Source of the DNA: Thalia democratica
Lineage: Eukaryota
Length of the DNA stretch: 64,000 bases
NCBI GenBank assembly: GCA_965202585.1
Contig: OZ241827.1
Coordinates: forward strand, 58,094,001-58,158,000
Direction: 5' to 3'
In this document: positions 1 through 64,000 of the stretch, piece by piece
How the letters are laid out: each line of letters starts with the position of its first letter
Numbering within the stretch: position 1 is the stretch's first letter
Made by a program: the position numbers and the translations under genes
Notes under the pieces: model-generated
Database searches by the model: none
Told to the model about the DNA's origin: nothing
Seen by the model: only the letters and a program-made list of their open reading frames with translations

Positions 1-1174
1 TGTTCATGCGTAACGCTTTTAATTGATTTATGTTTGCAGTTATCATGTTTTAAAATTCTCTAGCAAAAAGTTGAAGGGAAAATAAGCAGCGTTGTTATCA
101 ATTTACTTTTATTTTTTATCTTATTTGTGCTCTCTGTGCGCACATCAACAAAAAACGCAAACATGCAAACTGTTTAAAAAAAAAAGTAGTTGTTATCAGT
201 TTGCCGTTTACCAAACAAATAAGAGTGTTGCTGAAACAAAACAAAAACATTTCCTATTTTGTTCCGATCACGTTTTTGTGCCGAATTTCGCTGGAATTCG
301 TTAATTAAATTACCATGCTTAGTCATTTAAGTTTAACACAAACCTAAACACAAGGACGTACGTAAACAATCGGAAGGCAGTTTTTAAATTAAATAATTTG
401 ATTTTAATGATTAGAAGCATTAATTATTCGTCGTTAAACTCGCTGTTTTGACACATTTGGAACTTCCTTGAACCTACATGCAGATGTTCAACTAGAGTGA
501 AAAATTACAAAAAAAAAAAAATAAATGTATTGAGAAACGCTCTCACTTGTTTTGGCCCATAGTTAATACTGAATGGCTTAACATGCACCTTCTCAGTAAG
601 CAATTGTTGCGTCATAATGTTTGCACAAGAATTTAATTTCTGGCCACAGCTTTCTGAGAAGCTGTCTGGTGGGCGCAATTTGACACTGTTCCACATAATC
701 TCAGGGTAAAGGACAAAACACAAAGTGCTTGGTTGCCAAGCGACCAGGGGATTCGCTGACGTCTGAGAGACTTTAGAAAACAATTTGTGATGCGATTTGA
801 ATGGATTGTGATGTAATTTCGCCGTAATCTTTATCCCTCTCAAGCCCCCATTAAAACAAAAGCAGAGGAGATAAACGACAAAAGTGATGTTTACGACTGA
901 GGTCGGGTAAAGCTTCAGACATGCAGATTTCAAAGATTAAATTACTGGCGAAAGACAACAGTTGCTTCTCAATAAAGCAAGAGACCGGTTAAGACAGTTT
1001 TTATATTGAGCTTCTTCGCTTAAATCTTTCAAAACAGTTGTACTTGCATTAGCTTTTGAAAATCTTGTTTTTATATATAGTTTATGTTGTGAAGACTGTG
1101 CTTATAGTGATATGTGTCAAACATAAAACTTAACGTTACTTTAAACTAAGTTTCTATAATGTTCTCAACAGCTA

Positions 1175-1200
1175 TTAAGAGTGTTAAGAGTGTTAAGAGT
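1175..1200. repeat. Short tandem repeat (TTAAGAGTG) x ~3
   Basis: Read directly; no such array at the paired site in the right arm. Confidence 0.9.
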
Positions 1201-2986
1201 ATTTTTATATATATAAGTGTCTAAAAAAATCAAGAAAAATAATCTAATGAATACGAAGTTTTGAGATCTTTTGTAGATCATAAAGGTTTATTAATTAAAA
1301 GATATTTTACTAAATTAGTCTATACAAGCACTGTTAGAGAGTTCAACTTAAAACACTAACAGTTATATCAAAAATCAACTCAAAAAATTCCAAAAACATA
1401 TTCTTAACGAACCCTTTTCAGCCGTTAAAACTTTCTCAGAAAGAATTTAGCATTGCAAAATGATGACAAATAAATCATATCAAACTAGCTATTAGGGAGA
1501 GTTATCTCTACACGCTGTATGACATTAGAAACATGCCAGGCAGGCCACATAAAAGAAGGCTCAGCTGCGCAACCAATAACAAGCAGGCAGAGCTGCCTGT
1601 CAAGTAACAATATAGTGGACTCTTTGTTCTGCCATCTCGCTAAATAGCCGGTGCTTGTGACTGACGTTTGATTACGAGATAATTGTGTTGAATGGCGAAA
1701 GTGTTGAGAAACTATCAAGACGACGCAATCGGACGTCAAATACAAAGCAACAGTGTTTTGAGGACCAGAGGTCAGCCAAGGTGCAAGGCGACGCCGAATA
1801 TTTTTATCGAGGTCCGCGCTTTCATAGGACGGCTTAAATCGCTTGCTACATAAACACAAAAGTGCTACTGTTCGCAGCGAATTACCGTTGTGATACGAGG
1901 ATAACCATCAGAAACCTTACTAAACCCAAATCGCGCTCGAGCTCAAAATAAGATAAAAGCTGTCGAGTATTAAACAAACACTTCACAGCAGCGGTGGCCA
2001 CCTCATACAAAGTGAAACGTTTAAACGTGCAAAAGCGACGCCGAGCAAACTTTCAGCAGCAGAGAAAAAATTCGCTTTCTCTTTTCAATGTGTGTAAACG
2101 CTGCCTGCCCGAAAGAATGCTTCCAAGATAATCGATTAAAGTTGAACTTGAAGCTATTTGCTCGCCTCATGTTATGCCGCTATATATATATTTGTGTGCT
2201 AGGTGTGACTTTTATTAGAGCAAATCGGTGGACTTGGCCTCGATCTTAATATTGATATAGTGCTACAAAATTCGCATGGACTTTCACTGACCTGTTTTCC
2301 AGTTTTTCCAGATACTTTTAAGCCAAGTTTTTTATTTTCTCCTGGTAAACATAGAAGAGGAATTTAAAGTAAAAATACATATTGCTTTACTTTATAGAAA
2401 AAAAATTGTGGATTTGTAAAGCACTTTTAGAATACTTATAACCTGAAAACAACAATTTAAGTTAAGACTTTTTTCTTAATGTCTAAAAACACAAAAACAA
2501 AACACACAAAATTCAAGTACAGTTTTAACATTATGGCATACGTGCGTAATCAGTTCTAATGTAAATATTTACCAAAAGTTATTGATAAAAAAGGGTGAAA
2601 ATAGACGCTGGAAAAGTTTGATAAGTCATTCCACATTGGCAAAGAGTTTAACAGCCCGAAGTTTACATTACTGCGTAATGTATTTTTTGTATATATTTTT
2701 GTTAAGTAACGGTGAAATGTAAACTGTTGCGACGGCTTTGCAAGCAATTTGGTTGCCGTAAAAAGCGCTGAACAAAGTCTGCGGTGCTTTGTTTTGCATT
2801 CAAACGTGCGTATTTTGCATTGAATGAGCAGTCTTTGTTTTGGTGTTTATTCTCACTAAAAAGCAACAATAAACATTTGTGCTTTCTTTCAACCGTATTG
2901 TACTGAAACTTGTACACAAACTCTCAGCTACTTACTGTTATAAAACTTGGGAAAAGTCCCACGTGAATTAGTAATGAAGCACTTAC

Positions 2987-3052
2987 CAGCAGCAAGAGGA
3001 GGCAACAGCAGCAGTGATGTGTTTTCGTGTAAATACTCGCAACCCGAGTCAT
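2987..3052 (-). CDS. Duplicate exon 1 (signal peptide) of a head-to-head copy pointing out of the left window edge; functional paralog, partial duplicate or allelic copy unresolved
   Basis: Reverse complement of 2987-3052 is 66/66 identical to 21534-21599, with GTAAGT donor (2981-2986) and an upstream acceptor AG (3197-3198). Confidence 0.7.
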
Positions 3053-3912
3053 TCCAATTTATCAACTCAACTCTTCGTGATCGTCTCGTTGTTGTTGGCC
3101 ACTGCACAAATTTTATTCTCAGCAAAATATTTCAGCTTTCAGTTCAGATCGCTGTTAATCTCTTTTATTTCAAAAATTTAAATGACTACACGGCGTCTGA
3201 AACGTTGATAATAAAGCGGTTAATCTGTTAAATCGCGTGCGTTCATGACGGGCTATTTGAGACGCGAAGGCAATTAGTAAAAAATTATATAAAATATTTT
3301 ATTGTCCAATAAAAAACACTGCGGTGCCCTTTTTCGGTCATAAAACTTGTAATTAATATTTTCATTTGTTTTTATTACATTGTAAACCTTTAAATTATGT
3401 TTGCAACTAAAATAACAAAAACCAGTGTGTGACGGAATATTTCTTGAAAAACATAACCGCTATCACGAATTGTATTTATTTAACCATATTTTTATTTAGC
3501 ATATAAATAAAGTATAGCAATAAAATTATAAAAATAACATTGTTGAATTTACAGAAGTTTAAAAACAAAAGCTTAGTAAATAAACTCACAAAGTAAGTCT
3601 GCAATAACTTTTATTGATTTTCAAACAAAACAAATCTTAGCAACTGAGCTCTAAAATTTTTAGCTGCATTTCAAAATGTGATCTTAAAGTAAACTTTTTA
3701 ACAACTACTGTAAACAAAATCTAATAAAACAAAGCTCTGCATAAACAATCAAAGTGTTCTATTTAAAAAACACTTCAAACTTCACTTCAACAATGACTCT
3801 TTAACAGCTCACACACGTTAACAGATCTTATTAAAACTAATAAGCCTGCAGGTTGTCATACATTGCAGGCAAATTAAGCGCTCGTTTAATTAAAGTATAA
3901 AGTATAAACGCA

Positions 3913-3930
3913 CTACTACTACTACTACTA
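3913..3930. repeat. Microsatellite (CTA)6
   Basis: Read directly; interrupted version at about 20709-20723. Confidence 0.9.
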
Positions 3931-6900
3931 AGTGCTATACGGATGCCTTAATAACATCTCGAGCTGCTAAGCGCGTTTCTTTTACTTTGTTTTGAAAATT
4001 TCTCTCATTTTGTTTTTACCCCGAGCAGCGTTCTCTCGTTTTAGATTTGAGCTGACCGAAGCTCACTGCGTTTAATATATATTTAGCAAAAAATGTTTTT
4101 CTTTCGGTGCTAAGTAATTGCTGGTTGCTTTTTTGGCGTGACCACTTTGTTTTATCGCGGCTTTTGTACCTTTTAAGTTGAATGTAAACAAAAATGCAAA
4201 TTGTTTTGCTATCGCTGTATCTTTACGTATTAAAAACAAACAAATCTGACTTTCGTTTCAGAAAATTATCATTTTGTTTTTGGCTAAACAAGTACTGAAA
4301 AAAGTGTTTGAATATTTTAAATTTTTAAGTAAATAAAGTTTTACATTCAATCGTTTCGTTAAACTGAAACCACACAAACATTGAATAAAAAAAAAGTTGT
4401 TTATTGCTACATTCCGATTTTTTATCTATGAATTCTTTTAAAAGTACAATATACGTTTAAACTCACAAAATTTGAACTATAAAACGCTGTTTAGAGAATT
4501 ACTAGAACTAAATATCTACTTCAAAAGCTTAATATCTTACAAAAAAATTGAACCAATGTTTATTTGCTGTTGCAAATAAAAGTAATACTTTGAACTAATT
4601 GCTTTGACTGAAAGAGTATATGCACGATGCTAAAAATAAAATGCAATTTTTATTGTGCTGCTTTAATTCGGCATCTAGTTTTGATTTAAAACAATTTTCA
4701 TGTCTCCTGTTTATCAATGATTGTAATAAACAAGCAAACAAACTATACTCAAAATTTGATATTTAATACATTTTTTTTACTTCCTCATTGCATAAATTTC
4801 AAAATAATTAGCACGCTTTCAAGATTTCAACAGACACAATTAAAATTTTATTTCCATATAAAGCAGTATTGATCGAAAATTTTGAAACAAAAGAAAGTTT
4901 CTATTCAAGACACCAGGTTTACAAAATGCACCGAAATAATTAATTAAACATTTCAGACTGGAAAAATAATTTTAATGTGTCTGTAACGCGTTTGATATTT
5001 TGCTGAAACGACGGCATGACATTGACCTTATCACCAGCCTGTTTGACTAATTACCATTGAAATCCTCTTGAAATGCCATCGCTGATTAGCGACTTTCCGC
5101 AAAAATCATTCAGATTCACAACAACAACAGCAACAACAGCGTGTTTATGGATTTGCTGTTTCAGCGAGTGGCAATTTAAAACAATGGCCTCGTTTATTCG
5201 CCAATCTTAATAAACTGGAAATCTCGGCAACCGCCATGGTGAAAAATAGCAGACTGCCGCAACACCTGCAAAAAAAAAAGTTTGTTTGTCGAAACAACAA
5301 GAATTTAATCGCAGCACATGCTGCTCATGAAAGGGGGTTTTTCCCCGACCAAAAAGCGTTACTTTTGCCACCACCGGAGTGTCAGTCGCGCTAATGAGGC
5401 CTCTAATGCGCTTAAAACTGAGTAATTGGGTGGAAGCGGTGTGGAAGTTTGTAGAAATTAATTTCTAATTTGATTTGCAGCTCGTAACGACCTTCTACAG
5501 TTTCATATTCAGACGTCTGAATTTACAATACGCAAAGTTTCGTGTGAGTCAGCTTTGAAAAAGTTTAAAAATAAATGCAATTATAGTTGTTTGGTATTTA
5601 ACAAAAGTTGTATAACGTTTGCTCTTGAAAACTTTTGTTTATTAAGTGAATTTTTAAGAATATTTTTTTAAATTACAGTATAGTAATCTTTTTTATAATG
5701 GAGTTATTTTAAATTAGTTAAGAATGTTTAGTAATTGTGTTTTTAGAACTTTGAATAAATTAAAATATAAAAACAGCCTAGAGATACAAAGCTAAAAATT
5801 ATTCATTAAAACAGAAGGCTTTTGTTATAATGCACTTAATTACTTGTCTATATATATTATTATACTTGTAAATAGTAACATGCCTATATATAGTATATAA
5901 ACCTACAGTATATATGCTAGTTGACACTTTATTTGTACATAGTCTGTTTTTTCTCTGAAATATATTAAACCGCTAATTAGCTAATTGTGTTATTAAGATT
6001 TTATTGTAAGACAGTCTAATGAGCATCAATATTTTGTTTTAATTAATCTTGGACGATAAAAATGTTATATAAAATTTTCGGATAAACGTTTGAACCGTTA
6101 AATCTTTCTTTTATAATTGAAAAAAACAGTTATTGGAACGTTTTTTAATTAAAGACTTTTTTTCTATAATTTAAAGCTAAGCAGTCTAAATGTGTGAAAC
6201 TTTGAATTGTATTTAAATCAAACCATTACTTTGGTGTTTTACTTTAAATTGTTGTTTTCTTCATATTTATATAATTTTTTGTGTTACGAAATAAAAAATA
6301 AACTTTTTTGATTAATTTCAAAAAGTTAATAAGGTTAAATCAAATTTACAAATAAGAACTTTTCGGTCATTTAATTCTTTCACATTCACACAATAAAGTG
6401 TGTGAAATTTTAAAAGCACATATTGACAAATAAGATTAAATTTCTAACACCACTTGTATGCACAATTCAAATAAATTAGCAGTGATATAAGTGTCGTTTT
6501 TAATTTATTTAACTGTATTCCATTAAGTAAATAGTTCTGATACGTTTTAACAAAGCTATTTTCCACTAAGTTTATCTATTTGCATGATAAAAAGCTATGA
6601 ATAGATTTGAAAGCTGTAAATTTTATGTGTAAAACTTTATCTACGGCGGTTTTTGTGTTCAACAATGGCTTGCTTGTTCGATAAATTTTTATTTGCACTT
6701 GTAAAAAATAGTTTAGAGTTGTCAGTGCTTTATAATGATCATTAAATTATGAACGAAACCTAACGTAAACAGCATAATTTAATTTGTTTGTTCTAGCAAA
6801 TTATCCGAACTCGATCACTTAAGTACGAGCGGTTTTAGCTTTTAGTTTAAATAACATGTCAAACAAAGTTTTTTGAGCAATCTTGATGTGTTTAATGATA

Positions 6901-9900
6901 CTTGAAGATGTTTACAGCACTTTAATTAGGTGTCTGCACGCCAAAGTAAACGTGCAAATTTATAAGTTTAAAAAACACTGAATTAAAATATATAGTCAAA
7001 GGGAAACCAACGACTTTCAGAGAAATCAAAAACCACTAAAACAGCTGAAATTTCATACTTGTTTTTGTTGAATTCCATTAGAAAGTCTTATTCAGCACTG
7101 CCAGTGATATTTCGGGCATTATCTGGAATAATTGTTTGATTTAATTTAAAGATAAGGAAAGCGCTTCGTGAGTTGAACGTACGAAATCTTTGTCACACAT
7201 TCGTGCCTTTAAATGGCTTAAAGTTATAGGGTTTAAGACAATGGTCTTAATAAAGATGCTTGGCATTCTTATTGCCAGGCAGATAACTTGCTCTTAAAAT
7301 AATTTACATAGAAATCAAAAGCGTTTATTTAATTTGTACGGTGTTGTTGTCGCAAAAAGTTTTAGAATGGTGAAAATGTTGTATAGCTTATCTAGTAGGT
7401 TTGCTTTGAACAAAACTAGTTAAATGTGAGCTTTTAAAATTGCTAAAAATAGAACTTAATGAGTTTTTATAAACAGAAATGGAAATAACTTTTGCTATAT
7501 TTAGAAGTATATAGTAGTAGGAAAACAACAGTTTTAATCTTGTTAAAACTATACTAGCTAGTATTATAATTTGTGCACATGTTTATTTTGTTACCAAAAT
7601 ATTTTTTTTTACTACTTAAAAATGCTGTTTAAATTTTAAATATATAACCATAAGTAGTGAAAAAAGTAAAATGTTTGTAATAGAAATCAAAAACTGAAAT
7701 TGGTTTTCATTTTATGCAATACATTTTGTTTTAATTAGCAGTAATTGATTAAATAAAAACAAAACAAACACTATCTTAAGATCGTTTTTATGATAAAATC
7801 CAAACTGCTACTAAGTTGTAAAGAATCGAAATACTGAAAATTTTATTCTAGAAAGTAATAAAGCTTCAATAATTTAAAACTTCAAGCTAATAAACTCTTC
7901 TCACAGTAAAAAGATTAAAACAATTAAAAACTTTCTTAAAACTTGTCTTTAAAAACAATACAAATATTGTGATTAAAATTTCCAGTATTACAATATTATT
8001 TGAAATTTAAATAAAGAATACAAATATTTTATAGTACACATGAGCTTTTATCTTAGATTTTTTGTTTATTTTTTAAACAAACTTGAGTTTTTAAGGTAAT
8101 TACGTGACAAAACAATAAGGTAAAAAATTGATTAGCTTTTAATAAGAACTTAAATACTTTTATTTATTTATAGATTATAATGTTGTTTACAACCTTTCAA
8201 TTCAAAAATGAAAGTAATTGTTATTGCTTATTAGTTTGATAACAACAACATTTAAAGAAAAAAATTTTTTAAAAGTAGTTTAAATCGCTTAAATCTAATT
8301 TGTGCTAAATAAAGCTTTATAATAGACTTTTTGTCTTTAGATAATAAAATGTATTATATTAAGTTTTTTTGCTTAAATGTAACTAAAGTAGTTTTACTGT
8401 AAAACTTTTTATAAAGGTTTTTGGTTTGAATGAGACTAAATTTTTAATATTTTTATTGTTTTATGCTTGCATTTATCCTAATTAACAGGTTTCGAACAAA
8501 TCTATTCTTATTTAAAAGAAGAACTTACAATTTTTTTTCTCAACTTATATTTATTTAACAGTTTGAATTTTTACAAGCTCAACTTTAGAAACATACTTAT
8601 TGGTTAATCAAGCAAGTTTTAAGTTGTGCTGTACCAACAAAAGAACTGTGTAAGAAATTTTTAAAATTTTGCAAAAAAAAAAAACAATTTTTATCGACTA
8701 ACAAACAAACAAAACTTTCGTTTTTGAAAGACCTTAACAATAAAAAAAGTTTTTTATTTCTTTTTATCAAGAATCTTTACAATAAGTTATGAAAATGAAA
8801 AACTTTTCTTAAAATTAAATTATTTTTAAATGTTATGTAGTATGTTATGTTATATACATTTATAGCCAAACAACAGTTTACCAAGTGTTTTATTTAAAAA
8901 ACTTAGTTCAAATAAAATTAAGTTTGTGTTTTAAAACTGCAATCTACTAGAAAAAGTAGAACTTTTTTTTTAACTATTACTGTATTTTAAATTTTACAAT
9001 AACTTTGTAGAAAATATTAGAAGGAATGGTTTTAATAAAACACTGTTTTTGTATATTGTGTAAAGCTGTTGTGAACTTTGAAACAGTTTTTTCAAAAAAT
9101 CTTAAATGATATAGAAAGTTATTTGTTTGAAAAAATCTAAACAACAAGAAAAGTGTTTTTAACATTATAAAAAAGCTTACAAGTAATAGGTACTGTAAAA
9201 CAAAAATTTAAACACAAGAAACAATGAACAAAACAAATAGTGTCAGATAACGGAAGTTAAACATTACTCTTGAAGGTTTTGAAATCAGAATGCAAATAAG
9301 TTTCAGAAATTTAATTGTATCGTTTCTTTATTTGATAGTTTTTAAATCGTTATAATAAACAATTTTAAAGTAATTAATACTATCGGTCAGTGCTTTTATT
9401 ATTATTAAGTTTATTGTCCAACGAAGGACTTAGGCATTAAAACCTAAGCCACTTAAACTGAAGGAAATTAACATAAAAAGAAATAAAAACAAATTAAAGT
9501 GATTAAATAAACATAAACATAAAGCTTATACAAGACACAAACTGAATAAATTAAAACTTTCACAACCAAAATATTCAACAATTCCAAAGTCACCAATCTC
9601 CAATTATACATTCCAAAGCAACAAATCCCTGTAACAAGCATCTCCTGTCAAAATTCTTCAGAACCTGTCTTCATCTTGCAGAACATTGATCTCAGCTACT
9701 ATTTGCCATTCGTCATGTTTTCAAAGTTTCACCACGGCAAATTCAGTTAAAAATCACTTCAAAAATGTGGCAGCAACAATTCACAAATCTAGCTTAGGAA
9801 TCAACTGAGTATCCAATAATTTCAAAATCTAAAGCCCCAAGCACATAAACAATAGACCTTCCAAAAAATCAAAATTGAAAAGTACCTAAAACCTACAAGG

Positions 9901-9994
9901 GGAAGGTGTAGCTTACAGATTAAACTACCAATAAACTACATACCACACATCAAATCAATGGCTAAAGAGATGAACAAAACTAATTACTTATAAA

Positions 9995-10780
9995 CTTTAC
10001 TGGTTAATATTTTATTTAAGTCAAATCTTTTTAAGTTTAATCGAAAATGTTTAAGATTTTTGCACAATACTAGTTCATTTGCAAGTTTGTTCCACATTTT
10101 TATCGAATGATAGAAAAAAGATTTGTGCCAACCAACATAGTTGAAATGATATTTGCATGTATATTTTCTATTATTACCTCTGAGTGAGTAATTATTTTTA
10201 TAAGGTTTAAAGAAAGTTTGAGAATCAATATTAGTTTCATTGTTAATCAGTTTAAAAAAAGTAATGAGATAAAATTCAATTCTTCTGTACTCTAAAGTTT
10301 TTATATTAAGCTTTGTTAGTCTGTCTATGTAAGACGTATATGAAATGTTGCACCGAATAAAGATTAATCTCGTAAATTTTCTTTGAATAGATTCTAGTTA
10401 GTTGATGTCTTTTATAGAATATGGAGACCATAAAGGTGTGTTGTATTTCATCTTAGGACGGTTGTAAACTAGACACAGTTTTTTTAGAATTACCAAATCC
10501 GTAGATATAAAGCTTTTTAGAATTTGAAAAGATAAAATTGATGCAGTACAGTAAATATAGTTAATGTGATGGTTCCATTTTAAATTATATGATATAAAAA
10601 TTCCAACGTCTTTAAATACTTCAGTTTTAGGTAAGATTGAATTGTTTATTTTAAATTCAAACGTTGGAATAGGTGTACTTTTGCGAATATTCAAAACACG
10701 ACATTTGCTGGGATTTAGGTTTAATCTCCTTTCTTTTAACGATTTTTTTGTTATATTAAAAAAGGTTATTCTTCAAACTA
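9995..10780 (-). mobile_element. 5'-truncated, decayed non-LTR retrotransposon (CR1/L2/Jockey-group RT C-terminus and 3' end)
   Basis: Minus-strand frames read LNPSKCRVLNI..., KDVGIFISYNLKWNHHINY...RPKMKYNTPLWSPYSIKDIN*LESIQRKFTR...TLEYRR, then after a frameshift YSLRGNNRK...KSFFYHSIKMWNKL. These match motifs I recognise from CR1/L2-group RT ends. Possible 9-bp TSD ACTTATAAA at 9986-9994 and 10781-10789. Confidence 0.9.
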
Positions 10781-11405
10781 ACTTATAAAGTATTTTTTCA
10801 TACTGTCATAAGTAGCCCAAGTACATAAGTAAACTATACCCTGAATTATGAAACTTTACAGTACATTATTCAAAACAATTATTTAATCTATAATTTAGAC
10901 TCCTAAAACACTAATACATTAAAATTAGTATCAAAAGTAAACATTAGTCACCTAAAAGCTTATTGTAAGCTTATTGCGAGGTAAATTTTGAAAACTTTAA
11001 CACAAAACAAGTTTGTTTACACGAATATGTTGCTTTTCAATTTAAAAAGAACAATTCTAAAAATATTAGTTTTAGGTTTAGAGCTAAAATTTTGTAAAAC
11101 TTTCGATATGAAACAAATGTACCTACTTAGGGTTTCACTAAAAGGTGACATGGTCCATTTTAGATAGTTTTAACACGTAAATAGAAAAATATGGAGAAAT
11201 TTTTATTTTATAGGGAATAGCGAGCAATACTTACGTTTGTTTTATTAAAACACTAAACACTTTAGTTTGATAATAAATTAAAAAACTTATTTAGAATTAT
11301 TAAATGTTCAAACTAATAATATAACTTATTAAAAACCTTTACTGAAGTTCCTTTTTAAGTAAAAGTTACTGCAACTGTTAACGATTTACTCTATAGTATA
11401 AGAAT

Positions 11406-12001
11406 GGGAACGGGTCTAAATTGCACGAAGACAAAAATGAACGAGGTTACTAAGTTGAATGAGAAAAAAATTGAACGAGTGCACAAAGATGCACGAAGCC
11501 AAATTTGCTCGAGGGCAAACAATTGCACGAAGGAACAAAATTTCACGAAGACGATTTTGCACCAAGGGTCAATTTTTCACGAGAGTAAAAAATACAGATA
11601 ATAGAAAATAATAAAATCAGTAAAAAAAAAAAATACTGGCCGACGGTAAGGGCTAGGGGTAAAAAAAAAGTAACTAGGGATAGTAAAAAAAAAGCTACTA
11701 ACAAAATAGTTATGAAAATTTTTTTTTTAAATAACTTACCGACCGAGGGTAAGTTTTTGGGATAACAGTGATAGTAAAAAAAAAACTAAATTTAAAAAAC
11801 ATTAAAACTAATACAGAAACTAAAAATGTAAAAAAAAAATAACCCGTGCAAAAATTTCTCCGTGCGAAATTGTCTGCTTGTGCAAAAGTGACCCTTCGTG
11901 CAAAAGTATCTTCGTACAATTTTATCTTCGTGTAATTTTGTGCCCCCGTACAAATTAGTCTTCGTGCAATTTTGTACACTCGTGCAAATTTGACAGCTAC
12001 C
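11406..12001. mobile_element. Foldback-like non-autonomous DNA element with internally repetitive inverted arms
   Basis: About 10 copies of a ~17-bp unit (AAATTGCACGAAG-like) at 11414-11585 and about 9 inverted copies (CTTCGTGCAATTT-like) at 11842-11992. Imperfect termini; non-coding core with hairpin AACTTACC-gaccgag-GGTAAGTT (11733-11755). Confidence 0.8.
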
Positions 12002-15000
12002 TTATAAAAATAAATACAAATAACAACAATCGTAAACGGTTGTTAAATTACTACACTTCTGTAAACTTATATAAAAATTTAACTACTAAATTTTTACTAT
12101 AGAAAATTGTTCTATAAGTATGTATGCCTTGTGTTTCAAAATTTTCAAAAAATGGTCTTTAATTTGAAAAAATATTAAGTTTTTTGTATAGATTATTTTA
12201 TGTCTCACCACTTATGCTAACCAGGTAGTGTAATAGCTAAACTTTTAAACCTTTTTACACTTCTTAAACTTTGTTAGTTTGAATTTTTGTAAGCTTTAAG
12301 ATAAAATTTTAAATAAAACTTATTGATAGGATAAACTCAAGTAAAGAAAAAGCAAATATTTATAATAAAATACCTTTCATAGCATTAAGAGAATATGCTA
12401 AAAATAAACTATTGACATTACTGCTTTAGACATGAAATTGTACAACATTTTTCAGAGACTTACTTTTGAAAATGTTTTCTACAACAATATGGAACACAGA
12501 TTAGTTTTTCACTTATAGTTAATATTTTCTTCGAAAATTATAACCATTAATTTAACCCCATGTAAAAATTTTCCCCTAAAGTTATATTCTGAAACTACTG
12601 TTTCCATTATCAAAATTTTATTTTTAACTTAATATGTGTTATAATAGAAACTTTTATCAATACTAACCTTAAAAATATTATTAAATTTGTTTAGAGCGCA
12701 AACATGGTATACTAAAAATACAGGACGACGAATACCTACTGTTGTTTAGGTGTATCAATATTGAAATTTTCAATAATTGATTTAATATACTTTATAGTCA
12801 CTTTAAGGTTTAAACCTCAAAAATTTTTAGCGCTTTCAAATTTTAGACACAAGGGAACCCTTTTTTTTTATTTGTTTCATCATTTTCTAAACAATACTTA
12901 ATCAAAATACTTTAGTTTTACAATTCGTTAGTAGGTTTCAAATGTTAAGAATACTTTCTATAGAAATGTTTATACTAAGTTAAGATAACTTTTGAAAATT
13001 AAACCTAACAAACAGGTATATAACCAGTTATAACTTAGTTTAAACTATGATTCTTAAAGTATTTTACAAGAACAAACTTATTTCATATTTTTAATTTCTT
13101 GTATAAACCCATTTAAAAAAAATAATTTTATAATGTTATGATTAAAAATTTCCTTCATACTTTTATAATAGCTATATAATTTCAAATAAACTTTATTCTG
13201 TTATCAAACTTAAGGACATATAATGGTTTGTATAGAAATAGCGCAGCACTGATAACATTACAAATTTTCACAAATTACCTAATCGCTGAAAATTAAATGA
13301 ATTATTAATCATAAACTTAAGCTTATTTTAAGATTCAAACATTATCATCTAAATTAATAAAAAAAAGGTAGGAATAACAGTTTGTGTAAATGTATATAGG
13401 TTGTAAATTATATGAATTTGTGTCAATGTTATAAATAAAGTATAAAATTCATAGTTTTAAAAAAACTGAATTATTCTTAAAACAAAAATTTTAACAAAAT
13501 TTTGTTGTCTTTGATAACAAATAAATATTTACTAAACAAACATTTCAAAATAGTTTAGTTTTTCCATTAGTTACTTCGTATATAACAAATAAGCAACATT
13601 ATCGTTCAAAAGAGTGTTAATGAAATGAAAAAAACTATAAAATAAGTTTCAAAAACTTTTTTCTCAATACAGGTAGACCAGTTTAAATTATTTAACTAAA
13701 TGTGAGTTTCAATAGTGTGTGATAGAAAATACCCCAAACTAGCTCTCAACTAGCTAATTCAAACGTATAATCAAGAACAACTTGTTTGTCTTTGAATGTA
13801 AATATTGTTTGGACTTACTAAAGATTTCATATACCTTTATACACATAAAATTAAGTAGTTGTTTTCACTGATATAAAACTTTTCATACTGGTTTTGTATA
13901 TTATTTAATTTGTTTAACTCAATATTATAACTAAACTTCAAGGATGATATTTAAATACACTTTTAATAAATTGTTATCCGTTTAATTAATCAGGGGGCAA
14001 AATCGTTTGAGAACCAGACGAAACGGCGATTAGTAGATAAATTTGAAAAAGCTGTACTAAATGTACAATGCAGTAAAATATTTTACTAGAAATACTTTAA
14101 AAGTACAAAGCAAAACAGCATACACTTTATCAATGGTGAACAACATCCTTATTTTAAACAATTAACAATGAAATCCTTCCTACTTATGGTGTTTTATTAA
14201 GAAACAAAAACATACGTTTATGTGTTTACACAAGTGTTTATGTACGAATCAACTGTGGGGGATGTTGTTTTTATTTGTACCAACGCGTAGCTTTTTGAAC
14301 TACATTTTATCAATTTATAATATTTTCATTTTACAAAAAGTTTAGTTTTGCTGTTTTCAAAACCGATGAAAATGTTTTAAGTAAATAATTAGTGACATTT
14401 TTTATAAATCTCTTTATGGAAGTACTTTAATCTAAATCATTATTTTAGAAAAAAACTATTTAGTTTTTATAATTTATACGTTTATGCATTTCACTAACTA
14501 AAAATATATTTTGATTTATGAGCAGCAAAACTTTGTTTTTTTATTTGCTAATATTTAAGATGACATGTTCGAATATTTCAAACCTACATAATACAAATAT
14601 TCTATAAGATAAATAGATTTACATACAAATATGTTTACTTTTTTTTTAAATTCGATTTTAAGTACTTAACTTATATATACAAATTGTTAAATTAAAATAA
14701 GCGTAATTAATAATTATAATTTAGAAGTCCTTTAAACGTTTTTCTAAGTAATTCTTGTGATAAAAGTTGAAAAAAAATCTAACCATAGATTCACTATCAA
14801 GGTACAAAAAAAACTTTAATTTTTATACAATTTTATAAAATAAATGTATAATCTTAATTTGTACCAAAATTAGAGCTAGTTTAATCAGTGTATTAAAAAA
14901 ATCGAAAGTTACACTGTATATTTCAGTTCTGTTTGAAAAGTAAAAATTAGAGCGACGGCCCGCGAGTACTTTTATTTTAGAAATTCGGAACGAGACCACC

Positions 15001-18000
15001 AAATGCCTACCGGTCCCTGACTTTCTGTTTATTGAGTTAATTTTTAGTAAAACTATTCACTGAGCTTATTACTAATAGCAGAAGCATTCAATAAACAAAA
15101 GTATTTCATGATTCTAAGAACTTTTGTCGACATTTTATTCTTTCACTCTATTTTTACACCATCAGTTCATCCAACGATGACGTAAACGAGGTTTATTACT
15201 TTGTAACAAACGAAACGATTTCAAGCAGCTTTTACTTGAGTCATCTTAAAAAGCTGTAAATATTCCACGAAATATTATCTACACATAACTTTAACAGATA
15301 TATTTATGATCAGTGCGTTTTACTTTATTTTATCAAGTTCACAATTATTCCAAAACTGCAACAATGTTTATTATATTGATTATCTAAAATGAAAATATTT
15401 ACCTTTTAAATCAAGTCAAATTGATTTAAAAACCTTTTTTATTTTACGAAATTAACTATTTCTAAAAATTTATGTAGAAATTTATTTTTAAACGTACAAG
15501 AGTGTTTATTAATTAGAAGCAACTCAAAGAATTGAATTTAAAAATTTTAACTACTGATATCTGCATAAACACAAATGAAAAAAAATTAAGTATGTTTGAG
15601 GTTACGTCTAATATGAATTAAGACTAAAAATAAACTACTTTTGCTCATTATTATTGTGATTTATACTTTGAATAAGAACTCCGAGTTCTTTGAAGTATGA
15701 CTTCATAACCAAAATGTTTTTTCGTACACCGGGTCTTTAGACAAAACTTTTTGAGCGCTTTTTTGTCGTAAACCATTAAAAATAGTTAAAGGTGCTTGTA
15801 ATAATATTTTAATAAATTAAACGGTTAAAATCTAATCTAATTCAATACAATAGTTCTTGAAAATAGTATTTTTTCGGCACTGCACAACAAAAGTGCAGAA
15901 CAAATACTTTTTGTATATCTTTGAGAAAACTACAACAAAATTAATTGAGCAGTTATTCAGAATTCTTTATTTATGCAATCCTGGCAATCCTGCTACTCAA
16001 ATTATTTTTTATCAAAAAGCTACCTTAACAAAAAGCTATACAGGATACACCGTTTATAGATTGACAATTAGAGGCTTTTGCGGTTACGACTGACTGAAGA
16101 GACTAGAAATGAAACTCGAGTATCAGTCTACCGAGAGCTTGTAATTTGATGACATAAGTGGTATGACCAATCCTTTACGTTAATTTTATAAAAAAGAATT
16201 AGAAATATACTAAATAAGGTTATTATAAAGTAAGGTTAAGTTTTGATTTTACATTAATCATATTTAAATAATCTAGCTTAAAATTTATACTTATGCTTAA
16301 TAATTTGTTATTTTATTCTGTTTTTTAAACTAATCGATTTTTTCAAATTTTATATAAAATTTTAGTTATACTAAAATAGGTTTTGCATTTGATAAATCAA
16401 CTTATAAAAACTTTGCTAAATTTCGTATTAGTACATGTAATATAACAACAAAGTACTTAAACATACAAAAACAGTTAATTTATTGTGTAAAAATAATAAG
16501 ATTCTACAAAGGAAAAATTATTTAATTAAAAACAAGATGAATTGTCAAAGTTGGAATGCTGAAAGCTAAACAACAATGACAGTACTTGTGTTTTTCAAGT
16601 AATTACCTTTAAAATTCAAGTATTTGTTTTCAAATCAACAAAAAAAGTCTTAAAATAAGATCTCATGTGGTTTATCTTAGTGCAGAAAAACCACCTAAAA
16701 CTTAAAATCTTAAAAATCTTCGTATTTTTTATTTAAATTTTAAATGATATTGTAGTATTGGCAATTTCAATCACAATATATGTATTAACTTTTTTTTAAT
16801 GTTTTATCATTTTGCTTTCAAGGTAGTTTATTAGATTCAAGTCTTAAATTGTTAAGGTTTTAATTACTTTAATGAATAAAATTTTCAGTGTTTGTATACT
16901 TCACAGTTTAAAGAATTTTGGATTATGTCTTAAAAACGACCTTAAGGTACTATTCATTCTATTTTTATTTACTTATTTACTAAATAAAATGTATTGGATA
17001 AACTGAAAATTATTTTTAGATTTTGATTTCTACAACAACTATTTTACTTTTTTCACTACTAATAGTTTATAAATTTAAAATTTAAAAAGAACTTTAAATA
17101 AAAAAAACTATTTAATTTCGTAACAAAAGAAATATGAATAAAAATTTAAAAATTAACTTGTAAAATTGAAGGTTAAATTTTTTGTCTTTTTACTACTATA
17201 TACTTTTCAGCATACTAAAGATTATCTTTATTATCTTTAATAAAAACATAATTTAGTTATAATTCCATCAGCTTTAAAAGCCCACAACTATATTTAGCCA
17301 AAATTGGCCAAAGCAAACCTACTAGATAAGTTATACAACATTTTCACCATTCTAAAACTTTTTGCGACAACAACACCGTACAAATTAAATAAACGCTTTT
17401 GATTTCTATATAAATTATTTTAAGAGCAAGTTATCTGCCTGGCAATAAGAATGCCAAGCATCTTTATTAAGATCATTGTCTTAAACCCTATAATTTTAAG
17501 CCATTTAAAGGCACGAATGTGTGACAAAGATTTCGTACGTTCAACTCACGAGGCGCTTTCCTTATCTTTAGATTAAATCAAACAATTATTCCAGATATTG
17601 CCCGAAATAACGCTGGTAGTGCTGAAAATCACTTTTCTATGAAAACCAAAAAAAATCAGCCGTTTTAGTTGTTTCTGATTTCTCTTAAAGTCGTTGGTTT
17701 CCCTTTGACTATGTGTTTTAAATCAGTGTTTTTTAAACTTATAAATTCGCACGTTTACTTTGGCGTGCAGACACCTAATTAAATTGCTGTAAACATCTTC
17801 AAGTATCATTAAACACATCGAGATTGCTCAAAAAACTTTGTTTGACATTGTTATGACTTTGTTATATAAACTAAAAGCTAAAACCGCTCGTACTTAAGTG
17901 ATCGAGTTCGGATAATTTGCTAGAATAAACAAATTAAATTATGCTGTTTACGTTAGGTTTCGATCATAATTTAATGATTATTATAAAGCACTGACAAATC

Positions 18001-19364
18001 TAAACTATTTTTCACAAGTGCGAATAAAAATTTATCGAACAAGCAAGCCATTGTTGAACGCAAAAACCGCCGTAGATAAAGTTTTACACATAAAATTTAC
18101 AGCTTTCAAATTTATACATAGCTTTTTATCATGCAAATAGATAAACTTAGTGGAATATAGCCTTGTTAAAACGTATCAGAACTATTTACTTAATGGAATA
18201 AAGTTAAATAAATAAAAACGACACATATGTCACTGCTAATTTTATTTGAATTGTGCATACAAGTGGTGTTATAAATTTAATCTTATTTGTCAATATGTGC
18301 TTTTAAAATTCCACACACTTTATTGTGTGAGTGTGAAAGAATTAAATGACCGAAAAGTTCTTATTTGTAAATTTCATATAACCATATTAACTTTTTGAAA
18401 TTAATCAAAAAAGTTTTTTTTTTTTTTTCGTAACACAAAAAATTATATAAATATGAAGAAAACAATAATTTAAAGTAAAATAACAAAGTAATAGTTTGAT
18501 TTAATTACAATTCAAAGTTTCACACATTTAGACTGCTTAGCTTTAAATTATAGGAAAAAAGTCTTTAATTAGAAAACGTTCCAATAACTGTTTTTTCAAT
18601 TAAAAAAGAAAGATTTAACGGTTAAAACGTTTATCCGAAAATTTTATATAACATTTTTATTCTCTAAGATAAATTAAAAAAATATATTGATGCTCATTAG
18701 ACTATCTTACAATAAAATCTTAATAACACAATTAGCTAATTAGCAATTTAATGCTTTTCATAAAAAACAGACTATGCACAAATAAAGTGTCAATTAGCAT
18801 ATATACTGTAGGTTTATATGCTATATATAGGCATGTTACCATTTACAAGTATACTCGTATATAGATAAGTAATTATGTGCATAATAACAAAAGCCTTCTG
18901 TTCTAATAAATAATTTTCAGGTTTGTATCTATAGGCTGTTTTTATATTTTAGTTTATTCAAAGTTCTAAAAAACAATTATTAAACATTCTTAACTAATTT
19001 AAAATAACTCTATCATAAAAAAAAGATTTCTATACTGTAAATAAAAAAAAGTTAAAAAAAAATTCACTTAATAAACAAAAGTTTTTAAGAGCAAAAGTTG
19101 TACAACTTTAAATACCAAACAACTCTAATTGCATTTCTATTTAAATTTTGTCAAAGCTGACTCACACGAAACTTTGCATATTGTGGGAGTTCAGACGTCT
19201 GAATATGAAACTGTAGAAGGTCGTTACGAGCTGCAAATCAAATCAGAAATTAATTCCTACTAACTTCCGCACCGCCTTCACCAAATTCCTCAGTTTTAAG
19301 CGCATTAGAGGCCTCGTTAGTGCGACTGAGACTCCGATGGTGGCAAAAATAACGGTTTTTGGTC

Positions 19365-19378
19365 GGGGGAAAATCCCC
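19365..19378 (+). promoter_or_regulatory. kappaB/Rel-like site GGGGGAAAATCCCC about 2.1 kb upstream of ATG
   Basis: Partner at 5333-5346 reads GGGGGTTTTTCCCC; the G-run and C-run are retained in both arms. Confidence 0.35.
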
Positions 19379-21533
19379 TTTCATGAGCAGCATGTGCCGC
19401 GATTAAATTCTTGTTGTTTCGACAAACAAACTTTTTTTTTCGCAGGTGTTGCGGCAGTCTGCTATTTTTCGCCATGGTGGTTGCAGAGGTTTCCAGTTTA
19501 TTCAGATGGCGAATAAACGAGGCCATTGTTTCAACTTTCCACGTGCTGAAACATAAATTCCATAAACATGCTGTTGTTGTGAGTCTAATAAATTTTGCGG
19601 AAAGTCGCTAACCCCGATGGCATTTTGAGAGGATTTCAACGGTAATTAGTCGAACAGGCTGGTGATAAGGTCAACTTCATGCCGTCGATTCAGCGAAATA
19701 TCGAACGCGTTACAGACACATTAAAATGATTTTTCCAGTCTGAAATGTTTGATTAATTATTTCGGTGCGTTTTGTAAACCTGGTCTGGAATAGAAACTTT
19801 CTTTTGTTTCGAAATTTGCGTTTTTTCGATCAATACTGCTTTATAAGGAAATAAAATTCAATTGTGTCTGTTGAAATCTTAAAAGCGTGCTAATTATTTT
19901 AATCATTTAAGCAATGAGGAAGTAAAAAATAAGTATAAAGTTTCAAGTTTTGAGTAAAATTTCTTTGTTTGTTTATTACAATCATTATTAAACAAGCAGA
20001 CATGAAAATGCTTTTAAACCAAAACTGATTGTTCAATTAAAGCAGATTAAAAAAAATTGCATTTTATTTTTAGCAGTGCGTATATGTTCTTTCAATTAAA
20101 GCAATTAATTCAAAGTATTAATTTTACTAGCAATGTCAACTCGAAACTGCTTTATTTTTTTTAAGCTATTGGGCTTTGAAGTCAATATTTAGTTATAGTA
20201 ATTCTCTAAACAGCGTTTTATAGTTCAAGTTTTGTGAGTTTAAACGTGTATTGTACTTTTAAAAGAATTCATAGATCAAAAATTGGAATAGAGCAATAAA
20301 CAACTTTTTTTATTCAATGTTTGTGACATTTTTTCAGTACTTGTTTAGCCAAAAACAAAACGATAATTTTCTGAAACGAAAGTCAATCTCTGTTATTTGT
20401 TTTTAATACGTAAAGATACAGCGATAGAAAAACAATTTGACTTTTTTTTTTACAGTCAACTTCAAAGGTACAAAAGCCGCAATAAAACAAAGTGGTCACG
20501 ACAAAAAAAAAGCAACCAGCAATTAATTAGCAACGAAAGAAAAACATTTTTCGCTAAATATTTATTAAACACACTGAGCTTCGGTCAGCTCAAATTTAAA
20601 ACGAGAGAACGCTGCTCGGCGTAAAAACAAAATGAGAGAAATTTTCAAACAAAGTAAAAGAAACGCTCTTAGCAGCTCGAGATGTTATTAAGGCATCCGT
20701 ATAGCGCGTAGCAGTAGTAATAGTGCGTTTATACTTTGTACTTTAATGAAACGAGCGCTTAATTGCCTGCAATGTATGACAACCTGCAGGCTATTAGTTT
20801 TAATAGAATCTGTTAACGTGTGTGAGCTGTTAAAGAGTCTTTGCTTGAAGTGTTTTTTAAATAGAACACTTTGGTTTTTTATGCAGAACTTTGTTAGATA
20901 TTAAGTTATTAAACAGTTTACTTTAAGATCACGTTTTGAATTGCAGCTAAAAGTTTTAGAGCTTGGTTGCTAACATTTGTTTTGTTTGAAAATCAATAAA
21001 AGTTTCTGCAGACTTACTTTGTGAGTTTATTTACTTACTTTTTGTTTTTAAACTTCTGTAAATTCAACAATGATTTTTTAATAAATTTATTGCTATACTT
21101 TATTTATATGCTAAATAAAAATAAGGATAAATAAATACGGTTCGTGATAACGGTTATGTTTTTCAAGAAACATTTCTTCACACTCTGTTTTTTTTATTTT
21201 AGTTGCAAACATTATTTCAAGGTTTACAATGTAATAAAAACAAATTAAAATATTAATTTTATGTTTTATGACCGCAACACGGGTCACCGCAGTATTTTTT
21301 TATGGACAATAAAATTTTCATCATTGTTTATTAATTGCCTTCGCGTCCCAGATAGCCCGTAATAAACACACTAACTATTAATTTTACAGACGCCGTGTAA
21401 TCATTTAAACTTTTGAAATAAAAGAGATTAACAGCGATCTGAACTGAAAGCTGAAATAATTTGCTGAGAATAAAATTTGTGCAGTAGAAAAACACAAAGA
21501 GAAGAACTGGAAGAATTGAGTTGATAAATTGGA

Positions 21534-21599
21534 ATGACTCGGGTTGCGAGTATTTACACGAAAACACATCACTGCTGCTGTTGCCTCCTCTTGCTGCTG
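21534..21599 (+). CDS. ADAMTSL1/3: Exon 1 coding part, signal peptide [22 protein letters not shown]
   Basis: ATG 21534, 22 codons, strong phase-0 donor GTAAGT at 21600. Joins phase-0 exon 2 to give ...[14 protein letters not shown]|EEF, a signal-peptide-like sequence. No other hydrophobic ATG exon noticed between here and exon 2. Confidence 0.8.
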
Positions 21600-24500
21600 G
21601 TAAGTGCTTCATTACTAATTCACGTGGGACTTTTCCCAAGTTTTATAACAGTAAGTAGCTGAGAGTTTGTGTGCAAGTTTCAGCACAATACGGTTGAAAG
21701 AAAGCACAAATGTTTATTGTTGCTTTTTTACTGAGAATAAACACCAAAATAAAGGTAGCTCATTCAATGCAAAACAAAGCACTGCAGACTTTGTTCAGTG
21801 AGGTTTTTACGGCAGCCAATTTGCTTTCAAAGCCGTCGCAAAAATTTACATTGCACCGTTATTTAACAAAAACATATACAAAAAATAATCACTAATGTGT
21901 ACAGCCGTCTCTAAAACTCTCCGCCAATGTGGAATGACTTATCAAACTTTTCCAGCGTCTATTTTTACCCTTTTGTAACGATTACTTTTGGTAAATATTT
22001 ACATTAAAATTGATTACGCACGTATGCCATAATGTTAAAACTGTACTTTAAATTTATTGATGTGTGGGTTTTTGCGTTTTTTAGACATATGAGACAAAAG
22101 TTTCAACTTAAATTGTTATTTTTAGGCTTCAAAAAAAGAAATGCTTTATAAAATTCATAAACTTATTTTTATAACTTGTAATTTTTAACAACATGTTTTC
22201 TACTTTAAATTCCTGTCTAAATTTATCAGAACAAATTGAATAATTCAGCTTAAAAATAGCTAAAAATTGGAAAAAGGGTTAATTAAAGTCCACACGAATT
22301 GTGTAGCGCTAGATTAATAACATAAAACGAGGCTAAGTCCATCGATTTGCACTAATAAAAGTCACATCTAGCACATAAATATATATACAGCGGCATAACA
22401 TGAGGCGAGCAAGTAGCTTCAAGTTCAACTTTAATCGATTATCTTGCAAGCATTCTTTCGGGCAGGCAGCATTTACACACACATTGAAAAGAGAAAGCAA
22501 AAGTTTTTCTCTGCTGCTGAAAGTTTGCTCGGCGTCGCTTTTGCACGTTTGATCGTTTCACTTTATATGAGGTGGCCACCGCTGCTGTGAGGTGTTTGTT
22601 TAATACTCGACAGCTTTTATCTTGTTTTGAGCTCGAGCGCGATTTGAATTTAGTTAGTTTTTCTGATGGTTATCCTCGTATCACAACGGTAATCCGCTGC
22701 GAACAGTAGCACTTTTGTGTTTATGTAGCTAGCAAGTTAAGCCTTCCTATCAGAGCGCGGCCCTCAATAAAAATATTCGGCGTCGCCTTGCACCCTGGCT
22801 GACCTCTGGTCCTCAAGAAACTGTTGCTTTGTGTTTGACGTCCGCTTGCGTTGTCTTTATAGTTTCTCAACACAATCGCCATTCAACACAATTATCTCGT
22901 AATCAAACGTCAGTCTTAGGCACCGGCTACTCGGCGAGATGGCAGAACAAAGAGTCCATTATCTTGTTACTTGACAGGCAGCTCTGCCTGCTTGTTATTG
23001 GTTGCGCAGCTGAGCCTTTTTCATGTGGCCTGTCTGGCTTGTTTCTAATTTCATACAATTGTAGAGATAACTCTGCCTAGTAGCTAGTTTTATTATTTGG
23101 AATCACTTTGCAATGCTAACACTTTTCTGAGAACTTTTCTTTTCAGCTGAGTAAGGAATGTGTTAAAAATGTGTCTATTAATGCTTTTTGAATTGTTTCT
23201 TTATATATTTTGTAAGAGCTTAACTTAAACTATGTTATAGTTTTTGTTAACCTTAACAAAACATTAACAGCTTAATTAACTTTTATCCTTGGAAAAAAAA
23301 ACTTAACACTTGTTGTCCATTAAGAAGTTTATCTAGAATATTTTTGATAATTTAAGAGTATACTTTATTAAACGATAAAAAAGTGCTAAAAAATTTGGTC
23401 CAAGGACTTTGTGTACGAAAAAAAACTTTCGGTTATCGATAAAAGATAAAAGAGTAAGCAGCTACTTTATGTATACATATCTTAAAGTGTGTATGATTTT
23501 TTTAATGAGTAATTTTGATAACCACTAAAATTACTTGAAAGTAACCAAAGTCATTTTAATCACTCTGTTTAACTATTAAGAATATTGTAGAAGCTTAGCC
23601 TAAAGTTAAATTAAGGTTTGTTTTTTACACACATCACTATAAACATTTCTTTACAATAAAAACTATATATAATGACAATATGCTTAAAAGCTTATGCAAG
23701 TACAACTGTTTTGATTGATTTAAGCAAACAAGCTCAATATAAAAACTGTCTTAACCTGTCTCTTGCTTTATTGAAGCGACTGTTGTTTTTTACCTGTAAT
23801 TATTCTCTGAAATCTGCATGTCTAAAGCTTTTCCCGACTTCAATCGCAAACACCAACTTTTGTCGTTTATCTCTTCTGCTTTTGTTTTAATGGGGACTTG
23901 AGCGGGATAAAGATTACGGTGAAATTACATCACAATCCATTCAAATCGCATCACAAATTGCTCTCTAAAGTCTCTCAGACGTCAGCAAATCCCCTGGTCG
24001 CTTGGCAACCAAGCGCTTTGTGTTTGTGCCCTTTACCCTGAAATTATGTAAAACAGTGTCATATTGAGCCCACCGGACAGCTTCTCAGAAAGCTGTGGCC
24101 AGAAATTAAATTCTTGTGCAAACATTATGACGCAACAATTGCTTACTGAGAAGGTGCATGTTAAGCCGTTTAATGTTAAGAGTGGGTCGAAACAAGTGAG
24201 AGCGTTTCTCAATACATTCCGTTCGTTTTTGGTAATTTTTTACTCGCGTTGAACCTCCACACTAAGGTTCAAGAAAGCTCCAAATCCGTCAAAACAGTGA
24301 ACTTAACGGCGAATAATTGATGCTTCTAATCATTAAAATCAAATTATTCAATCTAAAAACTGTATTTCACGTGTTTATGTTTGTGTTAATCTTAAACGAC
24401 TAAGCATGGCAAATTGATTAACGAATTCCAGCAACAGTCGACACAAAAACGTGATCGGAACAAAATAGGAAACGTTTTTGTTTTGTTTCAGCAAAACTCT

Positions 24501-27500
24501 TATTTGTTTTGTAAACAGAAAACTGATAACAACAACTTTTTTTTAAACAGTTTGCATGTTTGCGTTTTTTGTTGATGTGCGTACAAACAGCACAAATAAG
24601 ATAAAAATAAAAGTAAATTGATAACAACGCTGCTTATTTTCCTTTCAACTTTTTGCTGAAGAATTTTAAAACATGATAACTGCAAAGATAAATCAATTAA
24701 AAGCGTTAAGCATGAACAATGTCGAAGTTTTTTTTTGTATCAAACGTAAACATCAAATCTTTATTCCTGCCTTTGGTGGCTTTTGTGGCTGATAAAGTTT
24801 GGTTTTAGTACTTTGGGTTAAGCTTTGGTTTTGCATTAAAAAAAAAGTCAGATTTAATATTATATAAACAATGTTTTTTTCTAATCAGTAAATCATTTAG
24901 AACTAATTTCTAACATATACACAGGTCTTAATTAAAAAATGAAGCCTGAAAGTGGCATGTTTTGAAACAATTTTTATCAAAATCATATTAAAGTATACAC
25001 ACATAAATAATTTATAAGCAGTTTGAACTTTATAATCTGCTGCTATAAAGATGTGTTATGCAATAAATTCATTTTACAGTTTAGTTTATTCATGTTAAAT
25101 TTGCTGCAAACATTTTGACGTGTTTCAAAATAACTTATAAAAAATAGCTAGCTACTCATCCACATTCTTTTTATTGTAGTAAATTCGCTTATAAGTATTA
25201 ATAATATTAGCAATTTTTATAAACATATAGGCTAGGAACAATTAAACAATACAAGTGAATTTGTAAGTTAAGAAAAAAAACAAAGAAATTTTGCATACAA
25301 AACTAAAAGTAATTTAAAAACTTCAGGTTAAGAAAAACATTCATTTCATAAATAAAAGTATACTATAAGTTTTTTTGGAACATCTATATATAGACAAACT
25401 TATTTTTAACAACTAGGATCAATAAAAGAACACATGAGATAAATAAGAAAAGTACATGAATAATTAAGAGCTGTTTTAAAGGAAGTTTCGATTTCTGTTA
25501 ATACATTTCTCACATTTGCTTAGCTCTGTATAAACTTTAATATTTAAAAGTTACAGCTTTAAGAAACTTAAAACCACTAAAGCAATTAAAAGTTCAATTA
25601 AACTGTTAGGGTTAACTTTACTAGGTTTTAATTAGATTCTTTTGTCATAAATGTTGTAAAACAAGTTATTGGAGTTAAAGTTAAACATTTTAATGTTAGT
25701 GTTATTTTAAATTACAGCCAGGAAGTTTTAGTTTGTATTAAACTCTAAAACAAATTTTACATAAATTTTCAAAATTTATACCTTTATAATTGAACTTTGT
25801 AGAAGTAAATAGAAAATAATTGTATTCCCAATTCAAATGTTTTAAAATTCAAAACACACTTAAATGCTACAAAACAGTTTATAACAGGATACCACAAAAA
25901 TATTTGTTACCTTAATTCCAACTGGTTTCAGACATTTTAAATTATAGTATACAGTTACACAGTATACCCTTTTACCTCTCTGAAGCATTTCATAACAAAT
26001 TTATCACTTAAATATACTCTTTTTTCAACTTTTGCGCATCTTTGTTAAAATCAAATTCGTTACTTCAATAAAAAAGTTCGTTACAAAGCTTCATTTCTTC
26101 TTGCACGACGAAAAACCGATCATGTAATATGTCTTTTTCCATAAAAAAAAGCACACACAGATAGAAATATTCAAAGTATTTGATTGTGTTGATTTTTATT
26201 GAGGCCGTAGTATCTCGCTCACAAAAGAGAAATTGCCAGGTTAAACTGATGTAAAGGAGCCCATTGTGCTCAGCTGACTTGTTTTGCAGTTTGAACGTTA
26301 ATACAGCGAAACACGTGCAATAAGTGAGCATCTTTTCAGTTATTTCATTGCTCAAAATTCAAGCTTGCCTACTGCGGGTTGAATGGCAAAAACAAACGCA
26401 TAACACACGAATTAAATATAAACACAAATAAAGGTTTAACACAAATAAATAAACAGATTAAACACAAATAAACGTTATTTGAATGCAATTTTTTTTTTGC
26501 TGAGAAATGAAAACAGAAGCTTTATATTTTAACGGCTTTTGTCCCAACAACTTGTTTGCTTTAAGGCTTAAACAGGTACCAAGTAAACACTTAAATACGA
26601 ATGAAACTGCTCAGGTGACAAAAACACAAAAAAAAAAACCAGCTGTTAAAAATTTAGCCTAGTAAAAAAAGCACAATGAAACAAAAAACTTCTTTATTTT
26701 TAGCACCGCGCATTCATCCCACGCTTTTTGTTTACGGCGCGCGCTTTATAATCAAAATTGAATTTTTTTCTGGTCAAAAACCATTCACTCCGTGATACTC
26801 GACCTTCGAATGCTTCCGTTCGCGGCAAGTTCATGGCTCAAATTTCTAATTTTAGTTTAAAATTTAGCAGCATTAGAAGCAGTGGCCTGTCAAGGCACGC
26901 GCGCAATTTTAGTTGATTTATTTTTACTTTTTTTTTAGGTATAACTTTGTTCAGGATTTTTGCCATGCTGCGGATTTCGCTTAATCCCGAGTTCATGCTT
27001 ATCATTTTGTTGGCTTTCTCTTGAAAATTTTGATTTTCTTTTAGTTTTACTAGTGGATAAACAGCTAAAAAATCGTAAACTACAATATAAACTTAAGAGT
27101 ATTTTAATATTTACCGTTTAGACGCTTTTTAGGGAAAAACATTATATTATTCATTGTTTGCACTCACATGAATTTTACTTCAAGTGTTGAAACAACTCAA
27201 AGCTATTACTTTGTCAATTAACCTCAATTAAAGAAAGTCTTTCTTTGGAAACACATCAGCTTCAAAGCTACCTAGGACGCCTGATGTTTACAAAAAAGCA
27301 GTTTGGCAGCTAATTACGCTGAAATTTGCAGTGAAATCGTGTTATTAGCACCGCGCAAGTCAGCCAAGGTCATCAGATCTTATTTACAATTACGTTCCTC
27401 AGTGATTAAATCAGCGAGCGACCTACTAACTCTTTCTCATCATCTCATCACTTCAACCGCTTCAACTTTCTTGTGCTACTTTGCTACTTTATTTCGAAAC

Positions 27501-30500
27501 GGTTTTTAATGCCATATATAATTTTGATCTGTATTTAATTGCAACACTAGCATATTGTGAAGTAGCTCTCTGCGAAAGGGAAAGGCATTGCGAGATTAAA
27601 CTTTTAAATTTATTTCTTGTTTCAGTGGATGGCACAGTTTGAAGTGCACTCGCTTCTGTGTTTGTTTCTAAAACTTTTCCTTTTTATCTCAGGGGCGTTA
27701 CTCGCCTCTCGAAGAAGAATGAGATTAAGTCGCTTGACAGCTCCTTAAAAATTTTCACCACGACAGCTTTAAAAACTTTCTTTTTATAAGATTCTTTCAG
27801 GGTCGAAGAATTTATTTCAGTTTCAAAACCCTTTCCAGACGTTTCATTTTTTTCTAGCAACGGCAGACAAACCCAAAACAAAAAATTCTCTGATGGTAAA
27901 AAATTTAAGTGCTAGAAAGGGAATTTCTAATGTAAGCTGCTGGCAATATTTGGGCTTAAATGCAAAAATTTAAAAATCAAAAGTGAAAAGTGAACTGTTT
28001 AAAAGGCACTCAAGTTGTGACAGAGAAGGATTGTGCGGTTGCAAGCGAATAAAACTCAAATAAAATTAAAATAAACATCTGTATTTCGGTGTAAACGCGT
28101 GACAATTCGTGTAATGCCTACGCTTGTCATATTGTATACCAAAGAGAAAGTTTTGTTGATCTTAAAAAATAATTTATTTGTATCTGGAGTTTGTTTATTT
28201 GAAAAGATTTTTACAACGTCTAATTCAGATTTTTTTATGCTCACTCAAACTTAAATCTAGCTTACCTTAACTATAAAAAACATTTTTATTTATTTATATT
28301 TTTTGGGTTTCTTATTTTTTTTTTTATAAGCTTACAGCTGTATACTTGCTGCTATCTTACTTTTCTGTAGCGACCGAAAGTATTTAATCTCCAAATAAAA
28401 CGCGCTCCTAATTATAGCAATTAATAACTGTGTGAAAGATAACAGCGTCTGCTGTTTAGTGACTGAGCGAAATGACAAGATATGACATGACACTCGCTTT
28501 GTTATATATAGTGAAACAGCTTGAGTCTGAAAGACAATGGTGAAATTTTGACATTTCCCCATGCTTTGATGCGATAACACATATTATGTTATGTTTAAAA
28601 GTAGGTCTTTAAATGATCGGTAGTTATCAAAAATAACTTAATTTGGTTAAAAAATGTTAAATATTTTTGTTTTAACTTAAATAAAATGATTATTCATGGA
28701 TTAGTTAATTGCTAATGAACTTATAAAAATAACCGTAAATCAGAAAGTTGAAAGTTAAAATTTGGGTTTTCAATATTTTCATATTTGGAAGCTTAAAAGG
28801 ATCTTCAATTTACATCAGTTTTAGATGAGTTAATATGCTGAAATATCTTTGTGGTATCATAAGCCCATCTGTCAGTACATGTTAAATGATTGATAGATTA
28901 TTAAAAGGTACCTGATTTTATGTGTCTGAATAATTAAAATTTTTCGTGCTCATTTGCAGAAATTTGATGCTGCATTAATGGCATCCTAAGCAAAAAAAAT
29001 ATCGATCACATCAAGTTTTTGTAAACAAAATTAATTGGGTACTAAATTAAGAACTGTCTCAGTAGATTGATGCATTTTATTGCATGATGTAAATAAAAAC
29101 TATGGTATAATTGTAACAAGCAAGCATCAGTTTACATTGAAACGCAAAATTAAATTCAGACAAGTCAATAACCTTCATAAACAATTAACAATCAGTAAAC
29201 AAGATAATCCGCTCAATAAAGCACAAATTAAAGCGCGCAGGTAAACACACACTTCTCGCGCGTAATTCGTTGATAAGACAGGTAAACATAACTGCCGCTA
29301 ATCGCCAAACAAAAAGCAAAATAAAGTAGGTTGCGCGGTCAACGTCGCCGTAAACAAAACTTGTCTTCGATACAAAACAGTAACGTCACAAACAGCTGCT
29401 TTTGGCGGGTCTTTGTGACGTAACAATTTCTCACCACGTGCTGTTTGCTCGCCAACCCCCAGCAGCAGTGGAGGTTTGTGCGCGCAGTCACGCAAGCTTT
29501 TGTTTGTTGGAACAATCACTTCTACCGCTTGCTTCTTTTTGTTCAACGATTTGTTTGAATTTTGAGGAATTTGAAATTTATGAGATTATTGCGTGCCTGT
29601 GCAACTTTCCTTTTTGTTGTTTACGTTGATTTCAAGTGTTTTCTAACGTTTGAATGGCCTTAAAAGATGACTTTTTAAACAACGGAGAACATAAATTCCT
29701 TGTTTAAATAGCTTTTTCACAATTTAATGCATATATTCTTAAAATAAGACATATAAAAAGTAAGAAATGTTATTAAAAAGTACTTAAAAGCATAAATTAC
29801 AAAAGTAAGTAATTAAAAATATTACACCTATATTACAAGAAGATTTAGATAAAGCGAAGGTTTTTTGATAGCACTTAAGTGACGGTTCTTTATAGAAACT
29901 CAACTTATAAAATTGACCATAAACAACTAAAAAATTAAAAAGTACATTGAATAAAATTCCTTGTTTGGCAGGTGTAACATGAGCTTAGCGGGGATTCCAA
30001 TTTTATCTGATTTAAATGACTGGCAAGTTTTTATTAATCGGTTAGAAACTGATCGCACTGAGCATGATACCCCTTGAATTTTATTTTTATTTTCTTGCAG
30101 ATAATAGTCAAGGCAGAGGAATTCGTGACGTCAGACGACGAGGATTATGACGTGACAGGGGGAAGCGGCGATGACGAAGCGTGGCACAGCGTAGTCAAAC
30201 ATGTAAGATTGAAAATTTTCAAAACTTTAAAAATTATTGAGAGTTTAAAAATGTCTAAAAACATGTTTTTGATTTCTTTAATTTATTTTTTCTCATACAA
30301 TTGGATCTTTACATGTCGATTTATCATTGTAAAGCATCAATTATTATGATTAATGAATTCCAATGTCAATTATCGGTTTGTTTTTGAGCTTTCAAAAATT
30401 GTTTATCGACCTAATTGTAGTTTATCATTATTAAATTATTATTATAAAATATAGATTGGAATATTTCAATGTTTGTAAATTGCATTAACTATATTGCATG

Positions 30501-33500
30501 TATTTAGTTTATCATACAATATGGTTGATTATTACGTTTATAAAGTCATTAAAAGTTTGTTCAGATTTTTAAACAAATCTACAAACTAAGCTTGTAGTGA
30601 AATATTCAAATATAAATTAGATATAAGTTTCAATATCAACAGGAGCGAAATCTTTGGTCAGAATGGTCAAATTGGTCAGATTGTACAAAAACCTGTGGTT
30701 TTGGAATTTCTAAATCTTCAAGATCTTGTTTGAATGGGTAAGAATTTTTTTTTTTAATTTTTTTAGTTGCGGTTAACTATTTAACTTTTATTAAAAACTT
30801 TTTTTTAAACTAAAAAGTCAAAAATACAATAAACACAATAAAGTTCTAGTTCAATAGAAATGTTTGATCTTTACTAACTGTTTGATCTAACAAAAAAGCA
30901 AATTCATCAAAAAATTTAAGTTTTTTTTTACGTTGTAATTTTTGTACGAATTTCTGTTATACATATGTTTGTAACACTTTAAATTTTGCACCGTTTGTTA
31001 AAATCATAAAAGTATGTTGCTCTGTAAAATAAAACTTTAAATAGGTTAGCTTGTTGTGTTAAAAAATTTAGTTATGCTTAAATAAAGATTTTAAAAAGCT
31101 TATTTTTAGGTTTAGAAGTTATTTTAACACATGGTTTTTTTCACAGAACATGCATTGGAGAAAATTATAGATACAAACTATGCTCGACTGAGGTACGTAT
31201 TTTACCAACAAGTTACTAATATAAACTATTTGGTCATAATAAGGTCAGTTATGTTGTTGTGAGTCAAAAAAACCCGCAGACATGAGGAAAACATTCATAA
31301 GCGCAAAGCAAACACTTTCCAGTGTGTTGGGGTCCAATAAGGGTATTAAAGTATTTGCAAGTTTCTTGATAACTGCGGTGCTTGAAAACAGTAGCCGGGT
31401 TTAAGCAAAGTTTAAAGTTTCACAACGTTTTGTTTGTATAAGTCCTACCAAATTCTTGCATCAACAAAGTCCATTATGCAGGCTTCCATTGATGTTATTA
31501 CTATATTAGTTTTATGTTTAATGGTGCTAACCCTTCATCATTATAACGTAATTTTTACACTGCTACTCTTTAATTAGTCATGTTCATAAGGTAATAACAT
31601 AAACTGAGCAAAATTTTAGAATTAATTGTTATTTTTAGATTTTAGTTAAAAAGATAGATGTAACTGAAGCATGAACTCTTTTGGTACTAACTAATTGTAA
31701 ATAACAATTTTTAAAACACAGTTAAAAACCATTGAAATAGTTAGAGATATAACAACTTATCAGAAATAAAAAGGTTTTTTTTTAAACTCACATAAACTAC
31801 ATGCAGACAAAAAAAATAATGTGCAGTCTTTTTTTATCAAAAACTTTAAGAAAACATATTTAAAAAGGAAGCTTAATTAACTTTATTTGCTGGATTGCTA
31901 TAAAATATAATTAAAAGACGATCTTATTTAAAACACTTCATTTCTTTAGTTTATAAACGTAGAATAAAAAACTAACTTCTAGATAATTTTTGTTAAAAAC
32001 ATAAGGAAATTTCATTATTAAAATATAAATTGCAGGACTGCCCGCAGTTCTCTGTAAGCTTCAGACAACGTCAGTGCGAAAGTTTCAACTCGGCAACTCA
32101 AAAGTGGACGCTTCCCGTGCTGACCACCTCCGACCTCATCGACCAAAGGCTGCAGAAGGACCTCAACTCCCACTGCTCCCTCCACTGCAGGTCGAGCGTG
32201 ACGGGCAAGGTTGCCATGGTAACCGACAAGGTCACAGACGGAACCCGTTGCCAGGCGCAAAAGAGTTTCGGGGTTTGCATCGAAGGAAAATGCGAAGTGA
32301 GTGAATAAATAATTTAATACTTCAGCATAGGCTTTAAAGTTTTCTCTTTATAAAATAATTTTAAAAATTTCCAAAAACGCTTTTCATCACAACATTAAAC
32401 AATGTATAAAAATCATGTTTTAAACAATTGTGTGGTTTGTTTTTTGCTTGAATTTGAAACAGTAAAAGGATAAACGAGTTTCTTAATCAGCCTCATGACA
32501 GACACCAACATATTTCCATCTAAATTTTTAATTGTCTAGATTAAACGAAGTGCTAAGTTCACATTTTCTCCTTTGGCATTTAGTGCTTTATCAATTATGA
32601 AAACAGTTTGTTTTAAAACGCTGGGATTTCCTTGCGTACTTAAAACGAAAAAGTTCGTCTTTTTATACCAAGTTGGGTTGGTATGAGAAATATTTGAAGA
32701 TTTTATTTCCAAGCAAAAAGCCGCAACTCTCTTGATTAAAATACCGTTAAGATTTTCGTAATTCGGCAAGAAAATTCCATCAGTGTAATTATGATACTGT
32801 GTGCTTATTGCTTAAAATAAAATTGACAACTGTAATCTCCTTTGTTTGGGTTTTCTTGTTTGGTTGTTTTAAAAAGAAAAAAACTTGTGGTTGCGAATAA
32901 TAAGCAATAATACAGCGTTCATAAAGAGATTGCGTATATTTTGGTTAGCGAAAACAATAAATATGATAAATCGCTTCATTCACGTGATTATTGTTCCCAT
33001 CATTAAACTTTTTTGTCATATAAGTTATTCAACCTTATATGGTTGGCAAAGTAAAAAATAATAACGCATTACTTTATCATTATGTTTATAAAACTATCCG
33101 AATAAAGTTGGAGTAATTTACAATTTTATACAAATGACGAAAAGTAAAACTCGTTTCTCATCAAAAACTAAAAAACAACAAAAAAGAAAAACTGTAATTG
33201 AAACAAGAATTTCTAGGCTCGTTTGCTAAATCGTTTGTTTAGCAAAATAGCAAGAATTATCATGTTTTTTGCAATTTGTATGTCTATGTGGTCTGCATAT
33301 GTGATTTGTTAATGTAAATGTTTGCTTTGTTAAATCGTGAAATAAAATTCTTTTATACGGAAATTCAGAAACAATTGTATTGAGTTTAGATTTTTTCGCT
33401 TTAACACGGTTTAAAACGTGTTACAGTGGTCGAAATCAAATTATTCGGAATAAGCCATAGCCAAGTTCGAAATAGCAAAGAAACATTTCTACTGGTGTGT

Positions 33501-36500
33501 GATTATCATACATACCGATGTCATGTTTTTTCGTTTAGTAATCACAAGACGCAATTATTCTTGAATATAACTTCAGTAGTAGCTGAAATAATTGCGTAAA
33601 AAATACAGTGAAAAAAAAAACAGTTTTGCAAGAAGCTATTTCTGATTATTTCTATCTAAACAGAACCGAATACTCTTCAAACAATAGTATTTTTGCAGAT
33701 TGTTGAATTATAGCATTACCGGATATTTTTGTTTGTTGGTTCTACTTTGTTTGCTGAAGACTTTCCTGTTGTAGTCATCTTGAGTCACACAGAAACTTGA
33801 TAGCCATAAACAAATGCTAAGAACACTTGTGTTTTGATTGTTTTTTACTTAAACAAAATAATTCTTTTAGCAAAGTTTTCACCAACTAAAAAAAAATGTT
33901 CTACTTTTTCTTCGGCTGCTTTTTTTTCAAAAAAAAAACATGTATACTAAAAATTTCACAGTTTAGTCTAAAATGTGCAAAAATAAAAGTTCATAGACTA
34001 CTGATTCCTACTAGGACGGATTTTATCAGTTTCTGGTATAAAAAACTGGTTTAAAACATGAAACATAAAAATGTTCGCTTTATTAAATTTTAAAGTAAGT
34101 TTTAATTTTTTTTTCACAAAACAACACAGCAAGCTGTTTATAGCGCACCTAAAGCTGTTTTTAAACTCAAACAAAAAGTTTCTACTCCACAGCGTGCGGG
34201 ATGCGACGGAGTGTTGTATGGAGGAAAAGTTTATGACAAATGCGGAGTTTGCGGAGGAGACGGAAGTTCATGCAGATTGATCAGCGGTATTGTGACGTCA
34301 TCAAGTGATAACGGTTTAAAATATAATGAATATAATACGCTCGGTTTTAAATATATTGGCTGTGAAAAAAGTGTGTTCCAAAGTTTTTCAAAAAAAAAAA
34401 AGTTAAAAGTTTACTTATCAGCATTGAGAATAAAAAAAACTTTATCATTACTAATAAACATGTTTTTAAATCCAGAAAAATATTTTCAAACATTTTACAA
34501 GATACTTTCTGCATGCATTTAATCAGCTTTGATTAAAAAAAATAAAATTTTAAATATTACAAAGAGCGATATATTTCTAAAAAAAAAACAAACTTATCTA
34601 GGTTGCAAAGGCAAAGAAGTTACTGTCAATATCTTAAAAAAGTTGAAAATTATAAGAAATAATAAAATAAAAAAACACTTATTGCTAAAACATTGAGGTA
34701 GTAATGTAAAGTTAATGTGTTTACAATCGTATGAAGAGTATAAACCTAATGATTTATAATATTCTACGAAGTGCATACTTAGAAAATACTTAAATTGAGT
34801 TTTAAATCAGTTTACAAGGCTATTAAACTGTATTCAACTCCTTAATCATCATAATTTAAACTTTTTTAAATTGCTAGTAGTATTCTAACTATTTTAATAC
34901 CTACTCGTTTTAGTTCCAAGTAATTCGATATTTTATCTGTGCTGACTTAATATCTGTAATGAATCATCTACATGTTAAATTGTTGACCTTACCACAATTG
35001 ACATTTACAAAAATATTTTAATCTAAAGATTGATCATTTGATGAATTTACACATACAATTTTGCTGCCGTAAATTTATAAATGTATAAAATTCTATTTCT
35101 CACGTATAAAAAAAATAAAATTAAGAAGAATGCTTCATTAAATTATAGCTATAAAATATAGTTAACAAATAAATGAAATAATTTTATAATTTTATAGTTC
35201 ACCGCCTTTTACTCGTATGTAAAAGTTTAAACAGGTTTGTCAAAAACAGTTATAACTTATTAAAATTGAAATTTTGTATATTTGAAAAAATCTATCATAA
35301 GTACTAAGTGTTAGATAATTTGGTATAATGTTTTAGTATAATGGAAATTAATATACATTAACTACAATAGTTTACAATTTTTGTTAGTAGTTCTGATGCT
35401 AGTTTTTCTCAGAATCTATCATATTGTTAAAAAAAAGTTTAAAAAAGTAAAAACATATAATACAACGGTAATTTTTTGTTAAAATTTTTAAAACTTTATC
35501 ATAATTGTTCATTTTCAGAAACAATCACAGAGATTCCAGCATCAAGCACAAACATTATAGTTTCTGGGGATGTTAGCTTCGGTAAATTAGTTTAATGTTT
35601 TAAAGTATTACACTGATAGCATTTGATATTTTACTTAAGCTTCTTGTCGTTATGAACATTACAAAAAACTTTTTTGTCGCTCATTTACATAACATATACA
35701 CTTCATTTCGTTTAATTTTTAAACAGCTGTTTGTTAATTTTTTTTTAAATACTCTTAAGCTGTAATAAAAATTCAAAATCATTACAAAACTATTATTAAA
35801 AAATTTAGAAATGTAAGCTTCTTAATTTTACAAATACACGACAACTATGTTCGGCTTACGTAACAAACTACATTGCAGATATAGTATCTGAGGAGAAAAA
35901 CCTCAGCTTGATAGAAGTGAACGAAGAAGCAAAACAACCGCTAGCTGATGCCGAGGAGCTGTCAAATTTGGACGACTTTGTTTACTCTTTCGCAGGGCCG
36001 ATTAAAGAAAACGCGAAAGTTGTAGTAAGTTTGCATGCTGTATTACTAGTGAAATCTATTCATGTGCTTTCACACTTTTTAATAGGGTTCCATATAACTT
36101 TATCATTTTAAATAAACACTAATTTCCTAAGTAATTCAAAGTATCACTTGAATTTAAGATTGTTTTTGTGAATTCTAAATCTTTATAAGCGTTAGTATTT
36201 ATTTAGTAAAAAAAATAAAAGTTTTCTTTTCAAAAACTATAAAGCGAATGCTTATGACCTTACAAAGATTACTGGAAATATTTTTTAAAGAAAAAGAAAA
36301 CTTAAACTGTAAAAAAACATAAAACTTGCTGTTTTGTTTTTAAAATTTTCAAAACATCTAAAGTTATAAATTTAAGAACCTCAAAAACTCTTAAAAAACT
36401 AAAACTTTCCATTTGTTATATTTGAAATGACTAACTGGAAGTTTTTTTCTTAACTATAATTATGTTTTTAAATTATGAAATTCTTTAACTTTAAGCTAAA

Positions 36501-39500
36501 CTAATTTAACTCAACTAAAAGTTGCTTTTATTACGAAATTTTAATTGACTTGAATATATTTTAAGGCATATAAAAAGTTAAAGTTAATAAAAAAAAATCT
36601 TTTACTTAGCAATATTTTATCTTAAATCAGCATAGAAGTATAAAGTATAAAAAAAAGTTTGAGTTTGCATAACCTTTAATACATAAATTGTTTAATGAAG
36701 TTTTACTATCAATGATAGTTAAAAAACAAACAAAACTAGGTAACTACCTTAATACTGTTAGTATAATGTGTTTTGTAATAGTTAACATAGTAAATAAGTT
36801 TATAAGACTTGGCACATAAACTAAAAGCTTTTTAGGTATATTACTTTTAAATGTTTCGCGCAAGAATTTCAATTAATCTAAAGTTATTTAAAAAATTTAA
36901 CATAAGTTTCTTGACAATATTTAGTAGAAATACTTTCTACGTTCAGTGTTAAATGCCAAAAAGATTATCTAACAAAAACCGGTAATTAAATAATTTATAC
37001 TTTGTACAAGCTCCAATAAGCCTTACGAAGTAAATTTTTCAGTACAATAGCCAAAATGTTAAGACATGTTTTTAAGCATAGTACAAGCTTGTATCATTTC
37101 AAAATTATAGTTTACCATACTTTCTCAGACTAAAATATACACATAAATTTAGTTTTACAGCTAAAATACATTAATAAATGTGTATCCATAAAAGGCAGAA
37201 ATAAACTTTTTTTTTATAAATATAAAAAAACAGCTATTTAAATATAATTCATCGTCATACAAGTAAAATTTATACTTTGAAAATTTCACAAAAAGTTGTG
37301 TTTAAAATTTTTTTGTACATAAAAAAAATATTATATAGCAAGTTAAAAAAATTAAGTGCACTAACATTTACAAACTACTAACAAAAAACATACAAATGTA
37401 TACAACAAACAAAAGTCTTGCAGTGTAGCAAGTTGTTTCTGGTTCTTTAAGTTCTTTTAAAGTTTAGCAAAGTATCAAAGCAACTTAAAGCTGATTACAG
37501 ATAAAAACTTTGAAAACGTTTAGGTAAAACGACAGACGATGATGGTCAACAGAATGTGCCCGTTCATTCAGGGATGCAAGCATCCGCACGAGGGCGCCAG
37601 AACCATCAGATACAAATACTACAAACTGAAACCCGTCATCTGGTCGTTAGCCGTTGCTACTGGCAACCACGCTCCATGTTCAGCCACTTGCGGCGATGGT
37701 GAGTCACACTTTTTATATTAAATAGTAAATAGTATTTGTAACTGTGGTACAGTTTACTGATTGTTTTTACAAGTTTGTTATTGTGGTTTGGTTTGTTTAT
37801 TATGTTTTCTGGATTCTCAACAGAAGCTTTTATATTTGATTAATTAATGCTTTTTCTAACGTTAAAAACTTAGAATATTATAAAAAGCTTATGTACACAC
37901 CAATTAAAAATTGGTATATACATTTTTTTCTACTTATTTAAGTAAACTAATTATACAAACAAGTCTTTTTTTTAAATATTCATTTGAAAATTGACTGTAT
38001 TCAAAAATCGTTGAACCTTGAACAAAAATTTTGTAAAAAATACTTAAAAAAAATTCGCTTGTATACACTATAGTTTATAAGTATTTTAACTTAGCATTAA
38101 ACAACTTTTAGATATTTTAATAAACAAAGAAAGAAAAAAAATATATACTAAAAAGAATAATTTTTTGAAGTGGTTTTTTTAAGTAATCTACATTGCATAT
38201 AATTAGAAGATTATAATATGTACTTCTATGAATTAAAATTTTGTTTAATTACTTAACTAAGTTGCAAAGTGAAAAACTCTAGTATTTTTTGATTTTTCTA
38301 TGTAACATTATCATTCTGTGCAACTATGAATTCCATAAAGTATATCTTTACCTGCCTGAAAAAAATAATACATTAAAAAAGTTATGCAATCTTTAAAAAT
38401 AAAATATATATATCGTGTCCAAAAATCATTAAGTTTTAGTAATAAATATTAAGAATTAAAATAAAAATTGCCAATAACAAACTTATCATAGTCTAATGTT
38501 AAAATTCATTGCCAAGCTTAAACTAAACAAAAATTATTCGGAAAATACAATTTAATATTATTCTAATTTTGTTCTGTAAAACTATTAAAAGCGTTATTGT
38601 AGTTTTAAAACTAATTTTTTATTTTTTTATTTTTTTACTTTAAAGAAGAGAAAAAAGCTCAAAACCTTTAAACCTTAACTAGTTCAGTTAATTTCTGTCT
38701 TCGGTAATTTCTGTTCTTTAAATTGTTCAATTTAAAGAACATTATTTTTCCAAAATGTTGCAAATGATTAATGCGGTTTGTGAACCAAAGTAATATAAAA
38801 CTATTGCGGTTTAAATTAAGTTTTGTGAAGATATCGTGCGTAAACTAAAATACCTATAAATGAACTACTTAGTTTAATTTATGCAGAATATATTTCAGAA
38901 AAATGGATTAGTTGGATTAAAATTAAATCACAACATATATTTTTGTATAAACCGTAATATTCGCTAAAATTTTAAATTTACTTAATTTTTTCAACAAACT
39001 TATGTAAACTTTTGCTATTGCATAAAAACAAAACCAGTTGAAATAAATATTCAATATAACGACACGTTAATAAAAACCTTTTTTTATTGGTAAGTTTTCC
39101 TCAGTTATTGCTTATAGTTAAGATTTGAAATTTCAAATTACTTTTTTTTAAACTTCATTAGCAATTAGTAATAAAAGCAAATATCTCTGAAATTCTCTAC
39201 TTTAAATAAAGAAATTAAGTCAATATATACATTTTCACACTACTCCAATATATTCAAGGCTACAAAGAAATTAGGCCAGTGTGCAAATCTTCGAACAGCT
39301 CAGACGTTTTTCCAGATTCCAGGTGCATTGAAGAGGGTTTGAGTGAGGCGAAAATTCGCTGGGTGAAATGCGTGCTACCCCTATGCAAGGAAGCGCGCCC
39401 CTCTATCAATGGCACCAGGTATGTTGTTTATGATAAAACGTAAAAGCAAACGTCTTTTTATATATATTTAAGTAAAAATATTTATTTTTTCGACAAAGTG

Positions 39501-42500
39501 GTTACAAAAAAAAACAACGTTTTTATTATTTTAGATTTAAATAATTTTTTTGTATGAAAGTGCCTAAGTATAACTAAGTACAAAAGTTTGAACATTTTAG
39601 TATTTTGTTATTTACTTTAAAGTTTTTTTAAAGTTTAAATTTAAACATTTTAAAATTTAATTAAATTATTGATTTTTTATTACAACAGATTTTATAAGTA
39701 CCCAGAACAACACTACGAATACTCGAGCATACACACGTGAGTTGTTTCTCACATTTATTTTAACCGCTTGAGCATGCTACATCACTTAAAATTAAAAATA
39801 CAAAAAATAAACTACATACTGTTTAGTTTAATCATGTTATCTTTCCGCTTCGTGGTGCTAAAGACTCAATTTTGTAGCTGGAGGACGATCGAGAAGGGAG
39901 CTTGCAGCGTGAGTTGCGGGAACGGGACGCTGCAGAGGACGATCAGGTGCGTGGAGGAGAAGTACAACGGAGATGTGATCAGGATCCATGAGGACGAGTC
40001 GGAGTGCGGCAACTTCGTGAAGCCGGAAACTATTGAAGCGTGCAACACGTTCGAGTGCCCGAAGTGGATCGTTGGAAACTGGTCCGATGTAAGTTGATCG
40101 TTTTTTTTTTTGCAACAAAAATTTCTAAAGATAACAAAGCTTGAAAAAATTTCCAAATAAAACTCATTGAAAAAAGTTATCAGCTTAATATTATTTTCAA
40201 TACTAATTAAAAAATAGATTATTTTATAAGCAAAAAGTATTAATTTGTTACTTTAATTATACTCAATACAATAAACTTAAACAACCATAAAGCGTTTTTT
40301 ATTTACTTAAAAAAGTGGACAAATCACATTATTTTTACTTAACTTATTTACTTAAATGAACAGTGTAGTGTTAGTTGCGGTAGTGGAGTGCGAAATAGGT
40401 ACATCATATGCGACAACAGAGCGACTCCTACAGTAAATTGTGAAACAAGACGACAACCCAACACTGTGATGGAGTGCAACACAGTCTGCAAGAAGGGTTA
40501 GTAACTTCTATAATTTCGTAAAATTATGCTTTTTGAAGTATCTTTATATATTTGATGAGTCATAAACTATATTTAAATATTAGCTAGTCAGTTTTTTAAT
40601 GGCTTTTATGTTTCAAAAATATTAAATGTTTTAGTTTCAATGTTAAAAATAGTAGTTCAAAACACAGATTTTATAAAAGTAAACTTTAATTTAATTTAGA
40701 AAACGTTTTAGTAATTCAATTAACTGTAAGCAACAAAGCTTAATTGTTAACTTTGTTTAATGACGTATGCTTGCGGATGTAACTTTTGCTTAATTGAGTC
40801 GAAAATGTGATAAAACTTATTTTTCAACTTTGTTTTAGTGATACCTTATTGTGAGCTTAGTTGATGTATTATAAGTTTTTGAACATCACTAAAAGGTATA
40901 TTTGAAGATGATTTAAAACAACTTTTACTTTAGCAACTAGAGTGATTTTTTCTAGATAAGAACGCCAGTAAAAACTTGCGGAAAACAAAATCAAAGAAAA
41001 GGAAACAGAAAAAACCTTCAACAGTATTGAAGTTTACTCCAGTTGCCAAGTAAGTTTTCAAGCTACTTTAGTTATGCTAAATAAAAAAAACTTTAATAAC
41101 CTACTTTGATCGTAAATAATTCAAGCTAAATACTTTTAAGCTTGATTATTCTATAATTCAAAAACTTAACTAGTCTTTTTGTAAAACTCTTAATTTACAC
41201 TAATTCAATAAAGATAAACTTTATTTTGTATCAGAAACAAACTTTATCGAATTCCCTCAACTTAAGTCTTTTCTAACGAACAAACTTTCATAGTCTGAAA
41301 AACGCAGCAGCTGTTAAAATTTTTCAGACTAAAACCTAAACAGAGAATTGTTCTTTATGCAAAACCAAAACTTTATTATAAACATTTTTTCACAACCATT
41401 TTAGCAAAAGTATTTCTAACTTAAATACAAACAGATGGAAGGCGAGGGAGTGGAGCGCATGTTCGAAATCTTGCGGGATGGGAGGATTCAGGACGAGGAG
41501 GGTGGAATGCGTGGAGGAGGGGATCACTAAAGAGGAGGAATTGTACAAGAGCGAACCCAGGTGCAGGGGACCGGCTCCCGTTCACACCGAGGTATTTAAA
41601 GTAGAAATGACTAAAGCAAATAAAGTACTTTATAAATGTTTGTGATGTTGAAATCTAGTGCTGACTTTGTGTTAAAAACAAATTTAATTATCAAAAAATT
41701 AAGGGATAAAAATGCGCTTAAAAAACTTATAAAAAAAGATGGTACTTATAAGAATAAGTAATATCCTCAGTTAGAAACTTAATAATAATTTTAAATTATA
41801 ACGTTTAAATTAAAAAAAAAATTAAAGTTAGTTTAATCTTTTCTTAATACTAATTTATATTCTTCAAAATTTATTTTTAAGTACTTTTTTTACTCGTTTT
41901 AAAAATTTTGTAGGAGGATACATTTCCTTTTGTCTTTGTTTCATCTAATTTTGCTGATGTAAAACTGTTATCTGTTTTATTTTTTTTTTTAATTATAAAG
42001 CTTAATAAGTTTTTATACAATAAAAACCAGTTCTGAGCAATTCAAAACTTATAAAGCTTTAAAAAAACACATAAACTAAAGTTTTATTGAGGCAGTTTTT
42101 AAGTTTAAAAAGTACAAAGTATTTTAACTGATTTTATCAACTAGCTCAAACTAAGAAATAGCATGTAAACTAAATTTTAGGAAAGTCATGTTTAAACTTA
42201 AAAGCCACTAAGTATTTTGTTTGATTTTATCGAGTAAAATATCAGATAAACTTATAAACTTACCTCTGCACACACTAAAAGTTTTTTATGGAAAATTTAA
42301 TCTATTTCTGCAACAAACTGACAACAAAACATTTTATTGCGGCAAATTTTTTCCCATTTATAAACGGCATCATTAATAAGCTAAATTGAATTTTAAAAAT
42401 TATCCGAGGTTGATTATAGATTATCAGTTGCGATAAGAGCCGATACCCCAAATGTCGTGTTGTAGTTGGATTGTGAACTCTTGATTAAACAAACGGCAGT

Positions 42501-45500
42501 TGTAATGTTTGCTTCGGAGATTGTTGGCTTTGTAGTTTGTGTAAGGCCGGCATTTAAAAGAAGGTGATTTTACAAGCGTCACAAAGCCGAAAGGGGACTT
42601 CGCTCAAAACTATCAAATGTTTATTTTAAAGATAACTTTACTGCTAGCTAATGTCTAAATTTGACTGAATTACTGCTTTACTCGAAACTTTACTTGAAAA
42701 TTACTTTCATAGTGAAGAAAAAACTTTTATTAATTGTTAAGTTATTGTTTTTTATTTGTTTTATATCTAAACAATTCTTAAAATTTTTTTCAAAAAGAAA
42801 AATTCTACAATATTAATACTTGCAGAAATGCTTTTTGGGTTTGTGCCCCTTCGACACGCATCGGCGGGTGAACGAGGCGATGGGGTCGCCGATATCGGTT
42901 GTCAGGGTAATCGAGAAGGAGGTGGTGGTCGTCAAGGAGGAGTTTGTGTGGAGATTTGTCAAGTGGACAAGCTGCAGCGTCACTTGTGGATTTGGTGAGA
43001 ATAATAAATTCTCAAGTTTTAAATACACAGATTTATCTATATTTGTTCTAAAAATTTGCGGATATTTAAAAAGGTAGTAAACATATGACTATTGTTGTTT
43101 TATTACTGTATTATTTTATATTGTGTCTATGTACATTATCTACAACTTTAAAGTTGTTACTATATTCAGTTGTTGGTGTTTTGTAAAATGAAATAAGTAA
43201 AAAATTAAAATATTTTAGTATTATTTTCGTGCAAGCTACGCGTTTTGCTAGTTAAAATATTCATCAGTAATCTTTTGTAAGCTTTCACAGATTAAACATA
43301 CTTTATTATTTTAGATTGACCTAAAATTTAATTCTTTCCTAATTCTTATTAAATGCGAAAAAACTCTTTTCGGCACCAAATAGTTTTTTTTTTAATATTT
43401 CTGTCTGTGTTTTTTATAAAAAATCAATCACAACTGTTAATTTATAACAAATAAAAAGATAACAAGATGTAAAAGTATGACAACATGTGTGTATTTTTTA
43501 TAAACACAAATAAATTGGAATATTTTGATAAAGTAGTCGACAATAAGAAACTTTATGTATAAATTGTCAAAAAAAGGTTTAAGATTAATAATCCTAAGAT
43601 AAGAATTAATTAATAATATTTTTTTCTAATGTTAAAAAGTAATAAAAAAAGTATACAGGTAGGTATATTGTAAGTATATATACAGTAGTTAATTACTTGT
43701 GTTTATCAAAATTCAACTTCAAAAAGGGTAAATTAATTATACCTAAACAGTTCACACTTTTATTAATTAAGATTGATAAAAAATTAAAAAATTTTTTTTA
43801 AACAATCTCTTTTCAATATTTAAATGTGTAACATTGTTAACTTTTGTTTTTTAGATTTTTTTAGTTTAAAATAAAACAAGTGTTTTAACCACTTAAAATT
43901 AGCTTATGGTATAATGTTTACATTTTATATATTTGTTTAGTATATGAAATAACTAAGCAAAAAAAATTGTTTGATCTTGAGTTTATTTCAATCGTTAATC
44001 ATCAAATTATGTATATAACTAAACTATAATTTAATAAAATCGATGCGTAGCATACAGCTTAGCTTGTTAATTTTTATCACACATTAAAAAAGGATTTTGG
44101 AATATTAAACATTAATAGCTTAATTAGCCGCCATAAATTTACTTTTAAGTTTAAAATTGAAAAAATAATTAAAAACGATGATAAATTAGTTATATATTTT
44201 TATTGATGTTATATTTTGTTTTCTACTTAGTTAATTTCTACGTGTTTAGATAACCTTTAGCTTAGTAAGCTTTATAGCAGTTTTAAGTTACCTAGAAACT
44301 TTTCACTAATACTTATTTGATCAGAAATCCGTGTATAGCATTTTGCAACAAGTAAACACTTGTAACCTCTAAAACGTTTTACTAAAAAAATTTAATTTTG
44401 ATTACATTGCCAAAAGTTACTGTTTTAAGTTGTTTTAACAGAAAAAAAGTAACGCATTTTTTAAAAGTTTTATTTACTCTAAATATTTCTATCCTAAACA
44501 TACTTTTTTTTATTCTATAAAAAATATAGTTGTTTTTTTATTTAAGCTTATGATAGACGATAGTTTTTAAACTTTAATTTAGATATAAATATACTTTGCT
44601 ATTATGTAAATTTAAATGCACAATAAAGACTACTATAAGGCATTTAGATACTATTTTTACTTATAACGTAAAATAAAGTTTACTGCGCCATTTCGTGTAA
44701 AATAAGGCAAAAAGCCAGAAATTTTTCTAACAGCCGACAAATTATACAATTAGCACTTTTTCTGCACGCCATTACCTTTTGTCTGTACCCAACTTTGCGT
44801 TTCCAGACACCAAACTGTCCACTTTGGCGTTTGCACTTTAGCACAATTTCAGACAAACACTCCCCGGCAACGTGAAATAATAACCTTAGTTAAAGCGAGG
44901 GCTTAGAGCGGGCGAAAAGGGATTTGCAGATATTCAAAAACGTTTGTCGTTCGGACAAATTGGCGTTGTTGGCGGCATGAAGCGAGGCAATTACGAGCGG
45001 ATAATTCGATATTTTCGGCACAACTCGATACGCTGGCACCTGTTTGTTGTTGGGCCGGCACCTGCGAAAATACCTTTATCGTATCGGGTTGCAAACAAAT
45101 CGCGGCTTTGATCCGACTTTAAAAGGATGAAGGCCATAACCTGTTTTCATACCGTAAAATTATGCTAGTAATGACGATGAATTGACACTGTCAACACAAT
45201 TTTACTTGGACATTGAAGGTTTTATCAAAATTTACAGCATTATTAAAAGTTTTTGTTTGTAAACAATGAATTATGAAACTTTTAGTTTTTGCGAGCATTC
45301 ATAGGGCTGTAGAAAAAAAAATAGATATTTTATATGAAAATATTAGAGTTTGAAATAATGCTTAAGTTACATCTAACTGAAAAACAGCTTTATCAAAAAT
45401 AATAAAATTTCATTTATTGTATTTTCATAGGAATGTCCGTATCAATACCTTTCTGCTACGACAACCTCTCAAATCGCCTGGCAGCAGACAGCAGATGCGA

Positions 45501-48500
45501 CCGATCGAAACACCCCCTTCCAAAGCTAGCCACCTGCAAGAGGGACCCCTGTCCCCTTCTACTCAAGACTGAAAACGAGACCAGGTAACTTTTATTTGCT
45601 CTAACTATTTTGGTGGCGATTTTTCTATTTTGTGAAACAAAACTGCATGAGAAATGTTAGTAAGGTCTTCTACTTGAGCTTGTCAAAAAGAGAAAATAGG
45701 TAAAAATGACTTAATTCATTGTTGAAGTGTTCTGATGGGAACAAAAGGGCCGTGTAATTGGCCTGTTTTCACCACGCACTGCTTAAGTAACAGTATTCAG
45801 GTATCATGTATCACTCTTATCCTTACTGAAATTAAATTAGCAATCGTTACGATCAAACTAAGTCAAGTAAAACGCGATTGAATTGATAAAAGGCAAGGAA
45901 AAAACAACACAAAATTTATTTAAAAGTAACTCAAAACTTAAAAAGTGAGAACAAACCATGTGAAATCAAGTTGAAATACCTTTAGTTTGAAAAACTCGTT
46001 GGTATTTATCGAAATTTCAAACAAATATTGTATTCAGCTAAGTTTGTATATTGATGAAAAAAATGTAAAACGAAGCTTATAAAGACTATTGAACAAATAT
46101 TGCTAGAAAATTATATTAAGTACGCAATTTGTATTAGAAATTATTAATTTATAAGCTTGTTAAAATATAAGCGTTAATATGCCTGAGTACATCTCCTCTG
46201 ATCGGGACTTTTAAGTCTTATGATTGATGTTGTTGTGATCTTATCTCGCTTCTTTAGAGACTCTTATCGAGCACCTCTAATACGTAAGAAGCTGTCAACG
46301 CCAAGAGGAGTGCAAAGCTGATAAAATTCAATCACTCAAAACTTTTCCCAAACACCCTTTTGAAGTGTTGCACCTCAATGTATTCATGCCTTTGCCTCGA
46401 AACGATACCTTTCATGTAAGCAAATTAGATATCTTTTGTTCTGCAAACAGCAGGGATAAAGGGTTTTTTTTGAAACTACTTTAACTTGAGTAAGCTGATG
46501 AGATTTGAAAAGCTGCCAGTGATGTTCTGAAGGCGACCTAAAATACATTTAAAATTTATATTCAATTTTTTGCTGCTTTTCTGTTTATTTTGACACTTAA
46601 ATATTTTATATGTTAAATCAACTTTGAATTACGTTACAAATTATAATAGTTATAAACTATAATCTTTTTTTAAATCTTTAACAAGAGGCTTAATGTTGAA
46701 CTTTAAGCATTTCGATACAAAATATTCAATTAACAGAAATGTTTTTTAGTTGATTTAATAAAAATACTTGTAATAAAAATAACATAAAAGACACACTGTT
46801 ATTTTTAGTTATACTGTAGATAATTTGACAACTTAAACTTTTTACAACTTTTTAATAAAACAAAAAAAAATTAAAAAAGTTAAAACGCTAATCGTTCTAT
46901 AGTAAGTGCTTAATACTTTTATTTTATCATTTGAAATATTAAAGCAACGGACTTTAGTGTTATATTCGAACGACTTTCGTGTATTAACTACTTATTTAGT
47001 TTGATAACTTTTATATAAAACTAAGACAGCTATGTACATAGATTACTTCTAAAAACATTACACAGAAGTATTTTGTAAACAAAAGCTTCTTTATAGTTCA
47101 ACAAAACGACTAAAACTTTATGAAACTACATAAATTGTTTTAGACGAAAAGTTTGTAGAAAAATAACAGCATTTGTAGTACAGGTAAATAGCGAACATGA
47201 GATAACTTTCCATGTTAAGGAAAAAGGCTAGAACTTCGTTGCTTACAAATTATTTTGAGTATGTAAGGCTTTGCATAGGAATTTGTGTACGAGCAGAGTA
47301 AGACTAGAAAATGTTTGAGTAAAACAATTTTTTCTCTGCTTATAAGCTAAGAACTTGCATTTTTGTTTTTAAGTTTGTTTCAGAATGTGGTGGAATTTAG
47401 GGACTGTAACATGTTTTTAAAGTGCTGACAAAAATAATATTGTTTTAAAATTATTTTGTTAATTAAACCTTGGTTAATAAAGATTAGTTTAGAAACTTTC
47501 CTTATAACTACTTTAAGATGAATTTACATTAAACAAGTTGTCAAAAAAAGATAAAATCACAATACCAGTAAAAGTTTTTTATTAAGTTAGGTAGTTATCG
47601 GGCTTCTACTCTTTAAAAATTTTTAAAAACAGAAAGACAAAATAAATAAATTCAATAGTGTAATATGGTTTAGGTAGCTTTTTTAGTAAGTGCTAAATTT
47701 TTATCAACTTAGACTTTTTTTTACCTAGAATGACTCAAATTGTTATTTATGGTTTTAAGTATGTTGGACTACAGTTTAAAAGTAAATTAATTTACCTGTT
47801 TTGTATGCAAGCTTTACTTGCAATAAAACCTTTTTGTAAATCTTAGTATAACTTATAGCTTCACGTAAAAACTAAATAACTGCTGACACACCAATAGCTA
47901 TGACAGTGTACATTACACAATGTGAAAATTTGCACTTATTAAAACCGATCGCAAAGTAAGGTACACAAAAACAATTAATAAATTTTCCATTGTAGATTAA
48001 CGACTAGACGTCAATAAACAAAGAATTACATTATAGTCAGTTTTAATCTCATTAGCTTCCTGCTTTATCAAACCTATTAGTAAGAGTAACATAATTAAAA
48101 AATGCATATAAACTTGGACTCTGCCCAACTGGTTATTAATTAATTATCTAAAACAAAAATCACCATTTCAGCGATTAAAACCTAGTTGAATGTAAAAAAG
48201 TATACGAGCATGCTTATCAACAAGTTATGAGGCAGAGCTCCAGCAAAGTAGAGCACCGAGTAATTGTTCAAGTAGTCAGATGATATCAAAAAGTTGAAAA
48301 CAATGTCAGCAGTTAGAAGTAGCAGCAGACTTTTATTTTACAAATTTGTCATCGTTTTTGTCACATCTCTTGAATCGCGTCTCCACGGCAACATTATTGT
48401 CGCCGCCGTTTCTTGGCAACCGACCGGCGATTGTTCCACGGTCAACAAGCCGCAATCCATCGGCTCGGGGGTTGAAAGCGGGAATGCAGGTACAAGGCTT

Positions 48501-51500
48501 CCATTAGAAATTAGTTTCCCGCTTAATAATAAAAGGAGGTCTGTTGAACTGGTGAACGAGGCATCGCGTGAAGTCAGAGCTCAGTTAGTTTGTTGTTTTT
48601 TAAGATGAAAAATATATTTTGTTTGTATTAACTATTGTTTTTACTTTCAAAATACTTCTAAACAAGAAAAAAAAGTATGACCGAGTTGTAAATAATTTGA
48701 CGTTGCTTGAGTAAAATTATTCACAAAAAATATCTTTAATGGTGTTTCTGACTAGTTTTAATGAATATTTGAAAATTAAGTAACTTTTAAAACAAAAAAA
48801 AAACTGTTATTAAACTTATAGTTGAACTATATCATTAAAAAAGTATGTTTTTTTTTTGTTTATTTATTATTTAAAACTTACTTAGGTTGGTCGATTCAAA
48901 GAAAGTTTTGAATATAGACTTCTTTTCTAATATTTAAATAGAACAAATATGTTTAAGAAAAAATGGATAAACAAATTGCAACAAAAAAATAAAAAACAAA
49001 GAGCCTTTTTTTTTGTGATTAGAATACCAGAGCGAGCTTAAACTACAAACATTTACGAACATATAATCAAATGTAAATATTTGCATAAAAAACATTTGAA
49101 AGGGGGTTACTTGGCCTTCACACAGCGTTTCTTATGTGTTTTTACCTTTTGATCTGATCATTTAAAACTTAAACACTCGTCGATATCATCTATTAGCTTT
49201 GCACGGTAGAGTGTTATAATCAAATTAACACGTTCCTATAATTGACATCTATCAATTACAAAGTTTGGTTCAAAAATATCCAAAATAAAACGAACGGTTG
49301 AAAGTAACGCAAAATAAGATGTGGAAATTTTTGAGAGCTAAATTGTTGAGATAACTTCGTGGTTTTACATTAATGAGCATTTTAAATCGGTAGGACTTTT
49401 TATTGGTTATTTTAAATATTGAATACCTTTAGTTGCAGCAATTTTGCAAAAGAAAAAAGCTCCAATGTTTTGATGACGTCATATCTTATTTTGGGTAGTT
49501 TTCTTTTAAAAATTGTGCAAAAAAGTTACAAAAATACTTAGCGTTGATAAGTAAATTAAACAACTTTACATTTAAAAAATTTAAATAGTTTTCTTTTTAT
49601 TTCTATGCACGTGTTTGTATTTGTTTACAATAAAAAATCACATTAAAAGTGTGTTTTTTTATTGGCAGAGACACTTATTCTTGTGTTTACAAAAATAAAG
49701 CTCCAAAAACTAGCAGTACGACTTTTAATGAAGCCAGATTGTTCAATTTACTTTTCAGCGCGACGTATTTTTGTAACTTTTTTGTATGACTTTAAAAAGT
49801 AAACTACCCAAAATAAGATACGACGTCATCAAAATATTGGAGCCTTTTTTGCAAAACTACTGCAATTATACACATAAAAAAGTACCCGATATAGCTCGAT
49901 AGAAAATTACCCATAAAAAGATCTACCAATTTTAAACCTTCAAATATGCTTACGTAATCTATTTTTTCTGTAATTTTAAATTGTTTTCACTTTATTAATC
50001 ACAAACTTCATGCTTTTTCTTAATTATATTAATAATACAAAAATTATATAAAATTAATATTTGATGTTATAAAAATGAAAATAAATTTCAATTAATATTT
50101 TTATTATCAAATTGTGCAAGAGAATTTGTTTCCTAGGAAAACACTTTTAAAGTTAAAATTACATGGTTTGAAAACTTTGAAAAAATTTAATGTGAAAAAT
50201 GTTGTGTATGCTTAGTCATTAATGTACAAGCTTTTATAAATCAAACAAATTTCTCGTCACAAAGCAAAATTAGATTAGTACTATTTGTTTAGTTATAACT
50301 GTCATGTTAACAGTTTTTATTTGCATTGTGTCATTTAACAGTTCAAAAGGACTTGTATAAAAAAGCTAATATTACTTATGTTGTTAAGTAAAACTAATTG
50401 TAAACACTTTTGAAATTAATAAACAAAAAATTATAAAAAAAGCTAAAGATAAGCCTTAATTGTTACAATAAATTATGTAAAACTATATTTCAAATAGTTG
50501 TTGCAGAAAATTCACGCTGATAATAGACCCTAAATTAATTGAAGACTATGAATCATAGCTTAAAATTTGGTTTAAGATAGTATAACGTAATATGTTTTGT
50601 AATTTCTTGAATAAAACACTATAAAATAATTTTTTTAAAGGTAATCTTCTTTAGAAAAAATTTACTTAAGTTTACTGAAAGTTTTTAACTATAAAGTTTG
50701 TTAAAAAACATTATTTTGTTGTTTGCAAACAATATGTTTTTTTTGTAGTAAAGATCAAAGATAAATTTATCTCAACAAGTATTCTTTAAACGAAATAAAA
50801 ACTTTTGATAGTCATTTAAAAACCTTCCTTTGAAGTTTTTAAGAGTTGAAGTATTATTTTACCTAATAAAAGCAATGTTTATGAGATTAAACAACATCAT
50901 TTTACAACCCTAAACGAGTATTAATTGTGTTTGACAATAAAACATCGTTGGATAACAAAAGATTATGTAATGTGGTTGTGTAAGCTATTTCACTATATAA
51001 AGAAATGTTACTTTAACAATATAACTTGGTTTTCAAACTATTTAAAAGCTAAAAATTCATAGAGATCCTTTTAAACTAAGTATTATTATATTTTATTTAG
51101 AAAGCCAAGCATGCTTTTATTACTAGTAGTAATGCTATTTAAGCACTGTAGTTTATAATTCATTAAAGTTTATTGAATACTTTTAAAGTAAAAAATAATG
51201 TCGTAAGTTTTTTGAAATCAATTTTTATTAATGAACAACCAAGTATAAGAAGTATACAAAATAGCAGCAAAAAAAAAACTGTGAAAAGCTATGAACGTTT
51301 TTTTTAAATCAACTTTATCACGATTTTTTATTAAGAAGGTTTTGTATCGATATTAGCACTAAAGACCTTTGAAAACTTCAGAACATAACATGAAGTTACA
51401 AGTTAATAACGCTAAAAGCCCAAGCAAAAACAAAAATGATAATTTAAGGGTTTTAGTAATAACGCGAAAGTTTCAACTTGGTTATTAAATTTTGATGTTT

Positions 51501-54500
51501 TCAGAATTTGTTCGTCGGCACACCTTTAATTTGGCCCGGTGTCAGATCTTGTGAAAATTGTATTTATGTTGTTTTAAAACGACATTAATCCCATAACGCA
51601 TTGTGCTGCTAACACACTGAAGTTTTCGGCTAAACAACCTTGCATTTGTAAAAATATTTTTGTGTTTTCACGAGGCATTTAGATTTTTATTACGAGCATG
51701 AAAACCAGCTTTAATTAATAGAACTTATTTTTTTGATCAAAATCATATTGGTTCGGAAATTTCAAACTTAAATAGCAGGCATCATCATTACAATGCTAAC
51801 ATTATGAAAAGTTTATAGTAAAATATAAAAATACAGTAAAACAAAACTGATAAACAAGCGTCTTATTTGTGCAAAAAAAAAAAACCGAACAAAAGTCTCA
51901 ACTCTCCTAAAAATTTTAAAAAGTTACGTCATAGACCAACTCGTAGTAAGTTAAACGTGTTGCGGCAATAATACACACAAGTTCATATAAAAACTTACTG
52001 GTGGTCTTTTGTCATGAAAAAATAACGAGTTGCACTTCTGTGCCACTTCAACAATTTGTTGTACTACGACCACCCCGACACACAAAAACCTTTTTTCTTT
52101 TTTGTTTTTGTCGCAGGCTCTGTTGTAGCACAATAGTGCGATGGCTGCGCTGTGTGTTTACAGTAGCTACTCGACAAAAGACACAAGCTCGAATAATTTG
52201 TGTTCAGATTTTATTTAGTAGCTGCTTAGATCGGCTTAGGTTTTCAAAGTTTTTGGTAATTGGAAGTTAAAAGGTTTTTGAGGTATTTTTAAGTCAGTTA
52301 AAATTTAGATATTTTATTATTTTTGTTCTGTTCCAGGTAGGTTTCTAAGTTTATTTTACAAGTTATAAAAAAGGTAAAAAACAATTAAGCATTAATTTTA
52401 CAGTTTTAAGTATTGAAAGCTTTTCAATATTCCAAATGTTATAAATAATTAAAATTAATAGCTAGTTTATCTTGATAGTGAAGGGTTTGCTTTAAGTCAT
52501 GTTTTATAATACTTTATTCAGATTTATTTATTATTTAGTTATTAGATTAAATAACTTCAACTAGTGCTGTTTAAAATGATTAAAGTTTTTCTTTTTTTTT
52601 TGCATTTTGGAAACATTAAAAACTGAAATTTCTGAATAAAATCTATTTTCATACTTGATATACTAAAGTTATCAATTCAAAATGAAAGAAAAACTAAAAA
52701 AAAACGTATTCGAGTTCATTTTTTTAAATGTGAGTTCCTTTTAACTTAAGTTTACTGTAATTCCGATTTCAAAAATAAACTGTTATAAATATTATATAAA
52801 ATTATTATAAATTATTATTATAAAAAGATACCGCACTAACACTTAGTGTTAAGAATATTTCTAATACTGATAACGATAAATCAACGTGCAAATATTTTAC
52901 AAACAATTGAATTTCAATTATTTTTTAGAAGAACTAAAAATCACTGATTTGCATAATTTTATTATTATTTAAAATTAAATCGTCAGTAACGACGCTCTTA
53001 TCCGTTCAAACTCAGCAACAAAGTGTCATCCATTAAGTTAATACAAATACAGTTTGTTTATCACTAAACTGTCACGCGCAGGATACTGTTTATGAACGCC
53101 AGTATTACAACTGCATTGTGGCATATAAGGTCGATTTCGGTTGTATAGGAAACGGTATGATGTATTTATACCGATTTGATCCATCACTCCAGTGCAACGA
53201 ATTAGCGCGGTTTAATCAACCGACGAGACGCTGTTCTGACACCACCGAGAGCAAATCCCCACCACTTTGTGTTTGCGCCGGTGACCGCTCATGCGGATCG
53301 ACGTGAGAGTTGTTGATTTCACAACTCGATGCGGTCGGCTGCTCTCGCTAACATTTAAATGCGCTCTCCGGTTCTGAATGTTTTGAAACTGCTGTGCAAA
53401 AACGGCCAGGTGAAAAACTGAATAAGCCGGATTATTAGTGATGAACTTTGTCTTTATTACACTGATGTTACTACGTTTTAATTGTAGTTCTTTGCATAAA
53501 GTATATAACAGTTATTTAAAACTATTTACAATATTAAACTTAAATCATAATTGAGACAAAATATACAATTTTAATTTATTTTTTCTCCATAACTTTTTTA
53601 AACTCTTTGTGCTTTCTGAAAAGTTCTTTAATGTTGGCGCTTATGTTAAAATTACAAATTGTATGACGTTTCCGAAAGTATAAATATAGCTTCTTTCATG
53701 AGCAGAGCATTTACGTTCTACACATAAAACTGGTATTGTAGGTAAATTTTATTTACATATTGAAAAGCGTATTCAACAAACGCTTCATGAACATATAAAT
53801 GCGACCGGTCGAATTATCCAAACAAAAATAAAAGGCACATTTACGACACCAAATGCGCACTTTCCTAACCAAACAAAACGCGTTTCCGGCATTAAGCCCA
53901 GTCAAGACGGCTTCGCTGTTCAAACAGCCCTGTGCTTGTGATTCTACGCAGAATTAACCGTGTACAAAAAAAAAACGTGAAAAATTTTAAAAGTTTTAAT
54001 TGTATGCAGTGAAGTGGTGTAGTTCGGAAGTAGGTAAACAAAAATAAGAGATTGTGGAGAATTAGAACGAATGTGTGTAAATTTTTATTAAATACATTTG
54101 TTCTTCGCCATTCAACTCGTGTTTGCTTTGGATTTTCAACACAGAAAAAAGTGAAAGCGTTTGCAACGTTTTTAAACAGCAATAACTACGTTTTGTGTAT
54201 CGTTTGAACGTTCAGTTGTCGCAGACTTTGTTAGAATAGCAAGGTATAAAAAGTTGTGAGAATATGTTGCAGAATTATTTTCTGCCGAATTTTTTTTGTA
54301 AAAATTTCAAATCAGTCGCAGTGCTCAAAACTATTTAATTATTGCGCTTGATTAAACTGAATTAGTGTTAAAAGATGTTAAAATAGTACAGTAGATATTT
54401 TGTTGCAAAAATTAAAAAAATAGAAAACTTTAATAGTACTTTTTGAAGGTACTTTGTTCTAAAAAAAAACTGTTTAGTATAATGTTAATTTTTTCGATTG

Positions 54501-57500
54501 TTCATATTTAAGAAACAACATTTTCATTGTTTTATGTGATATTTCAGTTGTTTTTGTTTCCAGGATATAAAAGAAAGATTTAAAAGACTTCATCGGAGAA
54601 TAATATATTTTTAGTAACTACGTTTTTCTTTTAAGTTTTTCAATCAAACTTAAAGCTTGAGGTTTAAAAGTAGGTTTTTACCTTTGAACCAGACTTAAGC
54701 TGAAACAATTTTATTTAAAGCTGAAGTTTATGACAGACAGATTTAGTAACACATTGTATTCGTCAGTGTTTTTGTTTTCTGTCAACATTACAATCTCGTG
54801 TGAAAAGTTTGAAATCTAAATATAAATACCTTCTGGTTAAAAAAACTTATTCATATTTCATACTATTTTCAACTGACCTTTTCAAAGCTTTGTGGCGATT
54901 TAAATTAAAAACTCTAGAAACATTCTTCAATGACAACAGCATGAATATAGTGATGTAAGCTGTTTACACGAGACTAGAAACAATTAAATTTTATTTTGAA
55001 TGAATTTATAAAATTGCATAGACACGAAAGCACATTCATTATAATGTCAATTCAATTTCAAGTAGTGGTGAATTTTATACAACTTTGATCTAAGCTTTCT
55101 GCAGAAAAAGTTGCAGTCAGTCTATATAAGGATTGTTAAACAAAGAAGCTGTAGTGTATTAAAATCAAAAATATTATTTACACTAAATACTGTTAAGTTT
55201 GTTATTAACAAGGTCAGAGAAATGTTTTTGAAGTTAAAACTAGTTTGGTTTGTTTTGGTTTGCAATTTAACTTCGTGTTCTATATATCATGGTATTTTTT
55301 TTGTTTATGATTTTTTTAAACTTTTAAATCGTGATAAAAAACAGCTTAGTACTTTTAAACTTTTTTGGAGCAAGTATATATTTTTAGAAAGTGTTCTATA
55401 ACTACTACTTTGCATAGAAATAACTTATTTCATTTTTTTTAAATTGAAGTTTAAGTTGAAAATAAAACAAACTAACTTCACTTATATTTAGCAGTTTCGG
55501 AATGTTATGTATAAAACAAACATAATCTTTTTAAGTACTTATTATTTTTACCTAGCAGTTTTTTTAGTTGCTATTGGACCCTGTCAAAGTATCCCAATTA
55601 GGTAAGTACTTTTAAGAAACAATTCTAAACAGTTTTTAGTATTGTCATAACTATTTAACTTTAAAATAATTATGTTGTACCTAATAAAAACTTGATTGCT
55701 ACAAGGTTTATATAGTGTCAAATGAAAACTTTTTACTGTGATATCATTATAGCATCATGTTATAAATGAGGTAAGTTATACGCTTAACATAAAATTTTAA
55801 TGTAATTAGAAATGCTAAAATACAATAACAACCAATAAAGTACTACATGAGAAAAAAACACACTTCACAACTTGTTTATATAGAGGATTAATTTCAGTAA
55901 ACTTTTAAAATGTTTACTTCGCATAAACTCAATAAACTTTAAAATACTTATTATAAAGTTAATGTTTGCATAAGCTACAAACGAGCCGATAGTGTAATAA
56001 AGCATTTAATAATTATAAAACAAGTTTACCTGTTCAAAGTAATTTTTGATGTCACTTCGTTTTGCGGTTTTTTCATACTTAAGCTGAATTTAAACAAAAA
56101 AATCTGATTTGGTATGTTTGTATGAAATAAGTTTATTTGTTCTTATCTAAACATAACTAAAAAATTTCATTAAAACTTATTTAGAAAATTATAAAAAATA
56201 AACTAAATCGTACAGTTTGAATTTTTGTTAGTTATTATACTAGTGTCATTAAAAAAGCTGAATGTATCTATGTTTATAATTAAAACATAGCCTTTTTAGT
56301 AACATTTTTGATAAGTAAAAATAAAAACTAAGTTGATTTAAAATGATTTTAGTTTTTTCAATAGGCTCTCCTTATAATAACTTTAAAATCATAGCATAAA
56401 CTAAAAATATATCTAAAAATTATCCAATAATTTTTCAGATGGGAAGTAGGTCAGTACGGTTCGTGCTCGAAAATGTGCGGCAGAGGGATGAGAAAAAGAT
56501 CTGTCACGTGCAAGTTCATGCCTGAAAATTCCACTCACCACGTCACCAACGATGACGTCATGCCTGAAATCATGTGCCCCAACCCGAAACCTCAGTCGGT
56601 TGAACCTTGCGGGTTTGCCACCTGTCCCCCTGTCTGGATGAAGTCTGGTCTCGGGAAGGTAAGTTTTAAAAAGCCTATTGACATACCAAATATATTCTTG
56701 ATAGTAAGATTTTTTTTCTTAGATTATTAAACCAATTTAAGCGAGATCTGAACATTTGACAAGGTAAAAAGACTAAGACCATTCATTGAGCTTAGCCTAG
56801 TAATTGAGCCTACTCATCTATTTTGAGAATTTTTCATTGAAAAAAAGTAATACTTTTTAGTGTTCTGAGCAATGTGGCAACGGGTTTCGTGAATTTTCGT
56901 TCCTGTGCAAGCAAAGAACAGGAACAGGCAAATTGATTCAGGTGCCTTCAAAATATTGTTCCAAGAGCAAACCGTATCGGTTGACAAGGAGAAAGTGCAA
57001 AGTTAAAGTGTGCGAACCGAAATTCACTGCGGAAGATTGGAGTGAAGTATATTTATTTTTCAATTTATTAAGTATCTTGCCTGTAATTGACATAAATAGC
57101 AACAACTAAAACAGTTTTAAAATAGTTTTATATAAAAATGTTACTACTGGGCATTTATTACTATAACTCATAAATAACATTATGTTTGTTAATTTACTTT
57201 TTTAATGACTTTCAAAAACTCCAAAATGCACAGCTGAAATCTTTTTTTAGTGCAAAGGCGACTGCACAAAGTTACGAAAAGGTTGGCAAACAAGAAAAGT
57301 TGTCTGCATGTACATGAGAAACGGAAATTGGCACAAAATTAGTGCGAAATCGATTTACTGCAAAAACCTGAAAGCACTTCCGGCGAAAAGGAGTTGCTCA
57401 CTGCACAGGAAATGTATGTCCAGCTTGGGTGAGTCAACTATGTGTCTAATTAAATATAATTCATTACCTTTTGAAGTCTTCTACGTCTTAGTAATTTGTA

Positions 57501-60500
57501 TACTGTTCTAATTAAGTATTTTACAGCTTCGAATAAAGAAGGGCAAACGACCATCCAAAGAAGGCCCAACCCGACCAAGATCAACGGATCGCTGAGAGTA
57601 TTCGTGCAAAAATCGGCCAGAAATACCCCTCTACAGCTGACCCTCCCGCTTAAGGCCTTCGTCATCCCTGGAACAACCGTAATCGCCAAGTGCAGCTTCA
57701 AAAAGTGAGTTTTAATGCAAACAATAAACACCGTCACGCACAAGGTCAATGCGCTACAAAACAAAGTTTGTTTATCGGCAAATGGGAGAGAACGATGAAG
57801 GCAATTAGCTTTGATTATCTGCCGCTTTGTTTGCTCATAGCTCGATTTGATGGCAAGTGGGCAAACAAGGTGACATCAGTCAGAGGAAATTTCGCGTCCT
57901 GTTTGCTCAAAAACTTTAGACGGTGGCCTAGTTTTACATTAAAAAATAAACATATATTTGCAGTTAACTTTTGCTATTTTGACTTCAAACAATCACAGAT
58001 AGTTTGGCGCGCTATATCGAGCAATGCAGTGCAAATTTTGTGATGTTTCGTTAATGGGCGATATTTTCGGACATCAGTCTTCCTTTTGGAGCTAATTAAG
58101 GCTATTTTTACATTGCGGCGGTCCTAAATGTTATTTCTTCCAGCTAATTAGTTTTATTTTTACTCAGCGGTGCGCCATCAAAACACGCGTGGTTTGTCAA
58201 CAAGCGGAGGGTGAAGAGCAGGCGGGGGAAGGTGATGGTGACGAAGGGGGGCAACCTGAAGATGAGCAAGATCAGAATGAGGAGGAGGCAGGTGGTGAAG
58301 TGCCAGGGAGGACAGGGCAGGAGCAGGCTGCTCGTTCTCATCAACAAAAGTTTATTTTTTTTTATGTTAAGTAATCCTAATCACCAATAGCAAAATGTTA
58401 ATCAACTTAATTTAAGTTTATGACTGTTTTGCGTTAAGTACTTTATTTTTAAAATAAATTATTCTTAAATTCGAAAGTTTGTTACTATACAATATGTTAC
58501 TTCAAAAGTTTAAACTGTTTTAATACCGATAAGATGCTGTATAATAAGTGAAAAATAAAATTAGCTTGAAAACTCAGTAATTAATTAAATTAAAGATTTT
58601 GAAATAACAAATTTTGACTTTTGAGACATCAGAAATCTTTTCTCAATGCAACTTTTTGTGTTTATAAATTACGTCACTTGTACTTTTGTGTTCAATTAAA
58701 ATAAACAGCAATTTCTCAAACTTAATTTTTTAATCAACAACGTGATTTATATGCTGATAAATGATGTACAATTTTTTAATAAGAACTGCATTATAAATTA
58801 AAAATTAAGGAGCTTTATAAAGCGGGTTCATAAAAAACGTTTTAATTCTCTCTTTATGCACTTAACATGGTTTGAATGAGCTTTTGAATTACGTAACCCT
58901 TTGTAGACTAATAAAGCTTTAAAAATTAACTTTATTTGTAACACAAGTTCAACAAAAGATTTGAAAAATTTATGGTTGCAAAATTTTTCACATTCCGTAA
59001 AATTTTTATTTTAAATAAAAACTGTATAGTATTTTTCTAAGCTATTAATAATAGAAATTAATAATAAAGCTTAGCATTTTAAAAGTTTGCAGTAGTCCAA
59101 AAGCAAATACTAGTGTCGCTTTACGTATGACAGCTTAACATTGCATGACAACGCGTGTAAGAACACGAAAAGGAACTAATTAAAAATTTTAAAGATTAAC
59201 TTCGTATCTAATTAACCTTTAGGAGCTGCCAGCGGATCACCTCATAAAGGTTTAGTGCAAGTCAAAGAGAACCATTTGCAAGAAGGGGGTCAAGCTTTTC
59301 AACAATCCATCACCAAGTACAGCGATAGAAAAGTTTGTCACATTTTACGTTTACAAAATTTACATACAAACTTAAAAAGCTTCATTGAATTATTAAACAT
59401 TTCCATCAAAATACTAATAAAATATTTTAATTTAATTTTAAAATTTATTAGGTATTTTTTATTTTGAAAGTTTGTAACAACACGACGGAATAAGTTTAAA
59501 TATCTGTTCAGTAAATTCTTAGCATACGAGCGACTTCCATTGTACAAGTTAATTGTATTAAAATTCCAAGTAACACACAACTTCGCGTTTCAACTTTTAA
59601 CATTTGCAGCATCTGAAGCTCGCAGCTGGAACTAAAGCTGTGAACAAGAAGGTAATTAGAAAAAAACCTCACATAGTCAACGACTACAAAGTCGTCCAGC
59701 TACAAGATATTGTGCCTGCTAAAACTGACTTTTTAGGTTATTTAAGTAAATATGCCATTAGAATTTTTAGACTTTTAAAAGTTATAAAGTTTTTTGTTTA
59801 TACTTTTGAAATGATTTACTTTCTGACGTCCCAATAAGTTTGGTAAAATCTGAAAAAAAAAATTCAAGTTTCTCTCAGTTTCATTAAACACATTTAACAA
59901 GACATGCATTTTACTTTAATTCTGTTTCTTAAATTAAAATTTAATTTAGGCTACAGAGAAAGAAAACACCTTCCGTTAGACTCGAAGAAATCCACTGTGG
60001 TTGTCACGACAACGCCTCCCCCTACCGACGAAAACGGGGTGAAAAAGGCGCCATCTATCCATGTTGCACCGACTATCGACCCCCTTCAGTACAGAGATGA
60101 CGTCATAGTCAACGTCGGAGGATCGGTGGTGGTCGTTGGGTCGCGACGGGTGACCATTTTGTGCGAAGTTACAGGGGAATACCCTATTGAGGTGAAATGG
60201 ATAAAAGACGGGCAAGAAATTACAAATAATGACAGGTTTGATTTATTAGGTAAAAACTATTTTTCTATTCTTATTTACACTGTTTGAAATGGGTGCACAA
60301 CTTGTCAATTTCTGATAATTCAAACTTCGACATCTGAAGTTCTTATAACTTGTAGATTTTTGATTTATACATTTTAGTTAATGCTTTTTTTATTGTTGTA
60401 ATGTAATCAATAAGACCTACATGCACATTTTGATTTGTTTTAAATTATTTTATTTTTGAGAGAGGGCTAGAAGCAGTTTTAGAGTTTACTAAAGCATGTT

Positions 60501-63500
60501 TGTTTTCATTACTTTATTTTTATCCCTTAACAATTATTCAATTTGTTTACAACTATAATTTTATCAATTAGAGCTATTGTAACTAAATAAGTCTTTTTTT
60601 AACTTAAAATACTTTTTGAGGTTATGGTCTCTTACATCTTTTTGAAAAACTAGCGTTGTCGAAGTTTGAACAGTAATGTAGCCCCTTGAAATAGGTTCTA
60701 ATTTATAAAAATTCATAGTTAAACACATAAAGAAAGTAATATATCTTAAAACAGAATGATCAAGCTCGGTGATGGATCCCTGAGAATTTTCAACCCCAAA
60801 ACATCAGACGCTGGTAACTACGTTTGCATGGCAACCAATCAGTGGGGAAACGACAGCCGAATGGTTTCATTGTCTGTCACCAACAAACCAACAGTTGTGT
60901 CCACGACCAGTGATGTTGACGATTTTGTGTCTATGGACTTGACAGTGACAGTTGGGTCGCATGTCAGGGCAAGATTAGGGGCCCGCGTTGTTATCAGGTG
61001 CCCAACTAGAGGTTAGTAAAGTGAATTATTAATTTTTAATTTTTAAGACTTTTCACTTTTTTATTTCAAAGTTATACTCATAACTTTCTTTTTTTTAATG
61101 TATAGTACATGTTTTTAAACATAAAAATGCTAAAATTTACACTAACTTAAAGCTTTCTGATTAAACTAAACCTCATAACTCAAATCATACTTTCACGTAA
61201 ATAAATTACGTCTGAAAACTTGCAAGATTTAAAAATTAATTCAAAGCAATACAAAACTTAAGTCTGACCGTTAAAAAAATTCCGCCAGTTTATCTTTTAT
61301 AAAAAATGATGCAAGTTGTATTATGTTACGAGTTTTCATTTTGTACATTATGTCGAAAAATAATGAAAATTTCAACCAGAGCAGCTGCTTTTGTAGTTTA
61401 AAATTAAATTAATATCTAACTTGTACATTAAATTTTTAATAGCATTATGTTTTCATCAGTGATGTTTTGTTAAATTTATACAGAGTAGAAACATTGATTA
61501 ATTTCAAAGTTTGTTGAAGGTCTAAAAGACATTTCATGGCAAGTTTCATGTATTATTAAAAATAAACATTACAGGCTCACCAGAACCATTTGTTCAATGG
61601 AACAAAGACGTCAACGGTCTTCAAAGAAACTCGCAAACTTTAATCGACAATTCTTTGGAAATATTTCCCACCACTTTGGCTGATACGGGACATTTCAGTT
61701 GCTTAGCAACAAACCCTTTTGGTAGCTCTTACCAAGCAACCATACTAGAAATTTTCGGTGAGTATAAATTTTAAATGCCTTAAAACTTGTAACTGTTTAG
61801 AAATATTTAAAATCACTGTAAAGTAAAACCATTATTAAGTATAAGTTTTTATTAGTTTCCCAATCAAAACTGAAACTAATTTATTTTCTAAAAAGAAATT
61901 ATTTAGAGCTTTAATTTTGAATAGCTACATCTAATTACAGTTCTACTAAAAAAAATATTTGTCAGAAATTAAACCGTAATTGGATATGAATTAAGTTTTT
62001 ATGACTTAAAAATTCTCTCTCACTTTTATTTTACTAGTTTCAATTATATAGTTATGTTATAAAGAGCACGTAATGTACGCTTAAATAAAAAATAGAATCT
62101 CTTATATATCTAGAGTATTTCATCTCTTTTAGTACTGTTAAAGTTAAAGTTCATTTAAATACTTTTAAGTTTTAGTAATTTTTCAAAAAAATAATTAAAG
62201 TTTTCTTCAAATTTTTTAAAATAAAATATACAGATCCGCCTCATATTACAAATGATGGAGTAGTTTTAAACTCAAACGAAATGAATGGACTTCCAGAACT
62301 TTTATTAACCGATTATAGTAGTCCAATTTACAGAGTTAAAGCGAACACTACTGTAATGATGGGTAAGTTTTTTTATTGACGAAACTTATTAAACAAATAA
62401 TAAAGATAAATAATTTAGTTAATGACACATAAAGGTTGTCCATTAACTGGGTATCCGGAACTAAGAATAGAATGGATGTTCAAAGGAAGTGCTATAGAAA
62501 CAACAAACAGTTCGACAAAATACAGAATGATGCACAACAACAAAGTTCTTTCAATCAACAATTTCAACAACGTCTCAGTTGGCGATTACTCTTGCAAGGG
62601 AACAAACACAGCAGGATCGGCAGATGCTAGTCTTCAACTGAAAATTACAAGTAATTTTACTTTTAAGCTTCATATTTTTGAAGCTATATCTACTGTATTT
62701 TAAGGTATTTTTTACTATCATTTTACGTAAACAAACTTTTTTTTGATTTTAATTTTTCTTGATACTGTTAAACATTCGTGGTATGCTTTATACCGTTAAT
62801 ATTACTTTTCATAATAACTGACAAACATACATATTGTTTGTTACATTAAAAGTTTTTGAAAAAGCTTTATAAAACAAAAAGTATGAAGTTTTTGATTGAA
62901 AAATTAAAGTTTCATAAAGAATACTAAAGCCTCAAAACTGCCTTGCACTCAATTTATTATTTGTTTTCAGTATACAAGTACCGAAAGGAGGGGTTGACGG
63001 AATGCAGTGCAAAGTGCGGGAACACGGGAACCATCACTGACAAGCTGGTGTGCATAGAAGACGGAGTGAGGACGGTGGACGATTGGTACTGCAAAGGAGT
63101 GGCCAAGCCGCAAGTTGAAACCCGGCCCTGCAACAGAAAAGACTGTCAGCCACAGTTGGTACTTTTTTAACTTAATTTTAACAACATACAAACAAGTACA
63201 TTACAAACAAATATTTTATTTTTTGTTCTACAAACAATATAAAAACAAGTTTTATTTATGTCTAGAAAAAAATATTTAATAAACATGCGGAGTACGTATA
63301 AAATGACGTGCGATTTCTTTATGCCTTTATAAATACTGAACTATAAAAACATTTATGAAAAAAAATTGAAGTTAGAAAAATAATCATAGCATTTTGGAAA
63401 TTTTTTAGGCGAATTTAGGTCATTTAAATTCTAACCTAGATTAGGCGGGTAGAGTTCAAACATGTTATTTAAAAATTTTACAGGAAATAATTGGTCTTTA

Positions 63501-64000
63501 ATGTCAAGTACTGACTTTTTAATCATTCATATCTGGCTTTTATTTAACTTTTAACGCATTTAATTTTTTTATAGTAAAAAGAATACTTTGAACTAAAACT
63601 ACAATTTGTTTCATAATTTTTTTTTACATTTTTTTGTGCAATAAGCATTACGTTTAAATTTTGAATTTTAGGCTTTTCACAAATTGCATAAAATATACAT
63701 ACAATAAGATTTTAAAACCACAAAAATTAATGCACTACATTATTGCGTACTTTTTATCGTATTTTCATTTAAAAATGTTATGTTTAAAGAACAGTAACAT
63801 AAATTTTTGCTATGTTGAAGTCTTTAACAAGTACTACAACAACCGTTTAATACCTCTTTATTAGAAACAAAGTAATAACACCAAATGTTATTACAGATAT
63901 TACGCAAACGAATGGAGCAAATGTTCAGTTGATTGCGGAAATGGAACAAGATTCAGAAAAATATCCTTTGTGGTTCTCATGTCAGACGGAACTGTTCGTC
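21534..64000 (+). CDS. ADAMTSL1/3: ADAMTS-like protein (Punctin; ADAMTSL1/ADAMTSL3/MADD-4 family), spliced gene of 31 exons in window, 3' end outside window
   Basis: Exons join in continuous phase at GT-AG sites. Translation gives signal peptide, TSR1 ([17 protein letters not shown]...[17 protein letters not shown]), Cys-rich module (DGTRC...CIEGKC...GCDG...[13 protein letters not shown]), spacer, TSR2-9, Ig1-4, TSR10-11. No prodomain or HExxH metalloprotease between signal peptide and TSR1 and no Kunitz domains, so ADAMTSL rather than ADAMTS or papilin. Ig1 lead-in (RVFVQK...[19 protein letters not shown]) resembles ADAMTSL1/3 as I recall it; paralog-level assignment not resolved. Confidence 0.92.
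21626..21637 (+). promoter_or_regulatory. kappaB/Rel-like site GGGACTTTTCCC just downstream of exon 1 donor
   Basis: Resembles the GGGRNNYYCC family; identical copy at 2949-2960. Confidence 0.35.
30101..30202 (+). CDS. ADAMTSL1/3: Exon 2 ([34 protein letters not shown])
   Basis: ttttcttgcag acceptor, GTAAGA donor, phase 0/0; end of signal peptide plus acidic linker. Confidence 0.9.
30643..30737 (+). CDS. ADAMTSL1/3: Exon 3, TSR1 N-half
   Basis: aacag|[32 protein letters not shown]|gtaag, phase 0/2. Confidence 0.93.
31147..31192 (+). CDS. ADAMTSL1/3: Exon 4, TSR1 C-half
   Basis: ttttcacag|[15 protein letters not shown]|gtacgt, phase 2/0. Confidence 0.92.
32036..32296 (+). CDS. ADAMTSL1/3: Exon 5, Cys-rich module
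   Basis: ttgcag|[14 protein letters not shown]...[20 protein letters not shown]|gtgagt, phase 0/0. Confidence 0.95.
34193..34313 (+). CDS. ADAMTSL1/3: Exon 6, Cys-rich module end and spacer start
   Basis: ccacag|[40 protein letters not shown]|gtttaa, phase 0/1; donor is weak. Confidence 0.88.
35519..35581 (+). CDS. ADAMTSL1/3: Exon 7, spacer
   Basis: ttttcag|[21 protein letters not shown]|gtaaat, phase 1/1; resembles the spacer xxIPxG motif. Confidence 0.88.
35879..36024 (+). CDS. ADAMTSL1/3: Exon 8, spacer
   Basis: ttgcag|[10 protein letters not shown]...[12 protein letters not shown]|gtaagt, phase 1/0. Confidence 0.87.
37524..37698 (+). CDS. ADAMTSL1/3: Exon 9, spacer end and TSR2 start
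   Basis: tttag|[10 protein letters not shown]...IRYKYY...APCSATCGD|gtgagt, phase 0/1; in-frame alternative acceptor at 37536 cannot be excluded. Confidence 0.88.
39259..39418 (+). CDS. ADAMTSL1/3: Exon 10, TSR2
   Basis: ttcaag|GYKEIRPVC...DSRC...CVLPLCKE...|gtatgt, phase 1/2. Confidence 0.88.
39689..39736 (+). CDS. ADAMTSL1/3: Exon 11, 48-nt linker ([16 protein letters not shown])
   Basis: acaacag acceptor, GTGAGT donor, phase 2/2; frame-preserving so it could be skipped. Confidence 0.75.
39878..40088 (+). CDS. ADAMTSL1/3: Exon 12, TSR3 and start of TSR4
   Basis: ttttgtag|[24 protein letters not shown]...[16 protein letters not shown]|gtaagt, phase 2/0. Confidence 0.95.
40364..40496 (+). 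CDS. ADAMTSL1/3: Exon 13, TSR4
   Basis: aacag|[16 protein letters not shown]...ECNTVCKK|gttagt, phase 0/1. Confidence 0.93.
40956..41049 (+). CDS. ADAMTSL1/3: Exon 14, polybasic linker ([31 protein letters not shown])
   Basis: ttttttctag acceptor, GTAAGT donor, phase 1/2; required to bridge phase 1 of exon 13 to phase 2 of exon 15. Confidence 0.88.
41435..41591 (+). CDS. ADAMTSL1/3: Exon 15, TSR5
   Basis: aaacag|[25 protein letters not shown]...[12 protein letters not shown]|gtattt, phase 2/0. Confidence 0.94.
42826..42994 (+). CDS. ADAMTSL1/3: Exon 16, TSR5 end and TSR6 start
   Basis: cttgcag|KCFLGLCP...[15 protein letters not shown]|gtgaga, phase 0/1. Confidence 0.93.
45431..45584 (+). 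CDS. ADAMTSL1/3: Exon 17, TSR6
   Basis: ttttcatag|GMSVSIPFC...DSRC...[17 protein letters not shown]|gtaact, phase 1/2. Confidence 0.92.
46281..46480 (+). mobile_element. Possible decayed Ty3/Gypsy integrase fragment
   Basis: Frame reads [11 protein letters not shown]...[23 protein letters not shown], resembling the integrase Zn-finger end plus PxxPFExxHxDxxGPLP core start; the catalytic Asp position is Asn, no LTR seen. Confidence 0.4.
48303..48489 (+). CDS. Candidate alternative first coding exon of a short Punctin isoform (signal-peptide-like)
   Basis: aaacaATG, then [26 protein letters not shown]...GNA, phase-1 donor CAG|GTACAA; in phase with the 34-nt exon at 55568. Confidence 0.5.
49385..49892. 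mobile_element. MITE with ~130-bp terminal inverted repeats
   Basis: 49432-49563 is the reverse complement of 49739-49866 (about 85% by eye), with weaker outer extension to about 49385/49892 and a short AT-rich non-coding core. Confidence 0.8.
55568..55601 (+). CDS. Candidate 34-nt isoform-specific exon ([12 protein letters not shown])
   Basis: Strong ttttttttag acceptor and AG|GTAAGT donor. The phase-1-in/phase-2-out frame is open and fits exon 18; the phase-2-in frame needed after exon 17 ends in TAG. Confidence 0.6.
56439..56658 (+). CDS. ADAMTSL1/3: Exon 18, TSR7
   Basis: tttttcag|[24 protein letters not shown]...[18 protein letters not shown]|gtaagt, phase 2/0. Confidence 0.95.
56861..57046 (+). 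CDS. ADAMTSL1/3: Exon 19, TSR8
   Basis: ctttttag|[16 protein letters not shown]...[14 protein letters not shown]|gtatat, phase 0/0. Confidence 0.93.
57251..57428 (+). CDS. ADAMTSL1/3: Exon 20, TSR9
   Basis: tttttttag|CKGDC...GWQTRKVVC...[13 protein letters not shown]|gtgagt, phase 0/1. Confidence 0.9.
57527..57704 (+). CDS. ADAMTSL1/3: Exon 21, linker and Ig1 start
   Basis: ttttacag|ASNKEG...[16 protein letters not shown]|gtgagt, phase 1/2. Confidence 0.92.
58168..58349 (+). CDS. ADAMTSL1/3: Exon 22, Ig1 (highly basic)
   Basis: ttttactcag|[48 protein letters not shown]...LLVLINK|gtttat, phase 2/1. Confidence 0.88.
59223..59332 (+). CDS. ADAMTSL1/3: Exon 23, linker
   Basis: cctttag|[10 protein letters not shown]...KYSDRK|gtttgt, phase 1/0. 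Confidence 0.8.
59610..59736 (+). CDS. ADAMTSL1/3: Exon 24, linker
   Basis: tttgcag|[14 protein letters not shown]...KTDFL|gttatt, phase 0/1. Confidence 0.8.
59950..60235 (+). CDS. ADAMTSL1/3: Exon 25, Thr/Pro linker and Ig2 N-half
   Basis: aatttag|YRERKH...[21 protein letters not shown]...NND|gtttga, phase 1/2. Confidence 0.93.
60755..61011 (+). CDS. ADAMTSL1/3: Exon 26, Ig2 C-half and Ig3 start
   Basis: aaacag|[11 protein letters not shown]...[12 protein letters not shown]...VVIRCPTR|gttagt, phase 2/1; canonical DxGxYxC. Confidence 0.95.
61575..61757 (+). CDS. ADAMTSL1/3: Exon 27, Ig3
   Basis: ttacag|[11 protein letters not shown]...[16 protein letters not shown]...LEIF|gtgagt, phase 1/1. 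Confidence 0.95.
62234..62362 (+). CDS. ADAMTSL1/3: Exon 28, Ig4 start
   Basis: atacag|PPHITN...VKANTTVMM|gtaagt, phase 1/1. Confidence 0.9.
62435..62650 (+). CDS. ADAMTSL1/3: Exon 29, Ig4
   Basis: After a 72-nt intron: [17 protein letters not shown]...[14 protein letters not shown]...LKIT|gtaatt, phase 1/1. Confidence 0.93.
62971..63154 (+). CDS. ADAMTSL1/3: Exon 30, TSR10
   Basis: ttgttttcag|[16 protein letters not shown]...PCNRKDCQP|gttggt, phase 1/2. Confidence 0.92.
63897..64000 (+). CDS. ADAMTSL1/3: Exon 31 (partial), TSR11
   Basis: ttacag|[34 protein letters not shown]..., phase 2, runs off the window. Confidence 0.9.

What the first reader, a model, noticed from the sequence alone, without database searches (positions are those of the whole stretch)
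1..24718. Giant inverted duplication placing two Punctin 5' ends head-to-head
Seen: two arms of about 8 kb or more are colinear (paired coordinates sum to about 24,590-24,720 throughout) around an ~8.5 kb unique spacer. Each arm carries about 5 kb upstream DNA, an identical signal-peptide exon and proximal intron 1, pointing outward. Identity is patchy (about 97% in islands, about 70% or unalignable between), which looks like selection on regulatory islands. Inference: either a divergent pair of ADAMTSL paralogs sharing a central region, or a promoter plus signal-peptide cassette copied onto another gene left of the window. Alternative: two highly divergent haplotypes mis-joined by the assembler.
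Basis: partly seen in the sequence, partly recalled or inferred. Interest (0 to 1): 0.8.

Follow-up and report, generated by a model that had tools for sequence, protein, structure and literature searches.

The report
Head-to-head ADAMTS-like gene pair duplication
A planktonic marine animal's chromosome carries a real, old mirror-image duplication that sets two active promoters and identical signal-peptide first exons of ADAMTS-like (punctin-type) matrix genes back to back about 18 kb apart; this is a common way for gene families to grow, not a new mechanism.

Summary
Window 1-8030 and 16713-24718 are colinear inverted copies, 86-87% identical by BLAST and 88.6% without gaps. Weak homology runs on to 8330/16345. 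The unique spacer is about 8 kb, and the left arm runs off the window edge.

Each arm carries the same 66-nt first exon ([22 protein letters not shown]), at 3052-2987 on the minus strand and 21534-21599 on the plus strand. Both point outward. The exon lies inside the longest perfect match between the arms, 157 nt.

Public RNA-like contigs cover only this exon and its 5'UTR. They stop exactly at the predicted donor and continue into an ADAMTS-like exon 2 that differs from the window's own exon 2. One contig matches the left arm's private 5'UTR with no differences, so the left promoter is active and feeds a second ADAMTS-like gene left of the window.

Contig depth, wild metagenome contigs and earlier unchecked scan notes point to a multi-copy ADAMTS-like array. 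This locus looks like one head-to-head junction in it.

A haplotype mis-join is unlikely but not formally excluded. There are no Ns, the boundaries are fuzzy, and left-arm-specific DNA occurs in two other samples.

Divergence is truly patchy, but most low-identity patches are indel or repeat patches. Selection on islands is supported only around exon 1.

The scan has found similar head-to-head pairs elsewhere in this genome. Ordinary kind, low interest.

The parts
1..8030 (.). Left arm of the inverted duplication. It is cut by the window start, and weak homology continues to about 8330.
   Evidence: colinear with 24718-16713 at 86-89% identity.
16713..24718 (.). Right arm of the inverted duplication. 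Weak homology starts at about 16345. The right-hand end at 24718 is set only by the window start on the other arm.
8331..16344 (.). Unique AT-rich spacer (22-28% GC). It holds a degenerate retrotransposon-like tail at about 9984-10694 (-) and a small inverted-repeat element at 11285-12119. No conserved coding sequence was seen.
   Evidence: The reverse-transcriptase reading is by eye only; Pfam gave no hit.
2987..3052 (-). Left copy of coding exon 1 (22 codons, [22 protein letters not shown]), with a GTAAGT donor directly after 2987.
   Evidence: Exact match. RNA-like contigs end their fit at 2983/2987 and continue into an exon-2 sequence.
21534..21599 (+). Right copy of coding exon 1, identical to the left copy. 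The donor GTAAGT is at 21600, and a second in-frame GTAAGT is at 21651.
2914..3070 (-). Left half of the 157-nt perfect-identity block: 18 nt of 5'UTR, exon 1 and 73 nt of intron 1.
   Evidence: this is the longest perfect run, against an expected longest of about 38 nt.
21516..21672 (+). Right half of the 157-nt perfect-identity block.
3053..3175 (-). Left-arm 5'UTR, with arm-specific letters at 3080-3157. The transcript start lies near 3160-3175.
   Evidence: X18 record 14 covers 3050-3157 with 0 differences, and X14 record 9 reaches 3175.
21411..21533 (+). Right-arm 5'UTR, mirror of the left one. An AT-rich TATA-like ATAAAAG lies just upstream.
   Evidence: for the sequence. X18 record 15 carries the right-arm/consensus letters.
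30101..30202 (+). Exon 2 of the right-hand gene ([18 protein letters not shown]...). It completes the signal peptide, with predicted cleavage after VKA.
   Evidence: acceptor AG at 30099-30100 and donor GTAAGA at 30203. Homologous exon 2 ORFs occur in wild contigs.
30643..30737 (+). Exon 3, the first thrombospondin type 1 repeat.
   Evidence: Pfam TSP_1 at E=2e-06; reading frame.
32036..64000 (+). Rest of the right-hand ADAMTS-like gene: Cys-rich exon, TSP1_ADAMTS repeats and I-set Ig domains. It runs off the window end.
23350..23551 (.). Right-arm-only insertion (119 + 58 nt) that causes the worst-aligning patch. It is a small dispersed repeat.
   Evidence: for the indel. Tara contig L004:84-167 matches 23439-23356 at 79%.

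Best explanation
This is a genuine, fairly old inverted segmental duplication, with Jukes-Cantor distance of about 0.12 in alignable non-coding DNA. It places two ADAMTS-like (punctin/papilin-type) genes head to head. Each arm keeps its own promoter, its 5'UTR and a 66-nt first exon. That exon encodes the first 22 residues of the signal peptide and is spliced in phase 0 to an acidic exon 2 and then to the first TSP1 repeat. The right-hand gene occupies 21.5-64 kb of the window. The left-hand exon 1 is transcribed leftwards and is spliced to a paralogous exon 2 that lies outside the window. Shown here: the two arms, the identical exon, transcription of the left-arm-specific 5'UTR, use of the predicted donor, and its junction to an ADAMTS-like exon 2 that differs from the window's copy. 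Inferred: that the left gene is a complete mirror copy, and that the pair is one junction of a larger array of ADAMTS-like units. The perfect 157-nt block at exon 1 is kept by purifying selection, by arm-to-arm or family-wide gene conversion, or by both. The rest of the arms drift nearly neutrally and pick up indels and small repeats.
For: The arms are colinear and inverted, 86-89% identical, and are the only repeat in the window. Exon 1 is identical in both arms and points outward, and it sits in the longest perfect run, 157 nt against about 38 expected. In one search the RNA-like runs X18 and X14 cover only 2902-3303 of the 6 kb laid. X18 record 11 and X14 record 9 stop at 2983/2987, which is the predicted donor. 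They continue with letters that read ILVKADEFVTS, against [11 protein letters not shown] at window 30101 (2 of 34 nt differ). X18 record 14 equals the left-arm 5'UTR over 108 nt with 0 differences. Only one path leaves exon 1 downstream in X18, so left-arm transcripts must take it. The domains are those of an ADAMTS-like protein: TSP_1, TSP1_ADAMTS and I-set, and the Cys-rich exon matches the N-terminal regions of papilin/ADAMTSL-like proteins. There is no HExxH motif between exon 1 and the first TSP1. Several results point to many copies. The X3 contig over 2838-3070 has depth 650 against about 65-170 elsewhere. In X1 at 3097, the left-arm letter has depth about 71 against 376 for the other letter. 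At least three further diverged exon-2 regions occur in Tara Oceans DNA. Left-arm-specific contigs in the inner arm, where the arms are only 69-77% alike, occur in X1 (7423-7766 and 7916-8111, depth 144-146) and in X3 (7828-8055, depth 172). As leads only, earlier scan notes place punctin/ADAMTSL features 25 kb to 430 kb left of the window.
Against: The DNA left of the window could not be read, so the mirror gene body was not seen directly. Unitigs cannot link the left-arm 5'UTR to a particular exon 2 across the 157-nt block shared by the paralogues, so that link rests on there being a single downstream path in X18. The 2-nt difference in exon 2 could be polymorphism, because X18 comes from another sample. 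The kind of run X18 represents is not on record; RNA is inferred from its coverage pattern. Polymorphism in this species looks very high: spacer and inner-arm contigs differ from the reference by 5-8%. That narrows the gap between allelic and arm-to-arm divergence. No long read spanning arm, spacer and arm was available.
Confidence: 0.8

Rival explanations
1. Assembly artefact: two very divergent haplotypes of one locus were joined in inverted orientation, so the real genome has only one arm and one gene.
For: The species appears extremely polymorphic. X1 and X3 contigs differ from the reference by 5-8% even in the spacer and the inner arm, and median arm-to-arm divergence is only about 8%.
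Against: The window has no N or gap. An 8-kb unique spacer lies between the arms, and arm identity fades gradually (77%, then 69%) instead of stopping at a sharp junction. Both arm types occur in two further DNA samples. Left-arm-specific inner-arm contigs have about twice the depth of allele-specific contigs (144-172 against 47-70). More than two sequence variants cover single positions, for example 8 contigs at 5222. Several diverged copies exist in wild DNA.
Confidence: 0.07
2. Partial duplication only: the 5' region (promoter, exon 1 and perhaps a few exons) was copied in inverted orientation and now drives a truncated or non-functional transcript, or a short relic, left of the window.
For: Only the first 8 kb of the left copy is visible. 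The arm is cut by the window, so its true length is unknown.
Against: The left-type 5'UTR is expressed at a depth like the other variants, 16.5 against 13.5. Exon-1 transcripts in X18 run at least 274 nt beyond exon 1 in one contig (record 11, 367 nt). Identity is still 95% at the window edge. An unchecked scan note places a punctin internal exon 25.2 kb left of the window, close to the mirror position of the matching note at 48.3 kb in this window.
Confidence: 0.09
3. Promoter plus signal-peptide cassette captured by an unrelated gene to the left (exon shuffling).
For: A 22-codon signal-peptide exon in phase 0 is a portable module, and the left downstream exons were not seen in genomic DNA.
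Against: The only downstream continuation of exon 1 in the organism's RNA-like contigs is an ADAMTS-like exon 2 (ILVKADEFVTS), 94% identical to the window's exon 2. The left arm also keeps 3 kb of homologous intron 1.
Confidence: 0.04

Closest known systems
Head-to-head inverted gene duplicates ('duplogs') in animal genomes (Ezawa et al. 2011, PMC3194840; Katju and Lynch 2003 as cited there)
   Same: These are linked multi-exon paralogues created in inverted orientation with a spacer. In that survey, inverted events make up 20-50% of intrachromosomal duplicates, with head-to-head and tail-to-tail about equally common.
   Different: There is nothing essential. Here the pair seems to lie inside a larger array of the same gene, and only the 5' 8 kb of one copy is visible.
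Large palindromic segmental duplications with arm-to-arm gene conversion (human Y palindromes, Rozen et al. 2003 as cited in PMC3194840; mouse chr12 SD12A1, PMC13688818)
   Same: Two inverted arms flank a unique spacer, each arm carries genes, and local tracts of very high identity are compatible with conversion.
   Different: Y-type palindromes keep arms more than 99.9% identical (from my own knowledge). Here overall identity is 88.6%, and only short tracts such as the 157-nt exon-1 block are identical, so any homogenisation is local.
Punctin/MADD-4, ADAMTSL1 and ADAMTSL3 (ADAMTS-like proteins; PMC6920096)
   Same: These are secreted proteins with multiple thrombospondin repeats and immunoglobulin domains and no protease domain.
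   Different: Orthology to punctin, as opposed to papilin or other ADAMTS-like proteins, was not tested. C. elegans has one madd-4 gene and vertebrates have two punctin genes, whereas this genome appears to hold many copies.
Other inverted duplications noted in the same genome (Rh ammonium-transporter pair, followed up earlier; Islet, gremlin and CCP pairs, unchecked)
   Same: These are head-to-head intact gene pairs on inverted arms, with exons more alike than the surrounding DNA.
   Different: They involve a different gene family. The Rh arms were reported about 10% diverged in introns, similar to the divergence here.

Membership tests
ADAMTS-like (ADAMTSL/punctin/papilin-type) secreted proteins | N-terminal signal peptide | tested here: met
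   Exon 1 plus exon 2 read [27 protein letters not shown]|EEF. The hydrophobic core reaches a 9-residue Kyte-Doolittle mean of 3.9, with V at -3 and A at -1. The exon 1-exon 2 junction is seen in RNA-like contigs. No dedicated signal-peptide predictor was available.
ADAMTS-like (ADAMTSL/punctin/papilin-type) secreted proteins | Thrombospondin type 1 repeats, including the ADAMTS-type repeats | tested here: met
   Pfam gives TSP_1 at E=2e-06 and TSP1_ADAMTS at E=5e-10, 1e-10 and 6e-06, all above the curated cut-offs.
ADAMTS-like (ADAMTSL/punctin/papilin-type) secreted proteins | ADAMTS cysteine-rich domain and spacer after the first TSP1 | tested here: inconclusive
   ADAMTS_CR_3 scores 18.3 bits, below the cut-off of 21. 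The exon at 32036-32296 has no Pfam hit. It does match, at E about 1e-4, the region just after the first TSP1 of papilin/ADAMTSL-like proteins P0007, P0008 and P0010. The spacer was not examined.
ADAMTS-like (ADAMTSL/punctin/papilin-type) secreted proteins | No metalloprotease or disintegrin domain | tested here: met
   Exon 1 is spliced directly to exon 2 in RNA-like contigs. No HExxH motif occurs in any plus-strand frame between 21600 and 30600.
ADAMTS-like (ADAMTSL/punctin/papilin-type) secreted proteins | Immunoglobulin domains and C-terminal PLAC (punctin subtype) | tested here: inconclusive
   Three I-set matches are above the cut-off. The gene runs off the window at 64000, so PLAC cannot be checked.
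Inverted (palindromic) segmental duplication with a head-to-head gene pair | Two colinear arms in inverted orientation around a unique spacer, beyond chance | tested here: met
Inverted (palindromic) segmental duplication with a head-to-head gene pair | Each arm carries a functional gene copy | tested here: inconclusive
   Both arms carry the promoter and exon 1, and the left-specific 5'UTR is transcribed and spliced. The body of the left gene lies outside the window.
Inverted (palindromic) segmental duplication with a head-to-head gene pair | Structure exists in the organism and is not an assembly artefact | tested here: inconclusive
   There are no Ns and the boundaries are fuzzy. Left-arm-specific contigs occur in two other samples at roughly double the allele-specific depth. 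No spanning long read was available and there is no calibrated single-copy depth.
Y-type palindrome kept homogeneous by gene conversion | Arm-to-arm identity above 99% | tested here: not met
   Identity is 88.6% overall, and only short tracts are identical.
Bidirectional promoter pair | Divergent transcription starts within about 1 kb that share one promoter | tested here: not met
   The two ATG codons are 18,482 nt apart (3052 and 21534), and each arm has its own duplicated promoter.

The most novel reading that the evidence does not exclude
This locus may be one fold of a roughly 0.5-Mb array of eight or more ADAMTS-like units. In that reading, the array was built by alternating head-to-head and tail-to-tail palindromic duplications, a germline amplification resembling breakage-fusion-bridge or template switching. 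The promoter-proximal signal-peptide exon, a 157-nt block present in about 4-6 or more copies, would be held identical across the whole array by concerted evolution while the gene bodies diverge.
Probability: 0.2. Interest if true: 0.45.

Novelty: new member of a known kind. Interest (0 to 1): 0.22.

Why it matters
Annotators should therefore expect two, and probably many, ADAMTS-like genes here rather than one gene plus an artefact. It adds another case to a genome that seems rich in inverted gene-pair duplications. It also flags an unusual expansion of a synapse- and matrix-organiser family that is single-copy in C. elegans and has two members in vertebrates. It does not reveal a new mechanism.

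Tried and rejected
1. I tried to read the left-hand gene through annotated proteins. A whole-library phmmer search with the Cys-rich exon found only an exon-sized Tara fragment at 95% identity, one repetitive 2,646-aa protein at 23% identity, and otherwise weak distant matches (E of 3e-09 or worse). None was a full-length protein of this genome, so this genome's proteins are not in the collections.

2. Tara contig L001 looked like an 87% paralogue. Alignment showed it is a hairpin-chimeric contig of a single variant, with the exon about 96% and the intron about 70% identical to the window. It says nothing about the left copy.

3. A search with the ORF antisense to exon 1 found nothing. An exact 30-mer across the exon-1 donor found nothing in JGI metagenome contigs. 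I therefore could not test whether the 157-nt block is conserved in more distant paralogues, which leaves selection and conversion unresolved.

4. Rfam and tRNA scans found nothing at the mirror position, or anywhere else in the window. So it gives no help in extending the arms.

5. A look-up of earlier findings by sequence with the internal exon at 48.3 kb came back blank, which by the operators' note means nothing.

6. The 115-124-aa ORF shared by both arms (1485-1859 minus, 22733-23077 plus) is rejected as coding. By eye, the two translations differ at about as many residues as neutral drift at the local DNA divergence would give.

7. The reverse-transcriptase reading of 10398-10694 has no Pfam support.

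8. The first impression that the differing letters in X1 and X3 show right-arm reads replacing the left arm is rejected. The list is biased towards sites where contigs from both arms add up.
Full report
**Observation**

The window is 64 kb, 71% A+T and has no N. A self-BLAST finds only one repeat at E<1e-10. It consists of three colinear minus-strand matches: 1-1187/24718-23556, 1364-4303/23207-20329 and 4373-8030/20325-16713. They are 86-87% identical, with coordinate sums of 24719, 24571 and 24698.

The repeat finder gives 40 inverted pairs with the same geometry. A global alignment of the arms is 88.6% identical in ungapped columns. A more permissive BLAST extends 69% homology to 8330/16345. 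The unique spacer is therefore about 8.0-8.7 kb and its edges fade rather than break. The left arm begins at window base 1 at 95% identity, so the arms are at least 8 kb and are cut by the window.

**What the arms carry**

On the right arm, plus strand, an ATG at 21534 opens 22 codons ([22 protein letters not shown]), followed by GTAAGT at 21600. The same 66 nt lie on the minus strand at 3052-2987. Both copies point outward, and the two ATGs are 18,482 nt apart.

The exon sits in the longest perfect run between the arms, 157 nt (2914-3070 and 21516-21672). The expected longest run is about 38 nt at the arm-wide identity. The block holds 18 nt of 5'UTR, the exon and 73 nt of intron, including a second in-frame GTAAGT at 21651.

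Downstream on the right, an acceptor at 30100 opens exon 2 (30101-30202, [18 protein letters not shown]...). This completes a signal peptide with a VKA cleavage motif. Exon 3 (30643-30737) is the first TSP1 repeat.

Further exons match TSP1_ADAMTS and I-set Ig domains, all above the Pfam cut-offs. A weak ADAMTS Cys-rich match is also present. The Cys-rich exon finds the N-terminal regions of papilin/ADAMTSL-like proteins. No HExxH motif lies between exon 1 and the first TSP1. The right-hand gene is therefore an ADAMTS-like protein without a protease domain. Whether it is orthologous to punctin specifically was not tested.

**Transcription**

I laid four public runs on 2500-8500. X18 belongs to the same organism label as the best DNA holders. 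X14 is a marine metatranscriptome. Apart from three short spurious matches of 20-25 nt, these two runs cover only 2902-3303, that is exon 1 and its 5'UTR. For X18 this pattern implies RNA, although its library type is not on record.

X18 record 11 (367 nt) and X14 record 9 (349 nt) stop fitting at 2983/2987, which is exactly the mirrored donor. Their loose ends, read on the minus strand, give ILVKADEFVTS. This is homologous to the window's exon 2 ([11 protein letters not shown]) and differs at 2 of 34 nt. So exon 1 is real, the first donor is used, and it joins an ADAMTS-like exon 2 that is not the window's own copy.

X18 record 14 equals the left arm over 3050-3157 with no difference, across a stretch where the arms differ at about a dozen positions. 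The left promoter is therefore active. Record 15 carries the right-arm letters, and records 12 and 13 show a third 5'UTR variant.

Only one contig leaves exon 1 downstream in X18, so the left-type transcripts must take that path. This argues against a cassette captured by an unrelated gene. The caveat is that the 157-nt block is shared among copies. Short-read unitigs therefore cannot tie one 5'UTR to one exon 2, and the 2-nt difference could be polymorphism.

**Copy number and the wider family**

In the DNA runs, the contig over 2838-3070 has depth 650 in X3, against about 65-170 for other contigs. In X1 at 3097, the left-arm letter has depth about 71 against 376 for the alternative letter, carried by three contigs. 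Up to 8 contigs carry the alternative letter at a single site. The exon-1 region, and much of the upstream arm, thus exists in several copies genome-wide.

A search with the exon-2 ORF found four genomic variants in ENA marine metagenome assemblies, several of them from Tara Oceans (ILVKADDF, ILVKSDDF, ILVKADEV, IVVKGDEI). Their contigs align to window 28.8-31.6 kb at 73-80% identity and to one another at 72-97% (74-88% between the lineages). So at least three more diverged copies exist in wild DNA.

Earlier notes of this scan are unchecked leads. They place punctin/ADAMTSL features 25, 105, 122, 155, 184, 219, 276, 347, 360, 377, 408 and 428 kb left of the window, including a tail-to-tail palindrome and tandem units of about 54-58 kb. 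That fits a whole-gene mirror copy.

**Artefact or real?**

Several points argue against a haplotype mis-join:
- There is no gap or N.
- A unique 8-kb spacer separates the arms.
- Identity decays gradually towards the spacer, to 77% and then 69%.
- Both arm types are present in two other samples.
- Left-arm-specific contigs lie in the inner arm, where the arms are too different to be confused. In X1 they have depth 144-146 (7423-7766 and 7916-8111). In X3 the depth is 172 (7828-8055). That is about twice the 47-70 seen for contigs that look allele-specific.

Two points argue in its favour. The species is very polymorphic, with contigs 5-8% from the reference even in the spacer. I also had no spanning long reads or calibrated depth. 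I put the artefact reading at about 7%.

**Patchy identity**

Mismatches per 100 nt are 7.25 times over-dispersed (P=4e-73). The median is about 8 and the tail reaches 39. Divergence falls with G+C content (rho = -0.33).

Most of the arm is 90-97% identical. The worst patch (1128-1433) coincides with a right-arm-only insertion at 23350-23551. A Tara contig shows that insertion to be a small dispersed repeat. Other patches go with indels, and the last 600 nt fade into the spacer.

Only the exon-1 block stands out beyond expectation. Selection and local gene conversion both explain it, and I could not separate them.

**Comparison with the known**

Inverted, head-to-head duplicates are common. 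They make up 20-50% of intrachromosomal multi-exon duplicates in six animals, with head-to-head and tail-to-tail about equal (PMC3194840). Palindromic segmental duplications with spacers are well described (PMC13688818). Punctin/MADD-4 and its vertebrate relatives ADAMTSL1 and ADAMTSL3 are ADAMTS-like proteins with thrombospondin and Ig domains (PMC6920096). The same scan has already followed up a comparable head-to-head Rh gene pair in this genome and judged it a well-known kind of locus.

**Verdict**

The paralogue-pair reading is supported, and the regulatory-island reading is not shown. The structure is a new member of a known kind, of low interest. The one mildly unusual feature is the apparent size of the ADAMTS-like array and the strict conservation of its first exon.

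Noticed in passing
window 21600 and 21651 (mirror on the left arm at about 2986 and 2935): Two in-frame GTAAGT donors lie 51 nt apart inside the perfectly conserved block. The RNA contigs use the first. Use of the second would add 17 residues ([17 protein letters not shown]) to the signal peptide.
   Followed up: partly
window 23350-23551; L004:84-167: The right-arm-only insertion of about 180 nt is a small dispersed repeat. It is also found next to exon 2 of another ADAMTS-like copy in a wild metagenome contig, at 79% identity.
   Followed up: partly
window 11285-12119: A short inverted-repeat element lies in the spacer. Its arms are 11467-11583 and 11877-11991, 79% alike. It looks like a MITE or foldback element.
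   Followed up: no
window 9984-10694 (-): A chain of short ORFs resembles by eye the C-terminal tail of a non-LTR retrotransposon ORF2. Pfam gave no hit.
   Followed up: partly
window 3046-3079 (X18 records 12 and 13): A third 5'UTR variant joined to the same exon 1 appears in the RNA-like run. It is neither the left nor the right type, which implies at least one more expressed paralogue sharing this exon.
   Followed up: no
L001 (Tara Oceans contig, 642 nt): This metagenome contig is a hairpin chimera. Its first 145 nt are the reverse complement of its own exon copy further on.
   Followed up: yes
window 48294-48608 (+): An ORF with a signal-peptide-like start ([23 protein letters not shown]...) lies inside the gene. 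Another first-stage note reads it as an internal first exon. It was not examined here.
   Followed up: no
window 2500-8500: Contigs of two other samples differ from the reference by 5-8% even in single-copy-looking DNA. This suggests very high polymorphism, or that organisms A and B are distinct populations.
   Followed up: no

Follow-up and report, generated by a model that had tools for sequence, protein, structure and literature searches.

A probable alternative first coding exon in an eight-copy ADAMTS-like gene family, with a predicted short, punctin-type form

An ADAMTS-like gene and its tandem copies

The window, a stretch of 64,000 nt analyzed as a whole, contains an ADAMTS-like (punctin-type) matrix gene of a marine animal, which is the host gene of a candidate internal first exon. 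The gene is a member of a tandem family of eight, itself included, whose copies are 91–97% identical to one another. Its N-terminal part consists of TSR1, marked by a CSxxCGxG motif at 30682, followed by an ADAMTS Cys-rich module that a Pfam profile search places at 34106-34330 (PF19236, ADAMTS_CR_3; E 7.9e-6, above its cut-off). An array of ADAMTS-type TSP1 repeats (PF19030 matches at 39741-40094, 40343-40498, 41382-41642, 56440-56658, and 62928-63167) and Ig domains of the I-set type (PF07679 matches at 59898-60284, 60750-61013, 61526-61771, and 62419-62700) are also present. The ADAMTS spacer (PF05986) has 13 matches in the genome, none of which falls within C2:57.68-58.16 Mb in an exon-by-exon search that a split or divergent spacer could escape, and an exon-wise Pfam search over 35809-36108 returned nothing relevant for a spacer. 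The PLAC domain (PF08686) matches the genome 10 times (lowest E 1.3e-8), with no match on C2 at 57.6-58.2 Mb, the 3′ end of the gene lying beyond the window. At other places in the genome, e.g., C2:21.28 Mb and C1:25.8 Mb, there are ADAMTS(L) loci of a more canonical composition that include both spacer and PLAC.

Two exons of the long form frame the intron considered here, intron 17:

45430..45584, + strand: exon 17 of the long form, encoding the second half of TSR6 and ending in phase 2 at the donor CAG|GTAACT
56439..56658, + strand: exon 18, encoding a complete TSP1_ADAMTS repeat (TSR7; PF19030, E 1.1e-10)

The RNA data are assembled contigs from four runs (X1, X3, X4, and X5) of two studies, three of the runs being marine metatranscriptomes and the fourth carrying an organism label, and the contigs are 90–99% identical to the window. 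Contigs cover exon 17 over 45430-45556; a loose contig end before 45430 corresponds to the end of exon 16, and three loose ends after 45584 correspond to exon 18, in agreement with the first-pass annotation, which had joined exon 17 in phase 2 to exon 18. Exon 18 is the common acceptor of exon 17 and of the alternative first exon described below, as the loose ends at 45584, 48580, and 48583 all go on with ATGGGAA.

An exon within intron 17 joined directly to exon 18

The first-pass annotation had proposed that intron 17 contains an internal start exon ending at 48489, from which a short product would be made by way of a 34-nt adaptor exon. The letters on which it relied are where it had put them: an ATG at 48303, a GT at 48490, AG and GT on either side of 55568-55601, and exon 18 beginning at 56439. 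The features supported by the RNA contigs are the following:

47975..48302, + strand: leader and candidate internal promoter region, transcribed, directly upstream of the start codon
48303..48583, + strand: protein-coding portion of the alternative first exon (281 nt, or 93 complete codons and 2 bases; phase 2), peptide ending in EVRA(Q)
48584..48589, + strand: donor in RNA use, TCA|GTTAGT, phase 2

The reading frame that begins with the ATG at 48303 is open to 48605, and contigs of all four runs jointly cover 48276-48583 without a gap; those that cross 48489/48490 are X1 record 8 (48398-48580), X3 record 9 (48394-48565), X4 record 22 (48472-48583), and X5 record 28 (48450-48580). The loose ends at 48580 in X1 and X5 read CCA followed by ATGGGAAATAGGTCAGTACGG..., the start of exon 18, and the loose end at 48583 in X4 reads ATGGGAAATAGGTCAGTA, again the start of exon 18. 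Given that the contig match ends at 48580-48583 and is followed by the first bases of exon 18, we assign the coding part of the exon to 48303-48583. The splice from 48583 to exon 18 (56439) is direct and in frame (..EVRAQ|WE[V/I]GQYGSC). Run X5 also contains the junction from 45584 to exon 18, and since both junctions into exon 18 occur in this run, the long and short forms coexist there. For members of the eight-copy family, these observations establish how far the exon extends, which donor it uses, and that its junction with exon 18 is direct and in frame. Of the internal start exon as originally drawn, the ATG, the basic-hydrophobic N-terminus, and transcription within the gene family are upheld, but its end at 48489 is not, as the RNA reads on to 48583. 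The G+C content is 49% over 48303-48489 vs. 27.5% in the surrounding intron.

Upstream of the start codon, contigs colinear with the genome (47865-48145, 47994-48145, and 48156-48312 in X5; 47979-48138 in X1) extend over at least 440 nt. We saw no upstream splice in these leader contigs, which by their nature cannot mark a transcription start, and the letters of the single loose end in the leader, at 48156, are those of the paralogues themselves. The block 47975-48180 is 85% identical in a divergent homologue, L037, vs. 71% for the coding sequence. The leader contains an in-frame TAG at 48273-48275 and upstream ATGs at 48228 and 48280. That the exon is a cassette of the long form, entered from exon 17, was rejected on account of this TAG and of the TGA that would follow immediately upon entry through the sole nearby acceptor-like AG (48278-79). 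A TATAAA at about 48108 was set aside as a promoter element, as it is not kept in L037.

The letters of the RNA contigs bear on which copy is transcribed. The contigs mostly carry letters common to the other seven copies (e.g., C at 48442, A at 48458, A at 48460, and A at 56446, where the window copy has T, C, T, and G, respectively), and none of the junction contigs seen carries the window copy's own combination of letters. Because the RNA letters are typical of the other copies, we infer, rather than observe, expression of this exact copy. That the window copy is silent, with all of the RNA derived from paralogues and the structure simply inherited, is a reading that we consider unlikely but take seriously: at 48442, 48458, and 48460 the full contig depth in every run consists of paralogue letters, and the window copy is an outlier at about 10 positions of the first exon. 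However, about 10 of a depth of 51 in X5 at 48364-48393 represents window-type letters that are absent from the other genomic copies, the ATG, open reading frame, donor, and acceptor are all intact in the window copy, and the individuals whose RNA was sequenced differ from the assembled one.

In a comparison across copies, all eight genomic copies, and also the metagenome contig L001, have the ATG, a length of 281 nt, the same phase, and the donor GTTAGT. The open reading frame is intact in seven of the eight copies, the exception being copy c3, which has a stop at codon 2. A second metagenome contig, L002, keeps the ATG, phase, and donor and has an in-frame insertion of 6 nt (287 nt in total); GTTAGT is identical in all 10 sequences (eight genomic copies and two metagenome contigs). 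Similarity among the paralogues drops from 0.95 to 0.78 at about 48583, such that the edge of conservation is located there and not at 48489. In L037 (P0005/L037), which shares 64% amino acid identity, the frame is open, with coding-sequence indels of 3, 6, and 3 nt, and a phase-2 GT is found at the aligned donor position, but the donor is weak (GTTGGC); the L037 stretch corresponding to 48490-48583 is 38% conserved vs. 37% for the intron. Other conserved islands of the intron lose their open reading frames across the copies, whereas the first exon keeps its own.

Constraint on the encoded peptide is weak, with a pN/pS of about 0.67, the same as in one wrong frame, and variable sites spread evenly over the three codon positions (16/20/20). 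The peptide begins with two basic residues followed by a hydrophobic core, FVIVFV(T/I)SL, with a Kyte–Doolittle mean of 2.8–3.4 over nine residues. A protein search with the first-exon peptide detected no similarity beyond close relatives, and protein searches with this peptide and exon 18 returned only short marine-metagenome genomic contigs that run into introns, with no spliced products among them. The pN/pS value and the flat codon-position pattern could suggest that the intronic transcript is real but is not productively translated, i.e., that it is a promoter-associated or regulatory RNA whose frame has been kept by chance among young paralogues; the upstream ATGs of the leader, the higher conservation of the upstream noncoding block than of the coding sequence in L037, and the stop already present in copy c3 are in keeping with such an RNA. 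We regard this as quite improbable, however, given that the junction continues the frame into a long open reading frame of TSR and Ig domains, that the coding-sequence indels in L037 and L002 are multiples of three whereas the leader indels are not, that L037, at 64% amino acid identity, still has the donor position in phase 2, and that nearly every sequence has the same core, YKFVIVFV.

The internal GT at 48490 and the 34-nt segment

The proposal of the first-pass annotation depended on two further elements:

48490..48495, + strand: proposed donor, CAG|GTACAA, phase 1, located within the exon and read through
55568..55601, + strand: AG..GT segment of 34 nt, proposed as an adaptor exon, use unsupported

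As written there, the join of 187 nt, 34 nt, and exon 18 gives exactly the stated translation, and the 34-nt segment does have a perfect donor (AG|GTAAGT). In the RNA, however, contigs of four runs cross 48489/48490 unspliced and no loose end among those listed occurs at this position, which speaks against the junction 48489>55568, and the junctions from 45584 and 48583 both lead directly to exon 18. An exact-pattern search of JGI metagenome contigs gave 0 matches to the proposed junction but also 0 to the RNA-proven junction, this collection being without the RNA in question. The 34-nt segment has no part in the transcripts observed, all of them contigs matched to the region of exon 17 and the first exon, and an adaptor role is unproven.

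Every copy, and L037 as well, has the GT at 48490, which is, however, part of coding sequence; it has a crude donor score of 3/6, the same as the donor at 48584, and is one of 22 GT sites in the open frame of the first exon. Two others of the 22, at 48539 and 48584, are in phase 2 and would therefore need no adaptor. The AG and GT of the 34-nt segment are kept in seven copies, and with an identity of 0.959 it ranks among the top 6% of windows across the intron; some dozen islands of the same intron are equally conserved, and paralogue conservation was dropped as support for the segment after a whole-intron profile revealed them. By a crude enumeration, a frame-bridging mini-exon of equal quality arises by chance in about 17% of shuffled introns per entry phase. 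The 34-nt segment does not go beyond chance.

It is very unlikely, in our estimate, that the phase-1 donor at 48490, the 34-nt exon, and exon 18 form a minor isoform. Such a chain would be in frame, neither the copies nor the divergent L037 differ in CAG|GTACA or in about 20 bases around it, similarity to L037 fades about 20 nt past 48490, and the AG, the GT, and the length of the highly conserved 34-nt segment are kept in seven copies; moreover, contigs drop rare variants, and loose ends are known only for those listed. Against these points stand the read-through in all four runs, the two observed exon 18 junctions that skip the segment, the low score of the 48490 donor, the two additional AGs located 9 and 12 nt upstream of the 34-nt acceptor, and the frequencies of chance bridging exons and of equally conserved islands given above.

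The segment could instead be a genuine cassette that carries a stop, i.e., a "poison" or truncating exon, as entry in phase 2, the phase of either RNA-supported upstream exon, ends in an in-frame TAG at its end. The perfect donor (TAG|GTAAGT) and the location of the segment in a conserved 175-nt island (55450-55625), reminiscent of the flanks of regulated exons, would fit such a cassette. The TAG belongs to the donor consensus, however, and so its conservation is not independent evidence; the island is one among many, its predicted fold is ordinary (55450-55630, no better than shuffles, z = -0.29), Rfam finds no credible RNA family in the intron, and neither of the RNA junctions observed into exon 18 includes the segment. 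We give this reading little credence. More generally, the segment and its island may form a regulated micro-exon common to seven full-length-type copies, acting either as a frame-restoring adaptor with the 48490 donor (and producing a third N-terminal variant) or as a stop-carrying switch that turns off the long and short isoforms, a proposal that we consider improbable.

Two other candidate exons in the intron, the open reading frames at 51950-52267 and 53037-53303, which lie within the best-conserved islands, were rejected, as stops in most copies break these frames. The metagenome contig L038 (1,732 nt) ends about 530 nt upstream of exon 18 and does not reach the 34-nt segment. For annotation, the correct model is the 281-nt exon joined directly to exon 18, and the hand-built chain of 187 nt and a 34-nt adaptor illustrates that a structure can look convincing and still be wrong.

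The short form and its likeness to Punctin

We consider it highly probable that intron 17 contains an alternative first coding exon that starts at the ATG at 48303, ends at the donor at 48584, and joins exon 18 with no exon in between. In this model, transcripts follow the genome without interruption up to 48583, beginning at about 48156 at the latest and probably at about 47865-47990; the ATG at 48303 would be the start of translation, and the phase-2 donor TCA|GTTAGT would be joined directly to the acceptor at 56439. The predicted short protein would begin in the manner of a signal peptide, followed by some 65 residues under little constraint; after these would come TSR7-9, a charged linker, I-set Ig domains, and additional TSRs. 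It would include neither TSR1-6 nor the ADAMTS Cys-rich module. We infer an independent promoter, secretion of the product, and expression of this copy. The core idea of the first-pass annotation holds, namely that an internal first coding exon leads to a short form devoid of TSR1-6 and of the Cys-rich module; the intronic ATG exon spliced in frame to the TSR7 exon is retained, and the structure of 187 nt plus 34 nt is not.

In Caenorhabditis elegans, two Punctin forms sort cholinergic vs. GABAergic postsynaptic sites, and to our knowledge the long/short Punctin design has been functionally worked out in this species only. The known short punctin-1 of vertebrates (ADAMTSL1) is, unlike the short form predicted here, a C-terminal rather than an N-terminal truncation. 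The long and short forms of C. elegans MADD-4/Punctin result from alternative promoter usage, the short form (MADD-4B, or PunctinS) having an internal first exon and the common C-terminal TSR and Ig part and the long form (MADD-4L, or PunctinL) alone having the Cys-rich and spacer module (10.1101/2024.02.14.580278; PMC13142758). ADAMTSL1/3 have been named as Punctin orthologues (PMC13142758).

The gene layout described here matches the Punctin long/short layout; orthology with Punctin and a synaptic role of the isoforms are hypothetical. As with MADD-4/Punctin, one ADAMTS-like gene would have two forms, the short one from an internal first exon, and RNA contigs support this layout for the gene family. 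If the host is a tunicate, the long/short layout would be either old or easily reinvented in ADAMTS-like genes, and the family would offer a chordate-side system for asking whether each isoform labels synapses or matrices of its own. The succession of TSR1 and Cys-rich module, TSR array, I-set Ig domains, and further TSRs is also like that of vertebrate ADAMTSL1 (punctin-1) and ADAMTSL3 (punctin-2); unlike these proteins, the gene cluster described here has no match to PF05986 (spacer) or PF08686 (PLAC), both of which are found at other loci of the genome. In contrast to C. elegans MADD-4/Punctin, this family has multiple Ig domains with additional TSRs after them, with no PLAC match in the cluster, and the gene has been amplified to eight tandem copies.

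Exon structure of the short form

The first-pass annotation proposed a short isoform that starts at an internal first coding exon in intron 17, modeled as a 187-nt exon followed by a 34-nt adaptor. The ATG, donor GT, 34-nt segment, and exons 17 and 18 are all confirmed in the sequence exactly where it placed them, the join of 187 nt, 34 nt, and exon 18 has the quoted translation, and the G+C content of 48303-48489 (49% vs 27.5% for the surrounding intron) suggested a real exon. The elements considered here are (^ marks a splice position):

45430-45584, + strand: exon 17, phase 2, donor CAG^GTAACT
48303, + strand: ATG of the alternative exon, frame open over 48276-48605
48489/48490, + strand: first-pass donor CAG^GTACAA, phase 1
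48303-48583, + strand: alternative exon, RNA-supported coding extent, 281 nt, phase 2, donor TCA^GTTAGT
55568-55601, + strand: AG-bounded 34-nt segment followed by GTAAGT, the first-pass adaptor
start 56439, + strand: exon 18

A run search with 48200-48560 returned four marine metatranscriptome runs, all from one study and covering three samples, and several further runs of unknown library type labeled as organisms A-C. RNA contigs of three metatranscriptome samples (X1, X3, and X4) and one organism-labeled run (X5) were aligned over 45300-51299. Spliced RNA is present in X5, in which contigs stop at 45584 and resume with ATGGGAAATAGGTCAGTACGGTTCGTGC, the start of exon 18. The proposed donor at 48489/48490 is crossed unbroken in all four (X1 record 8, 48398-48580; X3 record 9, 48394-48565; X4 record 22, 48472-48583; X5 record 28, 48450-48580). 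The unaligned letters past 48580 in X1 and X5 are CCA, the paralogous version of the window TCA at 48581-48583, and then ATGGGAAATAGG..., whereas those past 48583 in X4 are ATGGGAAATAGGTCAGTA; both sequences belong to exon 18. The exon therefore ends at 48583 with the donor TCA^GTTAGT, and its partner is exon 18.

The 281-nt exon has the phase of exon 17 (2), and its join to exon 18 reads ..ASREVRAQ^WE(V/I)GQYGSC; the frame is likewise kept when exon 17 joins exon 18 directly. An adaptor is thus unnecessary for an in-frame join to exon 18, and none is seen in the RNA contigs. The open frame of the alternative exon contains 22 GT sites, two of which (48539 and 48584) lie in phase 2, allowing a direct join; the first-pass choice was a phase-1 GT, so a repair exon then had to be found. 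The proposal of a short isoform made from an internal start exon is right for the gene family, but the exon structure assigned to it is wrong.

The 34-nt segment of intron 17

The 34-nt adaptor is unsupported, given that the joins observed in RNA go directly to exon 18; a junction search in sequence databases was blank for the 34-nt junction and equally blank for the RNA-proven junction. The first-pass variant, in which 48489 would be spliced across 7,079 nt to 55568 and from there to exon 18, might be a minor form. The AG, the GT, and the 34-nt length are invariant across the seven aligned copies, the segment lies inside a 175-nt island (55450-55625) with pairwise identity of 0.92-0.99, and its own identity (0.959) ranks among the top 6% of intron 34-nt windows; however, about a dozen islands of equal quality occur across the full intron profile, a crude shuffle test produced a bridging exon of equal quality in about 17% of the trials for each phase, the acceptor is preceded by two extra AGs (9 and 12 nt upstream), and the five substitutions within the segment favor no frame. 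We consider this minor form improbable. Because each upstream exon with RNA support is phase 2, inclusion of the segment would end in TAG, as it does in the translation of exon 17, 34 nt, and exon 18; a role as a stop exon seems just as doubtful.

Gene family, architecture, and coding status

An assembly search with the 671-nt region around the alternative exon identified eight copies with 91-93% identity: one is on contig C761, and the other seven occupy both strands of one chromosome (C2; window, 58094001-58158000) at 57.68-58.15 Mb. Exon 17, the 34-nt region, and exon 18 also recur, spaced as in the window, and the unit that they form with the alternative exon is present in eight copies with 83-99% identity at intervals of 55-106 kb; the whole ADAMTS-like gene has been amplified in tandem and inverted orientation. 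The ATG, 281-nt length, phase 2, and GTTAGT are kept in 8/8 copies, and the reading frame is intact in seven. The exception, copy c3 (L011, C2:57827384-57827659), has a TAA at codon 2 (TCA>TAA) in an otherwise intact exon and may have lost its short form. Two more copies of exon 18 (L021, C2:57865199-57865418, + strand; L022, 57896805-57897024, - strand) are 96-99% identical; unrelated sequence lies upstream of them, where exon 17, the alternative exon, and a homolog of the 34-nt segment are all absent.

The window copy is an outlier at about ten positions of the alternative exon. The letters in the RNA contigs are mostly those of other copies, with at least two paralogue types represented, so the contigs prove the structure for the family rather than expression of the window copy; minority depth with window-type letters at 48364-48393 in X5 is the sole hint that this copy may be expressed.

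Six CSxxCGxG-type thrombospondin type 1 repeats (TSRs; 30682, 37677, 39903, 40364, 41460, and 42973) lie upstream, the gene has an ADAMTS Cys-rich match, and TSR7-9 lie downstream, together with a charged stretch, I-set domains (four matches), and further TSRs; the first-pass domain count therefore holds. This order (TSR1, Cys-rich, TSR array, Ig, TSR) is ADAMTSL1/3- or punctin-like. The published description of Punctin includes PLAC (PMC13142758), and no Pfam spacer or PLAC match was found in the gene cluster, though both models match other loci of the genome; we therefore file the gene as ADAMTS-like with punctin-type architecture rather than as a Punctin orthologue. The layout of the family matches that of the long and short C. 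elegans Punctin isoforms, MADD-4L and MADD-4B, in that the start exon is internal and the short form lacks the Cys-rich module (10.1101/2024.02.14.580278; PMC13142758). Loci with both PLAC and ADAMTS-spacer matches are found at C2:21.278-21.286 Mb, C1:25.82-25.88 Mb (three copies), C6:54.63 Mb, and C1:68.49-68.53 Mb; these ADAMTS/ADAMTSL genes are more canonical, and the true ADAMTSL1/3 orthologue might be any one of them.

Among the young copies, the peptide is weakly constrained: its pN/pS of 0.67 equals that of one wrong frame, and variable sites are distributed 16/20/20 by codon position. More distant sequences provide better evidence for coding. The metagenome contig L002 has an in-frame 6-nt insertion, and a divergent homologue (P0005/L037) is 64% identical over residues 7-71 in an exhaustive profile-free search; its reading frame is kept with coding indels of 3, 6, and 3 nt, whereas leader indels have arbitrary lengths. 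At the aligned donor position L037 has a weak phase-2 GT (AAA^GTTGGC), giving an exon of 257 nt. This weak donor is a caveat, as is the stretch of L037 corresponding to 48490-48583, which has diverged to the level of intron (38% vs 37%); the 23 nt around the first-pass CAG^GTACA are perfectly conserved. In the predicted N-terminus, two basic residues precede a hydrophobic core, FVIVFV(T/I)SL.

Leader and non-coding features of intron 17

An in-frame TAG at 48273-48275, upstream of the ATG at 48303, makes read-through from any upstream coding exon impossible, and the alternative exon is therefore securely a first coding exon. Contigs are colinear with the genome upstream (X5, 48156-48312, 47994-48145, and 47865-48145; X1, 47979-48138), and no upstream splice is found in these leader contigs; the sole loose end, 18 letters before 48156, is divergence, because the letters are the paralogues' own sequence. 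That the exon is a first exon with its own promoter we infer only, because contigs cannot mark transcription start. The transcribed leader contains two small upstream ORFs:

ATG 48228, TGA 48282-48284, + strand: upstream ORF 1, 18 codons
ATG 48280, + strand: upstream ORF 2, 5 codons

The stretch ATGAGGCAGAGC of this region (48228-48297) is conserved in L002, L037, and a second metagenome contig, L001; the ORFs may have a role in translational control; alternatively, the main start site may be downstream of both. Region 47975-48180 is 85% identical to L037 (coding sequence, 71%; proximal leader, about 50%) and contains several TAAT/ATTA cores (TTATTAATTAATT, TAATCTCATTAG); it is a candidate for the promoter, or for an enhancer, that drives the short form.

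About 550 bp at 49380-49930 are present in the window copy only (pairwise identity 0.13, seven-copy alignment) and probably represent the recent insertion of a repeat; the RNA contigs in this interval end in long, unrelated loose sequence, and a mir-2063-like hairpin at 49440-49514 is weak (32 bits vs a gathering score of 100). Elsewhere in intron 17, non-coding islands have identity among paralogues as high as that of exons:

51930-52180, 52980-53380, 53780-53930, 50830-50980: non-coding islands, 0.90-0.99 identity among paralogues
49130-49280, 47180-47280, 46230-46380: non-coding islands, 0.90-0.99 identity among paralogues

Two long ORFs inside these islands were rejected as exons in those frames because they are broken in most copies. 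The islands could be enhancers or gene-conversion tracts.
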